Virus record (IMG/VR): IMGVR_UViG_3300017963_000262 | Location: 1-64,000 of that record | Length of the DNA: 64,000 nucleotides | From: a virus | Direction: 5' to 3' (one strand) | Shown here: positions 1-64,000 of the stretch, in pieces | Position numbering within the stretch: the first letter of the stretch is position 1 | Layout: each line of letters begins with the position of its first letter | The notes under the pieces: generated by a model | Database searches by the model: none | Seen by the model: the letters and a program-made list of their open reading frames with translations, nothing else | What the model was told of the DNA's origin: nothing | Program-made: the position numbers and the translations under genes

Positions 1-15
1 TGAGGTTGGCTGTGG

Positions 16-1923
16 ATGAGTGGTGAGTTAGTCGCTGACTTTTTAATAGGAGAAAAAGTGAATCAATCTAACAAACTTTTAAGTGATATTGTAGCTTTTA
101 GAACATACGCAAAATATTTACCCCATTTAGCTCGACGAGAAAGTTTGGAGGAAACTATTAACCGTAAAATGGTTATGGACCTTGACAAGTTTGGTAGCCT
201 ATCAAAATCTCTTTCAAAAGATATAATGAAAGCTTATAGTATGGTACATGATCTTAAAATTATGCCATCTATGAGAGGTATGCAATTTTCTGGTGAAGCT
301 GTTCTTAAAAATAATATAAGACAATATAACTGTTCTTATCTTCCCATTGACGATGTAAGAGCGTTTGGTGAAACTTTATTCTTACTCCTATCGGGAGTCG
401 GTGTTGGCTATTCAGTTCAAAAACGCCACATCAACCAATTGCCAAAAGTTCAGATTCCGAGGGAAGAAGGACGGTTTATTATTCACGATAGTATTGAAGG
501 TTGGGCACAGGCTATTGATTTATTATTTGATGCTTTCTTTTATAAACGTATTCGTCCAGTATTTGACTTTACTGCTATTCGACCTAAAGGTAGCTATCTA
601 GTAACAACTGGAGCAAAAGCTCCCGGACCAGAACCTCTAAAAGCTATGCTTGGAACTGTTGAAAAAATGTTAAGAAATGCTGAAGGTCGAAAACTTAAAC
701 CAATTGAAGTTCATGATGTTATTTGTCTAATTTCAGATTGTGTATTGGCTGGAGGTATTCGTAGAGCTGCACTAATTTCTTTATTTGATAGAGATGACCA
801 AGAGATGCTTGATTGCAAAAAAGGTGACTGGTGGCAAAAACATCCCGAAAGAGCAAGAGCTAATAATAGTGCAGTTTTACCAAGAGGTGAAGTTACTGAA
901 GAAGAATTTAGATATATTTTTAAGCAATGTCAAGATAGCGGTAGTGGTGAACCGGGATTTAGCTGGACCAGCAATCCTGATTGGGGATTTAATCCTTGTC
1001 ACGAAATTGCACTAAACCCTTGCCAATTTTGCAATCTTACAACTATAAATCAAAGTAGAATAACCACTAAAAAAGAGTTTTTAAGTCGAGTATATTCTGC
1101 AACATTACTAGGAACGCTTCAAGCTGCATATACAGATTTTCCCTATATTAGACCTAAATGGAAACAACAAACTGAAGCTGAAGCTCTTATTGGAGTGTCT
1201 TTTACCGGAATAGCTGATGCTGCAGGAATTATCAAAGCTGATTGGTTAAAAGAAGGCGCTAAACTAGTTTTGGAAGTAAATGAAAAATACGCTAAAAAAA
1301 TAGGGATTAATCCTGCTGCTAGAGCTACAGCAATTAAACCTGAAGGTTCAGCAAGTTGTGTTGTGGGCTCATCAAGTGGAGTTCATGCTAGACATTCACA
1401 ATTTTATCTTCGTCGAGTCAGGATGAATAAAGATGATGCTTTGGCAAATTATTTAACTAGCACTATTCCTGAGCTAGTTGAAGATGATAAATTTTCTTCT
1501 ACAGGTATTGTTGTCACTATTCCTCAGTGTAGTCCTGAGAACGCATTAACTAAAGAAAAAGAAACTGCTTTAGCTTTATTCCGTAGGGCAATGTTATATA
1601 ACCGTAATTGGGTAGCTCCGGGGCATCGAAGTGGAGTAAATAAACATAACGTTAGTTGTACGGTTTCTGTTAAAGAAAATGAATGGGAAGAACTTTGTGA
1701 TGAAATGTGGAGATATCGAGACTTATATTCTGGCATCAGTCTTTTGCCGTTTGACGGAGGAAATTACGAACAAGCCCCATTTGAAGCTTGCAATGAAGAA
1801 ACTTTTAAACAGTATGAAAGTTTGGTTAGCGAAATTGATCTTAAAAAAGTAATTGAGAATGAAGATAATACCAACAGAATTGAGCAAATTGCTTGTGCTG
1901 GTGGTGTCTGCGAGATTGTATGA
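16..1923 (+). CDS. ribonucleotide reductase, single-chain (class II NrdJ-like candidate)
   Basis: 635 aa; catalytic Cys-loop motif SNPCHEIALNPC and C-terminal Cys pair (CAGGVCEIV); no adjacent NrdB-like subunit gene; in-frame TGA at 1-3 fixes ATG 16 as the 5' limit. Confidence 0.6.
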   Translation: MSGELVADFLIGEKVNQSNKLLSDIVAFRTYAKYLPHLARRESLEETINRKMVMDLDKFGSLSKSLSKDIMKAYSMVHDLKIMPSMRGMQFSGEAVLKNNIRQYNCSYLPIDDVRAFGETLFLLLSGVGVGYSVQKRHINQLPKVQIPREEGRFIIHDSIEGWAQAIDLLFDAFFYKRIRPVFDFTAIRPKGSYLVTTGAKAPGPEPLKAMLGTVEKMLRNAEGRKLKPIEVHDVICLISDCVLAGGIRRAALISLFDRDDQEMLDCKKGDWWQKHPERARANNSAVLPRGEVTEEEFRYIFKQCQDSGSGEPGFSWTSNPDWGFNPCHEIALNPCQFCNLTTINQSRITTKKEFLSRVYSATLLGTLQAAYTDFPYIRPKWKQQTEAEALIGVSFTGIADAAGIIKADWLKEGAKLVLEVNEKYAKKIGINPAARATAIKPEGSASCVVGSSSGVHARHSQFYLRRVRMNKDDALANYLTSTIPELVEDDKFSSTGIVVTIPQCSPENALTKEKETALALFRRAMLYNRNWVAPGHRSGVNKHNVSCTVSVKENEWEELCDEMWRYRDLYSGISLLPFDGGNYEQAPFEACNEETFKQYESLVSEIDLKKVIENEDNTNRIEQIACAGGVCEIV

Positions 1924-2646
1924 TAGTTTATACAGTAGAAATGCTCAGATACGGTAATAGAGAAGGACACTCTTACATTATGGGTGTTTTTTCTGATAGA
2001 AAGATTGCAGAATTTGAAGCACAAATCCACATTTTATGGAGAGCAAATAAATATTATGCCGAAATTCACGAAAAAGTAGTTGATGGAGTTGGTAGAGGTT
2101 TAGTGTGTTATATTGACGAAGTTGAAATGTCAGAAAATCAATTAAATCAGGCAATTAAAAAACGTAAAAAGAAATTAGAAAGAAGAGAAAAGGCGAAAGA
2201 AGAATATGCAAAAAGACTTTTATCTAAACAGAACAGCGATTGAGCTGCTAAATGACGCTCAGTTTATTCGAGCACCTAAATTTATGACTTTCGGTAAGTA
2301 TCATGGATATTTGGCCAAATTTGCATTTATTGATGATGAAAACCAAGTGACCTCTTTAGGACGACAATTCCTGATACAATGCTACGAAATCGGCTATCTC
2401 TAATATCCATTCTAGGCTGGCTAGGAGCCTCTCTACTGGCTTTATGTGGTTTACCTGCTGCCATAGACGTAATTGGTAAAGGAACTGCTGAAGGCTATTC
2501 TCAGGCGTTTATTGGCATGTGGTTTGCTGGTGAAGTCTTAACTTTAATATATGTCATCTTAAGGCATGGATTTGACAAGCCCCTAATTTTCAATTACGGA
2601 TTAAACTTGACATTTATCTCTATTATACTGTATTATATGATTTGAG

Positions 2647-3030
2647 GTGAATATGAAAGTCTATAAAAACGAATTAACAGTATCGGTAGATTGTGACGAT
2701 ACTCTAGTTATGTGGTTAGACAATCCATATCAACCGGGTGAAGGTAAAATTGAAATTCGTGACCATGGCGATAAAGAAATTCCATTAAAATTTTTGTATC
2801 CACATAAAAGACATATAGCATTACTTAAGCGATATAAACAGAGAGGTTTTACTGTCACTGTTTGGAGCAATAATGGTTGGCAATGGGCTGAAGCTGTTGT
2901 TACTGCATTAGGTATAGAAAACTATGTTGATAAGGTTGAATCTAAGCCTATTAAAATTATAGATGATTTGCCTTATGATGAAACTTTTCCTAAAAGATTA
3001 TATTTAGATTATGAGGAAAAAAATGAATAG
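2647..3030 (+). CDS. HAD-superfamily phosphatase/nucleotidase-like
   Basis: 127 aa; N-terminal DxDxT motif (VDCDDTLV) typical of HAD motif I; overlaps next gene by 20 nt (coupled). Confidence 0.45.
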   Translation: MNMKVYKNELTVSVDCDDTLVMWLDNPYQPGEGKIEIRDHGDKEIPLKFLYPHKRHIALLKRYKQRGFTVTVWSNNGWQWAEAVVTALGIENYVDKVESKPIKIIDDLPYDETFPKRLYLDYEEKNE

Positions 3031-3850
3031 AGTAGACCGCCAATATTTAGATATTATTGAAGACATTTTTCTTGATGGTCAGGATATTCAGTCTCGTAAT
3101 GCTCAAACTAGACGTATTGTTAATCCTATAGTTAAATTTGATTCGACTCCGCTAGTATCTATTCGTAGAACGGCTTGGAAACAAGCTCTTAGAGAAATGG
3201 AATGGTTTTTGTCGGGATCTAATTATTTACACGATTTGCACGAATCTGTTATTCATTGGTGGCAACCTTGGGCAGATAATCAAGGTAGAATTAAAAACAA
3301 CTATTCAATACAATTTAGAAATGCAAAAGGTCATGGCGGAGTTCCTTTAGACCAAGTTAATCATCTTATCGGTCAATTAGCTTATCGACCAGAGTCGAGA
3401 AGATCAGTAATAACAACTTGGAACACAAACGACATGGTTTGCCCTTCTACACCAATTACAAATTGTCACGGTACAGTTATTCAATGCTTTGTAAATCCCG
3501 ACGATACAGTTGATATGACAATGTATCAACGAAGTGCAGATTTTATGCTTGGAGTACCACATAATTGGATTCAATATTGGGCTTTTCTTCAATATATAAC
3601 AAAACAATCTAATAAATTACAAGAAGACTTAAATCGAAAAGTAGGAAAATTTACTTGGATTGGTGGAGATACACATATTTACGAACAGCACATGGAAATT
3701 GCTAATAAATGTCGGCATACTGAAATATCTCATATCGAGACACCACAGTTGACATACAATCCTACTTCTGATAAATTTAAAGCTGATGATTTCACGTTGG
3801 TAGGAGAATATAAACCTGTTTTAAACGAAAAATTGGATCTTATTGTATGA
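3011..3850 (+). CDS. thymidylate synthase (ThyA) family enzyme, divergent; possibly a dUMP-specific pyrimidine hydroxymethylase
   Basis: 279 aa; alignable by eye to ThyA: YLDIIEDIF..., EWFLSG, catalytic CH (ITNCHGTVIQCFV ~ PCHAFFQFYV), YQRSADFMLGVPHNWIQY ~ YQRSCDVFLGLPFNIASY; Asn in PHN retained, which suggests uracil specificity; DRTGTGT P-loop replaced by SRNAQTRRI. Confidence 0.6.
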   Translation: MRKKMNRVDRQYLDIIEDIFLDGQDIQSRNAQTRRIVNPIVKFDSTPLVSIRRTAWKQALREMEWFLSGSNYLHDLHESVIHWWQPWADNQGRIKNNYSIQFRNAKGHGGVPLDQVNHLIGQLAYRPESRRSVITTWNTNDMVCPSTPITNCHGTVIQCFVNPDDTVDMTMYQRSADFMLGVPHNWIQYWAFLQYITKQSNKLQEDLNRKVGKFTWIGGDTHIYEQHMEIANKCRHTEISHIETPQLTYNPTSDKFKADDFTLVGEYKPVLNEKLDLIV

Positions 3851-4014
3851 AAAAATTTATTTATCAAAATGTAGTTTTTAAGGGAAAGTGGAAACCTCTT
3901 GAAATATTAGAAATGGAAAAGCTTTATGATAAATTTTTTATTGATTTAATTATGAAATTAGAAATAAACGAAACAATTGAATCTGATTTTAGAATTATAA
4001 AAAGGATTAAATAA

Positions 4015-4803
4015 ATGATTAGTGTTAACGGTGAAAAAATCAACGTAACTAAGTTTAGTGACCAAACAAGTCAAGTGTGGAATGTTTCTGGTATTTCAGG
4101 ACTTACAGCAGTTGTAGTTTGGAATTTTGAGCTTGAAAGTGAATTTCTTCATTTAGCTCAATTGAAGACTTTATTAGATAAAAAAGGGATTCGAGCAACT
4201 TTACACATGCCATATTTACCTTATGCGAGACAGGATAAGCCTGTTAATAACCAAAATACATTTGCTTTAATCACTTTTGCTAAATTAATTAATGATTTAA
4301 AGTTTGAGGCAGTTTTTGCTGTAGATCCTCATAGTGAAGTTCCAAAAGAACTTATCAAGAATTTTACTCCTATTATACCTTTCAATTATATTCGTATAGC
4401 AGAAATCCATACACAATCTGATGTTATGTGTTTTCCTGATAAAGGCGCTATGACTAAATATGGTAAATATTTTAAACCTGAACGCTATGTTTATGGCGAA
4501 AAAGTAAGAAATCAACAAACTGGCAAGTTGGAAGATATGAAACTTGTTGGTGATGTTAAAGATAAAAATGTTTTAATTGTTGATGATATTTGTGATGGTG
4601 GAGGAACTTTTTGCTGGATGGCACAGTTGTTGTACGATGCTGGAGCAAAATCTGTTAATTTATATACAACTCACGGTATTTTTAGTAAGGGACTTAGACC
4701 GTTGAGAGAAGCGAAAATTGAGCGTATATTTACAAAAGATGGTGAAATTAGTGAATATCATAAACATATTGTTTATAAACCTATGGAGAATACAGAACTA
4801 TGA
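4015..4803 (+). CDS. ribose-phosphate pyrophosphokinase (Prs) family protein, short form; candidate ADPR-pyrophosphokinase (Adps-like)
   Basis: 262 aa; Prs signature PYLPYARQDKP (~PYFGYARQDRK) and PRPP/PRTase loop VLIVDDICDGGGT; shorter than canonical ~315-aa Prs. Confidence 0.6.
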   Translation: MISVNGEKINVTKFSDQTSQVWNVSGISGLTAVVVWNFELESEFLHLAQLKTLLDKKGIRATLHMPYLPYARQDKPVNNQNTFALITFAKLINDLKFEAVFAVDPHSEVPKELIKNFTPIIPFNYIRIAEIHTQSDVMCFPDKGAMTKYGKYFKPERYVYGEKVRNQQTGKLEDMKLVGDVKDKNVLIVDDICDGGGTFCWMAQLLYDAGAKSVNLYTTHGIFSKGLRPLREAKIERIFTKDGEISEYHKHIVYKPMENTEL

Positions 4804-5063
4804 AATACAGAAAAAAACCTGTAGTTATTGATGCTTATAAATATGAAGGAGATGGATTGGATGCTCTTTCTTGGTCAGCAGAAGTAAGCCCTGATCCAAA
4901 AACACCACTTATAGTTAAACCCGGAATTGGGTTATTTATAGAAACATTAGAAGGTGAAATGCATGTTTCTGAAGGTGATTTTATAATTAAAGGCATTCAA
5001 GGTGAGTTTTATCCCTGTAAACCAGATATTTTTGAACAAACTTATGAAAAGGTGGAAGAATGA
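4800..5063 (+). CDS. hypothetical protein
   Basis: 87 aa ORF, start overlaps upstream stop (ATGA); good coding periodicity. Confidence 0.4.
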   Translation: MKYRKKPVVIDAYKYEGDGLDALSWSAEVSPDPKTPLIVKPGIGLFIETLEGEMHVSEGDFIIKGIQGEFYPCKPDIFEQTYEKVEE

Positions 5064-5350
5064 AGAGATCAAGAACTGAAGTTTTGTTAAATCAAGTTTT
5101 AAATGAAATACACAATGTTCAATATGAATTAGAAAAAAAAGCCAAAATCGGTAAAGATAAAATTCAATATACAATTGATGGAAGAATGCGAGATGGGGCA
5201 TTTAGATCTGATGACCCAAATGGTTATGTTTCATTAGAATTAACTATGGATGAAGAAAAATATATTCTTGATTTACTTGAAAAACATTACGAAGAATTAG
5301 GTTATAAAATAAAAAATTATAAAACATATTTAGAAATTGAGGTAAAATAA
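5060..5350 (+). CDS. hypothetical protein
   Basis: 96 aa, ATGA overlap with upstream gene, ends 1 nt before the Nampt-like start. Confidence 0.4.
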   Translation: MKRSRTEVLLNQVLNEIHNVQYELEKKAKIGKDKIQYTIDGRMRDGAFRSDDPNGYVSLELTMDEEKYILDLLEKHYEELGYKIKNYKTYLEIEVK

Positions 5351-6933
5351 TGAAAGGTTTAATTCCAACGCTTTTATGCGATTTTTACAAAGTCAGTCAC
5401 CGAGAGCAATATCCTGCGGGGACAGAAGTTGTTTATTCGACTTGGGTTCCTCGTTCAGGAAAACATGCCCCGAATATTAAACACGTTGTTGCTTTTGGGT
5501 TTCAGGGATTTATTAAAGAGTTTATGATTGACTACTTTAATGAAAACTTCTTTGCTCGCAACAAAGATGAAGTATTAGCCGAATATAGTCGATATATGAA
5601 GTTTTGTCTTCAAGTTCAAAATCCTGATACAAGTCACATTGAAGCACTACACGATCTAGGTTATTTGCCATTAAAAATTAAAGCTCTTGATGAAGGTACT
5701 CTTGTTCCGTTTCGTGTTCCAATGCTTACCATTGAAAATACAGATTCTCGTTTCTTTTGGTTAACAAATTATTTTGAAACTCTAATGTCTGCAAATCTTT
5801 GGAAGCCAGCAACATCAGCTTCTATTGCTAAAGAATATCGCGATTTATTAGATAGCTATGCCAAAAAAACTACAGGGTCTACCGACTTTGTTATGTTCCA
5901 AGGTCACGACTTTTCAATGCGAGGCATGTCTGGTCTTGAAGATTCTGCTAGAACTGGTGCAGGACATTTATTATCTTTTGTTGGAACAGATACTATTCCA
6001 GCTATTCAATATCTTGAGCAATATTATAATGCGAATATTGAAAAAGAACTTGTTGGTTGTTCTGTAAATGCAACAGAACATTCGGTGATGTGTGCTGGAG
6101 GAAAAGATGACGAATTTGAAACTTATCGTCGTTTAATTGAAGATACATATCCTACAGGAATTGTTTCTATCGTTTCTGATACTTGGGATTTGTGGCATGT
6201 TCTCACTGATACTATTCCTAAACTTAAAGAAAAGATTCTTGCTAGAGACGGTGGACCAGAGTCGTTAGACAAAGTAGTTATTCGACCTGACTCAGGAGAT
6301 CCTGTTAAGATTCTTTGTGGAGATAACGATGCTCCAATGAATAGTCCAGCAAATAAAGGGGTTATTCAACTTTTGTGGGAAACATTTGGTGGAACAGTAA
6401 ACAAAGAAGGATATAAAGAGCTAAATCCTGCGATTGGAGCTATTTATGGTGATGCTATTACTCTTGATCGTTGCGGACATATTTGTGACAGATTGGAAAC
6501 TCAGGGCTTTGCATCGACTAATGTTGTATTCGGTATTGGCTCTTACACTTATCAAATGAACACTAGAGATACTCTTGGATTTGCAATGAAAGCAACTTCT
6601 GTAGTTATCAATGGTGTCGAGATGCCAATTTTTAAAAATCCAGTAACTGATGATGGTGTAAAAAAATCTAATTTGGGCAGAGTTGCTGTTATTGAAAATA
6701 GTGCAGGAAATTTAGTTTGTGTTGACGATAATAGTCATCAATCTGTAGTAAAAAGTGCACAAAACTGTAATTTATTAACCGATGTATTTGTTGACGGTAA
6801 ATTGGTAAAAGAAACAACTTTACAAGAAGTTAAATCTAAGATGGTATCGGAAGAAGATAGAGTTTCAGGATTTAGCATGAGTTTAAAAGCGGCAAAAATG
6901 GAGTTAGAACATGGTATTGGAACTGAAGGGTGA
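5350..6933 (+). CDS. nicotinamide phosphoribosyltransferase (Nampt/NadV) family; candidate nicotinamide ADPR transferase (Namat-like)
   Basis: 527 aa; N-terminus LLCDFYKVSHREQYP matches the Nampt TDSYK.SH..QYP signature; size typical for Nampt-family enzymes. Confidence 0.65.
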   Translation: MKGLIPTLLCDFYKVSHREQYPAGTEVVYSTWVPRSGKHAPNIKHVVAFGFQGFIKEFMIDYFNENFFARNKDEVLAEYSRYMKFCLQVQNPDTSHIEALHDLGYLPLKIKALDEGTLVPFRVPMLTIENTDSRFFWLTNYFETLMSANLWKPATSASIAKEYRDLLDSYAKKTTGSTDFVMFQGHDFSMRGMSGLEDSARTGAGHLLSFVGTDTIPAIQYLEQYYNANIEKELVGCSVNATEHSVMCAGGKDDEFETYRRLIEDTYPTGIVSIVSDTWDLWHVLTDTIPKLKEKILARDGGPESLDKVVIRPDSGDPVKILCGDNDAPMNSPANKGVIQLLWETFGGTVNKEGYKELNPAIGAIYGDAITLDRCGHICDRLETQGFASTNVVFGIGSYTYQMNTRDTLGFAMKATSVVINGVEMPIFKNPVTDDGVKKSNLGRVAVIENSAGNLVCVDDNSHQSVVKSAQNCNLLTDVFVDGKLVKETTLQEVKSKMVSEEDRVSGFSMSLKAAKMELEHGIGTEG

Positions 6934-7381
6934 TATTAGAGAAACTCCAATTCTTTCAATTGCTCACGGAGTTAATTGTCAAGGTGCTATGGGTTCTGGA
7001 GTTGCCAGAGCCTTATTTCAAAAATGGCCTGAAGTAAGAACTGAGTATCTAAAGTTTTACGCTGAAGCAAAGGAAGAAGGCGCAAAACCTGAAGATTTTT
7101 TAGGATGCACAAATAAAGTTGTAACCGATAGAAAATACATATATAATATGTTCACACAACTAGAGTTTGGTCCAGCAGATAAGCAATATGTTGATTATTC
7201 TGCCATTTTAAAATGTTTTGATGATTTACGCTATGAGATGCCTAGAGCAATTGCTGTGCCAAAGATTGGTGCAGGATTAGCTGGTGGGGATTGGAAAGTA
7301 ATTAGAGATATATTAGTCAAAACTACTCAAAAATTAGGCATTGATCTGGTAATTTACAGCTTGACAGATGATAAAAAATAA
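6911..7381 (+). CDS. macro-domain protein (ADP-ribose binding/processing)
   Basis: 156 aa; IAHGVNCQGAMGSGVARAL resembles the macro-domain N..N....GGGV..A motif; overlaps the Nampt-like gene by 23 nt. Confidence 0.5.
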   Translation: MVLELKGDIRETPILSIAHGVNCQGAMGSGVARALFQKWPEVRTEYLKFYAEAKEEGAKPEDFLGCTNKVVTDRKYIYNMFTQLEFGPADKQYVDYSAILKCFDDLRYEMPRAIAVPKIGAGLAGGDWKVIRDILVKTTQKLGIDLVIYSLTDDKK

Positions 7382-7409
7382 TATACATTAATATTTAAAA
7401 GGAGATTAT

Positions 7410-8276
7410 ATGAAAGTTCTATTACTTATTTCGTTTCTATTTATGACAGCTTGTTCAATTGTTGGTCCGGGAGAAAGAGGTGTACGTCTTAAAATGGGTG
7501 AAGCTCAGGATTACGTTTTAGAGCCGGGAGCACATTTTTGGATTCCAGTATTTCGTGGAGTCGCTAAAGTTGATGTTCAAATTCAAAAAAATGAAGTAGT
7601 TACACCATCAGCATCAAAAGACATGCAAGAAATTGAAACAAATCTAGCAGTCAATTGGCATATTGAAGCCGATCAAGTTGTTAAACTTTATAAAAGTGTT
7701 GGGCATGAATATTATATCCTTAATCGACTAATCGTTCCTGCGGTAAATGAAGTTTTAAAAGCCACTAGTGCAAAATTAACTGCAGAAGAGATTTTGACTA
7801 AACGTGTCGAAATGAAAGATGATATTGACAGTAGCCTTCGCAATAGACTTCTAAAATATGGAATTATTATTGACGAAATTAATATTGTTGATTTAACTTT
7901 TAGTAAAGAATTTACTCATGCTATTGAGCAAAAACAGATTGCTGAACAGGAGGCAAAGCAAGCTTACTATTTAGCACAAAAAGTTGCTAAAGATGCTGAG
8001 GGTAAGGCTGTTGCGCAAGTTACTATGGCAAAAGCCGATGCAGAACAAAGAGTTATTGATGCTGGGGCCAAGGCTAAGTCAGAGGTTCTTGCAGCAAAAG
8101 CTGATGCTGAAGCAAAATTATTAAGAGCTAACGCTGAAGCAAAAGCTAACTTAACTGTAGCAAAATCTTTAACGCCAGCACTAATTAAGTATGAAAAAAT
8201 TAAAAACTGGAATGGTCAATTGCCTAAAGTAACAGGCGGTGCAGGAACTCTAATTTCAATTGATGGTGATAAATAA
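7410..8276 (+). CDS. SPFH/band-7 (prohibitin/HflC-like) lipoprotein
   Basis: 288 aa; lipobox LFMTAC; SPFH-like core followed by A/E/K-rich coiled coil; SD GGAGA 8 nt upstream. Confidence 0.5.
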   Translation: MKVLLLISFLFMTACSIVGPGERGVRLKMGEAQDYVLEPGAHFWIPVFRGVAKVDVQIQKNEVVTPSASKDMQEIETNLAVNWHIEADQVVKLYKSVGHEYYILNRLIVPAVNEVLKATSAKLTAEEILTKRVEMKDDIDSSLRNRLLKYGIIIDEINIVDLTFSKEFTHAIEQKQIAEQEAKQAYYLAQKVAKDAEGKAVAQVTMAKADAEQRVIDAGAKAKSEVLAAKADAEAKLLRANAEAKANLTVAKSLTPALIKYEKIKNWNGQLPKVTGGAGTLISIDGDK

Positions 8277-8713
8277 TGAAACTAAAAATTAAAAAAGTTC
8301 ACGAAAAAGCTAAACTGCCCAAGTATGAAAGTGCTGGGGCAGCATGTTTTGATTTAACTGCAGCAACTAAAGAATTTAAAGCTCACAAAATGGGACCAAT
8401 GTTTGAGTACGATACCGGATTGGCTTTTGAGATTCCTGAAGGTCATGTTGGACTAATTTTTCCTAGATCGAGCATTACCTCTAAAACAACTTTATCTTTA
8501 GGAAATTGTGTAGGTGTTATTGATAGTGATTATCGAGGTACAGTTAAATTCCAATTTAGAAGAACTAATCCTGCTTTTCATCAAGATTATCAAGTTGGTG
8601 AGAGAATTGGCCAAATGATGATCTTGCCTGTAGAGCAAGTAGAAATTGAAGAAGTAGAAACTTTGTCAGAAACCGAACGTGGAACTGGCGGATTTGGTAG
8701 TACCGGGGCTTAA
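8276..8713 (+). CDS. dut: dUTP diphosphatase
   Basis: 145 aa; all five dUTPase motifs visible: SAGAACFDL, PRSS, GVIDSDYRG, GERIGQMMI, RGTGGFGSTG. Confidence 0.8.
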   Translation: MKLKIKKVHEKAKLPKYESAGAACFDLTAATKEFKAHKMGPMFEYDTGLAFEIPEGHVGLIFPRSSITSKTTLSLGNCVGVIDSDYRGTVKFQFRRTNPAFHQDYQVGERIGQMMILPVEQVEIEEVETLSETERGTGGFGSTGA

Positions 8714-8931
8714 TGGAAGAACTTGATCCACATGAGCTTTATCATCATAAATTTAATTGGGAAAAAGCTTATAAATACGCTAGAGAAATGGAGGATGGAG
8801 ACATCTTTCCTCCTATTATTGTTAAAAGAGGATTTAAAGGTCACTTAAAAGTCCATGATGGAGCACATAGAACTGCTGCACACAAGCTACTTGGAAGAAA
8901 AAAAATAAAAGCATTTGTTCAGGATGTATAA
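8713..8931 (+). CDS. small ParB/Srx-fold-like protein
   Basis: 72 aa; VHDGAHRTAAHKLLG resembles the ParB N-terminal DG.HR motif. Confidence 0.35.
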   Translation: MEELDPHELYHHKFNWEKAYKYAREMEDGDIFPPIIVKRGFKGHLKVHDGAHRTAAHKLLGRKKIKAFVQDV

Positions 8932-9225
8932 ATGTCTAAAACTAAAAACAAGAGTCGCTCAGAGCTGGAACATGTTCGGGGACAATTGAAAGCTGTTCGT
9001 CGAGAAAATCGACAATTGAGAAAACGTTTAAAAGAGCTAGAAAGACAAGCTCATTTTTATGAGGAAACAATAGATGATGTTGCCGAAGACATAGATCTAG
9101 ATACTTGCCCAAAGTGCCAAAAAGGTCAAACTGTCGTTATAGATTTAAAACATCTAATACTCGTAAGTTGCAATCAGTGTGAATACAAGGAAAGGTTAAA
9201 GCCTGATGGGAAAAAAATTAAATAG
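8932..9225 (+). CDS. hypothetical zinc-ribbon protein
   Basis: 97 aa; CPKCQ...CNQC Cys4 pattern; basic coiled-coil N-terminus. Confidence 0.35.
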   Translation: MSKTKNKSRSELEHVRGQLKAVRRENRQLRKRLKELERQAHFYEETIDDVAEDIDLDTCPKCQKGQTVVIDLKHLILVSCNQCEYKERLKPDGKKIK

Positions 9226-9598
9226 AAAGAGTTGGGTTGTTCAAAGATTGAGACGACTCTCCATGAAGTGGCCACCCAGAAATGCAGTAAAAAAAGCAAA
9301 TAGACGAGAATATTATAAAACTCGCAAAGATGGGTCTAAGTATGCTAAACCCAATTTTGAATATCAATGTAATATGTGTAAAAACTGGTTTGCAGACAAA
9401 GATACTTGCATGGACCATATTATTCCTGTAGTTGACCCTAAAGATTCTGAACAGTATTGTGAACAGGATTTTATTGGTATGTTTGTCATGGGCCTACTAT
9501 CTTACGAAGATAACTGGCAAATTTTGTGTCATTCGTGTCACGATATTAAAACTGAAAAAGAGAATAAAATTAGACAAAAAACTAAGAAAAAAAGTTGA
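9206..9598 (+). CDS. HNH endonuclease
   Basis: 130 aa; CNMC...DHIIP...N...CHSCH HNH/Zn pattern. Confidence 0.55.
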   Translation: MGKKLNRKSWVVQRLRRLSMKWPPRNAVKKANRREYYKTRKDGSKYAKPNFEYQCNMCKNWFADKDTCMDHIIPVVDPKDSEQYCEQDFIGMFVMGLLSYEDNWQILCHSCHDIKTEKENKIRQKTKKKS

Positions 9599-9623
9599 CA
9601 TTTGTCTCAAAATGATATATATT
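9595..9623 (+). promoter_or_regulatory. sigma70-type promoter (TTGACA-17-TATATT)
   Basis: TTGACA at 9595-9600, 17-nt spacer, TATATT at 9618-9623, then SD AAGGAGA and ATG 9645. Confidence 0.45.
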
Positions 9624-9644
9624 ATAGTCTAGTAAGGAGAAATT

Positions 9645-10055
9645 ATGCAAAGTATTAATGATGCACAAGAAAATGAAGTAGTAGAACGTGATATGTTTAT
9701 TAGAGCAGAGGATCTTAGAGATATTACACTAACTCCAGAACAATTGTTTGAAATTCAAAAAAATAACCTTTGTGAAACTCTTATGGAGTCAATGGTTAAA
9801 GTTGCAACAAAAAATGGTGCTCATGTCTACGCTAGTAATTTACTAGAAGCTATGGACGAAAAACTTCGCAATGAAATTGTGGATCATTTTAAAGATCTTG
9901 GTTATGATGTAATTCTTTCTGAAAAGCTCACAACTAAACAACAAACTCAACAAGGCGTTAAAGAAATTGATTATCGAGTATTGTCAATTGGCTGGGCAAA
10001 AAAAGAACTTGCTGAGGTTAATAACTCTCCAGAACAAAGTTCAGAGGTAGAATAA
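9645..10055 (+). CDS. hypothetical protein
   Basis: 136 aa, strong SD AAGGAGA 7 nt upstream. Confidence 0.45.
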   Translation: MQSINDAQENEVVERDMFIRAEDLRDITLTPEQLFEIQKNNLCETLMESMVKVATKNGAHVYASNLLEAMDEKLRNEIVDHFKDLGYDVILSEKLTTKQQTQQGVKEIDYRVLSIGWAKKELAEVNNSPEQSSEVE

Positions 10056-10285
10056 TGTATTTAACTGATCCCAAGGATGGCCAGAAATCAGTAACCCTTA
10101 CTTTTGTAGTAACGGCATTTCTCCTTTTTTCTGGATTTGCTTGTGCTGGTGCCTTGGGATACGCAAAAGATGTAAATGCTCTATCTGAATTATTCTATGC
10201 TTCGGCAGCACTTTATTTTGGACGTAGAGTAAAAGTTGGTGACAAAATTTTTGAAACAGGAAAGAAAGATAATGAATCAAATTAA
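10055..10285 (+). CDS. small membrane protein
   Basis: 76 aa; TAATG coupling to upstream gene; one to two hydrophobic segments. Confidence 0.35.
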   Translation: MYLTDPKDGQKSVTLTFVVTAFLLFSGFACAGALGYAKDVNALSELFYASAALYFGRRVKVGDKIFETGKKDNESN

Positions 10286-11150
10286 AATAACCCTAATTTT
10301 TGTACTATCGCTACTTTTTATTAAAGTTGCAGCAAATGCTGAAGTTTTAACTCCAAAAACAACTGCAGAATTTAAAAAGACCTCAGTTCGAGTGTATAAT
10401 CAAGAAATAAATAGTGGTGGAACCGGATCAATTCTAAAATCATCTAAAAGTGGAAGCACAATTTTAACTAATAAACATGTATGCCGATTAATTGAGCAGG
10501 GTGGTTATGTCGAACAATCAGGACGCAAGTATCCTGTGGCATCTTATAAAAAGTTTTCAGATCACGATTTGTGTCTTATTAAGGTAGATCACAATTTCGG
10601 CATTAGTCTTAAAATATCAAAAACCTTGGCAAAAGCCTCTGACGATATATACGTATCAGGACATCCTCATTTGTTGCCACATATCCTTACAAAAGGGCAC
10701 CTGTCAGATAATATGAAAATTCAGTTAATTATTGGAGTTAGACCGGATGACGAATGTGAATACAACGTAATGATTTGTATGATTCTAGGAGGCAATCCTG
10801 TATTACAGAATTTTGACTCTCAAGTTATCTCTAATTTGATTCAGCCGGGAAGCAGTGGTAGTGCTGTATTTAACTCTAAAGGTGAAATTGTTGGTGTAGT
10901 GTTTGCTGGTAGTGGTGATTTAAGTTTTGGCTTTATTGTTCCTCAGAAATATATTTTATATTTTATGTCAATGGCAGAATATACACCGTTTATTTCAGTA
11001 GGAACACCAGTAGATGATTTTGGTCTTCGTGGTCGAATTTTTAACTATGAGAAATGTGAAAAAATTAAAAAAACTAAATCTAAAAAATATATTAAAGCTC
11101 GTAATTTTTGTAAAAAATCTAAAGATAACATGATTAAGATTGGAAAATAA
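10236..11150 (+). CDS. secreted trypsin-like (S1/S1C family) serine protease
   Basis: 304 aa; signal peptide; LTNKHV (His region), DLCLIKV (Asp region), PGSSGSAVF (GDSGS-like Ser motif). Confidence 0.5.
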   Translation: MVTKFLKQERKIMNQIKITLIFVLSLLFIKVAANAEVLTPKTTAEFKKTSVRVYNQEINSGGTGSILKSSKSGSTILTNKHVCRLIEQGGYVEQSGRKYPVASYKKFSDHDLCLIKVDHNFGISLKISKTLAKASDDIYVSGHPHLLPHILTKGHLSDNMKIQLIIGVRPDDECEYNVMICMILGGNPVLQNFDSQVISNLIQPGSSGSAVFNSKGEIVGVVFAGSGDLSFGFIVPQKYILYFMSMAEYTPFISVGTPVDDFGLRGRIFNYEKCEKIKKTKSKKYIKARNFCKKSKDNMIKIGK

Positions 11151-11337
11151 AATGCTTAAAGTAAAAATTGATTATTCATCAATTAGGAATGAAATCGCAG
11201 TAATTAAGAATGAAGCTTTTCAAGCACTGGAAGGCGATGATCGAAAGAGAAGAGATGCTTTAGGTAGAGTTGTTGAAAAACTTAAAACTCTTCAAGCTCG
11301 TTTAGATGCTGATAGTGCACAAATTGAGGTAAATTAA
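11140..11337 (+). CDS. hypothetical protein
   Basis: 65 aa ORF overlapping neighbours at both ends. Confidence 0.3.
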   Translation: MENKMLKVKIDYSSIRNEIAVIKNEAFQALEGDDRKRRDALGRVVEKLKTLQARLDADSAQIEVN

Positions 11338-11612
11338 TGGAATATCTAATTAGCATTATCGTAGCTTTGCTCGGTGGTCTTTTCTATTTTAAAAATAAAG
11401 CAGATCAAGTTAGTGCAAATGAACGTATTGCTGAGACTAAAGGTCGAGATAGAGAGTTGGCCGAAAGACAAGCTGACATTGAACAGGCAATTAAAGACCT
11501 TGATGATGGTATTCGTAAGATGAATGAAGAACGTGAAGCTGAAAGACAACGTGAAAAAAATATGACTCTTAAAGAAAGAGCTGAAGCTGCTAAAAATAGG
11601 TACAAAAAATGA
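11337..11612 (+). CDS. N-terminally membrane-anchored coiled-coil protein (i-spanin-like architecture)
   Basis: 91 aa; one N-terminal TM (ISIIVALLGGLFYF) then a charged helical region. Confidence 0.35.
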   Translation: MEYLISIIVALLGGLFYFKNKADQVSANERIAETKGRDRELAERQADIEQAIKDLDDGIRKMNEEREAERQREKNMTLKERAEAAKNRYKK

Positions 11613-12010
11613 AAAATCTATTAACTTTCATTTTAATATATACACTAGCTGTACCCAGCTTTGCTTCAGACTGTCGAGAATCGGTCACATTGATCGACAA
11701 AGGAACCCCTGCTCAGTGTACTGGTTTCCTATATAGTCCTGATGCTGACGCTCAAGCTGCCTCAGATCATCGAGATGCTAAATATTACAAACTTATTAAT
11801 GAAAAGCTTACAGAACGTCACGACTTAATGCTTGAACAGAATAAAATCCTTGATAAAAGGTTAAAACTGTATATGGACCAAAGTCACGTTTTATCACAAG
11901 AACTACAACGAAAAGAGAATACTTCTACTTGGAAACAAGTAGGTTGGTTTCTTTTAGGAATAGGCGTAACAGGAATTGCTATATATGGGGCAGGACAACT
12001 TAACAATTGA
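11609..12010 (+). CDS. secreted/membrane protein (signal peptide plus C-terminal TM)
   Basis: 133 aa; N-terminal signal (LAVPSFASDC) and C-terminal TM (GWFLLGIGVTGIAIYGAG); ATGA-coupled to upstream gene. Confidence 0.35.
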   Translation: MKNLLTFILIYTLAVPSFASDCRESVTLIDKGTPAQCTGFLYSPDADAQAASDHRDAKYYKLINEKLTERHDLMLEQNKILDKRLKLYMDQSHVLSQELQRKENTSTWKQVGWFLLGIGVTGIAIYGAGQLNN

Positions 12011-12353
12011 AGAACTGTTAGAAATAGCAGAATCATCTAGTGACCCCACAGTAAATCCCAAAAACGAAAGGGCGATGAAGAAGTATCTAAATTTCTTCGG
12101 AATAACCTCTGGCCCAGATAAAATACCAGCACATATTATTTATTATCATTACCGAAAATGGCGAAAACAAAATTATATGACTAGTGATACCTTTTTTAAA
12201 GTTTTGAAAGGTATATTTGAGAGAGATAAAAACGTTGCAGCATATTATATTGATGGACCGTTTGATACTTCACTGGAAGGAAGTTTAAAAGCTCGTTCAT
12301 ATCTAAGGAAGGATAGAAATGTCAAAAGGAAGCAAAAAGAAAAAAGGGGCTAG
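11976..12353 (+). CDS. hypothetical protein
   Basis: 125 aa ORF. Confidence 0.35.
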   Translation: MLYMGQDNLTIEELLEIAESSSDPTVNPKNERAMKKYLNFFGITSGPDKIPAHIIYYHYRKWRKQNYMTSDTFFKVLKGIFERDKNVAAYYIDGPFDTSLEGSLKARSYLRKDRNVKRKQKEKRG

Positions 12354-12777
12354 TTTAAAAGTCCTCCAAAAGAAATCCACACGACTTATTCGACAAGAAT
12401 ATATGGATTATGATTATGTTGACAAACTTTCTAAAGAAGAGAAGCAATGGCTTGCTGATTTTACTGCAGAATACTATAATGCTTCAGTGGGCAGACAAGG
12501 TGATGAGGGTAAAGATAACAGATTTGCTAAATCTAAAGAAGAAGTAAAAGATTCACAACATCGAAATAATTTAGTAAACAATGACACTTATAGTAAAAAA
12601 AGAGCACATAACGATTTAATTTTTTCAAATAATGAAGGTGTTATTGATCCCCAGATAAGAAATAAATGGGCAAAGCAGCATTCTTACGAAGATGCTATTG
12701 TTAAAATATTAGATCACAAAAGAGACAATCTTAGCGATACCAGCTCCGATACCGACGATAAGAGCGATAAATCCTAA
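12319..12777 (+). CDS. hypothetical basic/acidic protein
   Basis: 152 aa; 3' end overlaps the convergent gene 12709-12999 by 69 nt. Confidence 0.35.
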   Translation: MSKGSKKKKGASLKVLQKKSTRLIRQEYMDYDYVDKLSKEEKQWLADFTAEYYNASVGRQGDEGKDNRFAKSKEEVKDSQHRNNLVNNDTYSKKRAHNDLIFSNNEGVIDPQIRNKWAKQHSYEDAIVKILDHKRDNLSDTSSDTDDKSDKS

Positions 12778-12999
12778 AAATTTAACAACCCCATCCAGTC
12801 TTACAATATGTTTTTTGATTGGTTTTAGATCAGTCTCTATACTATCAAGTCTTTTTTCAGCTAATTCTGTTCTTCTCATGTGTTCTTTAAGATTTTCTTC
12901 TTGTTTTACAAGAGTTTTATCAATATGATGAAGTTTCTCAGTTGTATCTTTTGACAACTGTTCTATTAACTTTTCAATTCTCGTAAGTCGCTTGAACAT
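12709..12999 (-). CDS. tail-anchored coiled-coil membrane protein
   Basis: 96 aa; coiled coil plus C-terminal TM (FLGFIALIVGIGAGIAKIVSFVI); last gene of the minus late block. Confidence 0.4.
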   Translation of the reverse strand: MFKRLTRIEKLIEQLSKDTTEKLHHIDKTLVKQEENLKEHMRRTELAEKRLDSIETDLKPIKKHIVRLDGVVKFLGFIALIVGIGAGIAKIVSFVI

Positions 13000-13002
13000 T
13001 CG

Positions 13003-14985
13003 TTATTCCCCACTATTCATTAACCCTAACATTTTACGATTGTCTGGACTTTGTAGGAGACTGAATATTAGGGCTTCTCTTCCGACCTTATCCTTTTCTG
13101 CGATCTTCTCAAGAGTACCAGCGAGTCTTTCTCCGCTTTTTCCATGTTTCTGTCTAATTTGATCTGCCTGAATTTTTAGTTCTTCAGGACTAGCTTTTTT
13201 TACATAATCAGCAGCTAATCTGTCTCTTTTGTATGGTTCTTTAGTATTTGTTTCATCCAATAGAGCAGAAGCAGTATTGGTAGCTGCAGCAGCAACGTTA
13301 GGAGCTTGGCCTTGCATTGCTTTCTTAAATGGACTATCGTCAATTTTATTTATCATATCTTTAGCTCTATTTAGAGCTTTTTGTTGTCTTAAAGCGGAAT
13401 GCGTATCCACAAGTTTAGAGATATCTTTTCCTGCATATTTCTCAACTAATCTCTTGGCACCAACTGTAGCAGGACCTAAAAGTTTATTGTCAGTAACTCC
13501 AGAAATTACACCAGCAGCAACATATTCACCCAGACCAATCTTATTATTACTTTTTTGAGACTGAACCAGACCCCTTCCTGCAATTTCATTAGCGTTTAGC
13601 AGATTTCTGTAAGTTTTATTATTTTTACTCATTTGTTGACCAAGCTCTGGGGATACCTTACCAGCTAAATCGTTCATCAATCCTGAAATATTTCCTTGAG
13701 CAGAGGTTAAATATTCGTTATATTTTGAAATCTCTAAATTTTCCCAATTCACTTCATTCTGTAAATCTTGCTTAATTTTATTAAGTCTTTCAAATTTATT
13801 TGGAGACTTTAAAGCATCAATTACATCATTATATACTTTTTCTGAAGTTTTAAGAATATCAGAATCGAGTTTTTGTCCACCAGACTGAGCATATCGAGTA
13901 GAACCAATTTTATCCATAAGAGTTTGTCTAAAAGACTCTCTAAAGTTTTTAACAGGTTCATCCATTTTAGTAGAAGCCATTTGAGCAGAAGTTTCGTCTA
14001 ATTTTTGGATTGTAGGCTTCATTCTATTGGTGTAAACCTCATCCAACTTATTAACTAAATCCTGTTTCAATTGTTCTGCTGTTTGTCTAGCCTTTAAGAT
14101 ACCTTCATCCATAACGGTTTTACCAGTACCTCTAAACGTATCGGCAGTAGCTTTTTTACTAGTTTTTGTTCCAAGTTCTTTAGCAAAGTCATTTGCTGTA
14201 GCACCCATAGCATTCATTGCAGTTTTGTTTATATTTTTAGGACCTTCATCAATTACTTCTTGCAAAGCTTTTTTAGAATTTCTAGCTCCAACTTTATCGG
14301 CAACCTTACCTAAAGTAGCTCCCATTCCAACACCACCAGCGGTATCCATAAGTTGACCAGTTAAGCTTTCACTTTCACTGCGACCAAGACCTTCTAGACC
14401 ACCAGAAATTGCACCAGTTTTAGTTGCACTCATTCCAGCTTGTTTTAACGCTTCTTTACCAACAGCTTGACTACCCTTAGCCAAAGCTTTTGTTCCTTGT
14501 AAAGCGGCTTTTCCACCTTTTAATAAACCGGAACCGGGAACTGGAGCTAAAAAACCACCAACAATATCACCACTCATTGCTGCAGTTGGTTGATCGGTTT
14601 CTGCTTTTTGTAATTTAGTTCTTTCGATATCTCTACCTTGACGATAAGCGTCTAACAGTTTTTGACGGTCAAGTGTTGGTCCATCAGGAGCTAAAGATAT
14701 ATCGGTAACACTTCCGCTACCCAAACCTTCGATACCTAGAACTCTTCCAGCAGCATCCATTCCTCCAGCAAGTTCATCACCGAACCCAAAAGAAGCACCT
14801 TGAGTTAATTTATTAAAAAATGCTTCAGGCGAAGACATTTTATTTTCTGATTCAGAACTTTCGGCCATACCTGTTTTATTTTGTAAATAGCTATCAGGAT
14901 CAAACTTTTTTGAAGTTTGTGTTTCATCTGTTTCTTCGGCAGACACACCTTTTTGTTCTAAATATTTATCTGGGTCAAAGCTCAT
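13003..14985 (-). CDS. virion structural/internal protein, Gly/Ala/Lys-rich
   Basis: 660 aa; duplicated N-terminal FDPD(K/S)YLQ motif; long low-complexity G/A/K-rich region; sits in the late operon. Confidence 0.45.
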   Translation of the reverse strand: MSFDPDKYLEQKGVSAEETDETQTSKKFDPDSYLQNKTGMAESSESENKMSSPEAFFNKLTQGASFGFGDELAGGMDAAGRVLGIEGLGSGSVTDISLAPDGPTLDRQKLLDAYRQGRDIERTKLQKAETDQPTAAMSGDIVGGFLAPVPGSGLLKGGKAALQGTKALAKGSQAVGKEALKQAGMSATKTGAISGGLEGLGRSESESLTGQLMDTAGGVGMGATLGKVADKVGARNSKKALQEVIDEGPKNINKTAMNAMGATANDFAKELGTKTSKKATADTFRGTGKTVMDEGILKARQTAEQLKQDLVNKLDEVYTNRMKPTIQKLDETSAQMASTKMDEPVKNFRESFRQTLMDKIGSTRYAQSGGQKLDSDILKTSEKVYNDVIDALKSPNKFERLNKIKQDLQNEVNWENLEISKYNEYLTSAQGNISGLMNDLAGKVSPELGQQMSKNNKTYRNLLNANEIAGRGLVQSQKSNNKIGLGEYVAAGVISGVTDNKLLGPATVGAKRLVEKYAGKDISKLVDTHSALRQQKALNRAKDMINKIDDSPFKKAMQGQAPNVAAAATNTASALLDETNTKEPYKRDRLAADYVKKASPEELKIQADQIRQKHGKSGERLAGTLEKIAEKDKVGREALIFSLLQSPDNRKMLGLMNSGE

Positions 14986-14986
14986 A

Positions 14987-16387
14987 TTAAAATCCGTGCA
15001 TTTTTAGAATAGTTTCAGCTTTAGGGTTAGTTGGGTTACTTAATGCCCATTCTACAGCCATTTGATCTTCTTCGTCAAGATTATTTAATTCTGGCATCAT
15101 AAGATCATTTACATCTTTCATTTCCATATTGTAAGATTTAGAGTATTTACCTCTTAAATCCATAGCTCGACTAGCTTTATTTCTCATTGCAGATTTTTTC
15201 ATTACGTTAGCTAAGTCAATAACAAATTGTTGGTTTTCTGGAGTAAGTTGTCCATTTTTGTAAGTTTCCATAACTTGTTGGATTCTAGAAGAAAGAGCTT
15301 GTGAACCACCAAAAGGCGCTTTATCCCCTTCACTCAAGTTACCAACCTCACCAGCAGCTCTAGCCATAAATGTGGGAATAGCAGAATGCCCGATAGGATT
15401 GTCAGATTGAACTAATTGAATAACGTTATTAGCTTGACCAATACTTTCATTAGATTTCTGAACAACTTTATCTTTTTCAAATTTATCCACAATTTTAGCA
15501 GATTGTTCTTGTTGCGTATCTTCAAATTTCTTATCAAATTGATCTTTTAAACGACCTTCTTTACCAGTAAGCAAATCAAGTCTTTCACGACCTTGAGCAA
15601 GTCTTTGATCGGTTTGATTTAAGCGTCTTTGATCCATTTGAAATCTTAAATGTTGAGCATAGATATTCTGCATCCAAGGTGAAATTTTATATAACATTTG
15701 AGCTGGTTGTTGCATAACAGTTTCAGGATTAACTCGTCTACCCATTGCATTGTTCATTTCAATAAAATATTCTTGAACCATTTTACTTTGTGGACTATTA
15801 GGATCAGCAACAGCATCAGCGTTTTGAAAATCAAGATTTGATTTCTGGAGATCCATTTTTAGTTTATCCATAACAACTTCGTGTTTTTCTTGAGCACGAT
15901 CTTGATCGTCTCTAGTTTGCTGCATTTTTTCTTTCATAGCAATATCACGAACTGGTTGATCTGCTTGTTTATTAAGCTCATCAAAAAGTTCACCACCGTC
16001 AGTAATTTTACCTCCTGCAGCGGTTGTGCTACCTTGTATAATTTTATTAAAACCTCGAAGTAATTGATTTGTTCTCTGAGCTTCATTTCTTTTAGCAATA
16101 GCGTCATCCATATTACCTCGATCACCGAGTTCTGCCATAGGATTAGCTTGAGAAACTTGTAATTTATCCATAGCTTCTTGACCACGAAGTTCGCCAAGGC
16201 GAGACATCATTTCTTCAAATTTAGCTCTACGATCTCCCATTTCCGCTGGAGGCATGTCCATGGGTTGTCGTTCTTCAATTAATGGTCTAAAATCTGGCAT
16301 TTCTTCTTGTTCAGGAAGAGGTTCTGGTGCTCTACCAAAAATTAATTGAGGATCAATAAATTCTACTTGTTGTTTATCTTTTGACAT
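14987..16387 (-). CDS. virion internal/ejection-like protein (Q/N/M/D-rich coiled coil)
   Basis: 466 aa; tightly packed with neighbours (1-nt spacing). Confidence 0.45.
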   Translation of the reverse strand: MSKDKQQVEFIDPQLIFGRAPEPLPEQEEMPDFRPLIEERQPMDMPPAEMGDRRAKFEEMMSRLGELRGQEAMDKLQVSQANPMAELGDRGNMDDAIAKRNEAQRTNQLLRGFNKIIQGSTTAAGGKITDGGELFDELNKQADQPVRDIAMKEKMQQTRDDQDRAQEKHEVVMDKLKMDLQKSNLDFQNADAVADPNSPQSKMVQEYFIEMNNAMGRRVNPETVMQQPAQMLYKISPWMQNIYAQHLRFQMDQRRLNQTDQRLAQGRERLDLLTGKEGRLKDQFDKKFEDTQQEQSAKIVDKFEKDKVVQKSNESIGQANNVIQLVQSDNPIGHSAIPTFMARAAGEVGNLSEGDKAPFGGSQALSSRIQQVMETYKNGQLTPENQQFVIDLANVMKKSAMRNKASRAMDLRGKYSKSYNMEMKDVNDLMMPELNNLDEEDQMAVEWALSNPTNPKAETILKMHGF

Positions 16388-17340
16388 TAACTTCCTCCAA
16401 ACATGGAAACTAACCCTTGACCAGCTTGACCTATAGCCTCAGCTTGTTGGGTATTGGCCTTTTGTTCGTCATTAGCCAATTGTTGTCGTACACCCATCTG
16501 CATTCCGGTGAGATTTTTATTTCTATTATAATTATCTACTAAAAGATTCTTATTTGCAACTTGTTGTTGATTTTGTAGACCAACTTGGGCATTAGAAATG
16601 GCTTGTTTATTAGCAAGATTCATTCTCTGGGCTTCATTCCTATTAGTAACATTCTGATTGCCAACGTTTTGACTGTTTGTGACATTAAATTGATTAATTG
16701 CGTCTCTAGCTTGTGCAATTTGAGACTGTTCACCAAAGTCCTGAGAGCGCATATTTCCTGCAAGGCTACCTTGTTGCATAAGTGCTTGTAGTGACCTATT
16801 TTGAGCATCTTGAATCATTCTATCTGATGCAGCAGCTCTCATATCTGTAGCTTTTTGTGCAGCATTAAGTTGAGCAGCAAGACTAGCACCACTATCTTCA
16901 GTACCTCTAGCTGCCTGACCTTGTAAAATTGTTTCAATATTTGCCGTAAGATTTTGTTGATTACCTCTATCAAACTCTCTCATAGCGGCCTTATCTGCCT
17001 CGGTAAAACCACCTTCTGCAATTTCACCAACACCAGCAAGAGCTTCGAGTTGTTCAAGTTTTAATTGTTCGTCAGCAGTAACGTCTTCCATAGCAGATGG
17101 ATCAAGATCCAAAGCTTTCATAACCTCTGGCTCAAATTCACCAACTAATTGTGGAAGCATAAGCTCCAATTCAAGATCAGAAACATCCGGCATCATGTCC
17201 CGAAGTTCAGCGATCATTGCATTTTTGTCACCAGCGGCAGCAGCAGCGGCTCTACGATTGGCACTTGCGGCTTGAGAATTGGCAACTGCAGTTCCGGCAG
17301 CAACAACTCCACCTACAATTGCAGCAGTAGCTAAACCCAT
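16387..17340 (-). CDS. virion internal protein (N-terminal hydrophobic/Ala-rich, Q/N-rich)
   Basis: 317 aa; N-terminal TM-like segment then an AAAAAAGD tract. Confidence 0.45.
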   Translation of the reverse strand: MGLATAAIVGGVVAAGTAVANSQAASANRRAAAAAAGDKNAMIAELRDMMPDVSDLELELMLPQLVGEFEPEVMKALDLDPSAMEDVTADEQLKLEQLEALAGVGEIAEGGFTEADKAAMREFDRGNQQNLTANIETILQGQAARGTEDSGASLAAQLNAAQKATDMRAAASDRMIQDAQNRSLQALMQQGSLAGNMRSQDFGEQSQIAQARDAINQFNVTNSQNVGNQNVTNRNEAQRMNLANKQAISNAQVGLQNQQQVANKNLLVDNYNRNKNLTGMQMGVRQQLANDEQKANTQQAEAIGQAGQGLVSMFGGS

Positions 17341-17750
17341 TAAAGACTCCTTATAAGATGAGTCAACTCATTATCTGACTCAATAAATCCAGTATTTTTT
17401 AATTTTTCCATATAGCGATCACTTTTTGTCATCACCATTACAGCTTTGGCACCGTCTTGTTTAGCCCAATCACAAGCATGATTAGTTAACTGTTCCAAAG
17501 CATCTTTTCTTTTTTCCCAATCGGCATTTGGATTACCGACAGTCCATTCAATCATATAAATTGGTGTATTAGTTTTTATTACCCAAGTAGCTGCAAGTTT
17601 TTCACCATCTTCAGCAATAAATCCTGCATCAGAAATTACATGAATTGTATTTTCATCCCAACCTTGAGATTTCCACCAATCAGTAACATCAGAAGCATCT
17701 TTGTCCAAGTCAAACTTTCTAATATTAAGTGACATTAAAATTACCACCAC
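17340..17750 (-). CDS. hypothetical protein within structural operon
   Basis: 136 aa globular, W-rich; no confident family. Confidence 0.4.
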   Translation of the reverse strand: MVVILMSLNIRKFDLDKDASDVTDWWKSQGWDENTIHVISDAGFIAEDGEKLAATWVIKTNTPIYMIEWTVGNPNADWEKRKDALEQLTNHACDWAKQDGAKAVMVMTKSDRYMEKLKNTGFIESDNELTHLIRSL

Positions 17751-19335
17751 TTTCTAAATCAGCAACACTATCATCTACAATCATGCGATTATTTCTGTTA
17801 CTATCAAGATAATCTAAAAGTCTATTAAATTGATTTATATCACTTTGATACCAGCTTCGATATGTGGGATGATACATTCTTTCAGAATAATTTAAAGCGT
17901 TTTGTAACTGTTCGCGAGATGTAGTATCAGCGGCTTGTTCACCACCCCATCCGCCAGTTCTGAATATACCACTAGAACTTCCTGTAGAGCCAAGATATCC
18001 TTGCATCAAGTCATTAATTGTTGTGTTTTCTCGGTATTCATTTTTACCTTGATTATAATCGTTTGGATTATACATTTCTCCAGTATGGGTATTGTATAAA
18101 CCTAAAGCATCATGTAAAGATTGCTCAAACACATTGTCTTCATAGTTTTGCATGTGTTTTGCTGCATCGCTAGTAAATTTATTAGCGTCAAATCCAATAT
18201 CAGAACCTTCTTTAACACCGAGGTCATAATCTCCAACTTGTGTTCCAGAAAGAGCAGCAAGAGCATTAAGTCTATCCATATAATCGGCTCTATCAGCAAC
18301 ATCAGCCATAGTAACATCAGTATCACCCAGATTGATGTTTCTGTTTGCATAGTCTTGTAAATCCATAACACCAACATTAGTACCGCCACCAAGACCTAAA
18401 AGATTCGCAACATCGCTGCTCATTCTTCCTGCACCAAATTGGCTTCTAGCTCTTTCCAAGTTATCTTGCAGTTCATTTCTGCGAACATCTTGTTCTGAAG
18501 TCAAATCTCCATATAAAGTACCGAAAGCACCTTCAGCATCAGGATTAAATTGTCCAATTGCTCCTAATATATCTCTTTGAGCTTGTTGAGCACCACCACG
18601 AATGTCTTGTATTCCACCACCTAAATCTTTCTGCAAAGAACTTAAGTTTTGATTGGCACTACCAACAGTTTGTCCAATGTCTGAACTTAGTTGGTTTAAG
18701 CCTCTATCATCTCCGGCTTGTAAAAATAACTGATCTAGCCTTCTCTGACCCATATTGTAATTTGGTTTATAAGCTCCACCAAAGGTATCTTGCAAAACTT
18801 GAAAACGACCGGATTCTGTACCTAAATTTTGACCAAATTGTTGCAGAGGATTAATATTTTGCGATAAATCAGAAATAGCTTGCTGACCTCGACCTTGAAG
18901 CTGATTTGCTTGATTTTGACCTAAACGCAGTTGAGTCACATCTTGAAGGTTATTTTGAGCAACATTCACAGCATCATTCTGGATGCCTTGAGCCAACTGA
19001 CCAGCTTGACCAATTCTAGAACGCTCATCTTGAATACCCTGTTGGACACCTTGAGCAGATTGAATGCCTTCTCGGACTTTACCCATGTAGTCTTCACCTT
19101 TTTGACGAATACCACCAGTTAATTGGTCACTAGCCTTCTTATTTGCCCCTAGATACTTCTGTAAATTAGTAAACCTACCTGACCCTTGAGGCTTGGCTTG
19201 AACGGCTTGTGTGGCAGGATTGGAGGTTGTAGAAGGTCCTCCGCCAGTAGACTGAACGCCATCATTCTGCTGCATAGGAGCAGATGTTTGCATTTCCTTA
19301 TTTTTATCGTCTTCTTGCGTTAAAATATTAGCCAT
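17725..19335 (-). CDS. virion internal/structural protein (Q/G/N-rich)
   Basis: 536 aa; SD AAGGTG; late-promoter motif copy immediately upstream. Confidence 0.45.
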   Translation of the reverse strand: MANILTQEDDKNKEMQTSAPMQQNDGVQSTGGGPSTTSNPATQAVQAKPQGSGRFTNLQKYLGANKKASDQLTGGIRQKGEDYMGKVREGIQSAQGVQQGIQDERSRIGQAGQLAQGIQNDAVNVAQNNLQDVTQLRLGQNQANQLQGRGQQAISDLSQNINPLQQFGQNLGTESGRFQVLQDTFGGAYKPNYNMGQRRLDQLFLQAGDDRGLNQLSSDIGQTVGSANQNLSSLQKDLGGGIQDIRGGAQQAQRDILGAIGQFNPDAEGAFGTLYGDLTSEQDVRRNELQDNLERARSQFGAGRMSSDVANLLGLGGGTNVGVMDLQDYANRNINLGDTDVTMADVADRADYMDRLNALAALSGTQVGDYDLGVKEGSDIGFDANKFTSDAAKHMQNYEDNVFEQSLHDALGLYNTHTGEMYNPNDYNQGKNEYRENTTINDLMQGYLGSTGSSSGIFRTGGWGGEQAADTTSREQLQNALNYSERMYHPTYRSWYQSDINQFNRLLDYLDSNRNNRMIVDDSVADLESGGNFNVT

Positions 19336-19348
19336 TCTACACCTTTTT

Positions 19349-19378
19349 TGGGGTACATCCCCAATATTATTTGTTAAT
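19349..19378 (-). promoter_or_regulatory. late-promoter motif copy 1
   Basis: minus strand reads AATTAACAAATAATATTGGGGAT; ~35 nt upstream of ATG 19335. Confidence 0.5.
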
Positions 19379-19785
19379 TATAGAGTCAACAAACTAAGCC
19401 TATAGCTTACATTTGGCTCTAAACCCCCGATATAATTAATGTTTACAATTTGGTTGTTCTGCGACCAAGAAATAACTGGAGGTTGTTCAGCAAAAACTAA
19501 GTTATTTGAGGTAATTACAGTTCTAACAACAAGAATACCTTGCAGTCTATTAGCCAGCGTTGAGCTAAAACTTACAGTATTTAGTGGTTGACCGTTATCT
19601 CCAGTAGTAAACTCAATTTCTTTAATTTCTTGAGAAATATTGGTAAAATCTAAATTTCCAGCTAAAGCACTTCTAACTTGCTCATGGAAGGAGTTAATGA
19701 TAAACGCCATTTTACGAACAAGAGGTTGATCTTCTTTGGCAAAATCTTCAACTGTAAGTCTTTTCAGATCAGGTATTCTAGCCAC
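19378..19785 (-). CDS. virion protein
   Basis: 135 aa, 3-nt gap to upstream 1363-aa gene. Confidence 0.4.
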   Translation of the reverse strand: MARIPDLKRLTVEDFAKEDQPLVRKMAFIINSFHEQVRSALAGNLDFTNISQEIKEIEFTTGDNGQPLNTVSFSSTLANRLQGILVVRTVITSNNLVFAEQPPVISWSQNNQIVNINYIGGLEPNVSYRLSLLTL

Positions 19786-19787
19786 AA

Positions 19788-22700
19788 TTACTCCCTGTAA
19801 GCCCTAGATGAAATTGGTCTAAGAGTATAAGAAATACCAAAAATGCCCCACTTTTCTCTAGCAGAATTGTGCTCAAATTGACATTGAATAAATCTACAAC
19901 GTTGTTTTGAACGAGGAATGTAAGTTCTTAAAGGAACTCCACTAAATCCTCCACCCCAATTTTGTTCTGACCATAAGAACGATCCCCAATCACCTTTTCC
20001 TGATTTGAAAAAAGGAACAGATTCCACTCCGGGACTAAGATCGGATTTATAACCAACATCACCAGTGGTGAAAGTCGCATTTTCAAACATAACCGTACCT
20101 TCTCGAACTTGCTTTAATGCTGAAGGATCTCCAAAAGTTTCTGGAGCATACAATACGGTAGAAACGATTCCTTTAAATAAAGTAATATCGCCTTGAATAA
20201 AATTTAAAGAATATTGAACTTCAATATCAGGATTATTTACTTCTGAGTTTGTAATTAGAACTTCAAATTCAGTTTCACCAGTTGATTGTAGATAATTAGA
20301 ATACAATGTTCCTGCATCTAAATTTAATTTATCAACGATTGCGTTGAAACCATCTTGGGTTCCTTCTAACGTAGTCGGATATGTATTTAATGTTGCCTCA
20401 AAATCATTTGCAACAATAGATGGATCATTGTCTAATTTAATTGCTAACAACTCTAGTTTTCCTCTAATATCATCTCCAGCAACAGCTTCTAGTGAAGATA
20501 AGAAGTCTCCACTACCTTGGGTGGTAACATTAATATTAAATCCATTACCTAAACCATTAGATAGGCTATCAAAAGGATCTGTAGTTTCACCGTTACGGAT
20601 TGTTCTAGCAGTAAATGATGTTGCCAAAGTTGTATAACTTACAATAAAATCTTGAGTTACGGTTTTTATTGTGTTTTGAGTTTTATTAGCTAATCCGGCT
20701 AATGTTGAAATTCCAGAAACGTCTATTCTGATTTGCGTTGATCCAATTAGATCAGTAAACACTGTTTCATCTAAAACTGGCAAATTATCGAAAGCATCAA
20801 AAAATACTGCATATTTTTGAGCATCTGACGCAGAATAAACAAAGAAATATTTAGAATGTAAATCATTTGGAACAGAACCAGTATATGATCCAAAATCTAT
20901 AGTAAATTCTTCAGCAGAACCAGTAAATGGATCTAGATCAAGTTTTCTCAACAATTGATTAAATTGGGTAATAGTTAATCTTTGAGTTTGAACAACAGAA
21001 TCACCAGTTTCGGCAACATTTGCTTGAGATAAAGTCAGAGTTGTTCCATCTACAGAATTAGCTGCCAACTGTAAAAGAAAATCTCTATCAGCGTAATCAG
21101 TTCTGTCAAATAATTTTCTTTCTCTTTCAATAAAATTTTCGTCAGTGGGTCCTAGATAAAGTTTATCATCACCACCATTAACTACACCACAAGTTTTTCT
21201 AAGCAATAATCTGGTCCAAGTATCTTCGGCTGTATTATAACGATAAGCTTGGGTAGCTACATCGTCAGTAGTAACTGAAGGTAGCCACAAAGTATAAGAT
21301 CTATCAGTTTCATAGCTTACACCAAAAGAAGAATACTCAAAATTATAGTTAGCACTAGTTAAAACTTGAATTACATTATCTAGTCGTTTAGAAATAATGT
21401 CAACACCTGTATCAGAAATTACAGCAACACCTTGATTTGTCAAACAGTATATTTGGTTATTAAGAACAACAGCAGTATCAGGAGCGATGATTTTAGTTGA
21501 AGCGTCAAATAAGTCAACCGTGAAAACACCGTTCAATCCTGTCAATCTGTAAATACCATCTTGTTTAAGAATAAATAGACTTTCTCTTAGTGCCAGTATC
21601 CTAGAAATTCCCTGATCTTCTGGACCAATATCAATAAAATTAAGTAAAGGTACTGCTTCAGGTTGTTGCAACTTAGAATACATTATTCTGTTTGGTTTAA
21701 TTTCAGCTTCAGCAAGAACTGGACTAGCTTCAGGTGCCGGAGGAAGAGGAGGATTAAATTGTTGTCCAGTAAGAGCACTATCTGCGGTTAGAGAAAAACT
21801 ATCTGTTCCAATATCTCGAACTTCCAATAGAATTTGTCCGGGAATATCATTAGGTCCAGAAATATAGAAAGCATTAACTACTTCGCTAGTGTTTTTATTT
21901 ATAATGTTAACCAGAGATCTTGCGGTTTCATCAATTTGTTGTGCTGGAGTAGGAGCAGCAGACAATAAAACATCGTTATTTGCAGAATCTTCTCCATCTC
22001 CTTGCGTAGTAACTGTAATTGAGATTCCATTTCCAACAGGAGAAGTTACGCTATCGGCAGCGTCATCAGTGTTCCCATTATTAGTATTTGTGATCGTTAA
22101 GTCTTCTCCAGAAGCATATCCTACTGAAAAATCTCCAGCAGAATCTTGTTCAAAAATAGAATTTGCTGTAGCTTCAGCTAACTCGGTTGTGTTAGTTACA
22201 GTTCTACCAACACTAACTTTAAATCCAACTCGCCCATCGACCTCTGCATTCCCTGCAGGGTCTAAGTTTGCCGGAGTATTTATTTGATATTCAAAACCTT
22301 GTTCGATTGTTTCAATTACCTCGATATCTGTAAGATCAAAGGCATTTGTTTCAATTTCAAGAAACTCGTTCGTTGCGGTGTATTGAACATCGTAATCATT
22401 AAACACATTATTTGTTGTTAAAGCTGAAGCTGCAGCAGAAGCAACATCGGCAAGAGTTCCAGCAGCACTAATATCAGCTTTTACGCTTATAAGAGTTGAT
22501 AGTTCTGTATTTTGAGGATTGCTTCCCGGATCATCAGTTGTTCCAGTAGCATCGAACCAAACATAGTAACCTCTAGATGTTGGTGTATATAATACAACAT
22601 AATCCCCATCTAAATCTCCGGGAACAGTTCCAACATAATTAGTAAAGTCTAAAGTTTGTGTAGTAAGCGTACTATCATACCAAACATAGTAACGTCTAGT

Positions 22701-23879
22701 ATTTGATGCTGAATTTAACAGAAAATATGTACCATTTAAGTCATTTGGTATTGCACCAACATAGCTAGAGAAATCAATTTCTGTAGTTTCTTTTTCTCCA
22801 ACAAAAGTATATGTTTGAGCCGGATTTACACCGTCATCAATTATAAATTCAGATACTCCACTAGTAAAATTAGCAACACCAAGTAACGAGATAGTAGTTC
22901 TAGCTCTAGTTTCAGTATTCGCATAAAACATAGTGCTTTGATATAGAGTTAAATCTTTTGCAATAGGAGGAGGTTCATTTGCTTGATCTATGCCCTCACC
23001 AGAATTTGGATTTGTATATAAGAAAGCTCCGCCAGCCCTAAAGTCTTCAGGAGTGATGTCTGTTAAAGTAACCAAGCTTGCTGTTTTTTCTGCAGCAGTT
23101 GGAAAATCTTCAATGATAAGCTGCATTTCGTCACCGGGATCAATGTCGTCAACACCCAAAGATCCTGTAGCAGTAAATACAGCGGTACGATATAATTGAT
23201 AAAAATAACTATCGTTAAATGTAGTAGGAATTACAAATTGCAAGTCAACATTAGCACTAACATCACTAAAGTTAGTAATAACTAATCTTGAGCTAGGAGA
23301 ACCAAGAACTAGAACATCGTTAGCGTCTCGATATCCCCAAACTAATCTATATGCAACTTTACTATTTGCCGGAAGAAAACCAGAACTTTGTGTATTAAGA
23401 TTTCCAGTTAAATCTAACGCTTTTATTGCACCAGCGTCAATAATAAAATCAGGATCGGTGGTGAAGTCTGCAGCAGTTCTAGCTGAAATCTTTTTAATAC
23501 CGTCATTAGTTGTGAAGAAGAAGTTTTTATTAGATTCGGCACCTTTAATTCTTAGACCTGTTTCAGTTTCAGTATATGAACCGTCAAACTCTAAAAAGTT
23601 GCCGTCTACTTGTAAATTGTGAGGATTATCATTGAATAGTAGCTTATCATCATAGTGAATTAAGACTCGATCTTTATATACTAAAAGTTGTTTTGCTCTT
23701 TCAGTTCCAAGATTACCAAATGTGTTACCATATTGGTTAAATCCTCGTCTAGGTTCAATTACAGCATCACGATCAATAATAACATTGTCGGCAACAACTA
23801 AAGCTCCTTCAGGAACCTTAGAAAGCAAATTTGGATCTGTATATAAACCTCTGGCTTCGAGGGTTTTCTTTTGTGCCAT
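19788..23879 (-). CDS. large virion protein with three tandem ~40-aa repeats
   Basis: 1363 aa; repeats TEIDFSSYVGAIPNDLNGTYFLLNSASNTRRYYVWYD / QTLDFTNYVGTVPGDLDGDYVVLYTPTSRGYYVWFD / EFTIDFGSYTGSVPNDLHSKYFFVYSASDAQKYAVFFD. Confidence 0.5.
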   Translation of the reverse strand: MAQKKTLEARGLYTDPNLLSKVPEGALVVADNVIIDRDAVIEPRRGFNQYGNTFGNLGTERAKQLLVYKDRVLIHYDDKLLFNDNPHNLQVDGNFLEFDGSYTETETGLRIKGAESNKNFFFTTNDGIKKISARTAADFTTDPDFIIDAGAIKALDLTGNLNTQSSGFLPANSKVAYRLVWGYRDANDVLVLGSPSSRLVITNFSDVSANVDLQFVIPTTFNDSYFYQLYRTAVFTATGSLGVDDIDPGDEMQLIIEDFPTAAEKTASLVTLTDITPEDFRAGGAFLYTNPNSGEGIDQANEPPPIAKDLTLYQSTMFYANTETRARTTISLLGVANFTSGVSEFIIDDGVNPAQTYTFVGEKETTEIDFSSYVGAIPNDLNGTYFLLNSASNTRRYYVWYDSTLTTQTLDFTNYVGTVPGDLDGDYVVLYTPTSRGYYVWFDATGTTDDPGSNPQNTELSTLISVKADISAAGTLADVASAAASALTTNNVFNDYDVQYTATNEFLEIETNAFDLTDIEVIETIEQGFEYQINTPANLDPAGNAEVDGRVGFKVSVGRTVTNTTELAEATANSIFEQDSAGDFSVGYASGEDLTITNTNNGNTDDAADSVTSPVGNGISITVTTQGDGEDSANNDVLLSAAPTPAQQIDETARSLVNIINKNTSEVVNAFYISGPNDIPGQILLEVRDIGTDSFSLTADSALTGQQFNPPLPPAPEASPVLAEAEIKPNRIMYSKLQQPEAVPLLNFIDIGPEDQGISRILALRESLFILKQDGIYRLTGLNGVFTVDLFDASTKIIAPDTAVVLNNQIYCLTNQGVAVISDTGVDIISKRLDNVIQVLTSANYNFEYSSFGVSYETDRSYTLWLPSVTTDDVATQAYRYNTAEDTWTRLLLRKTCGVVNGGDDKLYLGPTDENFIERERKLFDRTDYADRDFLLQLAANSVDGTTLTLSQANVAETGDSVVQTQRLTITQFNQLLRKLDLDPFTGSAEEFTIDFGSYTGSVPNDLHSKYFFVYSASDAQKYAVFFDAFDNLPVLDETVFTDLIGSTQIRIDVSGISTLAGLANKTQNTIKTVTQDFIVSYTTLATSFTARTIRNGETTDPFDSLSNGLGNGFNINVTTQGSGDFLSSLEAVAGDDIRGKLELLAIKLDNDPSIVANDFEATLNTYPTTLEGTQDGFNAIVDKLNLDAGTLYSNYLQSTGETEFEVLITNSEVNNPDIEVQYSLNFIQGDITLFKGIVSTVLYAPETFGDPSALKQVREGTVMFENATFTTGDVGYKSDLSPGVESVPFFKSGKGDWGSFLWSEQNWGGGFSGVPLRTYIPRSKQRCRFIQCQFEHNSAREKWGIFGISYTLRPISSRAYRE

Positions 23880-23887
23880 ATTATTCC

Positions 23888-24841
23888 TTAGCGTCTATTA
23901 AAACGTTTAGAAAAAATGCTTGTTCGTACTAAACCATGACGATTAACAATTTTTCTTGGACTATCATCAACTCGATTGTCAATAATCATGCCCATAGCTA
24001 CTTGCATTTGTTGTAATTTCACCATTGCTGACTGCAAACCTTCACTATCACCGATAGATTCTAGAACTCTACAAGCTACCATTTGAGCCAACATAGGGTG
24101 CAAATCACTAGGAACTTGAGGAATAGAAGCCTCTCCAGCTAAAGAAATATGATCTCCAATCTCAAGATCTTCAGGGATATCTGAAGGAGCAAAAGTAATG
24201 GAGTTAGTTGTAGTATTAAGATTCGTTGCAGTTTTATCAATTTTTAAAATTGAATGAGGTGAAGTCGCTTTATACATGTCGTATTTAACACTAATATTAA
24301 AATTATCAGGAACATCATTTAAAGTCACAACTCCAGTAGTTCGGTTAATTCCTGTAATTATTCCAACGCGATCCTCTTGTACCATAACAGAAGGCTTAAT
24401 ATAATAAACCATAGTTAGGTCGCCATTCGCAGCAATATTACTAGATGTGCTAGTTAACACAACTTTATTATTTTTTACATAATATTGTCTGAGGTTAGTT
24501 GAAGTTGTTACATCATATTCACCAAAACGATTACCAATACCAATTCTAGTCATTTCTTGATAATTGTTTTCACTATGTTTAAGTTGTAAATCTCTAAGTT
24601 TATTACCAACAGCTCTGCTTGGTATAGTATAAGCTGTTTTTCCGTTCTCAAGAGGAACATCTTCCTCAAATAGTAAATGATCTTCATGCAAAGACATTAA
24701 CATTGGAACTAAACTTATGCGCAGTTCTTCAGTAGCAAAATCTAAAAAATCAGCTTTAGTAAAAGTAGCTTGACTTTCAGGAACACTTGCTCTTCGTTTT
24801 ACGCTTTCAACTAACTTGTCAGAGGTTAAAGCATCGCTCAT
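23888..24841 (-). CDS. virion structural protein
   Basis: 317 aa ORF in the late operon. Confidence 0.4.
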   Translation of the reverse strand: MSDALTSDKLVESVKRRASVPESQATFTKADFLDFATEELRISLVPMLMSLHEDHLLFEEDVPLENGKTAYTIPSRAVGNKLRDLQLKHSENNYQEMTRIGIGNRFGEYDVTTSTNLRQYYVKNNKVVLTSTSSNIAANGDLTMVYYIKPSVMVQEDRVGIITGINRTTGVVTLNDVPDNFNISVKYDMYKATSPHSILKIDKTATNLNTTTNSITFAPSDIPEDLEIGDHISLAGEASIPQVPSDLHPMLAQMVACRVLESIGDSEGLQSAMVKLQQMQVAMGMIIDNRVDDSPRKIVNRHGLVRTSIFSKRFNRR

Positions 24842-24856
24842 TTATTACCTCTTTTC

Positions 24857-25111
24857 TTACATCAAGTCTAAGTCGTCTTTCTTTTTCATAAAATCTTGAG
24901 CCATGTCAAGACCTTCTTCAAGTCCTTCTTGGTCTGGAGCCATAATTTCAACTTTTTCCATTTCATCCATATCATCAAGGTCATTACCAAGAATATCAGA
25001 CATCATTTGGTGAAGTTGCTTTAAAACTTCCATTTTAGACTCAAGTTCAGAACCTTCCATTTCCATTTCAGGCTCCTCTTGCATGGACATTTTTTCCATG
25101 AGTTCTTTCAT
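24857..25111 (-). CDS. hyper-acidic Met/Glu/Asp-rich small protein
   Basis: 84 aa with ~14 Met and >35 Asp+Glu. Confidence 0.4.
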   Translation of the reverse strand: MKELMEKMSMQEEPEMEMEGSELESKMEVLKQLHQMMSDILGNDLDDMDEMEKVEIMAPDQEGLEEGLDMAQDFMKKKDDLDLM

Positions 25112-25124
25112 ATTTTTCCTCCAA

Positions 25125-25634
25125 TTAAATTAGATGCAATACTAAGGATGCTAATAGTAAAGCACCCAAAATTAAATTAAATCTTTTTTGGTTTTTTAAT
25201 TCTCTATTAAATACTTCTAAAGTTGGCTTAGTTCGTAGTTTTGATTCTAGTTCTTTTTTGTCTAGAAACATTTTTTGATAAACATCTTCAAAATCTTTAG
25301 TATGATCCCTATGAAACGTTACCTGTTTAATTTCAGGTTGATGAATCATTTCCATTGGTTCTTTCATATCCAGTTGATTTACCATTCCGGTTAATTCAAT
25401 TAGATCTTCATGGTTATCGTCAACTTTTTCTTCAAGAACACCAAGATCCTGTTGCAATTTTTCGATAGCTTTTTTGTTTTGATAAGTTCTATCTGATACT
25501 GTATCTAAACGAGGATCGTGTTGTTTTTCTGCAACAGTTTCAGGTAACAATTCAGATTTACCAACTTGCATTTCTGGAACTTCCGGCAACTTAGCTTCTA
25601 ATGTTATACCTTCACCAATTTTAAGAGTAGCCAT
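25125..25634 (-). CDS. tail-anchored protein (C-terminal TM)
   Basis: 169 aa; C-terminus ILGALLLASLVLHLI. Confidence 0.4.
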   Translation of the reverse strand: MATLKIGEGITLEAKLPEVPEMQVGKSELLPETVAEKQHDPRLDTVSDRTYQNKKAIEKLQQDLGVLEEKVDDNHEDLIELTGMVNQLDMKEPMEMIHQPEIKQVTFHRDHTKDFEDVYQKMFLDKKELESKLRTKPTLEVFNRELKNQKRFNLILGALLLASLVLHLI

Positions 25635-25635
25635 A

Positions 25636-25782
25636 TTACTTTCTCTCTTTTTTCATCATGTTTTTGAGTTTTTTGAATTTAGCCTCTTCAGTTTTTTCTT
25701 TAGGACTAACTTCTTTTTTATGCTCTTTAAGATCAAAAATTACTTCATCAATGGTTGGATATTTAGATTTTTTGTGTTTCAT
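25636..25782 (-). CDS. small Lys-rich protein (candidate, below ORF-track cutoff)
   Basis: 48 aa MKHKKSKYPTIDEVIFDLKEHKK...; its stop overlaps the downstream start (TAATATG); start 4 nt after upstream stop. Confidence 0.3.
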   Translation of the reverse strand: MKHKKSKYPTIDEVIFDLKEHKKEVSPKEKTEEAKFKKLKNMMKKERK

Positions 25783-25785
25783 TGA

Positions 25786-26238
25786 CTATCCTTGTCCTAC
25801 TAAATGCACATTCAATTCTGAATTACCATTAGATTGGCTTTGCAAAACTCGAATCCTTCGAGCACAAATATCTACAATACTACCACATTTTTGAGAACCT
25901 GTCAAGCTAGAAACATCAAACCAAACATCACCTTGATCGACAGGACTGACTTGAATAGTTAAAGTACAGTCTTTTAAACCACTTACGAGTTCAACAAACA
26001 ATTGAACCCGCTTAAGAGACGAACAAGGCAAAGAGGGAACAACCTCTTGATCCTGCGGTAAAACTCCCATAGAAGTAACAGTTAACGTATCAGGATGCGC
26101 TGTTACACTATCTTCACGGTGATTAAATTTAAGATCAAATTGGGTATCAACAATTCTACACCTTTTGGCGTTGTGCTTGCTGTCATGTTCATCTCGAACA
26201 ATTCTTACCGGATCTTTTTTTGGTTCATCACTATACAT
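25786..26238 (-). CDS. virion protein
   Basis: 150 aa. Confidence 0.4.
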   Translation of the reverse strand: MYSDEPKKDPVRIVRDEHDSKHNAKRCRIVDTQFDLKFNHREDSVTAHPDTLTVTSMGVLPQDQEVVPSLPCSSLKRVQLFVELVSGLKDCTLTIQVSPVDQGDVWFDVSSLTGSQKCGSIVDICARRIRVLQSQSNGNSELNVHLVGQG

Positions 26239-26248
26239 AGTTTATTCC

Positions 26249-27565
26249 TTAGACAGTTGTGGTTATAGCTCTAAATTTAATGTCTCCAGACACAAATCCA
26301 GCTTCATCATTTGAAGTATATTGAATCTGTCCTGCAGAAGTTATGCTAAAATTTACTCCAGAATTATCACCTGTAGCACTTACAGACATATCCCAATCGG
26401 CACCTTTTTGAACACCACGAAGAGTAAATACTTCAAAGGTATCGGCAGTAGCATCTTTTTCTACAGAAACTAAAGCTTCAAAACTTCTTACAGTAGCGTT
26501 AGCAAAAGCAAATCCGGTTACATCAGTTGGAGCAGCTACGTTATTTGCCATAGCAAAGGTAGTTTCTGAGATATCTCCAGCAGAAGCTCCAGTATCTACA
26601 GCGGCAATTTCATCATCAACATATTTTTTAGTGGCAGCGTCTTGATCTGCAGTTGGATCAACAACGTTTACAATTTTGCTAGTTGAAACATCAACATCTG
26701 TTGCTGGGTTTAATGTAATATTTCCAGAACCAGAAGTTAATTGTAGACCGTCACTACTAACTAATTGTTTTGCGTGAACTTGAGTAAAGTTTGTAGACGC
26801 AGAACCTAAATCTCTAGTGTTATCGGTGTCCGGTAGAATATCAACAGAAGCAACTAGACTGTTTGTCCAATCTAATTTTGTACTTCCACCAGCGTTTAAG
26901 CTGTGTCCGGTAATACTAATAACGGCATTACCATTTGATGCATTGTTAATAGTATTTACATATAATTGGGCAAATCCTTGACCATTAGCACCGATATTTC
27001 TTGAACCACCAACATCGGGCAATAAGTTTTGGTTAATTGCTGTTGGAGAAGTTAAGTTGCTCAAAGTTTGGTTAGCAGCACTAACATCATCAGCGTCAAG
27101 AGTGACAATACCAGTTTGACCGTTAACAGAAAGAACTTCGTCACCAGCCTTAAGTAAAACATAAGCACTACCATCATAAATATATGAAGCGGCACCAGAG
27201 GTAATATTAGGGTCAGCAGAAGCATCAGTTACTCGAACAACATCACCTTCCTGAACCTCACCATCTCCAGAACCAATAGTAAGAGCGTCTCTAGCAGTAA
27301 TATCAGCAGCAGTAAATACTTCAGTAATAGCAATAGCTGGAACAACAGAACTTAATAATTTTCCGTTAGCATCAAGACCAGCATAACCATTTGCTTGATC
27401 TTTATTAGCTAAAAGTTCAACGCCAGTTAAAGTGTTACTTGCACTATCAATTGTTTTATTTGTTAATGTCTGGGTAGCAGTATTAGTTGTTACTGTATCA
27501 GAATTGACTGATGCTGTTCCAGTTACCTCTACTCCATTTTTAAATTTATGTGGTACGTTAGCCAT
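26249..27565 (-). CDS. tail fibre protein
   Basis: 438 aa; TQTLTNKTIDSASNTLTGVE fibre repeat; C-terminal domain paralogous to 31696-32172. Confidence 0.55.
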   Translation of the reverse strand: MANVPHKFKNGVEVTGTASVNSDTVTTNTATQTLTNKTIDSASNTLTGVELLANKDQANGYAGLDANGKLLSSVVPAIAITEVFTAADITARDALTIGSGDGEVQEGDVVRVTDASADPNITSGAASYIYDGSAYVLLKAGDEVLSVNGQTGIVTLDADDVSAANQTLSNLTSPTAINQNLLPDVGGSRNIGANGQGFAQLYVNTINNASNGNAVISITGHSLNAGGSTKLDWTNSLVASVDILPDTDNTRDLGSASTNFTQVHAKQLVSSDGLQLTSGSGNITLNPATDVDVSTSKIVNVVDPTADQDAATKKYVDDEIAAVDTGASAGDISETTFAMANNVAAPTDVTGFAFANATVRSFEALVSVEKDATADTFEVFTLRGVQKGADWDMSVSATGDNSGVNFSITSAGQIQYTSNDEAGFVSGDIKFRAITTTV

Positions 27566-27577
27566 TATTATTTCTCC

Positions 27578-27904
27578 TTAATTATTTTCAGCTATTATAA
27601 TTTTTCCTTCAAACCGAGCGTCAGGACTTTCAACAACACCGATAACAACGTTACCTGTTGCAGAATCAACACTAACCGCTACAGTTACTAATTCATAATC
27701 ACTACCATTTAGTTCATATACTTGGACCACAGGATTTAATCCTTTTCCATGTGCAGCGGTTGGTATAGCAATCGAGTAAAATCCACCTGATGGGCTTCCC
27801 CAATCAGTTGTATCATTAAATGTATTTTGATAATTTGGATTTTGTGTAGAACCTGCACCAGTAAAATCTAAATTACCAATAAATGGATTAAACTTTGTAG
27901 CCAA
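27578..27904 (-). CDS. tail-associated protein
   Basis: 108 aa. Confidence 0.4.
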   Translation of the reverse strand: MATKFNPFIGNLDFTGAGSTQNPNYQNTFNDTTDWGSPSGGFYSIAIPTAAHGKGLNPVVQVYELNGSDYELVTVAVSVDSATGNVVIGVVESPDARFEGKIIIAENN

Positions 27905-27906
27905 CT

Positions 27907-28188
27907 TTAGCTCCTAGTAATATTAGTTATTCTATTTTGAGCATCGTAAGTTAACGTTAATGTCGCTAACGGTGAACCATCTTTAGAATAAGTTACAGTT
28001 TCAATTTCTCCTAGACCATTTCCTGCAGCAACATAAGTAAGATCAATTTCATCATAACTTTCAGGAACTAAGGTTCCACCAACAGAAGTTACCGCTAAAC
28101 CACCAGAAGGAACAGTTTGTCCATCTAGAGAAACCCCAGCTCGCTTAATTACTTGTGTATAGTCTAATTTACTTAAATTATCCGCCAC
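27907..28188 (-). CDS. tail-associated protein
   Basis: 93 aa. Confidence 0.4.
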   Translation of the reverse strand: MADNLSKLDYTQVIKRAGVSLDGQTVPSGGLAVTSVGGTLVPESYDEIDLTYVAAGNGLGEIETVTYSKDGSPLATLTLTYDAQNRITNITRS

Positions 28189-28190
28189 AA

Positions 28191-28613
28191 TTAACTCCCC
28201 GGCTTAGTTGGATATACAGGATTATGAACATCAACCACATTATCTGGTAAATCTCTTAATGCTTGTCTGTAAGCCGCATAATCATTTTTTTGTTGTTCAG
28301 TTAATGGGGCATCTGCTAATTGAGTAAAATCTGTATCAGCAAGCAATAAATTTCTTTTATTTCTAAGAATTTTCATTGCATTGTCATCTTTATTCGTTTG
28401 TCTACTCGCGGCATCAGCGTCTTTAGCATCTTGATCTACACTAATTTCTACACCAATTTGAATATCGTCTTCCATTACCGGAGTAGTTGTTAAATAAGGA
28501 TAATCTTCTTTATTAATCCCTTCAGGAAGTTTCCCTATTGTGCCTTTAGGTTTAAACCCATTGGTCGAAATGACATGTAATGTATCATTTTTATTTATCA
28601 CATATTTAGTCAT
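28191..28613 (-). CDS. tail-associated protein
   Basis: 140 aa. Confidence 0.4.
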   Translation of the reverse strand: MTKYVINKNDTLHVISTNGFKPKGTIGKLPEGINKEDYPYLTTTPVMEDDIQIGVEISVDQDAKDADAASRQTNKDDNAMKILRNKRNLLLADTDFTQLADAPLTEQQKNDYAAYRQALRDLPDNVVDVHNPVYPTKPGS

Positions 28614-31600
28614 TATTTAATTCTCCTTGCCCAAAGTTTAGGACTAGTTTCACTTCCAGTAATACCGCCAGTAAAATCAGAATCTTCCAAAATTACAGCA
28701 ACATTAGTGTTACCAGTTGCAACTTGAACTATGTAATCTGTGTTTTCGGTAATAGTTATTTCAGTTTTATTTGAAAGCATTACTGCAATTTCTTCATTAT
28801 TTGCTAAGCTATGATACAAAGTTGATCCAGTGAGCGATACTGCTGCGGAATTTGTATCGTCGTAAACCCTAACATTAGTAGTTCCAGCAATAGAACCACC
28901 AGTACCATTGTTCATTCGTAAAAGTACAGAATATCCGATCTCCCAAGTTCCGGGAGTTAAAGTTAATGATTCAGTTGAATCAACATAAGTATTTGCAGTT
29001 GAAGTTGTTGGTCTAGATTCAAGAGCAACTTCTAAATATTCGCTGTTTGGATTTAACACACCGTATGAAGAAAAATCTGGAAGCGAAGCGATTGTCATGT
29101 ATGTTAATGATTCACTACCTCTAACTATATAGTCGGCATCCGCTGTTGAATCAATAGTTGCAGTTATTAAATCTCCTTTTTCGCAAAACAAAATTTTGTC
29201 AACACTTACTGGACCGTCTGTTGGGCCAGATCTAGTTAAAAGACCAGCGACTCCTACTCCATTTTGTCTAATAGAGACGGTAACTCGCTCATCGGTTACA
29301 ACCGAAGCATAATTAACGCCAAGATTAACTTGATAATATCCATCTTTAGGAATAACAAATCTATTATTTGCTGAATCAAATCCATTGTGAGTATCAAACA
29401 AACTATCATCAAATCCAATATCCGTTGCTGCGGTACTAGTCACAGTTTGGTCAGAATTTAAGTGCATTTCGACTCTAACCGTTCTTTGTGTTAGCTCGTT
29501 GTTGGAAATTACAACTGGTGTATTTGGTACTGAATATGAAAGCGATGAAAAACTATTATCAGTAGTTTGAGTTTGTAAAGTTCCAGAATAATTTCTATAG
29601 TTAGATCTAAATGTTCCGTTTGAAAAAACTTCACATCTATAAATTAAAGATGTATCTGTAACACAAACATTAAATCTATTTACTTCGGGAATTGCCCAAT
29701 CAGGAATCACTCCTGCTGCTGAGGTCGCTGTAGATAAGGATGCGTGAGTCAAAGCTGTTTCTGATTGTATAGTTACTTGATTTCCTACTCTTCGTACAGA
29801 GATAGTTCCTCCAGTATAATCTCCGCTACCAGTAAGATCAATAATTTCAGATCTTTCATAGGTTGCCGGAATTAAATTAATCGGACCAACACGAACATTA
29901 TCAAAATCAAAGAAAAATCCATTAAGAGTAGATACAGCAAAATGAAAAATTAGACGATAATTTTTTGAATCCGTAGTTTGAAATTCTCCCACAAATCTTC
30001 TAGATGGATCTCCATGAGCTTGAATATCACCGTCTTCGTCATTAGTAACAGATCCCAATAATGTTGCGTTGTCTATGTCATAAACAAAAACTTTTAAAAA
30101 ACCAGATTCATAATCACTTATTAATTTGTAATCAAATGATACTTGTAATTTAGATTCAGTATCGGCAGTGTCAATTTCAAAATCTGTACTAAATCCTTCA
30201 CCTTGAGGATCGCCAAATCCAGCACTTACTGAAGCTCTAAAAAAGTAATCTCCTCGCAAATCACTTAAATTAATTGGTGATAAAGAAAAAGCTCCGGGAC
30301 TACCACCAGTACCATCAATAGGAGCAGAACCAGAAGCGTCATCATAAGTATTCCAGCCAGTTGTTGCATTATTTTCGGCATCGGGATTTGTTATGTAGTT
30401 AATACCGCCCTGACCAGAACCAGATTGGATTGGATTAAAAGCAGAACCATCGTCTAATACTAATGAATCCAAATCAGTATCATAAGCAATCGTTCCTTCT
30501 TTTCTAGTTAAAGCTGCTAAATTTGCTGTAGTGTTAGAAGGTAACGTAATTCTATTATTATCGGAAGCTGTTCCTCCATCGATATCTTTGTTAGTTAATT
30601 GTTGTTGAAAATCTTCTAAAACAAAATTATCTGGAGTAGCAGTATCAGGAATAGTTACAACCTGTTGATTTCCTGTATTTCTAGTAAAACTGTCTGTACT
30701 TGCTGTATCAAGATTGTTTGAACTATCAGCCAAATCTTTGTTTGTTAAAGCTTGAGAACTAGAAACGTCAGCAACTTCAACTTCAGAACCTAAAGTCCCA
30801 AGTTTAAATTTAGAAGCAAGGGCATCTTCATATACCAAAGAACCGTCTATTCCAGTTCTTTCAACAGTTAAACCAGCGCCTTCAGAAGAAGCATCATTTC
30901 CGTTATTGTTTACAGTGATGTTAGTATCTTCGACATCAAGAGTTGCTGTATTTAAAGTTGTGGTTGTGCCATTAACTGTAAGATTTCCTCCTACGGTTAA
31001 GTCGTTAACTCCGGTAACATTATTTGAATCATCAATAGCAATTCCTGTAGCTTGAACGTTATTTGTATCAACACCATCAGTTTTAACTAAAATATTATCA
31101 GCATGTGTTCCGGGACCATCAAGTTTGCTAGATTCAGCAGTATCTAATCTACCAGCAACTTCTTCAAACCCAGCTTGAGCATCAGTCGCAGTTAGAGATG
31201 ATGTTGCTGGATTTAATGTTACATCACTAGCGTCATTTAAAACTGTATTGTTGCCTGTGGCATCAGTACCATCAATAGTTTTATTTTCTAAAGTTTGTGC
31301 ATCAGTATCGCCTACAACAGTTCCACCGGGAACCGCGTTACCAGAAACCACACCACCAAGACCATCACGAAGTAGAAACTTTCCAGCGTCAGCAGCTTGA
31401 GTCTTAAGAGACGGTAAATCAATATCTTGCAAAGTGTTATCATCGCCATCAATCGTTTTATTTGTTAAAGTGTCAGTTGTTTGTCTACCAACAAGAGTGT
31501 CATCAGCATCAGGAAGGTTGAGTGTTCTATCGGCAGTTTGTGCAGATTTTAAAGTTGTTCTTGTTGCTGTAGTTGCTGTGGGATCAACTTCAACGCTAAG

Positions 31601-31666
31601 TTGTTTGGTTCTGTCGGTCGTATCTTGAATTAAAAGACCTTTTAAAATTCCCCAAAGTTTAATCAT
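28613..31666 (-). CDS. long tail fibre/spike protein
   Basis: 1017 aa; repeated TDTLTNKTIDGDDNTLQDIDLP / AQTLENKTIDGTDATGNNTVLND motifs; Thr/Asn/Asp/Gly-rich beta-rich composition. Confidence 0.55.
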   Translation of the reverse strand: MIKLWGILKGLLIQDTTDRTKQLSVEVDPTATTATRTTLKSAQTADRTLNLPDADDTLVGRQTTDTLTNKTIDGDDNTLQDIDLPSLKTQAADAGKFLLRDGLGGVVSGNAVPGGTVVGDTDAQTLENKTIDGTDATGNNTVLNDASDVTLNPATSSLTATDAQAGFEEVAGRLDTAESSKLDGPGTHADNILVKTDGVDTNNVQATGIAIDDSNNVTGVNDLTVGGNLTVNGTTTTLNTATLDVEDTNITVNNNGNDASSEGAGLTVERTGIDGSLVYEDALASKFKLGTLGSEVEVADVSSSQALTNKDLADSSNNLDTASTDSFTRNTGNQQVVTIPDTATPDNFVLEDFQQQLTNKDIDGGTASDNNRITLPSNTTANLAALTRKEGTIAYDTDLDSLVLDDGSAFNPIQSGSGQGGINYITNPDAENNATTGWNTYDDASGSAPIDGTGGSPGAFSLSPINLSDLRGDYFFRASVSAGFGDPQGEGFSTDFEIDTADTESKLQVSFDYKLISDYESGFLKVFVYDIDNATLLGSVTNDEDGDIQAHGDPSRRFVGEFQTTDSKNYRLIFHFAVSTLNGFFFDFDNVRVGPINLIPATYERSEIIDLTGSGDYTGGTISVRRVGNQVTIQSETALTHASLSTATSAAGVIPDWAIPEVNRFNVCVTDTSLIYRCEVFSNGTFRSNYRNYSGTLQTQTTDNSFSSLSYSVPNTPVVISNNELTQRTVRVEMHLNSDQTVTSTAATDIGFDDSLFDTHNGFDSANNRFVIPKDGYYQVNLGVNYASVVTDERVTVSIRQNGVGVAGLLTRSGPTDGPVSVDKILFCEKGDLITATIDSTADADYIVRGSESLTYMTIASLPDFSSYGVLNPNSEYLEVALESRPTTSTANTYVDSTESLTLTPGTWEIGYSVLLRMNNGTGGSIAGTTNVRVYDDTNSAAVSLTGSTLYHSLANNEEIAVMLSNKTEITITENTDYIVQVATGNTNVAVILEDSDFTGGITGSETSPKLWARRIK

Positions 31667-31695
31667 GTTTTATCTCCAATATATCTTATCTATTC

Positions 31696-32172
31696 TTATT
31701 GTTGTAAAGCTTTAGCAGTAAATTTCATTACGCCAGTGTAACTAACTGAACCAATATCATTTGACTGATATTGTATTTGTCCGGCTGGAGTAATCGTAAA
31801 AGTCACGCCAGAATTACCTACAATTCCGCCCAGACCTAAATTCCAACCATCGTTGTTGTCATATACTAAGTGCATTTCTCCAGTTTCAGCAAAACCACTA
31901 GGATTAGAGTCAGAAATTCTATAAATTGCATATTGGATTACAGCAGAACGCACAGATCCGGCATTAAAAACTAATCCGGTTACATTAGCGTCTGTAGACT
32001 GGTCATTGGCAATATTAAAAGAGGTTTCTAGAATATCATCAGGTCCAACAAGATTATTTAGGACTTTTGTGACCTCTTCTGCCCATCCGGTAGCATCACC
32101 ACCCCAACCCGGCTCATCTCCTGCCGTTGGGTAATCAAAAGGAGTATTATTAACTATCAAAGTTTTTGGCAA
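31696..32172 (-). CDS. fibre-tip-like domain protein (paralog of the 26249-27565 C-terminus)
   Basis: 158 aa; TTG start at 32172 with SD GAGGTGA; VTFTITPAGQIQYQSNDIG ~ VNFSITSAGQIQYTSNDEAG. Confidence 0.5.
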   Translation of the reverse strand: MPKTLIVNNTPFDYPTAGDEPGWGGDATGWAEEVTKVLNNLVGPDDILETSFNIANDQSTDANVTGLVFNAGSVRSAVIQYAIYRISDSNPSGFAETGEMHLVYDNNDGWNLGLGGIVGNSGVTFTITPAGQIQYQSNDIGSVSYTGVMKFTAKALQQ

Positions 32173-32184
32173 TTTTCACCTCAG

Positions 32185-32217
32185 ATTTAAAGTATGGCTC
32201 CATCTTTATTTGTTAAT
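32185..32217 (-). promoter_or_regulatory. late-promoter motif copy 4
   Basis: minus reads AATTAACAAATAAAGATGGAGCC; ~30 nt upstream of TTG 32172. Confidence 0.55.
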
Positions 32218-32226
32218 TTGGATTCT

Positions 32227-32254
32227 TGACATTAATAGATTTATCGGTTATTAT
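32227..32254 (+). promoter_or_regulatory. sigma70-type promoter (TTGACA-17-TATTAT)
   Basis: TTGACA 32227-32232, TATTAT 32249-32254; predicted TSS coincides with ATG 32261 (leaderless). Confidence 0.5.
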
Positions 32255-32260
32255 AGATCA

Positions 32261-32455
32261 ATGTTAGTGATTTTATTGATATTTTTAGTATTTTTTATAA
32301 TTCATTCAATGACTAATCTAGATGTCAGAAAAACACCTTGTTATAAGCTCAAAAAACCCCATAGCTGGGAGTATCAGGGCGAGGAAGGGTCAGAGTATAT
32401 GGTATGTAAAGAGTGCCGTATGATGCCGGGAGGAGGCTTTGATGAGAAATCTTAA
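32261..32455 (+). CDS. holin candidate (single TM, charged C-terminus)
   Basis: 64 aa from the internal ATG of ORF 32210-32455; MLVILLIFLVFFIIH TM; the ATG at 32210 lies upstream of the promoter; directly precedes the endolysin. Confidence 0.3.
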   Translation: MLVILLIFLVFFIIHSMTNLDVRKTPCYKLKKPHSWEYQGEEGSEYMVCKECRMMPGGGFDEKS

Positions 32456-32897
32456 AACGCTGATTATGTTAGTTCTAATTACTCTAATGTGGGCTGATAT
32501 TGGACGATCTGAAGTTCAATTTAAGACAGATAGAATAGAACAAGAATTTGAACAACTGTACTCTAAAAATCTTGAGTTATATCAGATAGTTATCTTTGCA
32601 AATTATAAACTCACCGAAATATCTAAAAAAAATTTAGTAATTACAGAGATTTATAGAACACAAGCTGAACAAGACAAATATTACAAGGGAAAGAAAAAGT
32701 TTAAATCTCCACACCAACGATGGTTAGCTGTAGACATTAGAACTAGGCATTTATCAAAAAAAGAAGTTAAACTGCTGGTTAAAGCCATAAATAAGCGATA
32801 TAATTCGATAAATAGATATAATCCTTCAGCATTTTATCATAGCATTGGTCGAGGACATCATATTCACATCCAATTCAAGGATAGAAATGAAAACTAA
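32439..32897 (+). CDS. peptidase M15 (VanY/L-Ala-D-Glu peptidase-like) endolysin with N-terminal signal or SAR segment
   Basis: 152 aa; HQRWLAVDI (H..D) and HHIHIQ (HxH) zinc-binding motifs; hydrophobic N-terminus LIMLVLITLMWA. Confidence 0.5.
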   Translation: MMRNLKTLIMLVLITLMWADIGRSEVQFKTDRIEQEFEQLYSKNLELYQIVIFANYKLTEISKKNLVITEIYRTQAEQDKYYKGKKKFKSPHQRWLAVDIRTRHLSKKEVKLLVKAINKRYNSINRYNPSAFYHSIGRGHHIHIQFKDRNEN

Positions 32898-33408
32898 GAT
32901 TATTAATTATTTTGGAGGTCCCGGAGTTGGCAAAAGTACCGATAGTGCGGCTCTATATGTTGAAATGAAACGTGCAGGATATGATGTTGAGTTGGTTAGA
33001 GAAGTTGCTAAAAAGTATGCACATAAGGGTCAGAATATAGGGGCTTTCGATCAAATAGCTATTATTGGTCAACAAATCGAAGAAGAAAGTAGTCTTATTG
33101 GAAATGTTGAATATGTAATAACTGATGGACCATCATTTCTTTGCGCAATATATCTTTATACAAATCACGATAAATATTTTATGATGGATTCAGTTAAAAA
33201 ATATTATGAATATTGTCAACAAAAGGGTGTTATATTTAAGAACTTTGTTATACCTAGAACTAAAGAGTACAATCCTAAAGGACGATTTGAAGATGAATTT
33301 ACTGCAAATTTTATAGACAGTCTTGTTAGGGTTCAGTTGACAAAATACGATATTCCTTATACAGTAAAGAATCCGACGATTAAGGACGTTATTTATGAAA
33401 AGAAGTGA
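32845..33408 (+). CDS. P-loop NTPase/kinase-like protein
   Basis: 187 aa; Walker A GGPGVGKST; possible DxP Walker B-like VITDGP. Confidence 0.45.
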   Translation: MVEDIIFTSNSRIEMKTKIINYFGGPGVGKSTDSAALYVEMKRAGYDVELVREVAKKYAHKGQNIGAFDQIAIIGQQIEEESSLIGNVEYVITDGPSFLCAIYLYTNHDKYFMMDSVKKYYEYCQQKGVIFKNFVIPRTKEYNPKGRFEDEFTANFIDSLVRVQLTKYDIPYTVKNPTIKDVIYEKK

Positions 33409-33610
33409 GATGATAGAAAAAATTGAATTTGCTTTGTCACAAATCGCTTATGCAGAATCAATTGATCGTAAAAAGTTTGAAAGTGAATATATCGCCAACC
33501 GAGTATTAGAAGTTTGCGAAGAAGCTGGCATGTTACCGCCAGCAATTAATAATCTTGTTCCTTGGGAAAGTATTGAATTAGAGTGGGAATCTGAAAATGA
33601 AGAAGAGTGA
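33395..33610 (+). CDS. small acidic protein
   Basis: 71 aa, overlapping coupling. Confidence 0.35.
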   Translation: MKRSEMIEKIEFALSQIAYAESIDRKKFESEYIANRVLEVCEEAGMLPPAINNLVPWESIELEWESENEEE

Positions 33611-33827
33611 AGTTATTAAAGATATTGCTTCTGAAATAATTATATGGCAATGTCAAAATGATAAAAATATATTAAACTTTGACAAAGCGCAAGATCTAGC
33701 GGAAAATATAATTGACAGTTTGCAGGATAAGGGCATGGAACCTCCTGAAGCTGAAATAAAGCAAGAATGTCGATTTATGAATAATGTTTATAGATATGTC
33801 AAAAAACGCATTTGGGAGAAAGAATGA
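33597..33827 (+). CDS. small acidic protein
   Basis: 76 aa. Confidence 0.35.
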   Translation: MKKSEVIKDIASEIIIWQCQNDKNILNFDKAQDLAENIIDSLQDKGMEPPEAEIKQECRFMNNVYRYVKKRIWEKE

Positions 33828-34156
33828 AAGATTTAGATACTGATTATGATTTAGATGAAAACATGACTTCTCAAATTATGAAAAAACTAGATGCTCTAGA
33901 AAGTTGTCATTTTGCTAGATTTCTTGAAAAAGATAATCAGTTTGGACATAAATACTTAAATGCTGTTAAAAAAGTTGATGTAAAGTTGCATTATTGGATA
34001 GACGATACTCTTAAGATTTGGTCAGGGATGACAGGCGTTGAAATTAATGCAGAAATTGATCCATTTGGTGCTATAGGCGGTCCATATATTCATGTTGAAA
34101 CATTAAAAAAGATTTTATCTGATATCGAAAAGGAATATAAAAGTGACAAAAAGTAA
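33812..34156 (+). CDS. hypothetical protein
   Basis: 114 aa. Confidence 0.35.
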   Translation: MGERMKDLDTDYDLDENMTSQIMKKLDALESCHFARFLEKDNQFGHKYLNAVKKVDVKLHYWIDDTLKIWSGMTGVEINAEIDPFGAIGGPYIHVETLKKILSDIEKEYKSDKK

Positions 34157-34210
34157 GTGGTGGAAAAAACAATTTGAATATCATTATAAAAAATTTGGAG
34201 TATGGTACTA

Positions 34211-34369
34211 ATGCGTTATTTATTAATTTTTTTATTTTTAGTTGGATGTCAATCTCCGGCAGAACGGTGTGTTGAAATTTGTTTAAAACAAGGATTAACT
34301 GTAGATAAATTTGAATATGAGAATAGAACTACCGCAGTTTGTAGATGTTCGGAAGGATGTTTAAAATGA
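34211..34369 (+). CDS. small lipoprotein (candidate, below ORF-track cutoff)
   Basis: 52 aa MRYLLIFLFLVGCQSP...; lipobox LVGC; 4 more Cys; followed by ATGA-coupled micro-ORFs of 18 and 53 aa. Confidence 0.3.
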   Translation: MRYLLIFLFLVGCQSPAERCVEICLKQGLTVDKFEYENRTTAVCRCSEGCLK

Positions 34370-34578
34370 GTGTGTCGTTTATGATAATTGTGGTTATTTT
34401 ACTTTTACTGGTAGGACGATGAGTTTTTATATTAAAAATATTAAATTTAGATTAGGAAAATTTAAACCTGTTTATAGAAATTATGGTAGATGGAACTTTG
34501 GCTTGACTATAATGGATAAGGGAAAAATGTGGATTTTTCGTGCATTTCAATATGATTTAACAATATGGTATAGAGGAT

Positions 34579-34607
34579 AAAAAAAAGGACTTGCATTGCA
34601 CAAGTCC
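34579..34607 (-). terminator. rho-independent terminator (minus strand)
   Basis: GGACTTG-cattgca-CAAGTCC 7-bp stem; minus strand reads stem-loop then T8. Confidence 0.4.
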
Positions 34608-34626
34608 CGATAAACAAGGAGAGTAA

Positions 34627-34851
34627 ATGAAAAAATTAATTTCTATAGAATTAGAAAGAGAAATAGCAGATATTATAATTGAATTTCAAAAAAAAATTAC
34701 AGAAAAAATGAAGATTGGTAATTTAACGTATTCACAAATAAATACTAATTATAATATAAATTCAACTGGACCAGTCATTTCAACCAAAGTAGAAATATCT
34801 AGAACAGAAGAATCAAAATTTTATATAGAAAACAAAAATATTATAAAATGA
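34627..34851 (+). CDS. hypothetical protein
   Basis: 74 aa; SD AAGGAGAG. Confidence 0.35.
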   Translation: MKKLISIELEREIADIIIEFQKKITEKMKIGNLTYSQINTNYNINSTGPVISTKVEISRTEESKFYIENKNIIK

Positions 34852-35390
34852 AAAAATGTTATAGTTGTGACATATTCAAAGATAAATCTGAGTTTGGTAA
34901 GCATAATCAGAAGAAAGATGGATTAGATCCTAACTGTAAAGCGTGTAGAAGTGCTAAGGCTAAGAAGTATTATCGAGATAATGCCGAAAAGATTAAAGCT
35001 GCTAGACAAGAATATTATCAAAATAACAAAGAAAAATGTATTAAGTCTAATTTGGCTTGGCAAAGAAAAAATGAGAAAAATAACCCAGAGTACAAATTGG
35101 CCCGAAGATTAAGAAATCGTTTATATTATGCTTTACAGAAAAAGTATTGGAAAAAGAATACCCATTTTTCAGAATATATCGGTTGCACTAAAAGTGAGCT
35201 AGTTAAACACTTAGAAGATCAATTTGTTGAGGGTATGACTTGGGATAACTATGGTGAATGGCATATAGATCATATTATTCCATTAAGTTCAGCAACTTCT
35301 GAAAAACAAATATATAAATTATGCCACTATACAAATCTTCAACCATTATGGGCATCAGATAATATAAAAAAAGGGAATCACATTGCATGA
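34848..35390 (+). CDS. HNH homing-endonuclease-like protein
   Basis: 180 aa; Cys cluster CKACRS; HIDHIIPLS...NLQPLWASDNIKKGNH HNH motif. Confidence 0.55.
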   Translation: MKKCYSCDIFKDKSEFGKHNQKKDGLDPNCKACRSAKAKKYYRDNAEKIKAARQEYYQNNKEKCIKSNLAWQRKNEKNNPEYKLARRLRNRLYYALQKKYWKKNTHFSEYIGCTKSELVKHLEDQFVEGMTWDNYGEWHIDHIIPLSSATSEKQIYKLCHYTNLQPLWASDNIKKGNHIA

Positions 35391-35395
35391 TTCCC

Positions 35396-35423
35396 ACAAA
35401 ATAAAAGGTTCAGAACGAACCTT
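35396..35423 (-). terminator. rho-independent terminator after major capsid gene
   Basis: AAGGTTC-agaac-GAACCTT stem-loop; minus strand reads hairpin then TTTATTTTGTG; 20 nt downstream of capsid stop. Confidence 0.5.
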
Positions 35424-35442
35424 CTAGATAAATTGAATAATA

Positions 35443-36660
35443 TTAGTTAGTGATTCCAGAAATTAATGTATTCTTTCCGGGTGCATAACAAAAGAGCGCC
35501 TGATCACTGTAAGCGCGAAGTTCATAACCAGCAGAGTTTTCCAACTCACGGAAGAAAGTATCACCTTGATCTGGACGTTTGAAAGTGATATCAGTAGAAC
35601 CGATTCTCAACATTTCTTCCATACAAAGGATATAAGCGTAACCTTCTTTTACGAAAATTGAAGGAACGATTTCAACCTTACCATTTTGACCGTGGAAAGT
35701 AATTTCCTCAGAACCATTCTCAGAAACAGACACTTTGTAAGAGCTGTCATACTGACGAAGGGCAGCTTGCTCAGTCAAAAGATCAGTCCAAGTACGAGGG
35801 TTTACGAAAACGCAAACAGCACTGTCAAGACCTTTTTCAACACCAAGAGCGATACCGTCTTGAACTGCACCAAAAGATAGTGGATTACCACCAAGGTCAC
35901 TTTCGTTACCTTTCCAAAGAGTGTAGTTAGCGGCATTGATACCAAAAAGAGTACCAGTGTTAGTAAGAATGAAGTGAATACCTACAGCTTCGTTACCCTG
36001 AGCAGTTTTGTAGTACATAACGTCAGTAGCAACAGTACCAGCAGGAACAGCATCTACAGTGATAGTGCGAGTAGCCATATCAACAGCAGTTACTTGAGCA
36101 GTACCGCGAAGAGTAGTAGAAGTAGCATCATAAATGTCAATTTTCATTTGCTCAGAACCAGCCCAGATACCGGGTGCCCATTCAGCAGTAGTGATAGTAA
36201 TATCAGTACCAGCGATAGAAGCAACAGTTCCGATTCCAACACCACCGTAGAACATTCCAACTTCAAGTCTTCGAGCCATAGATCGAAGCATGTTGCGAAC
36301 TAGGAATTTAGTAGCGTTTTCAAAAGCTTTAGGCTCACCACCAGCAGCGCGAGAAGCGGCAGCGATACCCAAACGAGAACGAAGCATCATTTGAGAACCT
36401 TGAACGGTAGCGTCACGGATTACACCGTTAATAGCATCGTCAAGAGCGAAAGCGTCATCAGTAGGACCAGCATAAGTAATACCGTGCTCCAAACCAAGGA
36501 CAACAGGTTGATGGTAAAGAGAACCAAGTTCTTTCTTACGAGCAGAGAAAGGAACTTTCTGCATGAACTTAGTACCTTCAGGGATAAGATTTTCTAATTT
36601 GTCAGCATAAACTTCTTTAAAAAGACCGTTTAGCGTAGTAACTGTATTTTCACCAGCCAT
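35443..36660 (-). CDS. major capsid protein (candidate)
   Basis: 405 aa; follows an acidic scaffold-like gene via a terminator+promoter; SD TAGGAGTT; own terminator downstream; composition typical of capsid proteins; no motif proof. Confidence 0.5.
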   Translation of the reverse strand: MAGENTVTTLNGLFKEVYADKLENLIPEGTKFMQKVPFSARKKELGSLYHQPVVLGLEHGITYAGPTDDAFALDDAINGVIRDATVQGSQMMLRSRLGIAAASRAAGGEPKAFENATKFLVRNMLRSMARRLEVGMFYGGVGIGTVASIAGTDITITTAEWAPGIWAGSEQMKIDIYDATSTTLRGTAQVTAVDMATRTITVDAVPAGTVATDVMYYKTAQGNEAVGIHFILTNTGTLFGINAANYTLWKGNESDLGGNPLSFGAVQDGIALGVEKGLDSAVCVFVNPRTWTDLLTEQAALRQYDSSYKVSVSENGSEEITFHGQNGKVEIVPSIFVKEGYAYILCMEEMLRIGSTDITFKRPDQGDTFFRELENSAGYELRAYSDQALFCYAPGKNTLISGITN

Positions 36661-36821
36661 TATTTAACTCCTATAAAAAAATAGTTTAGATTAATAAAAT
36701 TTCAACGTTTTTCTTACAGTACAATTAAACCTCAGTTTCATCGCTGGTTTATTTCTGGGTCCGAAGATTACCAAAAACTCCTATGGAGTCAACACAGATT
36801 TTAAATACCTGTAAACTATAT

Positions 36822-36853
36822 GGGCAATACCCCATACAACATTATTTGTTAAA
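36822..36853 (-). promoter_or_regulatory. late-promoter motif copy 7 (capsid promoter)
   Basis: minus reads TTTAACAAATAATGTTGTATGGGG; directly downstream of the terminator hairpin. Confidence 0.5.
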
Positions 36854-36860
36854 AATCAAC

Positions 36861-36900
36861 ATAAAAAATAGGCACTTATGAAAAAAAAGTTATAAGTGCC
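36861..36900 (-). terminator. rho-independent terminator/attenuator between scaffold and capsid genes
   Basis: GGCACTTAT-12 nt loop-ATAAGTGCC perfect 9-bp stem; minus reads hairpin then TATTTTTTAT. Confidence 0.55.
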
Positions 36901-36912
36901 CGAAATTACTAA

Positions 36913-37929
36913 TTAAAGATCACCAAAATCATTGAAGAAATCTTTAGCAGAAATAGGCTTCTTTTCCTGTACTGCTTCTGTTTTCTTAATCTCAGCTTTT
37001 CCTGTCTGCTTAACTTGCGCTGCAGTTTCAGGAGCTTTCTTCATTTTGCTAAGTCTACGTTTTCTAAGTTTGTTAGAAACATTTTGACCTAGAACCTTTT
37101 CAACGATTTCTTCTGGCATAGCCTCAAACATTTCTTGAATTTCGCGTTTGATTTGCTTTTCAACCAAAGGAACTGCATCTTTCACTTCAAATTTAGGGTT
37201 CTTTTTAAGACCAAGCATCATATATTCAGCTAAACGCTTAACAACATAAGGACTTTTTGGCAATTCAGAGTTAGAAAGAGCATCAGTAATTTCTGTATCT
37301 AGCTTCCTAGAATATGCTTCTTGGGCAACTTTTTTCTCAGCTTCTAGTCTTTCATTTTCAAGACGTTCTTTTTCTTTCTTAATATCCTCAAGCTCTTTTT
37401 GAAGCTTTTCACGTTCAATCTGTTCTGGAGACTTCTGCATCTCCTCTAAACGTTTTTGCATGTGCATTTCAGCAATAGCATCAGGATCGTGTCCTAATCG
37501 TTGTAAAGCAGCAATAGGGTCATCCTGCATTAATTTAGCAAATTGTTCCATTTGCTTGCGCATTTTTGCAGCTTCTTGGAATTTTTGATCTGCACCTTCG
37601 CCTTTTTGAGCCATATCTCTAAGTCGTTCAATATGCTCATCATTTGATAGGTCAAATTCTTCTTCTTTACCGTTAATTTTCATTTGAAGACGTTTAGCGA
37701 TCTCTTGTTGTGCTTCAGCAACTTCTTCATCAGTTGCATCTTCATCACCAACAATGTCGGCTAATTCAGAATCAGTAGCCTCTTCAACATCAGTTACTTC
37801 TTCGGAACCTTCAGGTTGTTCAATTTCTTCTTGTGGATTTGCGTTATCAATAGATTCGATAACTTCTTCAGCGGATTGCTCTGGACTTCCTTCAACAGGA
37901 TGAGCACCGGGATTTGCGATCTCAGACAT
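36913..37929 (-). CDS. scaffolding-like protein (acidic N-terminus, coiled coil)
   Basis: 338 aa; D/E-rich N-terminus, long E/K/Q-rich helices; immediately upstream of capsid candidate. Confidence 0.45.
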   Translation of the reverse strand: MSEIANPGAHPVEGSPEQSAEEVIESIDNANPQEEIEQPEGSEEVTDVEEATDSELADIVGDEDATDEEVAEAQQEIAKRLQMKINGKEEEFDLSNDEHIERLRDMAQKGEGADQKFQEAAKMRKQMEQFAKLMQDDPIAALQRLGHDPDAIAEMHMQKRLEEMQKSPEQIEREKLQKELEDIKKEKERLENERLEAEKKVAQEAYSRKLDTEITDALSNSELPKSPYVVKRLAEYMMLGLKKNPKFEVKDAVPLVEKQIKREIQEMFEAMPEEIVEKVLGQNVSNKLRKRRLSKMKKAPETAAQVKQTGKAEIKKTEAVQEKKPISAKDFFNDFGDL

Positions 37930-38023
37930 AATATCTCCTAAATGTTAATATCCCTTATAGGGGTAATTGGTTAATTAGGCTCTCCACCATTGGAGCTACC
38001 TTAGAGTATATCTCTATAACTTT

Positions 38024-38053
38024 ATTTGTTAATTCTTTTGTAATATTGGGATC
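38024..38053 (-). promoter_or_regulatory. late-promoter motif copy 2
   Basis: minus reads AATTAACAAATAAAGTTATAGAGATATAC; ~95 nt upstream of scaffold ATG. Confidence 0.5.
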
Positions 38054-38159
38054 ATAAATATGCGTTCCCATGCAAATATTAGTTAAAATACTGCATCGTA
38101 ATGCTGTTTTTCGCATTTTAAGTTTGAAATGTTCCCATTTCTTCTTTCTTCTAAAAAAC

Positions 38160-38729
38160 TTAGTTCTTCTTATTATTTTTGCCATTAATCTTGTCTATCT
38201 TTTCTTGAGAAACCTTTTCTCCATGTTTTTTAACCAAATCATGAAATTCTTGTAATCCAAAATCTTCAAAATTGTGAGGAAGTTTAATAATTTTACTTAG
38301 GACCATTCCACCAGCTTCAACGCATACTTGAGAGTAATCACCATCTTTAAATGGATTATGTTGTTTTCCTTTTAGCCTAAATAATCTATTAAAGAAGTTA
38401 AAAAACCTCATAATACCTAAACCAATTATTGCCTTGTATCCATAAGGTTTTCCGGTCATATCATGCGCTTGTTGTTCAATTTTAAATAAGGTTTCATCAT
38501 CAACGTAAAAGTGATATAGTTCAACCACTTCTGCGTGTTTTTTAAAATTTACGTTACTTAAGATTCTAATTCCAGATCCAACTGCTTCAAAAACTTTTCG
38601 TCTATCAATATTAGTGCATTTCCAAGTAACAAAAACATGAGAATATGAAGTTCCCTCAATTAGTTTTATCAACTGAGCTAAAGGTTTCCATTTTTTTGGA
38701 CGAGAAAAACCAACGGTAATTTTATTCAT
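38160..38729 (-). CDS. hypothetical head-morphogenesis-region protein
   Basis: 189 aa; conserved-looking Cys/His (SHVFVTW, QVCVEAGG). Confidence 0.4.
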   Translation of the reverse strand: MNKITVGFSRPKKWKPLAQLIKLIEGTSYSHVFVTWKCTNIDRRKVFEAVGSGIRILSNVNFKKHAEVVELYHFYVDDETLFKIEQQAHDMTGKPYGYKAIIGLGIMRFFNFFNRLFRLKGKQHNPFKDGDYSQVCVEAGGMVLSKIIKLPHNFEDFGLQEFHDLVKKHGEKVSQEKIDKINGKNNKKN

Positions 38730-38730
38730 T

Positions 38731-39306
38731 TTAACTCTCCGTTAAAGGTAATCCTAGAAAAGTTTCAATCTGATTAATCATATTTAATAATCTTGCGTCA
38801 GTTATAAAAGGACCTAGTCCTGTATATGTGCTAGGATTAGCTCGAATATATCCAAGAACCTCTAATGCTGCATATAAACTTCCGGTATCAAGACAGTCTT
38901 TTAAACTAATGGCCTTAGTTTTTCCGGGCATTAAATGTTTTTCAACTATAAGTCCCAAAACATCTACTGTTTTACCAGCTTGTGTAATTCCTAATTCGAT
39001 ATTTGTTGCCGACTCATTATCCATCATTTGCTTAATAAAAGGTTGGACATCCATATTTAACTGAGTAACAATGCTGTCATGCAGCGTTGGTGTAGGAACA
39101 TGATTATTTACAGTCGTTGTTATATCAGTATCTTCTTGCATAGTTGGTTCTCTAAGAAGTTGCACAGTTACTTTAGATATATCGCTGTCATAAATTATAC
39201 AATGAAATAAGTCATTAGCAATTAAGTTTAATTCTGAATTTAATTTGTTCATTAAAATTGTTTTAGTAAACACTCTTTCTGTAACCATCATTATGATACT
39301 CTCCAA
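38731..39306 (-). CDS. hypothetical protein
   Basis: 191 aa. Confidence 0.4.
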   Translation of the reverse strand: MESIIMMVTERVFTKTILMNKLNSELNLIANDLFHCIIYDSDISKVTVQLLREPTMQEDTDITTTVNNHVPTPTLHDSIVTQLNMDVQPFIKQMMDNESATNIELGITQAGKTVDVLGLIVEKHLMPGKTKAISLKDCLDTGSLYAALEVLGYIRANPSTYTGLGPFITDARLLNMINQIETFLGLPLTES

Positions 39307-40298
39307 AATTCTAATTTAGCTGTTCGGATAAACGCGGCAATTGATGCGTCATCAGTTCGATACTGTAGAACATAACTATGAGATCCTGCAGTCAAAGTTC
39401 TATTTATAAATCCGCCAGTTTCATGTTGTTGGTCAACCCCAGAATCTTGCGGTTCTTGTAAATGAAGCATAATTTGAGTTGCACCATCCTCTAAAACTCT
39501 AGCTTCAAAATCATCTGCCGTACCGTTTAAACTCCAATTGTAAGACCAACCAATACGATAAGTTCCCGCAGGAATAGTTCCTGTATTTAAAGTTACTTTT
39601 GTTTGAAATGTAGTTGAGTTACTTTGAGATTCTCCTAAACTTTCAGCGTATTGATATTCTGTACCAAAAACTGGAGTATTTGTTAAATCATTATAATCTC
39701 CACTTGTAGCTACTGTCGCTAACGAAGATTCTAAAGCGTAAGCTGGATGTGGATCTGCTGCTGCTTCATGCGTTGAAATTGCATTATTTACGGTTGTTGT
39801 TACTTGTGCGCCAGTTTGGTAATTAGCATCGTTAGTTAGGTCTGATACATTATCTCCGGGCTGAACTGCACTATCAGCTAATGCTCCTTGAGCGGCAGTA
39901 GCAAAATCACCTTCATCATTATCAGCAGCAGTTCCCAAAGTTGGGAGATTCTGAAGATTATTATAATTAATATTACCTTCAACGATGTCTATATCAATTT
40001 CGTTATTTGCAACATCATCAGTTACGCTAATCTTATTAGATCCTGCGTTAATATTTTTAAATTCTAATATTCCGCCATTATTTTGTATAAATGGACCTAC
40101 ACCACCAACACCTTCATTAGATCCGTCAGTAACCGCACCAACTGTAGATAAAACTGCATTTCCTCCAGCAGTTGTTCCATCACCAATAAATACATTTCCG
40201 GTATCAGTTTCATATATTAATTCACCGATATCAGGAGTGTATGATGTTCTTGTTGCACTAGTGGCTCTTAAAATTTGAATTTTAATTCTTTGTGCCAT
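39291..40298 (-). CDS. fibre-like protein with conserved phage fibre N-terminal motif
   Basis: 335 aa; GELIYETDTGNVFIGDGTTAGGNAV resembles the E.DTGK...GDG.T.W N-terminal motif of phage fibre/receptor-binding proteins. Confidence 0.45.
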   Translation of the reverse strand: MAQRIKIQILRATSATRTSYTPDIGELIYETDTGNVFIGDGTTAGGNAVLSTVGAVTDGSNEGVGGVGPFIQNNGGILEFKNINAGSNKISVTDDVANNEIDIDIVEGNINYNNLQNLPTLGTAADNDEGDFATAAQGALADSAVQPGDNVSDLTNDANYQTGAQVTTTVNNAISTHEAAADPHPAYALESSLATVATSGDYNDLTNTPVFGTEYQYAESLGESQSNSTTFQTKVTLNTGTIPAGTYRIGWSYNWSLNGTADDFEARVLEDGATQIMLHLQEPQDSGVDQQHETGGFINRTLTAGSHSYVLQYRTDDASIAAFIRTAKLEFWRVS

Positions 40299-40975
40299 TA
40301 CAATTCTCCTGCATTATAATTAAATAAAAGTTCTTCATCGGTAACATTCGCTCCATCTATTCCTAAAATTACTTGATCTTCGGTTCTTTCTCGTTGTGGT
40401 ACTACCATTAAGGCTGTTCCGCTTCCCAAAGAAGTATTATTACTTCCTTGTATTCTTCTTGACACAATACGAATAATATCTCCAATATTTACATCAATTA
40501 ATGCGGTCCCTGTACCTGTTTGTCTATCAGCATTTGCTTGTCGCTCATAAGTGTAAACAACAGTATCTTCGATTTCAACAAAACCTGAACCAGTATTTAT
40601 TTGTAAAGCGTTTCTGGAATTAGTTCTACTGTTATTTGTATTATCAAAAGTAACATTATAAGTTACATAGAATTTTCCAGCAGTTAAAAATTGTAATTCT
40701 CCGCTTGCCAAATTAAAAGCATTTGTATCACTAGTTGGCGTAGATTGAGTTAAAATTAATGGAGTATCTACGTTATTTATAACTTGTCCACCAGCATTAC
40801 TATAAGCTTTATAATGTCTATCACTCAAAAACTCACCACAATTAATAACATTAAAGGGAACTCCACTAATCTTAGCTTCTTCAATAGCTTCTTGTGTATT
40901 TTCTGCAGTAAAATTATTTTCTTCATTATCAAATGGTACAGCTTCGGCAACTGGAAAAGTAAAAGGACCGGGCAT
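40298..40975 (-). CDS. virion protein
   Basis: 225 aa beta-rich. Confidence 0.4.
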   Translation of the reverse strand: MPGPFTFPVAEAVPFDNEENNFTAENTQEAIEEAKISGVPFNVINCGEFLSDRHYKAYSNAGGQVINNVDTPLILTQSTPTSDTNAFNLASGELQFLTAGKFYVTYNVTFDNTNNSRTNSRNALQINTGSGFVEIEDTVVYTYERQANADRQTGTGTALIDVNIGDIIRIVSRRIQGSNNTSLGSGTALMVVPQRERTEDQVILGIDGANVTDEELLFNYNAGEL

Positions 40976-40976
40976 G

Positions 40977-41357
40977 TTATTTCTCCGAAAACGCTACATC
41001 AGCGGTTCCACTATCAGCTTTAAAGTAGATAGTACAGTTTTCGCCAACAGGTAATGCAAAAAATTGATTTTTAAATAAATCAAACGGACAACTAGGATCA
41101 TAACCCCATTTTACTCTTTTAGTTAATGCCTGCATTTCAACAAATTTGCGATTTTCTAAAGGTAAAGCATTTACTTTACCTTCAATAGCTGTAGTTGTTA
41201 AGTTTAAAACTCCACTTACTCCGGCTTGATTTGGAACATCAGCAACTTGTAAATCAGCTAAAGTTGTAGAGCGTACAGGAGTTTGTTCTGTACCGTCAGC
41301 TTGTGATCCTACAATCTTTACCGTTTCTGCTGCTTCTATATCGCTAATATCTGCCAT
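40977..41357 (-). CDS. virion protein
   Basis: 126 aa. Confidence 0.4.
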   Translation of the reverse strand: MADISDIEAAETVKIVGSQADGTEQTPVRSTTLADLQVADVPNQAGVSGVLNLTTTAIEGKVNALPLENRKFVEMQALTKRVKWGYDPSCPFDLFKNQFFALPVGENCTIYFKADSGTADVAFSEK

Positions 41358-41366
41358 TAATTATCC

Positions 41367-42227
41367 TTAGTTTTCTTCACCTAATAAAGTAGAGTAAACA
41401 TCTTGTGGCTGATTATCTCTGTTAGTTATTGTCATTCGCACAACTTCAGCAGCACCAGCTTTTAATAACTTTTCAAGTGGAATACGAATATTGGGATTAG
41501 ACGTAGAGTTAAATCCAACAAACTTAGTTGCACCATCTACCAATAATTCAACCTTAAGTTTACCACTTCCCGAAATCCAAGCTTCTTCACCAGAAAAAGT
41601 AGTACCACCCGTAACAGTGTAGTCATGGTTTACTGAAGCATTTTTAGCAACAGAAGAACTTGTTTGATAATCACAAACTTCATTTCCAGCAACACTATCA
41701 ACAACATTAACATTGATTGAACCGTCAGTATTAACAGCAAGAGTGTCTGTTCCATCAGAAATAGCAACATTGTCTTGAGAAGCATTAAGATCTCTAATAT
41801 CTAGATCGGTTGCGTCAACAGTAATAGAGTTTCCACCATCTTGAATGTTAACAGCAGCGGCACCAGCAGCATTATTGATAGTTACATCACCAATATCGTT
41901 ACCGTCAACAAATTTACCATATAAGCTAGACAAAGCAGTATTTGCATCGTCATCTCTAACTTGAAGTTCACCAGAAGCATTTACATTAGTAAGATTTGTT
42001 CCATCACCTAACCGAACACTATCCTGAGCATGATCTAAATCTCTAATATCTAAATCAACAGCATCTATTGTGATTGAACCACCGTTATCTGTAATATTTA
42101 TAGATCCGTCTGCATTGACCGCTAGTTGTTGCGTATCTGGATTAGTTGCATCAACTATCTTCGTCTGTACTCTTTCATCAACATCCGCCTCTGAGCGAAT
42201 TGGCAATGAACTGTTATAATCCGCCAT
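41367..42227 (-). CDS. repeat-containing virion protein (paralog of 42387-43088)
   Basis: 286 aa; two copies of DxxDLDIRDLxxxQDxVxxxDGTxxLxVNxDGS repeat. Confidence 0.45.
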   Translation of the reverse strand: MADYNSSLPIRSEADVDERVQTKIVDATNPDTQQLAVNADGSINITDNGGSITIDAVDLDIRDLDHAQDSVRLGDGTNLTNVNASGELQVRDDDANTALSSLYGKFVDGNDIGDVTINNAAGAAAVNIQDGGNSITVDATDLDIRDLNASQDNVAISDGTDTLAVNTDGSINVNVVDSVAGNEVCDYQTSSSVAKNASVNHDYTVTGGTTFSGEEAWISGSGKLKVELLVDGATKFVGFNSTSNPNIRIPLEKLLKAGAAEVVRMTITNRDNQPQDVYSTLLGEEN

Positions 42228-42390
42228 TTAATTCTCCTTCTATTTTCCTCTTTCGTTCTTCCTGTAATTTAATATGTTCTGTCATCCGTTCGATGTCAGC
42301 TTTTCTTTCCTCTATTTTATATTCAAGTTCTGCAATAGTTGCTTCAACTTTTTTAAGTTCAACTTGTTTCTTCTTTTTTTCTAAGCTCAT
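42214..42390 (-). CDS. small coiled-coil protein (candidate, below ORF-track cutoff)
   Basis: 58 aa MSLEKKKKQVELKKVEATIAELEYKIEERK...; ATGA overlap with upstream stop. Confidence 0.3.
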   Translation of the reverse strand: MSLEKKKKQVELKKVEATIAELEYKIEERKADIERMTEHIKLQEERKRKIEGELNGGL

Positions 42391-43088
42391 AATACTTCCA
42401 CCAAAGTTGCTCTAGCGTTAAAATCTCCCGGCATAGGTCTTTCGTGTATTACTGTAACCGTTAATGTTTGACCCGGAGATAATCTATATCCATTATTTAA
42501 TTGTCCATCATACCTAAATCTAGCATTTAATCCTGCTCCAAAATAAGTACGTTTTTTATCAACAACACTTCCTTGTACTTTTATTCGATATTCTGCAATA
42601 TTTTCACCAGAAACATCAATTTTTTGTATATAAGTTTCTCTTCCAGCAAGAGCAGTAAAAGTTAACAGCGTAGTTTCTGTACTTTGTGCAACTGAAGATA
42701 CTTCATTAAAATTATTAATCTCAGTTACATTCGCGGAACCACTTATAGTTACAGGCAAAGAACCATCGGCATTAATATTTAATCTATGACCATCATCATC
42801 CTGTATAGCAACATTATCTTTACTAGCATCAAGATTTTCAATATCTAATTCATTAATAACAGATACGTCTAATCCGGTTTTAGGACCAACAACTGTTGAT
42901 GTAAAGAAATTAGTGCCATCACCTAAGCGAATGGAATCATCGGTATGTGTAATGATTACTTCAAAACCACTACCACCACCTGTAGATCCTTCAACAACAC
43001 ATACCCTTAAACAATTCGTTGCTGGATCAAATACACTTTTTAATACTTGAAATCCATCAAGTTTATTGTTCAAGTTATTTGGCATCAA
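42387..43088 (-). CDS. repeat-containing virion protein (paralog of 41367-42227)
   Basis: 233 aa; DIENLDASKDNVAIQDDDGHRLNINADGSLPV matches the repeat of the neighbour. Confidence 0.45.
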   Translation of the reverse strand: MMPNNLNNKLDGFQVLKSVFDPATNCLRVCVVEGSTGGGSGFEVIITHTDDSIRLGDGTNFFTSTVVGPKTGLDVSVINELDIENLDASKDNVAIQDDDGHRLNINADGSLPVTISGSANVTEINNFNEVSSVAQSTETTLLTFTALAGRETYIQKIDVSGENIAEYRIKVQGSVVDKKRTYFGAGLNARFRYDGQLNNGYRLSPGQTLTVTVIHERPMPGDFNARATLVEVL

Positions 43089-43097
43089 CTAATCCTA

Positions 43098-43286
43098 TTA
43101 GTATTTACGAGGTTTAATTGCTTCGTATGTTCTTGCTCTTTCTTTTTCAATTAATTCTTTACGTTTCTTCTTTTCTTTTTCTTCATCAGACATAGTAAAC
43201 ATATTTTTTAATTTTTCAAAAGCAGTTTTATTGCTATCTCTAGCAGCTTTACTAGTGTCTTTTAAAAATTGCTTAGATCTTCCCAT
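43098..43286 (-). CDS. small basic protein
   Basis: 62 aa. Confidence 0.35.
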   Translation of the reverse strand: MGRSKQFLKDTSKAARDSNKTAFEKLKNMFTMSDEEKEKKKRKELIEKERARTYEAIKPRKY

Positions 43287-43295
43287 TATATCCCC

Positions 43296-45350
43296 TTAAC
43301 TTTGTGGCAATACATCTTGTGCATTAGTTGGTAAATTATCAAATGGAGCTGGCGGTGTTGCTGGTTGAGGCATAACTGTACCTTCCATTACTGCAGGATT
43401 TTGAGCTGCCATTTGCGCTGTTGCTTGTTGTTGCATTACTGGATCAAGTTCTCCCATACTGTTGGCTGGAGGACCTTGTGCTCCGGGAGCATTTTGTGGA
43501 TTAAGTGGAGTTCCACCGGGAGGCGACAAAGGCTGTTCACCAAGTAGTGCCAACAAGTCAGGATTAGTTGTTTGTAATAAATAAATGTGTTCTTGTATAT
43601 GAGTTTGAATACGTTTAACTAATTCTGGATCATTTTTTAAATCTGGATCAGCCAAAACATCACTATGCTCTTTGATGTGAATAGAATGTTTTTCTGTAGC
43701 AACAGCAACAACTGTTTCCCCTTGTAACATTTTTTCATTTTCAGCTTTAGTTAATAGCAACTGTTTATCGACACCATCAGTCATCGCTTCAAGTTTACCT
43801 GTGTTCATTACGGTAATGTATTGCTCAGGAGTTCTGATTAGTCCCATTTGTAACATCTGCTCTGCCATTTGGACTCGACCAGCGGTAGTTTTGGCTAGAG
43901 GATTTCCAACATCAACAATAACACGATTAACATTTGAAAGATCATCACCACTAAACTCTTTCATATAAGTTCGGTTAGATTCACCAACGATCTGAGCCAC
44001 TCTAGGAACAGCAGCAAAATCCTTTAACATGTTTACTAAACCAGTACCAACATCTTCAATCATCTTAACATAAGACTGCTGCAATCCTGATACGAATTGA
44101 AGTGCCATAGATTGAACTAGTGCTAATGCGTTACCTGATTGTAAAGAAGATTCTGGATTACCTCTAGATACAGAGTTAACCCCAGAAATAGTTTCTGCGG
44201 TTCTTTCTAAAATAGAAATGAACTCATAAGTTTCTGGTGCAGTTTTAAGTAAATTTAAAGCTTCTGGCTTTTCTCCACCGACCGGATTATATTCAATAAA
44301 GTTTAACGAAGAACTAATCTGCTCAATATCAACGTCAGCTCCGCGAGGAGAAAGAACGTTTTGAACAGCAAAAGCGTTTTGATTGGAAAGTACAGCAGAA
44401 TACAAACTATTCAAAGCGTCTTGAATTGGAAGAATATCGAAGGTGTCACTGTAACCATAAGGAGTACCAAGAATGTCTGCAGGAGATACTCTGTAAACTG
44501 GAAGCTCTCTGTACGGCATGTTTGCGTCATTTAGAACAACGTTACTGTCAACGAAAAGAACATATCGACCTTCAGGCATAGATTCTGTTCTTTTGTGATA
44601 AAATTCATAAACAGCAATATCATCAGTTTCATCATGGAAAGCACCGTTAAAATCATAACGTTGCATTTGGTCTTTAGTTTCCATACGAAGAATGTCTTGA
44701 GCTTTTTCTGGATATTTCGCAGCTAAATCAAATCTATTTCTAAATGAACGACAAAGAACCCAATCATGTTGAGAAGAATCTTCTTTTGTGCTATCAAAAA
44801 CAACATCAAAAGGAGAAAGATTGCTAAACTTAACGTCACCTTCATAGATAGGACTATCAGTTTCTTCATTATAATCGTAAACTTCACCAGAAGTGGCGTT
44901 CCACTCCATCTTGATATATCCTGAACCAAAAACAATAGCGTATTCAATGGCTCGATATAAATAATCTTCAAGTCGCTTCTCTCTCATATAATAATCGAGA
45001 AGACCATTGGCTAATTTTGTTTGAACTAATGATTTGTAATCTGTATTGGTTGCTCTGGCTTCCATCGCTGGACGATTAGCAGTAACCATAGTTAGAATAT
45101 GACGACAAATATTTCTATAGTGATTTACTGGCAAATTAGTCAATTCACCTTGTTCACCACTAAAAGTAATTCGATGCCCCGATCCGATATCTGTATAGTA
45201 GGCACCGTGATATGCAGACCAAGCCTCTTTTAGCTTGTCCAAGTAACCGTTGACATCCAAGGAGTGAAACCACTTATCTGCCTTGGCTAGAACGATTCTA
45301 GCGGTGTCTTCGGCTTCCTTAGCTGCAAAATATTCTTCATTATGTCTCAT
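43296..45350 (-). CDS. portal protein (candidate)
   Basis: 684 aa directly downstream of the large terminase; size appropriate; P/Q-rich C-terminal tail; no motif proof. Confidence 0.45.
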   Translation of the reverse strand: MRHNEEYFAAKEAEDTARIVLAKADKWFHSLDVNGYLDKLKEAWSAYHGAYYTDIGSGHRITFSGEQGELTNLPVNHYRNICRHILTMVTANRPAMEARATNTDYKSLVQTKLANGLLDYYMREKRLEDYLYRAIEYAIVFGSGYIKMEWNATSGEVYDYNEETDSPIYEGDVKFSNLSPFDVVFDSTKEDSSQHDWVLCRSFRNRFDLAAKYPEKAQDILRMETKDQMQRYDFNGAFHDETDDIAVYEFYHKRTESMPEGRYVLFVDSNVVLNDANMPYRELPVYRVSPADILGTPYGYSDTFDILPIQDALNSLYSAVLSNQNAFAVQNVLSPRGADVDIEQISSSLNFIEYNPVGGEKPEALNLLKTAPETYEFISILERTAETISGVNSVSRGNPESSLQSGNALALVQSMALQFVSGLQQSYVKMIEDVGTGLVNMLKDFAAVPRVAQIVGESNRTYMKEFSGDDLSNVNRVIVDVGNPLAKTTAGRVQMAEQMLQMGLIRTPEQYITVMNTGKLEAMTDGVDKQLLLTKAENEKMLQGETVVAVATEKHSIHIKEHSDVLADPDLKNDPELVKRIQTHIQEHIYLLQTTNPDLLALLGEQPLSPPGGTPLNPQNAPGAQGPPANSMGELDPVMQQQATAQMAAQNPAVMEGTVMPQPATPPAPFDNLPTNAQDVLPQS

Positions 45351-45363
45351 ATTTCCACCATTT

Positions 45364-45398
45364 GAGTTAATAATATAGCTCCAATCTTATTTGTTAAT
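45364..45398 (-). promoter_or_regulatory. late-promoter motif copy 3
   Basis: minus reads GATTAACAAATAAGATTGGAGC; overlaps the terminase stop codon; ~40 nt upstream of portal ATG. Confidence 0.5.
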
Positions 45399-46847
45399 CT
45401 TAATAGACTTCTGTATTTTCAAGGACTTGGCGAGCTTGTCCATGCCTCGAATCTCTAATTTTCTCTGAAAATGATTAGAAGTACCCATTGCTGTGTAATT
45501 CTTCGGATATGGGTTTTTGCCTGTTACGATATTCCTCACAAGGTAAATAAAAGCATCTAGGGTATCATAGTGACCACCTTCAACGTCTTTTGCAAATTCT
45601 TTGTACCCATTCTTAAGATGATCTGCCCATTTTCCATTTTTTAAGTGTGATATTAAGGTCTTACAGCGAGGATGAATCACTATCTGTCGATTTTGGACCC
45701 AAAGCTTAACTTTATTAATAGCAGCTTGTTTATTATCTTTTTTGGTTGGGATAAAATTTAGTTTGTGATCGGTCCTTAAATCGTTTAATAGAATAATATT
45801 GTTGTTATCTGCATACATCATATATGGAGGTTTTTCATCAAAATGTTCTGTCAATCTTTCTTTTATACTTTCAGCAATTTTCTTTGTACCTTGTTTATCT
45901 TTATGAACAATTTCATCAATTACAACAACACTATCGTTAATAAAGTCGTAATAGGCAATAAGTATTGACGTAAAATCTTTTCCCCCAATATCCATAGAAA
46001 CATAATAGTCATAATATGGTGGATATAAAATTTGGTCAGTTACAATATCTCTTTCTGCTTCATGGTCAAATTCAGGAACAACAGTTTTAGTTTCATCTCG
46101 AACAATCTCACAAAGATACTCTGCACGAAAACGAATATCTTTTCTACCTTTAGGATAACGTTCGATAATTTTTCGAATGTCAGCCTCATTCAACATTGGG
46201 TTATCATCAATTGTATATTTGAATAATTTTCCTTCAGTTTTGGCTTTCTCCACAAATATCGTTATAAAAGGATGTTCTGGTTCGTTGGGGTCAGGAGTAG
46301 AAGATAACAATCCTCGACCATTTGTCATTGTAGTTGTCGGTGTAAGGACAGAATAAATAACGTCTTCTAAATCACTACAGAATCCTGCCTCATCAACAAT
46401 CCAAAGATCACAAGTACCACCACGAATATTATCATAGTTCTGGTTATCTGTACCAGCAGCTTGTATCTGGCTCCCATTAGGAAATTGCCAAACTTTATCA
46501 TTTTCTTTCCATTCTGGGCGTATATCGGCTGGACAGCCTCGAAGAATAACTTTCATATTCTTATTCAGAATATTTTTTACCATTTTTAACTTAGGTGTAA
46601 CAAATTTAACAACCGCATCCGGCTTTCTTAAGCATGTTTCAATTGCAAGAATTGCTAACAGATATGATTTACCTGTTTGTCGAGAAATAAGCATAGTTGT
46701 GAAATAATCATCACTACTATAAAACTTATCATAGATAATTTTTTGCTGTGTATGGAGTTTGAATCGTAGTTGACCTTTTCGCCAAAGAATTTTTTGGGCT
46801 TGACTAGGACTCGGAACCTTCCGTTTTGTTTTCGACACTGGCAGCAA
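45387..46847 (-). CDS. terminase large subunit
   Basis: 486 aa; Walker A ISRQTGKS, Walker B-like LWIVDEAGF; C-terminal nuclease-like region; N-terminal start uncertain. Confidence 0.7.
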   Translation of the reverse strand: MLPVSKTKRKVPSPSQAQKILWRKGQLRFKLHTQQKIIYDKFYSSDDYFTTMLISRQTGKSYLLAILAIETCLRKPDAVVKFVTPKLKMVKNILNKNMKVILRGCPADIRPEWKENDKVWQFPNGSQIQAAGTDNQNYDNIRGGTCDLWIVDEAGFCSDLEDVIYSVLTPTTTMTNGRGLLSSTPDPNEPEHPFITIFVEKAKTEGKLFKYTIDDNPMLNEADIRKIIERYPKGRKDIRFRAEYLCEIVRDETKTVVPEFDHEAERDIVTDQILYPPYYDYYVSMDIGGKDFTSILIAYYDFINDSVVVIDEIVHKDKQGTKKIAESIKERLTEHFDEKPPYMMYADNNNIILLNDLRTDHKLNFIPTKKDNKQAAINKVKLWVQNRQIVIHPRCKTLISHLKNGKWADHLKNGYKEFAKDVEGGHYDTLDAFIYLVRNIVTGKNPYPKNYTAMGTSNHFQRKLEIRGMDKLAKSLKIQKSIKINK

Positions 46848-47211
46848 TCCTCTCTAATTCCTCATCAGACATTTCTGCTGGTAGAGTGAGTTCATTGTTT
46901 GATGTGCTTTGCTTTTTTATCAAACGTTTGTTCTTGATTAGCAAGTCTAAAGTCTTTACTTCCTCAAGGGTTAATTTTCTTTCTCTTGAGATACTATTTA
47001 AGTTATTAATCTGAACTTCAAGCAACTCTTCTTCGGGAGTTAGAATTAAACTTGTTTTTTTTCGATCAATTTCTCTTATTCTATCAATTTCTTTACATAA
47101 TTTAGTTACGGTTTCTTGTAAAGCATTGTTTTCTTTACGTAATTTAACAACTTCTACTTCAATAGATGCTGATTCTGTAAATTTTTTCTGTAAACTTTTA
47201 GTATTAGCCAT
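46804..47211 (-). CDS. coiled-coil protein, possible terminase small subunit
   Basis: 135 aa just upstream of and overlapping the large terminase gene. Confidence 0.3.
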   Translation of the reverse strand: MANTKSLQKKFTESASIEVEVVKLRKENNALQETVTKLCKEIDRIREIDRKKTSLILTPEEELLEVQINNLNSISRERKLTLEEVKTLDLLIKNKRLIKKQSTSNNELTLPAEMSDEELERIAASVENKTEGSES

Positions 47212-47528
47212 TAAAAATACCGAGTTTTTTCTTTAGATGAAATTTTGGCAACATTTCCTTTAGTTAAAGCGCCTTTAATCTCTTTAACATCAGCTTGAAC
47301 CTTATCTAGCTCAGTTTTTAAACGATTTGGGGCTTTCTGTGGCTCTTTAAGAGCAATAAATCTTGCACCAGCATACACTGCACCTAAAACTGCCAAAATC
47401 GCAGCAGAGGCGAAATTTGGAGCAATAAAAAGATTTTTTACACCAAAAGCAAGAAAAACAACAAGCAATAAGTTAATTTTCTTCAATCCGTGAATAGTAT
47501 TCATTAATTTTTCTTTCATGAAAAACAC
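47211..47528 (-). CDS. membrane protein (2 TM)
   Basis: 105 aa; LLLVVFLAFGV and AILAVLGAVYAGARFIAL; first gene of the late minus block. Confidence 0.4.
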   Translation of the reverse strand: MFFMKEKLMNTIHGLKKINLLLVVFLAFGVKNLFIAPNFASAAILAVLGAVYAGARFIALKEPQKAPNRLKTELDKVQADVKEIKGALTKGNVAKISSKEKTRYF

Positions 47529-47597
47529 CTTAAGTTGTTAAAATTACGAGCATTTTGACGTAATAGCCCTGTTTTTCAGCTTTTCCCCTTTGGGTCA

Positions 47598-47632
47598 TGC
47601 CTCTTGTCATATCTCTAACCTTATTTGTTAAT
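47598..47632 (-). promoter_or_regulatory. late-promoter motif copy 5
   Basis: minus reads TATTAACAAATAAGGTTAGAGATATGAC; ~90 nt upstream of ATG 47528. Confidence 0.5.
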
Positions 47633-47663
47633 ATGGCATAATTCTTGCTATTTGTCAAGTTTT

Positions 47664-47693
47664 TTGACACTTGATTTATAAAAAAAGTATGTT
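47664..47693 (+). promoter_or_regulatory. sigma70-type promoter (TTGACA-18-TATGTT)
   Basis: TTGACA 47664-47669; TATGTT 47688-47693; SD AGGAGA then ATG 47718. Confidence 0.4.
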
Positions 47694-47717
47694 ATTCTAC
47701 TAAAAGTAGGAGAAACT

Positions 47718-47978
47718 ATGATGAACGCATTTATTGTATCCACAGCAATAGCTTGGGGTGGAGCACAAAACCAAGGCCAAATCGTTTATGACAATCCTGA
47801 ACAAGAAGCAATTACGGCTTTAAGCAAAGCTTGCTACAAAGAGTTTGGATTAGACGATGTTGCTAAACGTTTAGAAAAAAGATATGTGCCTGAAGAGGTT
47901 AAGGAGTACGGAGTTTGGCCAGTATTAGTGATAAAAGCAGTGACAGAAAAAAGACTAAGCTACGAATGGACCTTCTAG
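47718..47978 (+). CDS. hypothetical protein
   Basis: 86 aa; SD AGGAGA. Confidence 0.4.
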   Translation: MMNAFIVSTAIAWGGAQNQGQIVYDNPEQEAITALSKACYKEFGLDDVAKRLEKRYVPEEVKEYGVWPVLVIKAVTEKRLSYEWTF

Positions 47979-48127
47979 ATCGGCTAATAGACGAAAATGA
48001 ACGTTACAGGATTATGGTTGAGGTTTTTTTAAGTTACATACCAGAAAATGAGAAGAACATAGCGTTGGCCCACGTTGCTGAAAGAATTTTTAACGAGGTA
48101 AAGAATTGTGAAGTCACTGATACTTGA
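47915..48127 (+). CDS. hypothetical protein
   Basis: 70 aa. Confidence 0.3.
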   Translation: MASISDKSSDRKKTKLRMDLLDRLIDENERYRIMVEVFLSYIPENEKNIALAHVAERIFNEVKNCEVTDT

Positions 48128-48641
48128 AAAAATTTGGGATATTAGAATATTTTTTCGATCTAACTATGAAAGATTGTGTCGTATGTTGTATTGGGCATGG
48201 CACATGCGAGATAGTTATGACTTTGATGCACAAACTCTCTATGAAATGACATATAGAAAACTAGATCGAGTTTATTACGTTATGAAAAATCATAGCCACC
48301 TTATGTGGAACAGCAATGAAAATAATAGATTGATGAGAGAATTGCGAGAAGCTAGAGAATTAGCTCGTCGCATGTGGCAAGACGAATATGGTATGAAAGC
48401 TTTTTATGAAATAGAAAAAAGATTCGGTAAATTAAAAACATGGAGCGAACCAGCAGAGTATTCTAGTAAATTTGGTCAACTATATCGTTATAGAAGTTTC
48501 TGGGGAGGAACGCCCGAGATAGATGAACAGGCTAGACCAGTCTATCGAAGAAGAATCGAACATTGGGAAAAAGTTAAAAGATTGCACAGAAAACGCTTAT
48601 TTTATTTATTAGAAAAAAATACAGAAAGTTGGTGGGATTAA
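48108..48641 (+). CDS. hypothetical protein
   Basis: 177 aa, W/R-rich. Confidence 0.4.
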   Translation: MKSLILEKIWDIRIFFRSNYERLCRMLYWAWHMRDSYDFDAQTLYEMTYRKLDRVYYVMKNHSHLMWNSNENNRLMRELREARELARRMWQDEYGMKAFYEIEKRFGKLKTWSEPAEYSSKFGQLYRYRSFWGGTPEIDEQARPVYRRRIEHWEKVKRLHRKRLFYLLEKNTESWWD

Positions 48642-48642
48642 A

Positions 48643-49224
48643 ATGGTTGCAGTAATTGATGATTTATTGGATGACTTTGATTATTATTACAATCAGGTTA
48701 AAAAAGCGAATTTTAAAAGTGTTGTGAGTCAGGGCCAAAAATATAGTGACATGAGTCAAGAAGTTTTACCAGTTTTAATCTATGATAAATTACAAAAAGA
48801 ACTAGGGATAAAAACCGCAAACGTTGAAGCTTTTCTTAGAGCATATATAGATCGTCCAGAATATAGGCACCCAATGTGGATTCATTCAGACGCTTTATTT
48901 TCTGAATATATAGGAATATTCATGGTTCAGTCTACTGAGTTTCCGCAGGATGATGGTGTTTGTGTCTGGTTCAACAAAGAATTAGGAACTTACAAACTAG
49001 ATATAGACAATCCCGATACTGAGGCTGGTAAAATTATAGACGGTCAAACAATGGACCCTGAAAAATGGACAATAGTTCGTAGATTTGAATTTAAACCTAA
49101 CAGATTGGTTATGTTTCCAGCATCATACTTTCATTCTAAAGCCACTGTTGGAAATAGAGGAAAAAATCTTGACGATTGTCGAATTGTTCATGTATTATTT
49201 TTTAATGAGGTGAAGAATGATTAA
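48643..49224 (+). CDS. 2OG-Fe(II) oxygenase-like protein
   Basis: 193 aa; HxD (WIHSDALF) then distal His/Arg (YFHSKATVGNRGK) spaced ~80 aa. Confidence 0.4.
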   Translation: MVAVIDDLLDDFDYYYNQVKKANFKSVVSQGQKYSDMSQEVLPVLIYDKLQKELGIKTANVEAFLRAYIDRPEYRHPMWIHSDALFSEYIGIFMVQSTEFPQDDGVCVWFNKELGTYKLDIDNPDTEAGKIIDGQTMDPEKWTIVRRFEFKPNRLVMFPASYFHSKATVGNRGKNLDDCRIVHVLFFNEVKND

Positions 49225-49361
49225 ATTTAGCATTGGTGTCAATCTTTTAGGCAGTTTTATTTGGTTCTTTAATTATATTACTTTAGGTTTGACATTGGCA
49301 GCGGCTATTGGTATTCTACAATTGTTAATTGCTGCATTTTTAATTGTAAATGAGGTAAATA

Positions 49362-49685
49362 GTGGCCGATATTAGTTTTGATGTTAAAAAAGCTATTGAC
49401 ATGTTTAAGGAACAGCATAATTTTACGTTTAGAGTCCCTAAAACCGGAATATATGAAGTTAGTGGTTCAGTTAGGATGGTTGATGGTAGTAAAAATCCCA
49501 TAGAAATTGGTTTACCTGAAGGGTACTCTATAAATGATTGTATTATTCCTTGGGATGAAGATTTTGACCAAGACGATAATCAATGTAAACATCATTGGCG
49601 AAACTATATTGGTTTTACTGAAAGTTTTAAATACTGCACAAAATGTGATGAAAGGCAAGAAATAGATGACACAGAGAACACCTGA
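49362..49685 (+). CDS. hypothetical Cys-rich protein
   Basis: 107 aa; CKHHW...CTKCDE. Confidence 0.35.
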   Translation: MADISFDVKKAIDMFKEQHNFTFRVPKTGIYEVSGSVRMVDGSKNPIEIGLPEGYSINDCIIPWDEDFDQDDNQCKHHWRNYIGFTESFKYCTKCDERQEIDDTENT

Positions 49686-49884
49686 AGAAATTTTTTTAGA
49701 ATTAGCAGATCGTTGCGCTGAACTAGATTGGTTGTTGGCAATGAACGAAACCGAAGATGGTTCGATCAAAGGAGTTATCGTTGGAACAGGAGAATATGTT
49801 TCTCAAACTTTAGAAGATTTGCCTGATGGCGAACAGTATTCAATTTATCAACATGGTCCTGAAGATCAGAAGGAGTTACACTAA
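49666..49884 (+). CDS. hypothetical protein
   Basis: 72 aa. Confidence 0.35.
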   Translation: MTQRTPEEIFLELADRCAELDWLLAMNETEDGSIKGVIVGTGEYVSQTLEDLPDGEQYSIYQHGPEDQKELH

Positions 49885-50078
49885 TGAGTTTTTTAACTTT
49901 TGTTTTATATTTCTTTGCTTCACATTTAATCTATACGATTGTGATGTCGGCAGTAATGGAAGTATATGCTGCGTATAAACGCAAACAGATGAAAAACCAA
50001 TTTCAAAAAATGCTTGAAAGTGGTCAAATAAAGATGGTACAATTAGACCAGTTAGGGGATGATGGACAATGGCATTAA
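49884..50078 (+). CDS. small membrane protein
   Basis: 64 aa; N-terminal TM. Confidence 0.35.
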   Translation: MSFLTFVLYFFASHLIYTIVMSAVMEVYAAYKRKQMKNQFQKMLESGQIKMVQLDQLGDDGQWH

Positions 50079-50347
50079 TAGATAGTTTAAAAAAAGAAAG
50101 AAAATCTTTGATGTTTGTTTTAATCGGCCTAAATAACCAAACGGTTTACATTAAAACTGAAAAATATGAAAGTTCAAAAGAAATGATTAATGATCTTGCA
50201 AATTATGGAGTCTTGCTTAGACGAATTAATAGTGGTGAAGTAAATGTTGAAGTAGCTTATGCTCCGGGATTCTTTATTTCTGCTCAGATCATTGGAGAAC
50301 AATCAGTATCAACAAACCATAATAAAATTTGGGAGATTGCAGAATGA
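50069..50347 (+). CDS. hypothetical protein
   Basis: 92 aa. Confidence 0.35.
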   Translation: MALIDSLKKERKSLMFVLIGLNNQTVYIKTEKYESSKEMINDLANYGVLLRRINSGEVNVEVAYAPGFFISAQIIGEQSVSTNHNKIWEIAE

Positions 50348-50514
50348 AAAGATATATTTACTTACTAATTGTTGAAGAAAAAAATGTTGTTGCTGCGTAT
50401 GATAGAATTGATCTAATTAATACATTAAAGCCGCATATTGAAAAAAAGTTAGATGTAAAATTAACAGTGGAAAAAGTCCGAGTAAACGTTGATTTGGCAC
50501 ATTTAGATGGATGA
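50329..50514 (+). CDS. hypothetical protein
   Basis: 61 aa. Confidence 0.3.
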   Translation: MGDCRMKRYIYLLIVEEKNVVAAYDRIDLINTLKPHIEKKLDVKLTVEKVRVNVDLAHLDG

Positions 50515-50845
50515 TTTAAAAAAACAAAGAACAAAAAGAGTTAATAAAATTTTAGAAAAGGTTTCTGAAGACTTTTCAGAAGCCTTGAATCGACACGACT
50601 TAGATAGGCTGTATGAAAGAAAAGAAGTCTTAAAAAGAAAAATTAACTCTGACACAACCGAGATGAATAAGGCAATTGCCCGACAACAATTAAAAGATGT
50701 TGAGCAATCAATTGATCTATTGTCGGAAAAAGTTGATATTTATAGAGATATTGACATTGATGTTGACGAAGAGGCAGCAAAGAAGTATATTGAAGATAAC
50801 CCTGATATTTTTCCTGATGGGTTAGGAGATTTTGATTATGAATAA
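50507..50845 (+). CDS. hypothetical acidic coiled-coil protein
   Basis: 112 aa. Confidence 0.35.
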   Translation: MDDLKKQRTKRVNKILEKVSEDFSEALNRHDLDRLYERKEVLKRKINSDTTEMNKAIARQQLKDVEQSIDLLSEKVDIYRDIDIDVDEEAAKKYIEDNPDIFPDGLGDFDYE

Positions 50846-51293
50846 TGATTTTAAAGCTACCATGATATTTTTATTAGGAATGATTATTAGCGGATGTGGA
50901 TCACTTCACAAAGCTGATGGTATATACAACCTAGATCCTGACTTCGGAGCATACACTAACGCATATCAGGAGTATAAAGAACGTTATTTGGGAACAAGAG
51001 ACGTTGAATATGCCATTGACGTTGAGTATGGACATTTAGAGGAACCAACAATAGGCCGATGTCGTCAACCTGACGTTCCTTTCTTAAAAAGAACAATAAC
51101 TGTTGATTATACATATTGGAATGATGCTGATGATGAATTAAAACTACGATTAATGTTTCACGAACTAGGTCATTGTGATTTAAACTGCGACCATCAAGAT
51201 GAAGAACAAGGAATAATGAACGAATCTATGGGACATTACTCACCAAGAATGAGTGATAAAGAAATTGAAGCCATGTTTTTGGAGTGCAAATAA
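50832..51293 (+). CDS. zinc-metallopeptidase-like lipoprotein
   Basis: 153 aa; lipobox LGMIISGC; HELGHCDLNCDH (HExxH-type). Confidence 0.45.
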   Translation: MIMNNDFKATMIFLLGMIISGCGSLHKADGIYNLDPDFGAYTNAYQEYKERYLGTRDVEYAIDVEYGHLEEPTIGRCRQPDVPFLKRTITVDYTYWNDADDELKLRLMFHELGHCDLNCDHQDEEQGIMNESMGHYSPRMSDKEIEAMFLECK

Positions 51294-52225
51294 TGTTTAA
51301 AAGATATAACTCAATTGAAAACCATTATCGTCAAAAGTATATTTTAAATTCACTATCACAACAACCTGAATTAGAAAACTGCAAATATTCTATTAGAGAA
51401 AAAGTAGATGGGGCAAACGTTCAATTCTTTTTTCAAAAAGGGAAAAAGATGGAGGTCGGAAAGCGTTCTTCCTTTCTAAAAGAAGAAGATTCTTTTTATG
51501 ATATTTGGTCGGTTGTTGCTAGAAATGATTCAATCCTACAACGTTTTCAAGATTTTGTTGATGCAGGGGATTTCAAGCTTAGGGTTTATGGTGAACTTTT
51601 TGGACCAGCTATACAAAATCGAGTAGACTATGGTCCTATAAAAAATATTTTATTTTTTGATATTGAACTTGATGGTCAGATGGTTTCTCAACAAAAATTT
51701 GAAGAGATTATGAAATTACTTAATCTTGAGGACGAAATGGTTCCCTTAGTTGGATACGCAGACAGTTTAACTGAGGCTTTAAATTTTAGTTGCGATTTTG
51801 ATAGTAAGGTAATTGCTAAAGAAAACAACCCTGCCGAAGGAATTGTCATCAAGCCTTATGAAAAAGAATATACAATGGGTAATGGATCTCGTTTTCTTTT
51901 AAAGAAAAAATCTGAAAAATTTAAAGAGAAAGAAAGTAAAGGGAAAGCACCAAAAGTAGAAGAAAATTTACCCCAAGAAGTCGTTTCATTAATGCTTGAA
52001 TTTCGGGGCTATGTTAATAAGAATAGAGTTCTTAGTGTTTTCTCTAAACATGGCGAAATTGAAAGTCCAAAAGAGATTGGCAAATATATACAATTAGTAA
52101 TGGATGACGCTAAAGAAGATTTTTTAAAAGACAATGAACTTCCTGAAGGATTAGAAAAAAAGGTTGAAAAGAAAATATTTAATGTTGGTGGACATATTGT
52201 AAATCTGTTGAAGGAGCATTTATGA
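51284..52225 (+). CDS. ATP-dependent polynucleotide ligase (RNA ligase-like)
   Basis: 313 aa; motif I KVDGANV (KxDG), motif IV EGIVIKP, motif V K-rich LLKKKSEKFK. Confidence 0.55.
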   Translation: MQIMFKRYNSIENHYRQKYILNSLSQQPELENCKYSIREKVDGANVQFFFQKGKKMEVGKRSSFLKEEDSFYDIWSVVARNDSILQRFQDFVDAGDFKLRVYGELFGPAIQNRVDYGPIKNILFFDIELDGQMVSQQKFEEIMKLLNLEDEMVPLVGYADSLTEALNFSCDFDSKVIAKENNPAEGIVIKPYEKEYTMGNGSRFLLKKKSEKFKEKESKGKAPKVEENLPQEVVSLMLEFRGYVNKNRVLSVFSKHGEIESPKEIGKYIQLVMDDAKEDFLKDNELPEGLEKKVEKKIFNVGGHIVNLLKEHL

Positions 52226-52635
52226 ACTTAAAAAGTCGATTGGATCATATTGCACATTTACTTGGATCAACTCGTCGTTATGGTAAAACTACATTAGCAG
52301 CTAGAGCTTGTAAAGAACTTGATGGAGTTTATCTTTGCGCTAATTATGCTCAAGCCAAATTAGTTAATCGAGAACATGGAGTCCATACTCAGTCAATTGA
52401 GAAGAATTTAAGTGGTTTTAGAGGCCCATTCTTTATTGACCACTTTGCTGTAGAAAATTTACTATGTCGAGCTGCACAAAAATTAGACAATAGTGACAAA
52501 AAAATTGACGAATTAAATACAACTGTTTCAAATAAAGATTATGAAATAGAATCTTTACAAAACCGCATTCTTGAGTTACTCTATGATAAAGAAAGATTAG
52601 AGCAAGAACTGCGGAGAATAAAAGATGGATTATGA
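52222..52635 (+). CDS. hypothetical protein
   Basis: 137 aa; C-terminal coiled coil. Confidence 0.35.
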   Translation: MNLKSRLDHIAHLLGSTRRYGKTTLAARACKELDGVYLCANYAQAKLVNREHGVHTQSIEKNLSGFRGPFFIDHFAVENLLCRAAQKLDNSDKKIDELNTTVSNKDYEIESLQNRILELLYDKERLEQELRRIKDGL

Positions 52636-53065
52636 AAAAGAATTAATTTTAATGGTAGGACCGATTGGTTCAGGCAAGACTACTTTTGCGAAATCTCTGG
52701 TGAACGATAGTGCTATTCGTATCTCTCAGGATGAAATGGGTAGAAAAGCCTACTTAAATCATTTTAAAGAAGCTCTCAAAGATGGCATCCCTAGAATAAT
52801 CATCGACAGAATGAATTTTGATCGTAAACAGCGAGAGCGTTTTATTAAACCAGCTAGAGAAGCTGGATATTGTGTAACAATTATGGAAATGGACTACAAT
52901 CCTCTAACTTGCTTAAAAAGAGTTATTGATCGTAAAAATCATCCCACTATTCAACAAGGGTCTGCACAGTTGGCTAAAGATATTATTCTTCGATTTATGA
53001 AAGACTACGAACATCCTGAAAACGATGAGTACGATAACTATAATCTTATTCCTTTGGAGGAATAA
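52625..53065 (+). CDS. P-loop polynucleotide-kinase-like protein
   Basis: 146 aa; Walker A GPIGSGKTT; IIIDRMNFDRKQRERF resembles the Pnk D..R / R-rich lid. Confidence 0.5.
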   Translation: MDYEKELILMVGPIGSGKTTFAKSLVNDSAIRISQDEMGRKAYLNHFKEALKDGIPRIIIDRMNFDRKQRERFIKPAREAGYCVTIMEMDYNPLTCLKRVIDRKNHPTIQQGSAQLAKDIILRFMKDYEHPENDEYDNYNLIPLEE

Positions 53066-53301
53066 TGGAAGAATACTTAAAGATTAGTGATGATATTAAA
53101 TATCAAAATGGAAAATTTTATTATAACAAAAAAGAATATCATTGGGGATCGGGGTATAAAGACCAAGATCGATGGTTATTAATTACCCCATTTACTAAAA
53201 TTGAATATGGATACTATGAAGAAGAGTGGACAGAAACTTTATGTATCGATGAAAACACTGGTGAAAAATTTTGGATTGAAAGGTTGGGAAACATTAAGTA
53301 A
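53065..53301 (+). CDS. hypothetical protein
   Basis: 78 aa. Confidence 0.35.
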   Translation: MEEYLKISDDIKYQNGKFYYNKKEYHWGSGYKDQDRWLLITPFTKIEYGYYEEEWTETLCIDENTGEKFWIERLGNIK

Positions 53302-53346
53302 GTATAAAACAGGTGTCGTTAGGCGTTTAGTTGATAAGGGTATTAA

Positions 53347-53922
53347 ATGGATTTAGTTGGTGGACAATTTAACTATTTAACCGTAAAAAGTTATAGTCAT
53401 TCTCGACGAGATAGATACTGGAATTGTTTGTGTGATTGTGGTAACCAGTGTTTAGCAACAACTAATCAATTAACGTCTGGTAATAAAAAAAGCTGCGGCT
53501 GTTTAAGAAAAAAGACGACAGCCCAATTATTTAAAAAAAGAAAACCATCAGATCCTGCAACAAAAAATGATAGTAGTATAAATAAACTTTATTATCGTTA
53601 TAAAAAAGACGCTAAAAAACGAAATTATCAGTTTAATTTGTCCAGAGATGAATTTAAACAATTAATTGTTGAAAATTGCTTTTATTGTGGAACCAAACCC
53701 AACTCAATATTAAATGAAAAAGATTTAAGGGGTCAAATTAAGTATAATGGAATAGATCGAATTAATAATGATAATGACTATAATTTAGACAATGTAGTTC
53801 CTTGTTGTAAAAGATGTAATGCAGCTAAATCAAATATGACTTTAAAAGAATTTTTAGATATTATTGACAATATTCAAAAAAATATGTTAAAATTAAGAAA
53901 CATACAAAGGATAGTAAATTAA
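53347..53922 (+). CDS. HNH homing-endonuclease-like protein
   Basis: 191 aa; Cys clusters (CLCDCGNQC, CGC) and C-terminal CCKRCNAAK HNH/zinc motif. Confidence 0.5.
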   Translation: MDLVGGQFNYLTVKSYSHSRRDRYWNCLCDCGNQCLATTNQLTSGNKKSCGCLRKKTTAQLFKKRKPSDPATKNDSSINKLYYRYKKDAKKRNYQFNLSRDEFKQLIVENCFYCGTKPNSILNEKDLRGQIKYNGIDRINNDNDYNLDNVVPCCKRCNAAKSNMTLKEFLDIIDNIQKNMLKLRNIQRIVN

Positions 53923-55649
53923 TGGCTAGACTTTTTACCAGTGACACCCACTTTCGTCATCGTAATGTTATTAAATACTGTAATCGTCCTTGGGATAATA
54001 CTGCAGAGATGGATGAGGCTATAATTGAGCAATGGAACTCTCAGGTTGGACCAGATGATGAAGTATATCATCTTGGTGACGTTGGTATTGGTAAAGGAAT
54101 GGCCTTAAAAGAAGATCTTATCAAGCGTTTAAATGGTAAAAAGCATTTAGTTCTAGGAAATCACGATGCAATGTTTAATACGTTACATAAAAATCCTGAT
54201 TGCGTAGAAACTCATGCTAAAGTTGCGAATAAATACTTGAAGGCAGGATGGTGTAGTGTCGATATTATCAAATATTTGATGTTAAAAGACGGTACTCACG
54301 TTGTAATGACGCATCTACCTCCTGATAATGGGATTGATAATCGTTATTCGCAATATAAAGTGAAAAATAATCCTAATTTTAACTATCTTCATGGTCATTT
54401 ACACGCTCATTATCTTAAAAAGAACAACATGCATGATATGGCATTTGATGGCAATCTTCGTTTATACACTGAGGATGAAGTTATTGCTATAATTAAAGAT
54501 GAAAGAGACTTTATTCCTAGCAGAATTACTGAATATTACAATAAAACTGAAGCAATTATGTTAAAACCGTTTGAAGAAGAGCGAAAAAAGGGCAACATTC
54601 GTCGTCAAGATAATTTTAACGGTGATTTGTGCTTATATAACTATACCGATCAGTGTACTTTTGATAGAGCATGGAATGATGTCACTAGAAATTCTAGAGG
54701 AATCGTTTTTGAAGTTGCTACAGGTAAGATTATTGCTTTACCTTTTCCTAAATTCTTTAATCTAGGAGAAATGCCGGAAACCAGATTAGAAAATCTCCCA
54801 GACGAGGAGTACGTTGTCACTGAAAAAATGGATGGATCTTTGGGCATTCTCTATTATTATAAAGATAAGTGGCGCATGAATACCAGAGGCTCGTTTGATA
54901 GTGAACAAGCAATTAAAGGACTTGAAATTTTCAACAAGCAATATGATTCTCATTTCTTTAACCAAGATTATACATATTTAGTAGAGATAATATATCCTGA
55001 AAACAAAATTGTTGTAGATTATGGAAAAGAAGAAAAGCTGGTACTTTTAGCGATTGTGGATACTAATAATCAAAAAGAGGTGGTTGTTCCTGATATGGCT
55101 TGGCTTCCTGAAGTTACCGCTGGCGGTATGCCTTATCGAAATGAATATAAATATACTATTGACGAAATGATTGAGTTACAGCAAACTTTACCAAAAGATG
55201 ATGAAGGCTTTGTTGTTCGTTTCAATAATGGATTACGAGTAAAAATAAAAGGAAAAGAGTATCTTCGAGTTCATAAACTAATTTCTCACATGACACCATT
55301 AGCATTTTGGGAATCTATGGAAGGTGGTAAAGTTAAAATAGATTACTTACAAGAACTTCCTGAAGAGTACAGAAAAGATGCTGAAGAACTTAGTGAAATT
55401 TTACAAGTGTCTTATAGAACTGTTGAAGTCTATGCTCTAGATTCAGTTGATCGAGTTATTAGGCAAGTTGGATTTGGCGATATTAATACTCAAGAATACA
55501 GAAAGAAGATTGGGCTTTATTTAAAAAATAATAAGGTTCCTCATCAAGGATTTATTTTTCCATATCTTTATGGTAAAAAAGAATCTTGTGAAAGATATAT
55601 TATGAACCAAATTAGACCAAAAGGAAATGTTATAGATGCCATACGTTGA
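53922..55649 (+). CDS. metallophosphoesterase-polynucleotide ligase fusion (RNA end-healing and sealing enzyme)
   Basis: 575 aa; N-terminal calcineurin-like motifs SDTHF, GDVG, LGNHD; C-terminal ligase motifs I KMDGSL, IV EGFVVRF, V KIKGKEY. Confidence 0.6.
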   Translation: MARLFTSDTHFRHRNVIKYCNRPWDNTAEMDEAIIEQWNSQVGPDDEVYHLGDVGIGKGMALKEDLIKRLNGKKHLVLGNHDAMFNTLHKNPDCVETHAKVANKYLKAGWCSVDIIKYLMLKDGTHVVMTHLPPDNGIDNRYSQYKVKNNPNFNYLHGHLHAHYLKKNNMHDMAFDGNLRLYTEDEVIAIIKDERDFIPSRITEYYNKTEAIMLKPFEEERKKGNIRRQDNFNGDLCLYNYTDQCTFDRAWNDVTRNSRGIVFEVATGKIIALPFPKFFNLGEMPETRLENLPDEEYVVTEKMDGSLGILYYYKDKWRMNTRGSFDSEQAIKGLEIFNKQYDSHFFNQDYTYLVEIIYPENKIVVDYGKEEKLVLLAIVDTNNQKEVVVPDMAWLPEVTAGGMPYRNEYKYTIDEMIELQQTLPKDDEGFVVRFNNGLRVKIKGKEYLRVHKLISHMTPLAFWESMEGGKVKIDYLQELPEEYRKDAEELSEILQVSYRTVEVYALDSVDRVIRQVGFGDINTQEYRKKIGLYLKNNKVPHQGFIFPYLYGKKESCERYIMNQIRPKGNVIDAIR

Positions 55650-55911
55650 CGATAATAAAAGAAAAGATATTTTTCTTAGTAAAGAAGATGGTAATGCGTT
55701 TGATGCAATTGTTCTTGAATCAATTGATTGTGCTGGAGATTTACAATATGCAATGGCGATTATGTTTAAAGAATATATTGAAAGAAACGGCTTGAATTAT
55801 CAACATTGCAATGATATAATGGGAGCATTAGCTGGGGCACAAATAGAATTTTATAGACGTACAGTAGCTCCTTATGAGGATCAGAAGATTGAAGAAAACG
55901 GTGATATTTGA
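55636..55911 (+). CDS. hypothetical protein
   Basis: 91 aa. Confidence 0.35.
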   Translation: MPYVDDNKRKDIFLSKEDGNAFDAIVLESIDCAGDLQYAMAIMFKEYIERNGLNYQHCNDIMGALAGAQIEFYRRTVAPYEDQKIEENGDI

Positions 55912-56036
55912 ATGTGACGAATTACCTGATGAGATAGAGGTTGTTTTTCATAAAAGCAGATTAAAATCTCTCCAAGGTGGAGTTTATACTCAGTATGTAA
56001 AACATGTTGTTTTTACCAAAGAAAGGGAATATGTAA

Positions 56037-56183
56037 ATGAGCACAAGCAGAGCAAAACAAATTGCACAAAAAAGAAAGACAAAAACTAAAAAATCAGGAA
56101 ATGGTGCCAAGACTAATTACGCAAAACGTAAACGAATGAAAAAAGGTTCAACGAAGCACTTTACTGGTGGGAAAAAACGATAA
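56037..56183 (+). CDS. small highly basic protein (candidate, below ORF-track cutoff)
   Basis: 48 aa MSTSRAKQIAQKRKTKTKK...; alternative to overlapping ORF 55874-56089. Confidence 0.25.
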   Translation: MSTSRAKQIAQKRKTKTKKSGNGAKTNYAKRKRMKKGSTKHFTGGKKR

Positions 56184-56216
56184 TGGAAGACTTTCCTTGT
56201 CCTGAGTGGGAAGATT

Positions 56217-56471
56217 ATGAAGAAATTAATAACTAAAGAAAGACTGTGTACTTTAGCAACAATAGCTTACCACTGTTTGTTTTTAAGTGGTGCCAGTTTT
56301 TATGTTGCTGAATTTCAAAAAACCAGAGATACTATCGTTAAACAAGTTGATCGCGTTGAGAAAAAAGCTGATGAATTAAAGAAAACTGGAGAAAGTATAA
56401 ATAGCTCAATTAAATCTGTTGAATCAAAGTTAGATAAAGTTAAACGAACCTGTGAAAAGTTGAGATTTTAA
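56217..56471 (+). CDS. hypothetical membrane/coiled-coil protein
   Basis: 84 aa. Confidence 0.35.
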   Translation: MKKLITKERLCTLATIAYHCLFLSGASFYVAEFQKTRDTIVKQVDRVEKKADELKKTGESINSSIKSVESKLDKVKRTCEKLRF

Positions 56472-56686
56472 TGTTAGATAAAAAGCGCATTATGGAAGTT
56501 ATGGTGGCTTATGGAAAGCAAGTCGGCTACCCTGATAAGATTGGACCAAAACAATTTATACAGGGACATCTAAATAACTGTTTCAAAGTCTTGATGATGA
56601 AGAAACTTGTAAAACCAGAGCACTATAACTCATATCGCGCAGCGGCAATTGAAGAATATAAAAAATGGTGGATGAATAACCGATGA
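56471..56686 (+). CDS. hypothetical protein
   Basis: 71 aa. Confidence 0.35.
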   Translation: MLDKKRIMEVMVAYGKQVGYPDKIGPKQFIQGHLNNCFKVLMMKKLVKPEHYNSYRAAAIEEYKKWWMNNR

Positions 56687-56979
56687 AGCAGGGCGACAAA
56701 GTACATCTCAAAGGTCGAGAAGAGGTTACTGGAGTTATTGAAAAAACTAAATTTGACCACATGTGGGGAATTAATTACACACAACACTATGTTAAATACG
56801 ATAAAGATGACTTAATTCCTCCAGCCGATTGGCACGAAGAAGATGATTTGGTATTAATTGAACCTTTACCTAAAGGTAATAATACTTATAAACATCCTGT
56901 TTGTGAATGTGGAGTAAGTAAAGTAATGCATAATGGTAGGCATAGTGATTATTGTCCGTTATATAAGGAGTATAAATAA
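56683..56979 (+). CDS. hypothetical Cys/His protein
   Basis: 98 aa; CECG...HNGRHSDYC. Confidence 0.35.
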   Translation: MKQGDKVHLKGREEVTGVIEKTKFDHMWGINYTQHYVKYDKDDLIPPADWHEEDDLVLIEPLPKGNNTYKHPVCECGVSKVMHNGRHSDYCPLYKEYK

Positions 56980-57230
56980 TGGGTGAATTAAAATTATATG
57001 AAGAGCCAGCCGGAACCAACGAAGTTATAATTGATGAGCCTGAGTTTGGTGATGGTGACGATGGTGGAGAAGGCGAAGGATTGGATGCAATTAACATTCA
57101 ATTTGTAACTAATGGTGTCATTGTAACATTCTCTCTACTTGAAGGTGAAGAGCACAAAGAAGTTTATTATACACTAGATGAAGCTTTACAAAGAATCAGT
57201 CAAAGCGTAGGAGCATATTGTGAAGAGTAG
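56979..57230 (+). CDS. small acidic protein
   Basis: 83 aa; GDGDDGGEGEG. Confidence 0.35.
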   Translation: MGELKLYEEPAGTNEVIIDEPEFGDGDDGGEGEGLDAINIQFVTNGVIVTFSLLEGEEHKEVYYTLDEALQRISQSVGAYCEE

Positions 57231-57504
57231 AAAATTGTATCCTAAAAATATAACAAAGTCTTTTCGTAAGTTTTCTGGAGAATTATCTATTCAAGTTGAT
57301 GGTAAAAGATGGATTGATGTTAAACCTTCAGAAAAAGCTGGTCCACAAGTTATTGATGAATTTATTAAAGCGAGAAATACTGATAGACTGGAGTACGTTG
57401 AGATTAATGAAAATCAAGAAATTGTTGATTTAAAAATTGATAAATACAAAAATGCAGATAAATCTGTGGTTGATAAAGTTAGAAAGATATATAGACATGG
57501 CTAA
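57220..57504 (+). CDS. hypothetical protein
   Basis: 94 aa. Confidence 0.35.
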   Translation: MKSRKLYPKNITKSFRKFSGELSIQVDGKRWIDVKPSEKAGPQVIDEFIKARNTDRLEYVEINENQEIVDLKIDKYKNADKSVVDKVRKIYRHG

Positions 57505-58258
57505 GATTGCATTAACATCAGATCTACATTACGGCTGTACCGGAAATTCTGCAAATAAAATACAGAAAATGTTTAATCGTTTGAATAATCAGGATTTTGA
57601 TGTTTTAATCTTAGCTGGGGACCTAGCCTCACATACACAATATCACTACAAAAGATGTTTAGAAACAGCGCGTCAGTGCATACCAGACAAGCCTATTCTG
57701 ACAGTTCGAGGCAACCATGATTTGTGGGATGGTTTACACAAAAAAGATAAAAAGTCACAGAGACGAATGTTATATCAAATATATGAAGAACATGAGCAAT
57801 TATACCGAGACAATAACATACAACATCTAGATACGCCATTTAAGCTCGATGATGTTACTATTTTTGGATTTGATGGATGGTATCATAAACCGGACCCCAA
57901 AACTAACGACAGTCATTGGATGCCTCTTATGCACGAAAGTTGTCGCACGTTAACATATTTATCAAATAATAGTTTTAAAGATTTTGATAGAGTTTTAGAT
58001 CAATACGATAAACAAAAAAATGATATTAATGTTTTAGTTAGTCACTTCCCATCAATTGCAATAAAAAATGATAGACATGAATTTAATGCGTCACCGCGTT
58101 TTCTTCCAGAAATAAAAGAACGGTTTGATGTTGTTTGTTATGGACATTCGCATAAATTTATGAATATAACCGAAGATGGTACACGTTTTTGTAACTCTGG
58201 TTCTGACTATGGTAAACCTTCAGCAATGATTATTAATACTAAATTGTCCTCTGTCTGA
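57437..58258 (+). CDS. calcineurin-like metallophosphoesterase
   Basis: 273 aa; SDLHYG (DxH), ILAGDLA (GDxxD), RGNHD motifs. Confidence 0.5.
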   Translation: MINTKMQINLWLIKLERYIDMAKIALTSDLHYGCTGNSANKIQKMFNRLNNQDFDVLILAGDLASHTQYHYKRCLETARQCIPDKPILTVRGNHDLWDGLHKKDKKSQRRMLYQIYEEHEQLYRDNNIQHLDTPFKLDDVTIFGFDGWYHKPDPKTNDSHWMPLMHESCRTLTYLSNNSFKDFDRVLDQYDKQKNDINVLVSHFPSIAIKNDRHEFNASPRFLPEIKERFDVVCYGHSHKFMNITEDGTRFCNSGSDYGKPSAMIINTKLSSV

Positions 58259-58346
58259 CTGGCTGGACTTGCACCAGCAGCTTTCCGCTAATTTTTTTGA
58301 GGGTCTAACGCTTGATCCTCAAGCTTTCCCTCGGTCTTAGTAGTCG

Positions 58347-58523
58347 CCATTAAAATAACAGATATTTCAGTCCACTTAAATAAAAAAATTGAACTAATAT
58401 AATAATCATTAATCCACTCATTAATTTAGGTCCATACCAGCCATCGATAAAAGAACTCAATAATAAAAAGGGCCAAAAAAGAATGCCTAAAAACGCAAAA
58501 ATAATTAACTCAAAAAAATACAT
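58347..58523 (-). CDS. small 2-TM membrane protein (candidate, below ORF-track cutoff)
   Basis: 58 aa MYFFELIIFAFLGILFWPFLLLSSFIDGWYGPKLMSGLMIIILVQFFYLSGLKYLLF; TAATG coupled to the upstream gene stop. Confidence 0.35.
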
Positions 58524-58765
58524 TATATCTCACCAAGTTCTTTTAGAGTTCCCCTAGCATGAAATTTTGCAGCTTCGCTCTTAGCAAAAGATGCTATAGT
58601 TTTTAGCGTTTCAACGGCTTTTATATAATCAGCCTTTATTTCGGCCAATTCTGCAGAGTGAGCCTTCTCTCGTCGCTCTAAAGCCCTCTCGCATTCCTGC
58701 TCCATAGATCTTCTACCATCCTCAAAAGCTTGGTCTAGGGACTCGTCTCGCTCATCTGGAAACAT
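58523..58765 (-). CDS. hypothetical acidic helical protein
   Basis: 80 aa. Confidence 0.35.
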   Translation of the reverse strand: MFPDERDESLDQAFEDGRRSMEQECERALERREKAHSAELAEIKADYIKAVETLKTIASFAKSEAAKFHARGTLKELGEI

Positions 58766-59169
58766 TATATCTCCTTAATACTCATACCAAAGCCACCATA
58801 ATACCCATTATGTTCATTATGTGCAGCAAATGTAATAGAAGACTTATTGCCTTGAATTTCTAAAAAACAAGTTTCATGCTCGACCCAACCTTCTTCGTCA
58901 CTTTCATCCTTGTAACCTTTTTCCATAATGTGAACTAAAGTTTGTCCGACTAGATCTTCAATATTATCATCAAGAGTTAAATACCGATGTTCGCAACAAG
59001 ATTGACCACCGTCAAAAATTCTAATAGTCACACCATCCTCAAACTCAATATCAACGAAATCCTCATCAAACTTTGCAGATTTAATTACTCGACCAGCGTA
59101 TTTATCTGAACGTTCTGGTGAGCCGCCACCTAATATGTGGAGCATAGCTCCCATTCCCAATTGACTCAT
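58765..59169 (-). CDS. hypothetical protein
   Basis: 134 aa; Cys/His-containing (CCEHRY). Confidence 0.4.
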   Translation of the reverse strand: MSQLGMGAMLHILGGGSPERSDKYAGRVIKSAKFDEDFVDIEFEDGVTIRIFDGGQSCCEHRYLTLDDNIEDLVGQTLVHIMEKGYKDESDEEGWVEHETCFLEIQGNKSSITFAAHNEHNGYYGGFGMSIKEI

Positions 59170-59378
59170 CGTTCAATCCTTGTCAAAATAAGTTTATTTG
59201 CATCCAATTGTTTTCTTGATGCTCTGCGAAAAGCTAAAGCTTCTTTTGAGATACCATTAGGACTAACTGAAATTTCTCTTCCACCAAGACTATATTCTTT
59301 TCGCTTTCCTTTTTCTTCTTTAACTAGAATGTATTCTACATGATATGATTGTTGTTTCATTTTTTTTCCTTTATGCAA
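59166..59378 (-). CDS. hypothetical basic protein
   Basis: 70 aa, overlapping coupling both ends. Confidence 0.3.
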   Translation of the reverse strand: MHKGKKMKQQSYHVEYILVKEEKGKRKEYSLGGREISVSPNGISKEALAFRRASRKQLDANKLILTRIER

Positions 59379-59587
59379 CTAAATAATCTTTCAGAATTAA
59401 TTATTTCAGATCCACCAATTTTAAATATTCGTCCTTCATTCTTTGCTTTACGAACAACGCAATCGCTATACCATTTTTGGCAAGAAAGAACATCTTTATC
59501 ACTATACTGCTTTGACGAGCCAATATAATTATTGCTATTAGTAACTGGAGTTCCGCATAACATGGCAATTGCAACTATTAATTCCAT
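59357..59587 (-). CDS. small secreted Cys-containing protein
   Basis: 76 aa; N-terminal hydrophobic segment. Confidence 0.35.
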   Translation of the reverse strand: MELIVAIAMLCGTPVTNSNNYIGSSKQYSDKDVLSCQKWYSDCVVRKAKNEGRIFKIGGSEIINSERLFSCIKEKK

Positions 59588-59930
59588 TATAATCTCCCTT
59601 GATCTAACAGATCACAAAAAGTAGCAAAGTCTGGCCTTACCATTGCAATACCACCGTCATTTGTTTTAATATAAGGCTTCTTAGCGTATTCAATAATCGG
59701 AGTAGGAGCAACATTGGTTTCCATGCTCTCTTTTTTAAAACTGCGTTCCCAACTAGAATATCCTTGAAAATTGGTACAATATGAATTGTATTTAATGTCA
59801 ACAAGAAGTAAATCCCTTAATTTTAAAAATAATTGATACTTTTGTTCCAAAGTATAGCTTGGAGAAACTGGTTCTGGTTTAAAGTCGTTAATTCCAAGAA
59901 TAACTTCAATTGGTGGCAACACTAATGTAC
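59587..59930 (-). CDS. hypothetical protein (N-terminus uncertain)
   Basis: ORF-track 59587-60024 overlaps the tRNA; true start probably internal. Confidence 0.3.
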
Positions 59931-59942
59931 TCCTACGATAAA

Positions 59943-60020
59943 TGGCGGTGCTAGAGGGATTTGAACCCTCGATCTCTGCCGTGACAGGGCAGCGTCCACT
60001 CCAGACTGGACCGTAGCACC
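59943..60020 (-). tRNA. tRNA-Asp (anticodon GUC)
   Basis: minus reads GGTGCTA..GTCC-AGTCTGGAGT-GGAC..CTGCC-CTGTCAC-GGCAG..GAGGG-TTCAAAT-CCCTC-TAGCACC-G-CCA; cloverleaf folds by hand; anticodon loop CU-GUC-AC; encoded CCA. Confidence 0.7.
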
Positions 60021-60187
60021 ACAATCAGGATCTCATCATTTTTTATATTTGTCAAGAAGTTTTTTTTCATCTTGCTTTTCTTTTTTCTTTATTGAGCGAC
60101 GAACAACTTTATCTTGGCGATTTCCTCGCTTCCTATCAATTGCACAATATTGACATTGACACCCTACCCTGTACTTTCCTTGATGCT

Positions 60188-60724
60188 TCACCAGAGTAAC
60201 TCCGCTATAGGATGCAATTCTTTAATTTCTAGATTGTAACAATCATTTCTAACAGTGTAATTATTGCGACTATCAAATTGTCCCTTCTTCATAAACTGCG
60301 CTTTGTTCATATATTCTTCAGGACTGATGTATCCTAATATCCAACCCTTAAGAAACTTATCATTTTCTTTATACACTCTAGTAAACACATAAAAATCACA
60401 ATCCTGCTTACCAGCAATATAATCAACCAATGAACATTCATAATGTAACTCAGGAGGTCTGCTGTAGGTGGTCGCCTTTGTTTTAATTTCTAATCTTTGG
60501 TCCTCAAACAAGATATCATGGTTCACTGTATTCATTGACGTTGCATGAGTTCCTAGACTGGTGATAACGCCAGCCTCACCATAGCATCCCGGATAAACTC
60601 CAGCGCCTTTCATAAAAGAACGCTTAGTTGGTGCAGGGGCACTCTCTATCATTAGCTTGGCCAATTCTTCACAGCGTCCGGTGACATTAAATTCTAAATA
60701 ATCAGTCTTTCCTTTTAACGACAA
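60188..60724 (-). CDS. hypothetical protein
   Basis: 178 aa. Confidence 0.4.
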   Translation of the reverse strand: MSLKGKTDYLEFNVTGRCEELAKLMIESAPAPTKRSFMKGAGVYPGCYGEAGVITSLGTHATSMNTVNHDILFEDQRLEIKTKATTYSRPPELHYECSLVDYIAGKQDCDFYVFTRVYKENDKFLKGWILGYISPEEYMNKAQFMKKGQFDSRNNYTVRNDCYNLEIKELHPIAELLW

Positions 60725-60911
60725 GTCCTATCCCCGGTTTAATAATTGAAGGGTCAGTTAATCCTCGGCTCATCTCAATGCCAACCACTTCCCAAAAATG
60801 TCCTTGATGATAAATAGTATCACCAACACTAATCGGTCTATCGCCTGACTCCATATCGAAAGTCAAAACAATTCCTCTTCCAGCTATATGATGTTCATCT
60901 CTGAATTTCAC
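60702..60911 (-). CDS. hypothetical protein
   Basis: 69 aa. Confidence 0.35.
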   Translation of the reverse strand: MKFRDEHHIAGRGIVLTFDMESGDRPISVGDTIYHQGHFWEVVGIEMSRGLTDPSIIKPGIGLVVKRKD

Positions 60912-61177
60912 TTACAACTCACTACTTTTCTTTTTAACTCTGTAGGAAATCGAAACCAACCATTTGAACGATACTTCACATTGTAACATTCACGCTTATC
61001 ACATACCGTCCTGTAACAGGTAGCTGGCATATACATCTCTAAAGTGTTGCTATATCTCATGCAAGTATATGGTTCACTGTGACTAAGAAGACATCTAGAT
61101 TCAAACTTCTCATATTCCTTGCCACGTTCAGTACATGCGGTAGCTGCGAGTAAAATTAATACCAACAAATATTTCAT
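60908..61177 (-). CDS. small Cys-rich lipoprotein
   Basis: 89 aa; lipobox LLAATAC; 8 Cys. Confidence 0.4.
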   Translation of the reverse strand: MKYLLVLILLAATACTERGKEYEKFESRCLLSHSEPYTCMRYSNTLEMYMPATCYRTVCDKRECYNVKYRSNGWFRFPTELKRKVVSCK

Positions 61178-61467
61178 AAAAATTCTCCTCTAAGATACCG
61201 TATCATCCATCTAACGCTAGGACGATTTTCGTCTATTTCCATCATACCATCACCACAACTATCAAGTCCAGCATATTCTTTATGCACTAAAGTATTGGGC
61301 TTTCCCAGCTCCTTACAGAGCTTGAGATACTCAATCTCCATTTGATCGTATTCTTCATCAGATATGGACTTAGCCAACTTCTTCTTGTACTTGTCACTAG
61401 GTTTATAGTATATAACCTTATGTTTCAGTATATCCCATGAAAGTTTATTAAACCTCTGAATCGACAT
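61174..61467 (-). CDS. hypothetical protein
   Basis: 97 aa. Confidence 0.35.
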   Translation of the reverse strand: MSIQRFNKLSWDILKHKVIYYKPSDKYKKKLAKSISDEEYDQMEIEYLKLCKELGKPNTLVHKEYAGLDSCGDGMMEIDENRPSVRWMIRYLRGEFL

Positions 61468-61729
61468 TAATATCGCTTATTGTGTAGATTTTTGGTTTGT
61501 AGTCCCATTCTCTTTTTTTCCAAGCAACATAGTTTTTATGATTTTCAACTATTTCGATCAATTTTCTCTTTGCCGCAAGTAAACCGTCAAATTCGTTGTC
61601 GATATAGTTACACCACTTTTCTCCCAGCTCTTCCTGAATGATATAGGTTTCTTTACCATTTCTATGAAGTCTGCTAATAATTCGGAATTTCTTGTCATAA
61701 TCAATTTCTTTATCTAATAAGTAACTCAT
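61448..61729 (-). CDS. hypothetical protein
   Basis: 93 aa; SD AAGGAGAAG. Confidence 0.4.
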   Translation of the reverse strand: MSYLLDKEIDYDKKFRIISRLHRNGKETYIIQEELGEKWCNYIDNEFDGLLAAKRKLIEIVENHKNYVAWKKREWDYKPKIYTISDINVDSEV

Positions 61730-61739
61730 ACTTCTCCTT

Positions 61740-62160
61740 AAGATCGGCCAGATAAGGTTTGCTCTGGGCTTGTAGTCCCAGACTCTCCTCTGCTGCTAGT
61801 TGGCGAGGCTCAACCAAGGGGCATCTCATCAATGCTTGCCTAACTTACCTGCTAGTCCGATGATAATATAAATGCTGGATCAGTACGTTCTATGCCAATC
61901 CCTGTCCAGCACACCTCTCTTCTGATAGTTTCCAAGAGGCTTATGGCAACCACCTGTACTAGATTCGGGACCGCTATCTCGATCTTATTCCTCTATCTAG
62001 GGTGGAGATCATCCTAAAAATAAAAACTGGGGATATAGGCTAGACGCGACTCTAGCATCAGCTCGTCGGGGCATGCTTCCCTGCGCTGGCGTTCAACTTA
62101 ATGGTCCATGTGTCTCCAGAGGATTCCCTCTTGCCTCCCACATCGCTATATCCAATATAT
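61740..62160. ncRNA. GC-richer structured non-coding element (candidate ncRNA or long structured leader)
   Basis: ~420 nt with no credible ORF and visibly higher G+C than surroundings; multiple stem-loops, e.g. CTGGG-cttgtagt-CCCAG, GGGACCGCTATCTCG. Confidence 0.3.
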
Positions 62161-62444
62161 TAGTTCTCTTTTTCATCTTTATCAATTTCGTGCATAAACA
62201 ACAATGCCAGTTGCCTAGCCAGTATGTTTTTTTCATTATTAGGGTGTCCCCACCAAGACTGTCCATGAACCCTACCATCATCACTAGTATAAGGACTAAA
62301 ATAATCATAGTATTTCCATCTGGCATGATATTCGTCAGTATAAGGATTGGGACTATCTTCTACGCACACTTTGTTAATAGCCCAACAAGAGTATTTATGA
62401 CTCATTGTATCTAACACAATAGCAGCTTCTAGATAGATGTTCAC
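62160..62444 (-). CDS. hypothetical protein
   Basis: 94 aa; His/Trp-rich (HARWKYYDYFSPYTSDDGRVHGQSWWGHPNNEKN). Confidence 0.4.
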   Translation of the reverse strand: MNIYLEAAIVLDTMSHKYSCWAINKVCVEDSPNPYTDEYHARWKYYDYFSPYTSDDGRVHGQSWWGHPNNEKNILARQLALLFMHEIDKDEKEN

Positions 62445-63739
62445 TCTAAACCTTTCATAATACCTTTAAATATAGGCTACCACACCTTTTATCTATTAGC
62501 AACCCATTTTTTAAAAAAAATATGAGACCGACTTCACCTCCAGATTGAAATAAAGTGACGTACCCTTTTTCAAAGGGAAAAATCTCTTATTTATAAGATA
62601 AACGGAAATATGGCTTAACTCATAGATTTATAAGCTTAGTTACATAAGATTCTAGTATTTTCAGGTATATACCAGTTTACAGTTACTTATAACAAAAAAA
62701 TGTTATATAATTTGCAAATTGTTAAGTATTTGAATTTAAAGGATTTCCATGAATTTTCTATCATATTTTACGTTTATGATAATCTATTAGGTTTATTTTT
62801 TAAGCATACGCTCTCTGACATAGTAGGGATATTTTCAACCCAAAAAAGGTATGTACCCCCCTACCCCCTATACATTTCACCTGAGCGTCTCATCCTGACA
62901 CAGGTACTCATCTTGCATCTGCAACATTCATGCCAACAAACTCTGGCATATTATTTGCTACTGCAAGAACTATACACAAAATATCATGGGACATAAGATG
63001 GTTTTATAGCAACCATAAGAAGATAATATATTGAATGAATATATCTCATCTTGAAACATGAGAACTATTAGATACCTCTATTATATCAATTTGAGTCATA
63101 TCCTGTCAAGAAAAAAATGTATCTTTTTGAAACAATTTTCTAAGTGCTTTATATTAGAGATGAAGTTAATAGATTGGAATGAAACTTGCAATATAAAATT
63201 GCATATATTCTTTACACTTTATACTTAATAGATTCTCAGGATGATATGATCTTAAATGCTTGAAATTGTTAAGTAATTAGCTATTTTACTTAGATTTATA
63301 ACATATTGAGATCATTAAAGAAAATACAGTGTTTCAGGATAGATCTATTATAGTCTCGAAATGAGTCAGTTAATAGATTGTTTCATATTGATATTTTCCT
63401 GAATACTTAAGAATATTTATTTGTCTTATTCTGAGATTTTAAACGCAAGCCATTATATAATTAAGACTAGTCGCCTTAAAAAATTAATAGAGTTTAGAGT
63501 CAACTCTAATAGATTCGTTCATGGTCAAGTGTTTCCTTAGACTTGATGCTGGCTATGTATCAAATTGGGACAGAAACGACAACTTTTATCTGTCTCAAAT
63601 TTTAGCGTTTAGTGTCTCTGAAGGCTTCAGTAAGCTCTCTTTGTCTCAGTTTTAAACGGTCCTTTCGGAGTCTCGTTTTGATACACAGTGTTGTGGTGCC
63701 CTTGTTTTTCAGACTATTAACAGCACAACTGTTTCAGTA

Positions 63740-63772
63740 AGAGACACTTCCCTTACACCTTTATTTGTTAAC
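63740..63772 (-). promoter_or_regulatory. late-promoter-like motif copy 6
   Basis: minus reads GTTAACAAATAAAGGTGTAAGGGAAG; points leftward into the 1.3 kb non-coding region. Confidence 0.4.
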
Positions 63773-63856
63773 TTTAGCACAAATCATGCCATGTGTCAAT
63801 GTGAGACAATATAATAAGTTTTTATACTAGCTATTAAAATAAATAATTAAAGTTAT

Positions 63857-63885
63857 TTGACTCTGCACCGATAAAAAAGTATAAC
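63857..63885 (+). promoter_or_regulatory. sigma70-type promoter (TTGACT-17-TATAAC)
   Basis: TTGACT 63857-63862, 17-nt spacer, TATAAC 63880-63885; SD AAGGTGG then ATG 63908. Confidence 0.5.
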
Positions 63886-63907
63886 CTAACCAACAAAGGT
63901 GGTAAAA

Positions 63908-64000
63908 ATGAAATTTTCAGATAAAAAGAATCTTCCTAAAGGTGTCTCCATTTACGATTTTAATGGCAAAACCAGCATTAAGCTTTACGATACCTATATC
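63908..64000 (+). CDS. hypothetical protein (5' partial, runs off window)
   Basis: MKFSDKKNLPKGVSIYDFNGKTSIKLYDTYI...; strong SD AAGGTGG 8 nt upstream. Confidence 0.45.
   Translation, partial: MKFSDKKNLPKGVSIYDFNGKTSIKLYDTYI

Follow-up and report, generated by a model that had tools for sequence, protein, structure and literature searches.

NAD+ reconstitution pathway 1 (NARP1) was described in Bacillus phage SPbetaL1, and also in Bas63 and FADO, with an Adps being defined by a Namat homolog within 10 genes (Osterman et al. 2024). In that work, 97% of the members of the Adps clade adjoin a Namat, and pyrophosphorylation of ADPR without PRPP synthetase activity was demonstrated only for the SPbetaL1 homolog. 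An extension of this pathway, NARP1-AP, was reported in January 2026, in which NARP1 is accompanied by the macro-domain ADPR-1''-phosphate phosphatase Adpp, which turns the aRES product ADPR-1''-P into ADPR (Osterman et al., bioRxiv 10.64898/2026.01.28.702374). According to the same preprint, NARP1-AP is recognized by a protein of the PF01661, PF14519, or PF20016 families within two genes of NARP1, a macro gene is present in 15% of NARP1 operons, and the order adps-x-namat-macro occurs in its Table S1, for example, in Acinetobacter phage phiAbaA1. Moreover, in mycobacteriophage DyoEdafos, a small gene between adps and namat encodes RyDEP, a feeder enzyme that converts 2'/3'cADPR into ADPR (bioRxiv 10.64898/2026.05.28.727677).

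The locus at positions 4015 to 7381 of the window (the 64-kb stretch of DNA analyzed here) is likely a NARP1-AP operon, that is, NARP1 plus its associated phosphatase, and the pathway in this uncultivated phage is an already described system and not a new one. Five co-directional, overlapping genes were found, as in the preliminary description, with families assigned far beyond chance: a Prs-like gene (adps), two small ORFs (orf87 and orf96), a Nampt-like gene (namat), and a macro-domain gene. The overlaps at the successive junctions are 4, 4, 1, and 23 nt, and a Shine-Dalgarno-like motif is located 6 to 11 nt upstream of the start codon in all five genes (AGGTGG in the case of orf96). The two small ORFs exactly take up the 546 nt (described as about 550 bp) that separate the Prs-like gene from the Nampt-like gene. 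L069 and L070, two divergent relatives with 59 to 82% protein identity, keep the order adps-[small ORF(s)]-namat-macro. The operon, whose genes are translationally coupled, is found within a long co-directional nucleotide-metabolism cluster that encodes ribonucleotide reductase, thymidylate synthase, and dUTPase. A possible HAD-like phosphatase is also present in this cluster.

In the proposed mechanism, host SIR2, TIR, or SEFIR effectors would split NAD+ into ADPR and nicotinamide, the 262-aa Adps would use ATP to convert ADPR into ADPR-PP, and the 527-aa Namat would allow nicotinamide to displace the pyrophosphate of ADPR-PP, giving NAD+ directly, without an NMN adenylyltransferase. RES-type effectors (aRES) would phosphorolyse NAD+ to ADPR-1''-phosphate, which would be unusable by Adps, and the 156-aa Adpp-like macro protein would strip the 1''-phosphate to produce ADPR, which would enter the Adps step. 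NARP1-AP is a three-enzyme counter-defence by which NAD+ destroyed by bacterial immune systems is made again from its breakdown products. For homologs at 24 to 61% identity, all three activities and the effect against host defence were demonstrated (Osterman et al. 2024; bioRxiv 10.64898/2026.01.28.702374), and we infer the same activities for the proteins of this locus. The trio fits NARP1-AP because of the family placement of its members, the conservation of the essential residues, and the absence of an NMN adenylyltransferase in the 64 kb; for example, all residues reported as lethal to NARP1 or NARP1-AP when mutated are kept, being K163 of Adps, the TEH His and the IRPDSGD Arg of Namat, and H19 of the macro protein. 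The reading of the Prs-like and Nampt-like pair as Adps and Namat, already proposed in the preliminary description, is upheld by sequence tests, in which all three proteins go with the characterized enzymes and apart from NARP2 Nampt, DarG, and the housekeeping Prs.

The macro-domain gene (6911..7381, + strand; 156 aa) had been described as a fused-in domain and as an additional, less expected partner. It is a separate ORF in a frame other than that of namat, whose stop region it overlaps, and it corresponds to the already published NARP1 extension, as a PF01661 gene located immediately 3' of namat. The protein matches the Pfam family Macro PF01661 at 7e-7 (29.6 bits, cut-off of 22) and phrog_335, annotated as "phosphatase", at 1e-34. 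Also, full-length homology is observed to the tested Adpp of Vibrio phage Gary (KNV71_gp137; 24% identity, E 5e-10), along with 31% identity to River4 gp177 (E 3e-14) and 25 to 32% identity to the macro proteins in the published NARP1-AP table. H19 aligns with H24 of the Gary Adpp (mutated as H24A) and is at least 90% conserved, and N22 and G125 are invariant. By sequence, the protein groups with Adpp, and the earlier idea that it could feed ADPR into the pathway agrees with the role published for NARP1-AP. ADPR-1''-phosphate as its substrate is the most tentative element of the assignment because the identity to NARP1-associated macro proteins is 24 to 32% and the family profile is nearer to BT1257, SCO6735, and DarG than to Poa1p.

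It is possible, though rather unlikely, that the macro protein is not, or not only, an ADPR-1''-P phosphatase, and that it would de-ADP-ribosylate protein, DNA, or RNA (acting against DarT, CmdT, or another ART) or deacetylate O-acetyl-ADPR, either independently of NARP1 or as a supply of ADPR. Macrodomains are often promiscuous, and the solved structures nearest to the family profile are BT1257 (2afc, 3e-30), SCO6735 (5e3b, 3e-24), presumably a protein-glutamate de-ADP-ribosylase, and 5m3i/5m31 (2e-22), which we take to be DarG macrodomains, followed by TARG1 (7e-17) and Poa1p (8e-17). When the macro protein alone is the query, the best structure match is 5m3i (2e-10), whose PDB title is "RNase III inhibitor", and the best NCBIfam match is DarG. 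Moreover, members of this macro family are found in 2534 phage records, many of which apparently lack NARP1 (e.g., T4-like tk.4). However, where DarG and TARG1 have their catalytic lysine (K80 in DarG), the window protein has Q83, which is invariant across 29 sequences, the tested Gary Adpp also having Gln there. The proposal that the protein counters ADP-ribosylating toxins is weakened because of this replacement. A DarG-type enzyme was rejected given this Gln, a score of 45.6 bits for NF048014 against a cut-off of 250, and a length of 156 aa against a model of 338 positions; the C-terminal domain of DarG is absent from the protein, and no DarT partner was found. Also against such other functions, an overlap of the macro gene with the end of namat is seen in four related phages, being kept in L068 (a truncated locus), L069, and L070, and macro genes joined NARP1 operons independently in several lineages, in different orders.

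The Prs-like protein (adps, 4015..4803, + strand; 262 aa) contains MPYLPYARQDKPV and NVLIVDDICDGGGTF, and matches Pribosyltran (4e-10) and Pribosyl_synth (1e-7) in Pfam and phrog_619 (2e-66). A profile comparison of Adps with housekeeping Prs, suggested in the preliminary description, places it with the characterized Adps. TIGR01251, the Prs model, gives it 109.4 bits, under the cut-off of 113, with the Adps of SPbetaL1, FADO, and Gary being at 96 to 106 bits and the E. coli Prs at 422.7; no curated Prs cut-off is reached. With an Adps profile built from 55 Namat-adjacent homologs, the scores are 232.9 bits for the window protein versus 123 for the E. coli Prs. In a neighbor-joining tree with a single Prs as outgroup, the protein falls inside the clade linked to Namat, beside two metagenomic homologs (L013 and L008), and its identity is 32% to the SPbetaL1 Adps, 36 to 37% to the Gary Adps, and 23% to the E. 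coli Prs. K163 is invariant in the alignment and matches the mutated catalytic Lys (K162 in SPbetaL1, K192 in Gary), and the protein carries an Adps-type DPHSEV motif. Downstream, the third gene after adps encodes the Namat homolog. The protein had been considered a truncated Prs; it is indeed short, but this is not peculiar to the window gene, being close to the 272 to 293 aa of the reference Adps compared and to the approximately 248 to 301 aa of the homologs in metagenomic loci. These comparisons support that the Prs-like protein belongs with characterized Adps rather than with housekeeping Prs.

The Nampt-like protein (namat, 5350..6933, + strand; 527 aa), which contains LLCDFYKVSHREQYP, matches NAPRTase (1e-42), NAMPT_N (3e-7), and phrog_448 (5e-199), and its best solved structures are those of the SPbetaL1 Namat (9W5X and 9W5W, E 6e-202), human Nampt being at 4e-63. 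The identity is 61% to the SPbetaL1 Namat, 59% to the FADO Namat, and 41 to 46% to the Gary Namat, versus only 29 to 31% to the NARP2 Nampts of Aeromonas phage 25, CcrKarma, and KVP40. The catalytic residues of Namat are kept (D11, Y13, the Phe and Arg of HDFSMRG, the Asp of GTD, the His of TEH, the Arg and Asp of IRPDSGD, and GDA). Also, the selectivity-clamp motifs (PMC12774641) appear to be present, with one lineage-specific change. The SCH motif, GSYTYQMNTRD, agrees in length and frame, with Tyr at position 3 and TRD present, and carries Met at position 7; this Met is shared by the relatives L069 and L070, whereas in the approximately 55 further Namat homologs that were examined from outside this lineage, the residue is Tyr or Phe and only rarely His. 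In the SPbetaL1 Namat, the Y396K single mutation decreases the activity only about 1.3- to 1.7-fold (PMC12774641). In the SCL loop, the third position is expected to be Arg, Lys, or Tyr, and a Lys or Tyr is followed by a residue that stacks on the adenine (PMC12774641); the loop of the window protein, PRSGKHAP, has K38 at the position of SPbetaL1 R40, followed by H39. These comparisons support the grouping of the Nampt-like protein with characterized Namat rather than with NARP2 Nampt.

A classical PRPP-dependent salvage, NARP2-like or partial, in which the Prs-like protein would produce PRPP, the Nampt-like protein would produce NMN, and an NMN adenylyltransferase of the host or unseen in the phage would finish the pathway, is considered very improbable. 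The Pfam, PHROG, and NCBIfam names are those of Prs and Nampt/NAPRTase, a characterized Namat still forms NMN from PRPP in vitro (PMC12774641), and Met at SCH position 7 is also found in the NARP2 Nampt of Aeromonas phage 25. However, the scores of the Prs-like protein, the apparent Namat-type clamp, and the identities given above argue against this salvage, and the Adps-Namat adjacency of the clade is joined by the observation that no phage has both pathways (Osterman et al. 2024). Moreover, as noted in the preliminary description, no NMN adenylyltransferase is visible in the window: the motif GxFxPxHxGH is absent from the 64 kb, a tblastn search of the 64 kb with the KVP40 Nmnat gave no match better than E=4, and no cytidylyltransferase or Nudix family was matched among the approximately 55 larger ORFs scanned against Pfam or PHROGs. 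An Nmnat in the same phage, which characterizes NARP2, is thus not found within these 64 kb, which cover the genome incompletely, as they belong to a contig about 71 kb long from a genome that may be larger.

That the trio would be three auxiliary metabolic genes lying together incidentally, without pathway coupling, is scarcely credible: the surrounding nucleotide-metabolism cluster, with the genes named above and the possible HAD-like phosphatase, and the promoter- and terminator-like sites, which show no enrichment over shuffled sequence, would agree with it, but of the 56 IMG/VR loci with a relative of the window Namat, 54 have an adjoining Adps homolog, in both gene orders, and the namat-macro overlap is conserved. 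Moreover, in a related fragment (L074), no NARP1 genes separate thymidylate synthase from dUTPase, and the NARP1 module thus seems to come and go as a whole.

Regarding the genes between adps and namat, orf87 (4800..5063, + strand; 87 aa), translationally coupled to adps and orf96, encodes a small PGDYG-like phage protein that matches phrog_419 (2e-32) and has more than 8000 homologs, one of them annotated as PF14083. Its AF2 model (pLDDT 87.8) has BFVD matches named "PGDYG protein" or uncharacterized and no significant fold match in the PDB. A homolog with 38 to 43% identity is found at the same position in L069 and L070, the closest homologs elsewhere are outside NARP1 loci, and among the IMG/VR NARP1 loci (n = 56), homologs are found only in L017 and L018. 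The near-orphan orf96 (5060..5350, + strand; 96 aa), a small gene whose translation is coupled to that of orf87 and namat, gave no match in Pfam, PHROG, or NCBIfam; a word-indexed search returned only itself, and an exhaustive HMMER search returned three distant homologs (34 to 44% identity), one of them in L074, between thymidylate synthase and dUTPase. Its single-sequence AF2 model has a pLDDT of 71 and a generic alpha/beta fold. The RyR domain of RyDEP (PF02026) was not matched in orf87, orf96, or orf55, and orf96 has no counterpart of the ligand-binding W78 of RyDEP because it contains no tryptophan. Also, a six-sequence profile of aRad1 found nothing in the six-frame translation of the window. 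With no NARP1-specific distribution seen for either of them, orf87 and orf96 are most likely unrelated passengers.

Compared with known systems, the macro protein belongs to the same subclass as the ALC1-like macrodomains (BT1257, SCO6735, DarG, TARG1, and yeast Poa1p), but differs from DarG and TARG1 in having Gln for the catalytic Lys and in being a stand-alone domain in a NARP1 context without DarT. The RyDEP-extended NARP1 offers a precedent for a small accessory gene between adps and namat, although orf87 and orf96 lack both PF02026 and a NARP1-specific distribution. With NARP2 (Nampt and Nmnat of KVP40) and cellular Nampt, the window Namat has in common the NAPRTase/Nampt fold and catalytic core; however, NARP2 Nampts have GGGLLQ(M/Q)xxRD instead of the Namat-type GS[YF]TYQxxTRD, as well as a shorter SCL loop, and the window encodes an Adps and no detected Nmnat. 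The SPbetaL1 Namat (9W5X, 9W5W; PMC12774641) shares its NAD+-contacting residues and, apparently, its clamp architecture with the window Namat, in which Tyr396 of the SCH is replaced by Met and Arg40 of the SCL by Lys-His. SPbetaL1 NARP1 comprises only two abutting genes and its operon lacks a macro gene, and in FADO, a macro homolog is located about 25 kb from its NARP1. Finally, the NARP1-AP of Vibrio phage Gary (bioRxiv 10.64898/2026.01.28.702374) has the order adps-adpp-namat, in contrast to adps-orf87-orf96-namat-macro in the window, whose macro protein is very divergent and whose Namat, nearer to those of Bacillus phages than to that of Gary, differs by the Met at SCH position 7. Nonetheless, the same three protein families are encoded in one operon in both phages, and the residues mutated in Gary (Adps K192, Namat H243, and Adpp H24) are all kept in the window proteins.

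The locus at 4015-7381 is very probably a NARP1-AP operon, as judged from the homologies of its Adps, Namat and Adpp products, in support of the NAD+ reconstitution role proposed in the preliminary description. In NARP1, phage Prs-like/Nampt-like pairs correspond to Adps (ADPR + ATP -> ADPR-PP) and Namat (ADPR-PP + nicotinamide -> NAD+) (Osterman et al., bioRxiv 10.1101/2024.02.11.579819). The pathway is present in 4.3% of phages and defeats SIR2-HerA, Thoeris I, DSR1, DSR2 and SEFIR, while the PRPP-dependent alternative, NARP2, is composed of Nampt and Nmnat, and no phage was found to carry both (bioRxiv 10.1101/2024.02.11.579819). Also, the RES-domain defence aRES makes ADPR-1''-phosphate, which is unusable by NARP1; the macro-domain phosphatase Adpp, present in 15% of NARP1 operons, restores ADPR in the extended pathway named NARP1-AP, tested experimentally with the operon of Vibrio phage Gary (January 2026 preprint, 10.64898/2026.01.28.702374).

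Five ORFs occupy the locus without intergenic space, the successive overlaps being 4, 4, 1, and 23 nt, and a Shine-Dalgarno-like motif is observed upstream of every start codon. These are adps (4015-4803, + strand), coding for a Prs-like protein of 262 aa (Pribosyltran and Pribosyl_synth; phrog_619, 2e-66); orf87 (4800-5063, +; PGDYG-like, phrog_419); the small orf96 (5060-5350, +); namat (5350-6933, +), coding for a Nampt-like protein of 527 aa (NAPRTase, 1e-42, and NAMPT_N; phrog_448, 5e-199); and a macro-domain gene of 156 aa (6911-7381, +; Macro PF01661 above the gathering score; phrog_335 "phosphatase," 1e-34). The trio of Prs-like, Nampt-like and macro genes described preliminarily is therefore present, together with the motifs quoted for it, except that the macro domain, then called "fused-in," forms its own ORF in another frame. 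These genes belong to a tight co-directional block (about 2647 to 9598) in which thymidylate synthase, dUTPase and an SPFH lipoprotein are likewise encoded, and a ribonucleotide reductase gene precedes the block. Promoter and terminator sites are no commoner than in shuffled sequences, leaving the operon boundaries undefined. Moreover, when the locus was compared at the nucleotide level with 50,697 deposited phage genomes, only a 48-nt chance-level match was obtained, so this phage has no close deposited relative.

Two neighbors of the operon deserve mention. Upstream of thymidylate synthase, a 127-aa ORF (2647-3030, +) carries a DxDxT-like motif (VDCDDTLV); family searches with it gave no significant match, its positional counterparts in two related metagenomic phages (L069 and L070) show faint HAD/NIF Pfam matches, and its product is possibly a small phosphatase or nucleotidase of the HAD type. 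Directly downstream of the macro gene, the SPFH/Band-7 protein (7410-8276, +; phrog_200) bears the lipoprotein-type signal MKVLLLISFLFMTAC. SPFH homologs are found about 0.7 kb past adps in a clade of around 10 IMG/VR NARP1 loci (L019, L020, L023, L024, L027, L031, L033, L043, L050, and L062) and about 5 kb away in another (L037), and none was found in the closest relatives (L068, L069, and L070). This recurrence may reflect lineage synteny or a functional link.

The 527-aa protein is a Namat according to its sequence, as had been proposed. Among solved structures, the best matches are 9W5X and 9W5W (E 6e-202, against 4e-63 for human Nampt), both of SPbetaL1 Namat (2026 NAR paper, PMC12774641), and by tblastn the protein is 61% identical to this enzyme and 59% to FADO Namat. 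In contrast, direct alignment with NARP2-type Nampts gives 29% for Aeromonas phage 25 NadV, 29% for the Nampt of CcrKarma, which is adjoined by a cytidylyltransferase gene, and 31% for KVP40 Nampt. Likewise, a spread sample of the 2045 phage matches includes a lower group of 28-32% identity (160-190 bits) in which T4-like and Caulobacter phage Nampts are found. All the NAD+-contacting catalytic residues are kept. Besides, PDB entries 9KE8 and 9KEO, named "nicotinamide phosphoribosyltransferase," match the protein (E 4e-159) far better than cellular Nampts do, being probably another phage Namat or Nampt structure.

For the 262-aa protein, the preliminary description had suggested a profile comparison between Adps and housekeeping Prs, and the outcome falls on the Adps side. 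On NCBIfam TIGR01251, it scores 109.4 bits (curated cut-off, 113), close to the Adps of SPbetaL1 (106), Gary (99.9) and FADO (96.5) and distant from E. coli Prs (422.7), and its score is far under all Prs equivalog cut-offs. Conversely, on an Adps profile built from 55 Namat-adjacent homologs, excluding the protein itself, it reaches 232.9 bits (training range 201-361) versus 123 for E. coli Prs. In a neighbor-joining tree rooted on E. coli Prs as the sole outgroup, it lies beside two IMG/VR sequences (L013 and L008), near the SPbetaL1/FADO group, and alignments give identities of 32-36% with characterized Adps and of 23% with E. coli Prs. The protein keeps the catalytic lysine as K163 (K162 in SPbetaL1, K192 in Gary), and the segment DPHSEV fits the Adps pattern (E/D)PHSDV, where E. 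coli Prs has DLHAEQIQGFF. Also, among the 56 IMG/VR loci encoding a relative of this Namat, 54 have an Adps homolog beside it, in both gene orders. All of this identifies the protein as a predicted Adps.

In the PRPP-dependent NARP2, the partner of the Nampt is an Nmnat. No NMNAT signature is observed in any frame of the 64-kb window (the contig being about 71 kb long), KVP40 Nmnat gives no tblastn match there, and Pfam or PHROGs scans of about 55 ORFs of the window yield nothing relevant to NMNAT, in agreement with the absence noted earlier. A 187-aa P-loop protein (32845-33408, +) matches Pfam AAA_28 (29.8 bits), a family that includes the NadR ribosylnicotinamide kinase domain. Its assignment as a NadR-type kinase was rejected, and nothing points to a role in NAD metabolism, the protein having no PDB match and a weak "thymidylate kinase" PHROG match.

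The macro protein is putatively Adpp-like, its substrate being the weakest link of the assignment. It is a PF01661 protein encoded within two genes of NARP1, which is the operational definition of the aRES paper, and the order adps-x-namat-macro appears in Table S1 of that work, for example in Acinetobacter phage phiAbaA1 (10.64898/2026.01.28.702374). The protein is 25-32% identical to nine macro proteins of this table, and full-length alignments give 24% identity (E 5e-10) with the tested Gary Adpp (KNV71_gp137) and 31% (E 3e-14) with the River4 homolog. In an alignment of 29 sequences including Gary Adpp, H19 is conserved in at least 90% and aligns with Gary H24, mutated in the same study (10.64898/2026.01.28.702374). 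Residues N22, M27, G30, A32, Q83, P117, G125, and W128 are invariant. A search of a paper library for a published Adps structure or for the catalytic residues of Poa1p found nothing usable. The PDB profile search ranks BT1257/2afc (3e-30) first, followed by SCO6735 (3e-24), DarG (2e-22; macrodomain chains 5m3i/5m31), TARG1 (7e-17) and Poa1p (8e-17), so the closest solved relative is not Poa1p, and the fold class alone leaves the substrate unfixed. A DarG- or TARG1-type mechanism is disfavored because Gln83, which is invariant, stands where DarG has its catalytic lysine (K80, in PTKKHW); moreover, on the DarG NCBIfam model, the protein reaches 45.6 bits (cut-off, 250). The macro gene, considered at first a less expected partner in NAD+ rebuilding, is already explained by the published NARP1-AP.

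Through the macro homologs, three related metagenomic phages were reached (L068, L069, and L070), with identities of 62-74% for Adps, 80-82% for Namat and 59-61% for the macro protein. In L069 and L070, the order is thymidylate synthase, adps, small ORF(s), namat, macro and dUTPase, whereas L068, truncated inside namat, shows only the last part of this gene followed by macro and dUTPase; each of the three has the start of macro overlapping the stop of namat. A fragment of a fourth related phage, the 2.5-kb contig L074 (from ERR10503270), carries a HAD-like gene, thymidylate synthase (64% identity), a 78-aa ORF, an orf96 homolog, a 64-aa ORF and dUTPase (78%), and adps, namat and macro were not found between its thymidylate synthase and dUTPase. 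This suggests that NARP1-AP behaves as a cassette, present or absent between conserved flanks among related phages.

In another part of the window, there is an RNA-repair gene set (51284-58258, +). It encodes two RNA ligases, one of Rnl2 type (51284-52225, +) and the other of Rnl1 type with a phosphoesterase fused to it (53922-55649, +), together with a P-loop polynucleotide-kinase-like protein (52625-53065, +) and a metallophosphoesterase (57437-58258, +). Protection against anticodon-nuclease defences is the probable role of this set. River4 and Gary, both Thalassavirus phages, also have an RNA ligase and a phosphoesterase close to NARP1-AP.

Regarding the small ORFs, a search of 1.8 billion representative proteins gave three distant homologs of orf96, and since one is in L074, which lacks NARP1, orf96 is not NARP1-dependent. 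Its fold matches, from a low-confidence single-sequence model of generic alpha/beta type with de novo designs on top, were rejected as uninformative. The orf87 product belongs to a very large family of PGDYG-like phage proteins (>8000 matches, one annotated PF14083). Its AF2 model is confident (pLDDT 87.8) and has no significant neighbor in the PDB; SPO1 Tad2 was discarded as a fold match (E about 1, TM 0.33), and the BFVD neighbors are uncharacterized viral PGDYG proteins. Another BFVD match, the 182-aa A0A5B8WIM2 from Arthrobacter phage Qui (annotated "nicotinate ribosyltransferase"; E 1e-4, TM 0.71), hints at a possible PGDYG-like domain in or beside an actinophage NARP1 locus. Homologs of orf87 fill the adps-namat slot in L069 and L070 (38-43% identity); it diverges faster than the enzymes while keeping its slot in three divergent phages of the lineage. 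The L070 homolog (L070 4102-4446, 114 aa) has an insertion of about 28 residues with a CxxC...H.H segment, CKHCSITMHNHGW, which may be zinc-binding. Outside these phages, the closest homologs of orf87 occur in unrelated contexts, and of the NARP1 lineages represented in the 56 loci, a single further one has an orf87-type gene nearby. RyDEP, an RyR-domain protein encoded within a NARP1 operon, turns cADPR signals into ADPR (May 2026 preprint, 10.64898/2026.05.28.727677); no RyR domain was found in orf87 or orf96, nor any similarity to aRad1. Both are treated here as passengers.

The adenine "selectivity clamp" of Namat is formed by a variable loop (SCL) and the SCH motif GS-X-phi-X-phi-X-phi-TRD (PMC12774641). 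In this Namat, the SCL is PRSGKHAP, with Lys-His at the position of SPbetaL1 Arg40, a configuration also described for other Namats (PMC12774641). The SCH is GSYTYQMNTRD (6535-6567, residues 396-406), whereas NARP2 enzymes have GGGLLQMVNRD or GGGLLQQLDRD at this site. The single deviation is the Met at position 7, Tyr396 in SPbetaL1; in about 55 other Namat homologs examined outside the lineage, this residue is Tyr or Phe and, rarely, His. Since L069 and L070 keep the Met, it does not stem from a sequencing error. Given that the Y396K single mutant loses only about 1.3- to 1.7-fold of its activity (PMC12774641), the effect of Met is expected to be modest at most. It is quite improbable that this Met marks a shifted donor specificity of Namat, or that orf87, by analogy with Adpp and RyDEP, would be an undescribed NARP1 accessory factor, for example binding or converting another ADPR-derived defence product.

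With the NARP1-AP assignment, an uncultivated, low-GC phage lineage would join the carriers of this system. Published work already covers the pathway, including its chemistry and the part played by the macro partner, and the locus raises no new question, its only unusual features being the conserved PGDYG-like insert and the clamp Met. In the NARP2 Nampt of Aeromonas phage 25, SCH position 7 is likewise Met, and the change from Tyr to Met in a Namat is a natural variant that could serve to test the published clamp model.

Follow-up and report, generated by a model that had tools for sequence, protein, structure and literature searches.

A ten-base box lacking a -35 element heads the virion-gene units of an environmental phage and is a predicted late promoter

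Results

Seven successive minus-strand units in the window, the whole stretch of 64,000 nucleotides analysed here (IMG/VR record IMGVR_UViG_3300017963_000262), are each headed by a 10-base box, TTAACAAATA. Its core, TTAACA-NN-TA, is kept at orthologous positions across a large family of environmental phages. Judged from its sequence and placement, the box is very likely a late promoter of some kind, and it is probably read by the host RNA polymerase (RNAP) with a phage-encoded specificity factor.

The core reads TTATTTGTTAA on the plus strand and TTAACAAATAA on the transcribed minus strand. The minus strand carries all nine exact copies of TTAACAAATAA in the window; shuffling predicts 0.32, and none of 100 shuffles reached nine. 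The first-pass annotation had listed seven co-oriented copies; the common orientation holds, two copies (27456 and 31458) had been missed, and the copy placed at 38042 actually lies at 38022. A relaxed core, TTAACANNTA, gives 13 matches, 13 of them on the minus strand. The 16-nt pattern TTAACAAATAANNNTR matches exactly seven sites and no others (19367, 32206, 36842, 38022, 45387, 47621 and 63761; 0.03 expected), in agreement with the longer aligned span and purine start described earlier. These seven regulatory copies invariably carry A at -5 and T at -1, and their +1 is G in five cases and A in two. The copies at 27456 and 31458 lie within fibre-like genes, where they encode TLTNKTID, and lack the T at -1; they are probably not promoters. 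Coordinates of all features are given in Table 1.

Table 1. Boxes, predicted host-type promoters and terminators, and coding look-alikes of the core in the window
Feature	Sequence	Position	Strand	Remarks
Box P1	TTAACAAATAATATTG	19362..19377	-	predicted +1 = 19362
Box P2	TTAACAAATAAAGATG	32201..32216	-	predicted +1 = 32201
Box P3	TTAACAAATAATGTTG	36837..36852	-	predicted +1 = 36837
Box P4	TTAACAAATAAAGTTA	38017..38032	-	predicted +1 = 38017
Box P5	TTAACAAATAAGATTG	45382..45397	-	predicted +1 = 45382
Box P6	TTAACAAATAAGGTTA	47616..47631	-	predicted +1 = 47616
Box P7	TTAACAAATAAAGGTG	63756..63771	-	box proper 63771-63762; predicted +1 = 63756
Core look-alike, coding		27456..27466	-	in ORF 26249-27565 (PHROG minor tail protein)
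Core look-alike, coding		31458..31468	-	in 1017-aa ORF 28613-31666
Sigma70-type promoter	TTGACA-17-TATATT	9595..9623	+	inside nucleotide-metabolism block
Sigma70-type promoter	TTGACA-17-TATTAT	32226..32254	+	serves block 32210-35390
Sigma70-type promoter	TTGACA-18-TATGTT	47664..47693	+	serves block 47718-58258
Weaker host-type promoter	TTGACT-17-TATAAC	63857..63885	+	faces rII / anti-defence early block
Sigma70-type promoter	TTGACA-17-CATATT	47630..47658	-	-10 adjoins box P6
Sigma70-type promoter	TTGACA-17-TAAAGT	63771..63799	-	-10 adjoins box P7
Intrinsic-terminator-like hairpin + U-tract		36863..36900	-	3' of 338-aa gene
Two tandem terminator hairpins with T-runs		35373..35426	-	directly 3' of capsid gene

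The gene caller merges the seven boxed units into three contiguous minus-strand blocks. P1 lies 27 nt upstream of a 536-aa gene (operon 19335 to 12709), and P2 lies 29 nt upstream of a 158-aa gene, the first in the tail/fibre operon (32172 to 19378), and stands back to back, 9 nt apart, with the early promoter at 32226. P3 precedes the major capsid gene with a leader of 177 nt. P4 is found 88 nt upstream of a 338-aa gene (scaffold by position), within a small upstream ORF (37955-38185), and P5 is found 32 nt upstream of the portal ATG, overlapping the terminase stop codon. P6 heads the 105-aa, 135-aa and large-terminase operon. Between P7 and the unit that it heads, 62444 to 58350 (small genes and tRNA-Asp), lies about 1.3 kb of ORF-poor DNA, in which, as already remarked in the first reading, no convincing ORF is seen. 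Among the gene labels used earlier, capsid, portal and large terminase were verified, the portal falling in the P22/SU10 portal families; no family match backs 'scaffold', 'internal protein' or 'fibre tip', which were guessed from position. No box faces a plus-strand block in the window, and none was found in the 21 kb of the closed genome outside it or in the early block of a sister phage. The presence of one box per minus-strand unit, conserved at orthologous sites, upholds the idea of a phage-specific promoter of late (virion) genes.

A sigma70-like host -35/-10 pair is absent at five of the seven boxes. The remaining two, P6 and P7, adjoin minus-strand sigma70-type promoters (47658-47630 and 63799-63771, respectively), with which they may form tandem host-type and late promoters. 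On the plus strand, host-type promoters had been reported at four places; those at 9595, 32226 and 47664 were recovered, the last with a spacer of 18, and the one at 63857 is a weaker match. The early block that it faces runs on past the window end. An early-host, late-phage-specific switch is the natural reading, since the plus-strand blocks carry host sigma70-type promoters. The terminator hairpin noted between the 338-aa and capsid genes was also found (36871-36900; 9-bp stem, 12-nt loop, -11.2 kcal/mol, z = -5.9), and with its U-tract it ends 18 nt upstream of P3. With P3 on one side and the tandem terminators on the other, the capsid gene appears to be a self-contained transcription unit. 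Stem-loops at +1/+2 open four of the seven predicted transcripts in the window, among them a hairpin in that of P1 (GGGGAUGUACCCC) and a 7-bp stem-loop in that of P3; two are significant (z = -2.4 and -3.0). Such hairpins are absent in the other three transcripts, and they are not conserved in relatives.

Among relatives, about 35 loci have the box ahead of the portal gene, with 54-88% identity over the N-terminal 150 aa of the portal. In 10 relatives the box lies 126-191 nt upstream of the capsid ATG, where the DNA is otherwise unalignable, and before the scaffold and fibre-tip genes it is kept in the two closest relatives. The family consensus is TTAACAACTA, the commonest box being TTAACA-ACTA, and clade-specific variants are AACAAATA, AACAAGTA, AACAACTA and AACATATA. 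Strand bias was counted in 87 portal-centred sequences (86 loci and the window) and amounts to 104 vs 15 for TAACAACTA, 55 vs 11 for TAACAAATA and 29 vs 3 for TAACAAGTA. The family sequence logo displays A/T richness from -5 to -1 and a T(-1)R(+1) preference, with no information upstream of -16 and no conserved -35; the span conserved family-wide is about 10 nt, not about 23.

Spacing between the box and the first ATG of a long ORF shows a sharp peak at exactly 5 nt. This value is seen in 13 cases, which come from 10 or more gene families and include the portal genes of loci L017 and L035, and no ATG was found 1-4 nt past the box. Orthologues of these genes elsewhere have SD-led starts. Because the ATG follows the box by exactly 5 nt in these 13 cases, their mRNAs are predicted to be leaderless, which would place +1 at the sixth nucleotide after the box and thus the box itself at -15 to -6. 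The start at the purine of GGAG/AGAG, proposed previously from the window, agrees with this independent estimate from the relatives.

The genome was closed at about 85.3 kb from overlapping contigs of the same phage (the window, L108 and L100; overlaps 100% identical); closure hinges on a 161-bp identical overlap of two contig ends, and sequence could be missing if this is a repeat. The part outside the window carries genes for replication and recombination as well as rII and anti-defence genes, its largest ORFs being PolB (828 aa), a rIIA-like protein (672 aa) and a DnaB-like protein (670 aa), and the largest unannotated one 289 aa. No RNAP gene, single- or multi-subunit, is present in the closed genome, no ORF of the sister 83-kb phage fits a single-subunit RNAP, and canonical RNAP catalytic motifs, including motif A or B of single-subunit RNAPs, are absent from 1.4 Mb of family loci. 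Since the closed genome has no RNAP gene, the host RNAP would have to be used, and since five of the seven boxes lack a host -35/-10, a factor would still be required. Pfam and PHROGs detected no sigma-like or other RNAP-binding protein in the closed genome, and direct or profile comparison revealed no counterpart of phiEco32 gp36 or phage 7-11 gp47. A 177-aa protein (48108-48641) considered as a candidate has no sigma-like fold in its modelled structure. The first-pass annotation had named, as evidence against its proposal, a complete genome with neither phage RNAP nor sigma factor combined with host -10/-35 elements; the former was found as far as recognisable genes go, but five of the boxes lack the latter.

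Discussion

We propose that the plus-strand early and middle genes would be transcribed by a host sigma70-type holoenzyme from TTGACA-N17-TATAAT-like promoters, and that one early or middle product, a small phage specificity factor, would then redirect the host RNAP core to the box. The late promoter would be a single element without a -35, centred on TTAACAAATA at about -15 to -6 and followed by A(-5), T(-1) and a purine at +1, and each of the seven virion-gene units would be transcribed from a start 6 nt past its box. Such a placement is that expected of a -10-type element recognised by a sigma-like subunit on host RNAP, and not of a T7-type promoter. A very divergent sigma-domain-2-like protein, acting in the manner of phiEco32 gp36 or T4 gp55, is the likeliest identity of the factor. 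The capsid gene would have its own promoter, set between terminators. The terminase unit and the small-genes/tRNA unit would be expressible both early and late because a host-type promoter is fused to the box of each.

A host holoenzyme alone, with a primary or alternative sigma, might read the box as an unusual -10-region element, and timing would then come from a phage activator, RNAP modification or DNA replication. That no phage sigma was found in the closed genome fits this, as do the TAAnnT hexamer held by the box and its 3' flank in five of the seven window copies and the fusion of two boxes to good TTGACA-N17 promoters; the NAD-salvage genes and macro domain of the genome could serve RNAP ADP-ribosylation. 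We nevertheless regard it as unlikely that no phage specificity subunit takes part. The essential -11A/-7T register of sigma70 misfits the core in any frame compatible with a start six nucleotides past the box, five of the copies have no -35, and to our knowledge the box matches no known host sigma consensus. Moreover, the box is kept across loci of 31-48% GC with clade-specific NN variants, a pattern to be expected of a phage factor that co-evolves with it, not of a single host sigma.

Stable hairpins right after the predicted 5' end, in four of the seven transcripts, recall processed or stabilised mRNA ends, and the two boxes just 3' of sigma70-type promoters would themselves be transcribed. 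Phage RNases with short sequence specificity are known, such as T4 RegB, which acts at GGAG. It is still improbable that the box is an RNA-level signal in longer transcripts (an endonuclease processing site or 5' stabiliser boundary) and not a promoter: the box at 32206 opens a 12.8-kb operon from a divergent region with no minus-strand promoter or gene upstream, and that at 36842 lies downstream of a strong terminator. The conserved bases are upstream of the mature end, the A/T-rich -5 to -1 stretch and T(-1)R(+1) are promoter-like, and the geometry fits experimentally mapped phiEco32 and T4 promoters (PMC8948821, PMC2988020).

The first-pass annotation had favoured a promoter of T7/T3/SP6 type, read by a phage-encoded single-subunit RNAP. 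The window copies do share with such promoters their phage specificity, the lack of a -35 and a conserved stretch, about 16 nt long, that runs up to a purine start, frequently GGAG; the 7-nt match to T3, AATTAAC, is real in three of the seven copies and fails in the remaining ones, and the copy at 32206 has the 17-nt spacing of T3 to G. Promoters of the T7 type, however, are conserved from -17 to +6, and the family conserves a shorter, differently placed span, only 10 nt at -15 to -6. With neither the closed genome nor the sister phage offering an ORF fit for the enzyme, and with motifs A and B missing from the family loci, this reading is largely refuted by gene content and we consider it very improbable. 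Least credible is a DNA-level signal apart from transcription, such as a T5-type strand-specific nick or a replication or packaging signal, which the strictly one-stranded orientation and the distantly T5-like large terminase might suggest. A nick or pac role predicts no coupling to gene starts, yet every late unit has a site at its head, the spacing to gene starts is short and fixed (exactly 5 nt in the case of leaderless ATGs), and orthologous gene boundaries retain the sites in spite of rearrangements.

A host RNAP redirected by a phage factor has several known parallels. The middle and late promoters found in phiEco32 consist of a single 9-bp element, tAATGTAtA, with the start 6-8 bp downstream, and the phage sigma that reads them, gp36, has no region 4 (PMC8948821, PMC12276001). 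In both systems a single conserved element of 9-10 bp occupies the -10 region upstream of late (virion) operons, a -35 is lacking and the start is similarly spaced, and early genes use host sigma70 promoters. Both elements start with TAA and end with TA (tAATGTAtA vs TAACAAATA), the genomes are of comparable size (77.6 kb vs about 85 kb), both portals are of the P22/SU10 type, and genes for a macro domain, a phrog_289 'GTP-binding domain', an exonuclease and a P-loop kinase are common to the two. In contrast, the element sequence differs, the polymerase is PolA-like there and PolB here, and promoter function is experimentally established there and predicted here. No homolog of gp36, gp47 or gp79 is detectable in the closed genome, and tblastn gave no detectable similarity of portal and capsid to Kuravirus proteins.

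The T4 late promoter, TATAAATA, has no -35; its 8-bp box at the -10 position is recognised by gp55, whose partners are gp33 and the sliding clamp gp45 (PMC2988020). The T4 box spans -13 to -6, and the 9-10-bp box described here also ends at -6; an absent -35, an A/T-rich stretch from box to start and one box per late unit in late regions of tens of kb are likewise shared. The window reads TA-AC-AAATA and T4 reads TA-T-AAATA, the sole difference being the inserted AC, and T4-like genes present here include rIIA/rIIB, endonuclease V/VII-type genes and those for RNA ligases 1 and 2. However, the family consensus departs more from TATAAATA, T4 virion genes are not related to those found here, and no gp55, gp33, gp45 or clamp-loader homolog was found.

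Two further systems are partly similar. Late promoters of Salmonella phage 7-11 (GTAAtg-N16-aCTA) are read by the sigma gp47 on the host core, as is likewise proposed here for a phage factor (PMC8948821). TTAACA-ACTA ends in the same bases as their downstream element, aCTA, which lies 6-9 bp before the start. They are bipartite, however, with a -35-like element, whereas conservation here does not extend upstream of -16, and a gp47 homolog was not found. AR9/phiKZ-type late promoters, A(-11)ACA-N6-U-A/G(+1), are read by the non-virion multisubunit RNAP of jumbo phages (PMC5449584). The AACA core, the absent -35 and the T(-1), purine(+1) preference are shared, whereas AACA is spaced 6 nt from T(-1)/+1 in AR9 and 8 nt here. 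AR9 also requires a five-subunit phage RNAP and uracil-containing DNA, and the closed 85-kb genome holds no beta or beta' homologs. Taken as a whole, the architecture of the box matches that of known single-element late promoters without a -35, which are served by host RNAP with a phage specificity subunit.

Copy number and sequence of the box

A total of nine exact copies of TTATTTGTTAA (minus strand: TTAACAAATAA) were found in the window, all co-oriented, against 0.32 expected from dinucleotide-preserving shuffles. The first-pass annotation had described seven co-oriented copies; the common orientation holds, while the number does not, as the copies at 27456 and 31458 were overlooked, and the copy it placed at 38042 is located at 38022. 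These two overlooked copies are within long ORFs, in frame as T-L-T-N-K-T-I-D, and T at -1 is absent from both. The longer shared span proposed beyond the core was recovered, since the pattern TTAACAAATAANNNTR matches exactly the seven regulatory sites and no others in the window (0.03 expected). Conservation among the seven regulatory copies extends over 16 nt. With the relaxed core TTAACANNTA, 13 of the 13 matches in the window are on the minus strand.

The peptide T-L-T-N-K-T-I-D is common to two tail/fibre-like proteins, at residues ~32-39 and ~65-72, and its DNA matches the promoter core exactly over 11 nt. Two more LTNKD variants are present in the larger of these proteins. A further box-like sequence, TTAACATTTA, lies close to the start of the 338-aa gene, which is taken as the scaffold gene by position; it may be a weak second promoter or a chance match.

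Putative transcription units, promoters and terminators

The window is composed of alternating plus-strand and minus-strand gene blocks. Genes for nucleotide metabolism, NAD salvage and RNA repair, together with small unknown ORFs, are encoded in the plus-strand blocks, and the virion genes (capsid, portal, large terminase) and a small-gene/tRNA-Asp block in the minus-strand blocks. Seven successive minus-strand units are each headed by one box, and no box in the window faces a plus-strand block. Host-type promoters were confirmed at the starts of the plus-strand blocks; those at 9595, 32226 and 47664 are good, and the one at 63857 is weaker. This distribution, with boxes heading the virion units and host-type promoters the plus-strand blocks, agrees with the earlier proposal of a phage-specific late promoter and an early-to-late switch. 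The suggested terminator-promoter pair at the capsid gene was also found, as a hairpin with U-tract just upstream of box 36842; the capsid gene is then followed by two terminators.

Two of the control regions are compact and divergent. At 32.2 kb, only 9 nt separate the late box from the -35 of the opposite-strand early promoter, and the back-to-back pair (TGTCAAG and box) is kept in the two closest relatives, L001 and L002.

Positions of the boxes and of other features in the window
Feature	Position	Strand	Description
Box	63761	minus	heads unit 62444->58350
Box	47621	minus	heads terminase operon
Box	45387	minus	heads portal and genes downstream
Box	38022	minus	heads 338-aa gene
Box	36842	minus	heads capsid
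Box	32206	minus	heads tail/fibre operon
Box	19367	minus	heads 536-aa gene and genes downstream
Hairpin and U-tract	36863-36900		-11.2 kcal/mol, z = -5.9; ends 18 nt upstream of capsid box
ORF with coding copy 27456	26249-27565	minus	PHROG 'minor tail protein'
ORF with coding copy 31458	28613-31666	minus	1017 aa
Box-like TTAACATTTA	37939-37948	minus	9 nt upstream of 338-aa gene ATG; overlaps GGAG ribosome-binding site
Compact divergent control region	32195-32260
Compact divergent control region	47610-47700
Long capsid mRNA leader	36661-36837	minus
Perfect sigma70 consensus promoter with TG (TTGACA-18-TATAAT)	63109-63080	minus	in ORF-poor 1.3 kb
NAD/PRPP module	4015-7381	plus	PRPP synthetase-like, NAPRTase/NAMPT, macro domain
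RNA-repair module	51284-55649	plus	Rnl2-type ligase, P-loop kinase, Rnl1-type ligase fused to metallophosphatase
177-aa protein	48108-48641	plus	syntenic in close relatives; 8 database homologs

Conservation of the box in relatives

A portal alignment retrieved four IMG/VR loci and 80 of 287 metagenome loci, with source contigs of up to 124 kb, many of them of 70-86 kb. The box was found upstream of the portal gene in ~35 loci, with identity over the portal N-terminus (150 aa) from 88% down to 54%. In 10 relatives it lies 126-191 nt upstream of the capsid ATG, in non-coding DNA that is otherwise unalignable, and in L001 and L002 it also precedes the scaffold and fibre-tip genes. The conserved core across the family is (A/T)TTAACA-NN-TA with a clade-specific NN (AA, AG, AC or TA); the box is TAACAAATA in the window and TAACAACTA, TAACAAGTA or TAACATATA in relatives. 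When 87 portal-centred sequences (86 loci and the window) were reduced to non-redundant contexts, counts on the virion-gene strand versus the opposite strand were 104 versus 15 for TAACAACTA, 55 versus 11 for TAACAAATA and 29 versus 3 for TAACAAGTA. Family logos display an A/T preference 3' of the box and T-A ~5-6 nt downstream. No information is present in them upstream of about -16, and thus there is no -35 element.

The capsid mRNA leader is unusually long (126-191 nt between box and ATG) in the window and in at least 9 relatives (L070:18249-18402, L002:9866-10000, L063:4406-4579, L016:3745-3887, L086:3709-3870 and others). The recurring blocks GGAGTCT..AGTAAACC..GGAGCT and CATACCC..GGATTG in these leaders may represent a conserved leader element. 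RNAalifold gave no consensus structure for the capsid 5'-UTRs of 10 relatives on a MAFFT alignment, which was poor.

A search of GenBank phage DNA with the 13-kb head region gave no match, and protein comparison found as neighbours just a partial Silvanigrella phage (~30% identity) and, distantly, T5-like terminases. This partial phage, the nearest GenBank relative (L104, CP017838.1), possesses the 21-mer CGTAACACTTATAGTTAAAAA at 15742 and 29395 on the minus strand, with a core TAACA-CT-TA similar to the box; no more than two related 20-mers occur in that record. Silvanigrella-like bacteria are a lead for the host, from the closest capsid, portal and terminase matches. Most of the IMG/VR loci anchored on RNR (L087-L099) are not collinear relatives, RNR being a mobile auxiliary gene, and in IMG/VR walking from rIIA, the 660-aa tail protein or the 178-aa protein gave no matches.

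Predicted start site and leaderless genes

For the first ATG that opens an ORF of 50 codons or more, the spacing from the end of TTAACANNTA peaks sharply at exactly 5 nt (12-13 cases), and no case has 1-4 nt. The 5-nt cases span at least ten gene families, portal genes at L017:244 and L035:1420 included, and no Shine-Dalgarno sequence is present between box and ATG. Orthologues of these genes in other members, including the window, have Shine-Dalgarno-led starts 25-35 nt downstream; for the window's portal gene the leader is 32 nt long and includes GGTGGA. Since an ATG 5 nt after the box leaves no room for a ribosome-binding site, the mRNAs are predicted to be leaderless, which would put +1 at the sixth nucleotide after the box and the box itself at -15 to -6. 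The predicted +1 in the window is an invariant purine after a conserved T, at 19362, 32201, 36837, 38017, 45382, 47616 and 63756 for the seven boxes.

In four of the seven predicted transcripts a stem-loop opens at +1/+2, and in two cases it is significant against shuffles. The 5' ends of these transcripts are predicted at 19362, 36837, 38016-38017 and 63756 (examples GGGGAUGUACCCC and GUAAGGGAagugUCUCUUAC). The stem-loops were not seen in relatives; they are weak evidence for stabilised primary 5' ends and may serve as 5'-terminal stabilising hairpins. The region downstream of box 63761 (62445-63760, ~1.3 kb) has no convincing ORF and no Rfam match at E <= 1. It folds mildly better than shuffles (z = -1.8 and -2.2) and could encode a non-coding RNA.

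Genome closure and gene content

The contig L100, found by exact-protein look-up, matches window 51448-64000 without a difference and continues for 6.8 kb beyond the window's right end. The phage's own contig L108 (64.8 kb) has the identical sequence of window 1-474 and adds 14.6 kb on the left; it was reached, like the 83-kb contig of a sister phage (L105), via homologs of RNR and the neighbouring ERF. At their far ends, L108 and L100 share 161 identical bases, so that the map closes at ~85.3 kb (window, L108:1-14633 and L100:1-6831). Many related contigs are of 80-86 kb. The samples in which the phage occurs include JGI 3300017971 and ENA ERZ27256783. Left of the window are genes for an Imm5-like protein, endonuclease VII, Pyr_excise, Gad2, a PD-(D/E)XK nuclease, ERF, a DnaB-like helicase, PolB, an exonuclease, a ClpP-like protease and small ORFs; right of it are Kyano_Gp96, HicA, WYL_2, GP88, rIIA, rIIB and an HNH protein. 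Gad2, the HicA toxin, the Imm5-like protein and WYL_2 are of defence/anti-defence type, and the NAD/PRPP and RNA-repair modules inside the window suggest counter-defence against tRNA or NAD+ attack.

Search for a polymerase and a specificity factor

No single- or multi-subunit RNAP was detected in the closed genome by Pfam, PHROGs or ORF size, and among unannotated ORFs beyond the window (21 kb) the largest has 289 aa. RNAP catalytic motifs were absent from 1.4 Mb of family loci, and a regex for T7-like motifs A and B found them in none of the loci. The T7-like polymerase that the first-pass annotation placed outside the window is therefore unsupported, and we infer that the host RNAP transcribes the late genes.

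The remaining genome, to which that annotation had looked for a phage RNAP or sigma factor, has no recognisable one of either kind. No sigma came out of Pfam and PHROGs scans covering essentially all non-structural ORFs, and when all ORFs were searched with gp36 and gp47 by phmmer, jackhmmer and profile, the best E values were about 0.03-1. Known phage sigmas of this type share only ~15% identity (PMC8948821), and the failure to find a homolog is thus a weak negative. Most virion proteins of the phage also have no PHROG match. It is plausible that an unrecognisably divergent specificity factor is encoded in the closed genome.

The 177-aa ORF was considered as a sigma factor from a gp36-like 'MTYR...Y....N' (-10-reading residues), and was rejected; these residues are not conserved in homologs, and the confident AF2 model (pLDDT 83) has neither a significant PDB match nor a sigma fold. 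The protein has invariant DFD and WNS and a C-terminal WWD, and is modelled as long helices and a beta-hairpin. Gene clusters absent from the window but widely shared near the portal gene of distant relatives comprise proteases, ATPases, a transferase and exonucleases, without transcription factors.

Comparison with known promoter systems

The late promoters of phiEco32 consist of one element, tAATGTAtA, have their TSS 6-8 bp downstream of it and are read by the sigma gp36, which lacks region 4 (PMC8948821, PMC12276001). The box resembles them as a single -10-region element without -35, with a predicted +1 at the sixth nucleotide, and likewise precedes virion genes while early genes are under host sigma70-type promoters. 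It differs in sequence (TAACAAATA / TAACAACTA), and a gp36/gp47-family sigma was not detected in the closed genome. Several accessory genes are common to phiEco32 and the window phage, whose portal falls within the P22/SU10 portal families.

In T4, an 8-bp box at the -10 position, with its 5' base at -13 and no -35, is read by gp55 (PMC2988020). The box shares this position and the lack of a -35; TA-T-AAATA of T4 and TA-AC-AAATA of the window differ solely by the inserted AC. The T4 consensus is TATAAATA, distinct from the four listed variants of the box, and the closed genome has no PHROG or Pfam matches to T4-type gp55, gp33, or sliding clamp and loader. The aCTA element of phage 7-11 resembles the 3' end of the family's TTAACA-ACTA (PMC8948821). 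The AACA core and T(-1)R(+1) are also reminiscent of the AR9 nvRNAP late promoter (PMC5449584), but AACA lies at -11 to -8 in AR9/phiKZ and at -13 to -10 here, a spacing difference of 2 nt, and neither nvRNAP beta/beta' motifs nor large unassigned ORFs were found.

In comparison with canonical sigma70 promoters (TTGACA/TATAAT, 16-18 bp apart), an adjacent minus-strand TTGACA-N17 is present only at boxes 47621 and 63761, which sit directly 3' of its -10, and the other five boxes have no -35/-10 pair. TTAACA was also considered as a sigma70-style -35 and rejected; a TATAAT-like box 14-16 nt past it occurs in the portal promoter of several relatives and at two of the seven window copies, which is not general, and the spacing is too short.

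Nature of the box

The box is almost certainly a late promoter of some kind, and probably one read by the host RNAP with a phage-encoded specificity factor. Its predicted geometry matches that of phage late promoters read by a phage sigma-type subunit on the host core. Direct recognition by a host sigma, with no phage specificity subunit, appears distinctly unlikely, as no -11A/-7T register that agrees with the predicted start fits the conserved core, which is kept, with clade-specific variants, across loci of 31-48% GC. An RNA-processing site is very improbable, because the operon opened by box 32206 is preceded by nothing on the same strand and box 36842 sits 3' of a terminator. Still less probable is reading by a T7-type single-subunit phage RNAP, whose gene is absent from the closed genome; T7-type promoters are conserved over ~23 bp, from -17 to +6 and including the initiation region, whereas the family box comprises only TTAACA-NN-TA at -15 to -6. 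The least credible is a DNA nick or packaging signal, which leaves the fixed coupling of the box to start codons unexplained.

As a late promoter read by host RNAP with a phage-encoded factor, the box is predicted to join the known class of single-element, -35-less phage late promoters. What would set it apart, judging from sequence, is that it is spread through an uncultured clade, that leaderless late genes are frequent and that the closed genome has no recognisable specificity factor. A very divergent sigma-2-like factor would extend the gp55/gp36 lineage; any other protein would be a specificity factor of a new kind. A bolder and rather unlikely version is that these widespread, uncultured environmental phages of ~80-86 kb retarget the host RNAP to a -35-less TTAACA-NN-TA by a small-ORF factor unrelated to, or unrecognisably diverged from, sigma70, gp55 and gp36. 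If true, such a factor would represent a new class of promoter-recognition subunits for bacterial RNAP, in phages with frequent leaderless late mRNAs. The seven predicted promoters, with their +1 sites and terminators, provide a late-transcription map for a clade without a cultured representative, and the box, being short, strictly oriented and conserved in hundreds of metagenomic relatives, aids the annotation of late regulons and of true gene starts, leaderless ones included.

Follow-up and report, generated by a model that had tools for sequence, protein, structure and literature searches.

A predicted RNA end-healing and sealing cassette with a metallophosphoesterase-ligase fusion in an uncultured phage

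RNA breaks of the kind that a phage healing-and-sealing cassette would mend are made by anticodon nucleases and other metal-independent RNases. Bacteriophage T4 encodes the end-healing enzyme Pnkp (PseT) and the ligase Rnl1 (gp63), together with a second ligase, Rnl2 (gp24.1). In the bacterial Pnkp-Hen1 system, Clostridium thermocellum Pnkp (CthPnkp) carries a kinase, a metallophosphoesterase (MPE) phosphatase and a ligase, and the MPE domains of CthPnkp and lambda phosphatase can heal RNA 2′,3′-cyclic phosphate ends (PMC2190708, PMC3675462). A further MPE family, PHROG 547, which has the fold of Aquifex aq_1665 (PDB 1xm7), includes mycobacteriophage D29 Gp66, named a 2′,3′ cyclic nucleotide phosphodiesterase in the title of Dutta et al. 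2014 (cited in PMC12287305), as well as Bxb1 gp47, which lacks phosphoesterase activity and serves as a recombination directionality factor, and mycobacteriophage A10ZJ24 Gp48, which damages host DNA (PMC12287305). Finally, the Mucorales RNA 5′-OH kinases RazKIN and MciKIN are stand-alone end-healing enzymes that work with a separate ligase (PMC11571804).

Here we describe a locus in a 64,000-nucleotide stretch of viral DNA (IMG/VR record IMGVR_UViG_3300017963_000262; hereafter the window), in which positions 51293-55649 code for an Rnl2-family RNA ligase, a 146-aa polynucleotide 5′-OH kinase and a 575-aa MPE-ligase fusion (Table 1), predicted to form a full set for mending cut RNA in an uncultured phage. 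A sequence-only reading had proposed an RNA end-healing and sealing cassette made of these proteins, and had added to it a stand-alone MPE, a phage tRNA-Asp and a counter-defence purpose. All four proteins that it named lie where it had placed them and carry the motifs that it quoted, and the family-search E-values of the cassette proteins, the stand-alone MPE and the tRNA-Asp are far beyond chance. Its core, the two RNA ligases, the Pnk-like kinase and the fusion, is upheld by the assigned families, the predicted structure, the conserved catalytic residues and the gene context in relatives, but the three additions are not. The cassette (GC 32.5%) lies in an accessory gene block, outside the structural module at 13-47 kb.

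Table 1. Features of the cassette and its surroundings (window coordinates).
Feature	Position	Strand	Remarks
Rnl2-family RNA ligase	51293..52225	+	310 aa from ATG at 51293; nucleotidyltransferase domain and Rnl2-specific C-terminal domain
137-aa ORF	52222..52635	+	GKTT motif in N-terminal region, C-terminal coiled coil; candidate of no assigned function
Stand-alone polynucleotide 5′-OH kinase	52625..53065	+	146 aa, without phosphatase domain; 5′ end healing
78-aa ORF	53065..53301	+	Variable spacer between kinase and fusion genes
HNH endonuclease	53347..53922	+	phrog_374 9e-19, phrog_1035 1.5e-16
MPE domain, residues 1-205 of fusion	53922..54536	+	Predicted RNA 2′,3′-cyclic phosphodiesterase / 3′-phosphatase (3′ end healing)
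Rnl1-type RNA ligase domain, residues ~206-575 of fusion	54537..55649	+	Nucleotidyltransferase and helical C-terminal domain (sealing)
DUF6899 protein	55636..55911	+	91 aa; Pfam DUF6899 1.6e-21; start overlaps fusion-gene end
Stand-alone MPE	57437-58258 (likely 57497-58258)		Metallophos 7.5e-18
tRNA-Asp(GTC)	59943-60020	-	ARAGORN and Rfam

In the case of the first gene, the mechanical ORF spans 51284-52225 (313 aa, GTG start at 51284), and the true start is likely the ATG at 51293, from which the protein begins MFKRYNS as in T4 Rnl2 and at which gene callers obtain 310 aa. Both ligase motifs noted earlier (KVDG and EGIVIKP) were recovered, with KVDG at residue 40 and EGIVIK at residue 185 of the 313-aa ORF, and the family proved to be Rnl2, on matches to Pfam RNA_ligase (8e-19) and T4_Rnl2_C (9e-13), phrog_548 (6e-57) and PDB T4 Rnl2 2hvq (1e-25, the alignment beginning at residue 2). 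The catalytic residues of T4 Rnl2 align with motif I KVDG and with GELFGP, FFDI, AEGIVIKP and LLKKKSEKF of the phage protein. Relatives L005, L006, L008 and L095-L097 likewise have such a gene close to their fusion gene.

The 146-aa kinase has a P-loop, GPIGSGKT, at residues 12-19, together with Asp36 and the lid arginines Arg99 and Arg103, as expected of the Pnk-like enzyme with an arginine lid that had been proposed. It matches Pfam AAA_33 (1e-17) and tRNA_lig_kinase (4e-5, which passes the Pfam cut-off) and the polynucleotide kinases of phrog_505 (1e-10). Its best solved relatives are PDB 9drz (3.5e-17) and the stand-alone fungal RNA 5′-OH kinase RazKIN (9d8a, 1e-15), whose catalytic residues align with the P-loop, Asp36 and Arg99/Arg103; mammalian PNKP kinase gives 3e-5. 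When checked for a dNMP-kinase identity, the protein grouped with polynucleotide kinases instead. The same check for DNA-ligase identity returned Rnl1 and Rnl2 types for the two ligase domains.

The fusion ORF (53922-55649) was confirmed as a calcineurin-type phosphoesterase joined to a second ligase domain, with DTH at residue 8, GDVG at 52, GNHD at 79, KMDG at 302, EGFV at 428 and KIK at 441. It matches Pfam Metallophos (residues 4-162) and RNA_lig_T4_1 (258-447, 2e-20), as well as the phosphoesterases of phrog_547 (2e-37) and T4 gp63/Rnl1 of phrog_562 (7e-62). Every metal-binding and nucleotidyl-transfer residue is unchanged across 34/34 fusion homologues at 47-77% identity, and an AlphaFold model (mean pLDDT 88.6) resolves two well-folded modules, with tRNA repair and splicing ligases as the closest structural relatives of the ligase domain. 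Over its whole length, the MPE domain can be aligned with D29 Gp66 (29% identity, E 3e-17), and it is a member of the D29 Gp66 / aq_1665 clade, not of the Pnkp / lambda-phosphatase clade. This MPE family is broad and functionally mixed (14,757 representative clusters at E<=1e-3); the fusion proper is limited to ~40 protein clusters from uncultured phages, and is absent from 185,579 species-representative genomes, its matches being in phage-like contigs only.

The three functions had been described as consecutive; all three are present, but the 137-aa ORF, the 78-aa ORF and an HNH endonuclease gene, the last overlooked earlier, lie in between. The 137-aa ORF, which gives nothing beyond coiled-coil noise in Pfam and NCBIfam, is 50% identical to an ORF at the same position in L005 and absent from L006-L012, and is probably not a core component. 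The 78-aa ORF has no family match in Pfam and PHROG searches and no homology to its positional counterpart in L005, a 79-aa ORF. The HNH gene has a GC content of 26.6%, as against 32.5% for the cassette, and is missing both in L005, whose 79-aa ORF directly adjoins the fusion gene, and in L097, whose kinase gene does so; it is a probable homing or mobile insertion that parted kinase from fusion. Downstream, the DUF6899 gene directly follows the fusion in L005, lies 2.4 kb off in L006 and was not found in L008, and any tie to repair is tentative.

Turning to gene context, the nearest stand-alone relatives of the ligase domain (~50% identity) sit directly downstream of T4-type kinase-HAD Pnkp genes (L011 and L012). 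Since the window kinase is 39-40% identical to the kinase domains of those Pnkp proteins, and tblastn found no HAD, HAD_SAK or RlaP homologue in the window (64 kb of a ~70-85 kb genome), the fused MPE would most likely have taken the place of the HAD 3′-phosphatase. A kinase gene lies near the fusion and Rnl2 in L005, L006 and L095-L097, not in L008, and gene order varies; MPE, kinase and Rnl1-like ligase likewise occur together, in shuffled order, in many phage contigs. In two cultured phages, Vibrio phage PS17B-2 and Aeromonas phage phiA009, the MPE, the Rnl1-like ligase and a small P-loop kinase are encoded by separate genes in an operon, and L007 encodes a kinase-Rnl1 fusion and, after it, an MPE from the same family as the fused one. 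Among 80 IMG/VR loci with an Rnl1-like ligase, which were ranked on the whole fusion and are thus enriched for MPE neighbours, and which include several near-duplicates (~17 distinct arrangements), a Gp66-type MPE was counted within 4 kb on the same strand in 23, a HAD phosphatase in 12 and both in 1; against an expected overlap of ~3.5, this near-exclusivity is not statistically significant. Bacterial loci had this type of MPE in 0/79 cases and a HAD phosphatase in 48/79. Of the stand-alone MPEs examined, the two closest (L013, L014) lie on short contigs that show no ligase.

The stand-alone MPE in the window is real but generic, and nothing links it to RNA repair: it comes 1.5-1.8 kb after the fusion gene, with eight small ORFs in between, and is conserved in the closest relative only. 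Its start is most plausibly the ATG at 57497, which falls right at the stop codon of the preceding ORF and shortly ahead of the first MPE motif; on identical contigs, gene callers start six codons after the TTG (268 aa). The tRNA-Asp is also genuine; it has a canonical anticodon loop and lies on the opposite strand in a separate gene block, and its partnership with the cassette is speculative. The window also holds NAMPT-like, PRPP-synthetase-like and Macro-domain genes, candidates for counter-defence aimed at small molecules.

In the mechanism that we propose, the N-terminal MPE of the 575-aa protein would open the 2′,3′-cyclic phosphate and take off the phosphate to leave a 3′-OH, and the separate kinase would phosphorylate the 5′-OH. 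The fused Rnl1-type domain, adenylylated at Lys302, would then pass AMP to the 5′-phosphate and seal the break, which is most likely to lie in the anticodon loop of a tRNA, as with T4 Rnl1, and the Rnl2-type ligase would seal nicks in duplex RNA. In evolutionary terms, this lineage would have exchanged a T4-type kinase-HAD Pnkp for two proteins, one with the kinase alone and one in which a D29 Gp66-type MPE is joined to the ligase. By analogy, the likeliest target would be tRNAs cut by bacterial defence nucleases; the dedicated counter-measure against tRNA-targeting defences in the earlier reading is drawn from T4 biology and is not visible in the sequence itself.

RNA healing and sealing by the fusion and a separate kinase, with the MPE in place of a HAD phosphatase, is the best explanation of these data, and we regard it as probable. 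Were the MPE domain instead a nuclease or trimming enzyme, degrading host DNA or removing damaged 3′ nucleotides, with the fusion serving another nucleic-acid transaction, it would resemble the Cluster A mycobacteriophage MPE that is grouped with D29 Gp66 and disrupts host genomic DNA (PMC12287305). This is very unlikely, given that its partner is an RNA ligase closest in structure to tRNA repair and splicing ligases, that a HAD 3′-phosphatase fills the niche of the MPE in sister loci, and that the recurrent pairing with a polynucleotide kinase is sensible only for preparing ends for ligation; moreover Gp66, the closest tested homologue by alignment, is reported as a 2′,3′-cyclic phosphodiesterase, to go by the title cited above. 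The least probable of the alternatives has the MPE domain acting on small molecules (2′,3′-cyclic nucleotides or cyclic-oligonucleotide immune signals), in which case its fusion to a ligase would be incidental or regulatory. The small-molecule counter-defence candidates in the same window favour it, but a stable fusion in ~40 clusters with both active sites invariant points to consecutive steps on one substrate, as does the repeated operon partnership of MPE with kinase and ligase, and CthPnkp and lambda phosphatase heal RNA ends and also act on small cyclic phosphates in vitro (PMC2190708).

It is also conceivable, although rather unlikely, that these are real RNA and polynucleotide end-processing enzymes with a job other than countering host tRNA nucleases, such as mending phage or host RNAs damaged by the phage's own nucleases, phage transcript processing, RNA circularisation or, for the Rnl1 homologue, virion assembly in the manner of T4 gp63 (tail-fibre attachment). 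The name of PHROG 562 reflects the dual role of T4 gp63, the phage is uncultured and has no known host nuclease, and to our knowledge Rnl2 has no established physiological role even in T4. Against this, the cassette lies in the accessory block rather than the structural module, and the sole established role of a phage kinase/phosphatase with Rnl1 is, as generally understood, reversal of anticodon-nuclease damage (T4 PrrC; PMC7824862).

How, then, does the healing-and-sealing cassette compare with described systems? The Gp66 family shares all metal-binding motifs with the fused MPE, but Gp66 and most members are stand-alone proteins of ~170-240 aa, many from phages without RNA ligases, whereas the fused MPE is covalently linked to an Rnl1 ligase. 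RazKIN and MciKIN agree in P-loop, catalytic Asp and the two lid arginines with the 146-aa kinase, which stops before the G-loop that gives RazKIN its GTP specificity (Ser146 in RazKIN), and their setting is tRNA splicing rather than phage repair. With bacterial Pnkp, the cassette has in common an MPE-fold 2′,3′ healing activity, as predicted, beside an ATP-dependent ligase, and a gene order, kinase then MPE-ligase, that repeats the order of the Pnkp domains and does so most clearly in L097; this match is convergence. The earlier likening to Pnkp thus stands for function and domain order, but the cassette is two polypeptides rather than one, its ligase is of the Rnl1 type, helical C-domain included, its MPE is of another clade, the TIGR04075 bacter_Pnkp model scores 16.5 bits against a cut-off of 750, and no Hen1 methyltransferase was found among the scanned ORFs; it would be a functional analogue of bacterial Pnkp, outside that family. 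T4 offers the same three chemistries and the same two ligase families, down to the Rnl2-specific C-terminal domain, and the Pnkp kinase domains encoded ahead of sister Rnl1 genes are homologues of the cassette kinase. Scores against the NCBIfam equivalogs are 70.8 (cut-off 242) for T4 RnlA and 115 (cut-off 197) for T4 Rnl2, and the kinase, unlike that of T4, stands alone. Phage RNA healing and sealing is an already known kind of system, and what sets this one apart from T4 is the 3′-end enzyme: a dinuclear metallophosphoesterase joined to the sealing ligase, in place of a DxDxT HAD acylphosphatase joined to the kinase.

The sequence-only reading had placed two RNA ligases in this region, and both were recovered as members of known RNA ligase families with conserved catalytic residues. 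In the case of the 575-aa fusion protein, the ligase domain is of the T4 Rnl1 type (PF09511, 2e-20) and matches PHROG 562, the T4 gp63 family, at 7e-62 over residues 212-566. In an alignment of 34 full-length fusion homologues (47-77% identity), R259, K277, F278, K302, D304, G305, E355, E428, G429, K441 and K443 are invariant, and a HMMER alignment to T4 Rnl1 (2c5u) pairs these 11 residues with R54, K75, F77, K99, D101, G102, E159, E227, G228, K240 and K242, the essential T4 Rnl1 residues as numbered in mutagenesis work by the Shuman laboratory. Covalent nucleotidyltransferase motifs I, III, IV and V are present with their essential residues, and the profile match is accompanied by an Rnl1-type fold that includes the all-helical C-terminal domain; an AlphaFold model of the fusion, built on the same alignment, has a mean pLDDT of 88.6. 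The closest structural relatives of the domain are the two best-studied enzymes that seal tRNA breaks. The second ligase, encoded by the 313-aa ORF, matches the Pfam RNA_ligase family, the Rnl2-specific C-terminal domain and PHROG 548, with PF09414 at 68.8 bits and PF18043 at 48.7 bits, both above the cut-off of 27. It aligns from residue 2 with the T4 Rnl2 structure sequence 2hvq (E 1e-25), and the K of KVDG, GELFGP, FFDI, AEGIVIKP and LKKKSEKF pair with T4 Rnl2 K35, E99, F119/D120, E204 and K225/K227. The protein thus combines the nucleotidyltransferase and C-terminal domains of the Rnl2 family with conserved catalytic residues, and it scores below the cut-off of the equivalog model TIGR02307 (115 vs 197). 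The gene almost certainly begins at the ATG at 51293 (MFKRYNS...), and on identical metagenome contigs gene callers predict a 310-aa protein. Both proteins are predicted to be RNA ligases with intact active sites.

The calcineurin-like phosphoesterase domain of the fusion spans residues 4-162 according to Pfam (PF00149, 25.6 bits against a cut-off of 21.5) and 1-206 according to PHROG 547 (2e-37). It carries all the two-metal motifs of the dinuclear metallophosphoesterase (MPE) superfamily (DxH, GD, GNH(D/E), H, GH and GxH) as D8-x-H10, G52-D53, G79-N80-H81-D82, H131, H159 and H161, and all of these residues, the full metal-binding set (D8, H10, D53, N80, H81, H131, H159, H161) among them, are invariant in the 34 homologues. 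When searched alone against 1.84 billion representative proteins, the domain matched 14,757 clusters at E<=1e-3, and among the matches listed nearly all are stand-alone proteins of about 170-240 aa. The family occurs in 1,415 cultured-phage records, mostly annotated as "phosphoesterase". The two nearest stand-alone MPEs (L013 and L014) lie on short, ligase-free contigs and are uninformative.

Profile searches identified the separate 146-aa ORF as a P-loop kinase (AAA_33, 1e-17; tRNA_lig_kinase above the Pfam cut-off; PHROG 505, polynucleotide kinase). Among proteins of known structure it is closest to the small stand-alone P-loop proteins 9drz (3.5e-17) and RazKIN (9d8a, 1e-15), with the mammalian PNKP kinase domain next. 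RazKIN is an RNA 5'-OH kinase of tRNA splicing, validated biochemically and genetically (PMC11571804); the phage P-loop, Asp36 and Arg99/Arg103 align with its P-loop, catalytic aspartate and lid arginines, and the phage protein ends before the G-loop that confers GTP preference on RazKIN. The dNMP and thymidylate kinase PHROGs score much worse, which argues against a dNMP kinase. With polynucleotide kinases as its best relatives, the protein is predicted to be a polynucleotide kinase, in agreement with its earlier description as Pnk-like.

Positions of the cassette genes and of further features in the window
Feature	Coordinates	Strand	Remark
PRPP-synthetase-like protein	4015-4803	+	Pribosyltran 4e-10
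NAMPT/NAPRTase-like protein	5350-6933	+	1e-42
Macro-domain protein	6911-7381	+	side by side with the PRPP-synthetase-like and NAMPT-like genes
Second HNH endonuclease ORF	9206-9598	+	Pfam HNH 4e-6; nucleotide-metabolism block
Structural module	13003-47211	-	highly divergent
AAA_28 kinase-like ORF	32845-33408	+	elsewhere in window
Rnl2 gene (313-aa ORF)	51284-52225
137-aa ORF	52222-52635	+	between Rnl2 and kinase genes
Kinase (146-aa ORF)	52625-53065
HNH endonuclease	53347-53922	+	between kinase gene and fusion gene
Best sigma-70-like match	53864-53893		11/12, extended -10 TG
MPE-Rnl1 fusion (575 aa)	53922-55649
DUF6899	55636-55911		overlaps fusion gene end
Stand-alone MPE	57497-58258		most plausible coordinates
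tRNA-Asp (GTC)	59943-60020	-	opposite strand, other gene block; single tRNA

Every element named by the sequence-only reading is present in the ORF list and at the motif positions, although the three functions are not consecutive as it had described: a 137-aa ORF, a 78-aa ORF and a 191-aa HNH endonuclease (PHROG 374, 9e-19), all of which it had passed over, intervene. The HNH gene appears to be an insertion. Its GC content is 26.6% vs 32.5% for the cassette, the kinase-to-fusion slot of the relative L005 holds an unrelated 79-aa ORF only, and in the IMG/VR contig L097 the kinase and fusion genes are directly adjacent; kinase followed by MPE-ligase is therefore the underlying arrangement. The genome carries a second HNH ORF, so homing-type endonucleases are present more than once. 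A promoter and terminator scan of 13.5 kb returned chance-level counts (62 vs 59.6 expected, and 7 vs 5.9), from which operon boundaries are not definable. The best sigma-70-like match lies within the last 60 bases of the HNH gene, 29 nt upstream of the fusion ATG, and may, with overall promoter counts at chance level, be a promoter carried in by the insertion. In the 137-aa ORF, a coiled coil follows a conserved 'GKTT' segment (RRYGKTTLAARACKELDGVYLC) near the N-terminus, which resembles a degenerate P-loop. The ORF and its L005 counterpart are 50% identical, and we rejected it as a core component, as it matches no informative family and is conserved in the closest relative only.

Comparative gene context provides the strongest evidence. 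An Rnl2 gene lies near the fusion gene in the relatives L005, L006 and L008 (77%, 52% and 45% identity, respectively) and in three IMG/VR contigs (L095-L097), and a kinase gene is close by in all of these except L008, in varying gene order. The stand-alone proteins most closely related to the ligase domain (about 50% identical) are encoded directly downstream of a gene for a classical T4-type kinase-HAD Pnkp (loci L011 and L012), with whose kinase half the window kinase shares 39-40% identity. Using the HAD domains of L011 and L012 as tblastn queries, we found no HAD domain anywhere in the window. The simplest reading of these sequences would be that this lineage has lost the HAD 3'-phosphatase and that the ligase-fused MPE took over its job.

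These three activities also occur in other permutations. Separate genes in the order MPE, Rnl1-like ligase, small P-loop kinase are found in Vibrio phage PS17B-2 and Aeromonas phage phiA009, and IMG/VR contigs show several more orders. A 48-kb Logan contig (SRR9205268; L007) encodes, in order at 4262-7487, an RlaP nucleotidyltransferase, a 505-aa kinase-Rnl1 fusion (P0049) and a 229-aa MPE, with a HAD_SAK_2 phosphatase and an RF-1 domain protein upstream; this MPE belongs to the same family as the fusion MPE according to an HMM built in this analysis (2e-24) and has no Pfam match on record. Tpt1/KptA, RlaP, HAD_SAK and Hen1 were not found among the window ORFs examined. Loci were scored with HMMs built for this analysis, counting neighbours within 4 kb. 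Among 80 IMG/VR Rnl1-like loci, ranked in a way that favoured matches to the whole fusion, an MPE gene of this family lies on the same strand in 23 (about 17 distinct arrangements), a HAD phosphatase gene is present in 12 and both in 1; among 79 bacterial Rnl1-like loci the figures are 0 for this MPE and 48 for a HAD-type phosphatase homologue. The mutual exclusivity of MPE and HAD around Rnl1 genes is suggestive and not statistically significant, and these counts are supportive rather than decisive. In the bacterial set (L015-L094), Actinomycetota (Streptomyces, Actinoplanes) and filamentous cyanobacteria (Calothrix, Rivularia) commonly carry Rnl1-like ligases.

The fusion protein itself occurs in about 40 protein clusters from uncultured phages, and none of these carries a functional name. 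A scan of 185,579 species-representative bacterial and archaeal genomes revealed no fusion: matches in cellular genomes cover the ligase domain only (residues about 195 onward, <=41% identity), so that within this set no cellular genome has the fusion. In a neighbour-joining tree of the ligase domain (120 best matches), one split separates off 38 of the 39 MPE-Rnl1 fusions, along with two fusion-like proteins that are incomplete at the N-terminus, and P0011 lies outside; crude as it is, this tree suggests essentially one fusion event.

Given the domain identities, the intact catalytic sites and the partnership of the genes, we consider it probable that the MPE, the kinase, the Rnl1 domain and Rnl2 act together to heal and seal broken RNA. 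The MPE would turn a 2',3'-cyclic phosphate into a 3'-OH, the kinase would phosphorylate the 5'-OH, the Rnl1 domain would seal the ends via Lys302-AMP, and Rnl2 would deal with nicks in duplexes. The substrate, chemistry and anti-defence role proposed here are drawn by analogy from T4, from CthPnkp and lambda phosphatase (PMC2190708, PMC3675462) and from mycobacteriophage D29 Gp66. This last protein aligns end to end with the window MPE domain (29% identity, E 3e-17) and is a 2',3' cyclic nucleotide phosphodiesterase according to the title of Dutta et al. 2014, as cited in PMC12287305. Taken together with the fusion and the gene context, the reported activity of Gp66 points to a putative RNA 2',3'-cyclic phosphodiesterase/3'-phosphatase.

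The smaller share of probability that is left is divided between an MPE that is a nuclease, an MPE that acts on small molecules, and a repair activity unrelated to host defence. Two other Cluster A mycobacteriophage MPEs that are grouped with Gp66 are reported to have quite different roles, Bxb1 gp47 as a recombination directionality factor and A10ZJ24 Gp48 as a DNA-damaging counter-defence enzyme (PMC12287305), and family membership alone therefore leaves function unfixed. The heal-and-seal model, which also draws on the ligase fusion and the gene context, remains our preferred reading.

Two further elements had been attached to the cassette; both are real genes, and only proximity links them to it. 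The stand-alone MPE matches generic MPE models only (YfcE-like and similar), lies eight small ORFs downstream of the fusion, and has a counterpart in L005 but in none of the other loci searched for it. The tRNA-Asp gene encodes its own 3' CCA and has C at position 8 in place of U; with the canonical sequence CUGUCAC, its anticodon loop gives no hint of changes that would evade a nuclease. DUF6899 directly follows the fusion in L005, lies 2.4 kb away in L006 and is missing in L008, and given this variable position we leave it as a possible passenger. Far from the cassette, the PRPP-synthetase-like and NAMPT-like genes resemble the phage NAD+ reconstitution pathway (Adps and Namat) countering NAD-depleting defences, and they would be a second counter-defence candidate in this phage. 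The nucleotide-metabolism block also encodes RNR, ThyA, dUTPase, an SPFH/Band 7 protein and a trypsin-like peptidase. The structural module includes a terminase (PHROG 2), a major head protein (PHROG 14242), two large tail-like ORFs (1017 and 1363 aa) and a portal (PHROG 156) whose L005 orthologue matches the Pfam SU10/P22 portal families; the majority of the module's proteins are without a PHROG match. None of 50,697 phage records matched the cassette in a megablast search, and among cultured phages the terminase is closest to that of a Silvanigrella aquatica phage, at 30% identity. By these comparisons the phage is only distantly related to cultured phages.

Phage RNA repair is the classic counter to bacterial tRNA-cutting defences. 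To our knowledge, only the T4 version, which uses a HAD-type Pnkp and Rnl1, has been worked out. The cassette would be the same pathway rebuilt with another 3'-healing enzyme, physically coupled to the ligase, and the unfused version of the MPE/kinase/ligase pattern recurs in many phages. If confirmed, it would offer biochemistry and RNA tool development a compact heal-and-seal system of two proteins, assign a function to part of a phage phosphoesterase family that is very common and poorly understood, and supply a marker gene set predicting which uncultured phages face tRNA-targeting immunity. It is a natural experiment in module shuffling that leaves the concept of RNA repair unchanged and adds no new principle.

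The 2016 survey by Burroughs and Aravind is the main catalogue of RNA repair gene neighbourhoods. No description or test of an MPE-Rnl1 fusion appears in the literature that we searched, a body that omits this survey (NAR 44:8525). The concept itself was established earlier: a jumbo-phage review from the same group (PMC7824862) has suggested calcineurin-like phosphoesterases as phage RNA repair phosphatases, saying only that such domains seem to provide this activity in a few jumbo phages. That MPE-Rnl1 is the first member of a phage-specific class of bifunctional '3'-heal-and-seal' RNA repair enzymes, arising independently of bacterial Pnkp by fusion of a D29 Gp66-type phosphoesterase to Rnl1, is a tentative proposal, to which we give somewhat less than an even chance. 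Were it true, the fusion would be a 'Rosetta stone' for PHROG 547, a very large family of small phage MPEs of disputed role, present in >1,400 cultured phage genomes, and at least the ligase-linked members of this family would serve physiologically to heal RNA 2',3'-cyclic-phosphate ends.

Compared with known systems, the window kinase shares with T4-type Pnkp a P-loop polynucleotide kinase domain with the catalytic Asp and lid Arg, but ends at residue 146, without the C-terminal DxDxT HAD phosphatase that T4-type Pnkp carries in the same polypeptide. Among the ORFs scanned, which take in part of the small ORFs of a window shorter than the whole genome, no methyltransferase was seen that could be a Hen1 partner. 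Bacterial Pnkp unites kinase, MPE phosphatase and ligase in a single polypeptide, whereas the window kinase is a separate gene; the bacter_Pnkp model TIGR04075 is matched by the kinase only, at 16.5 bits vs a cut-off of 750, and the window proteins have neither an MPE of the lambda-phosphatase/Pnkp clade nor a Pnkp-type ligase. The likeness to bacterial Pnkp that had been remarked on thus holds for the underlying order, kinase followed by MPE-ligase, which matches the bacterial domain order, and not for the single polypeptide, the MPE clade or the ligase family; with a different MPE clade and a different ligase family, the likeness is convergent.
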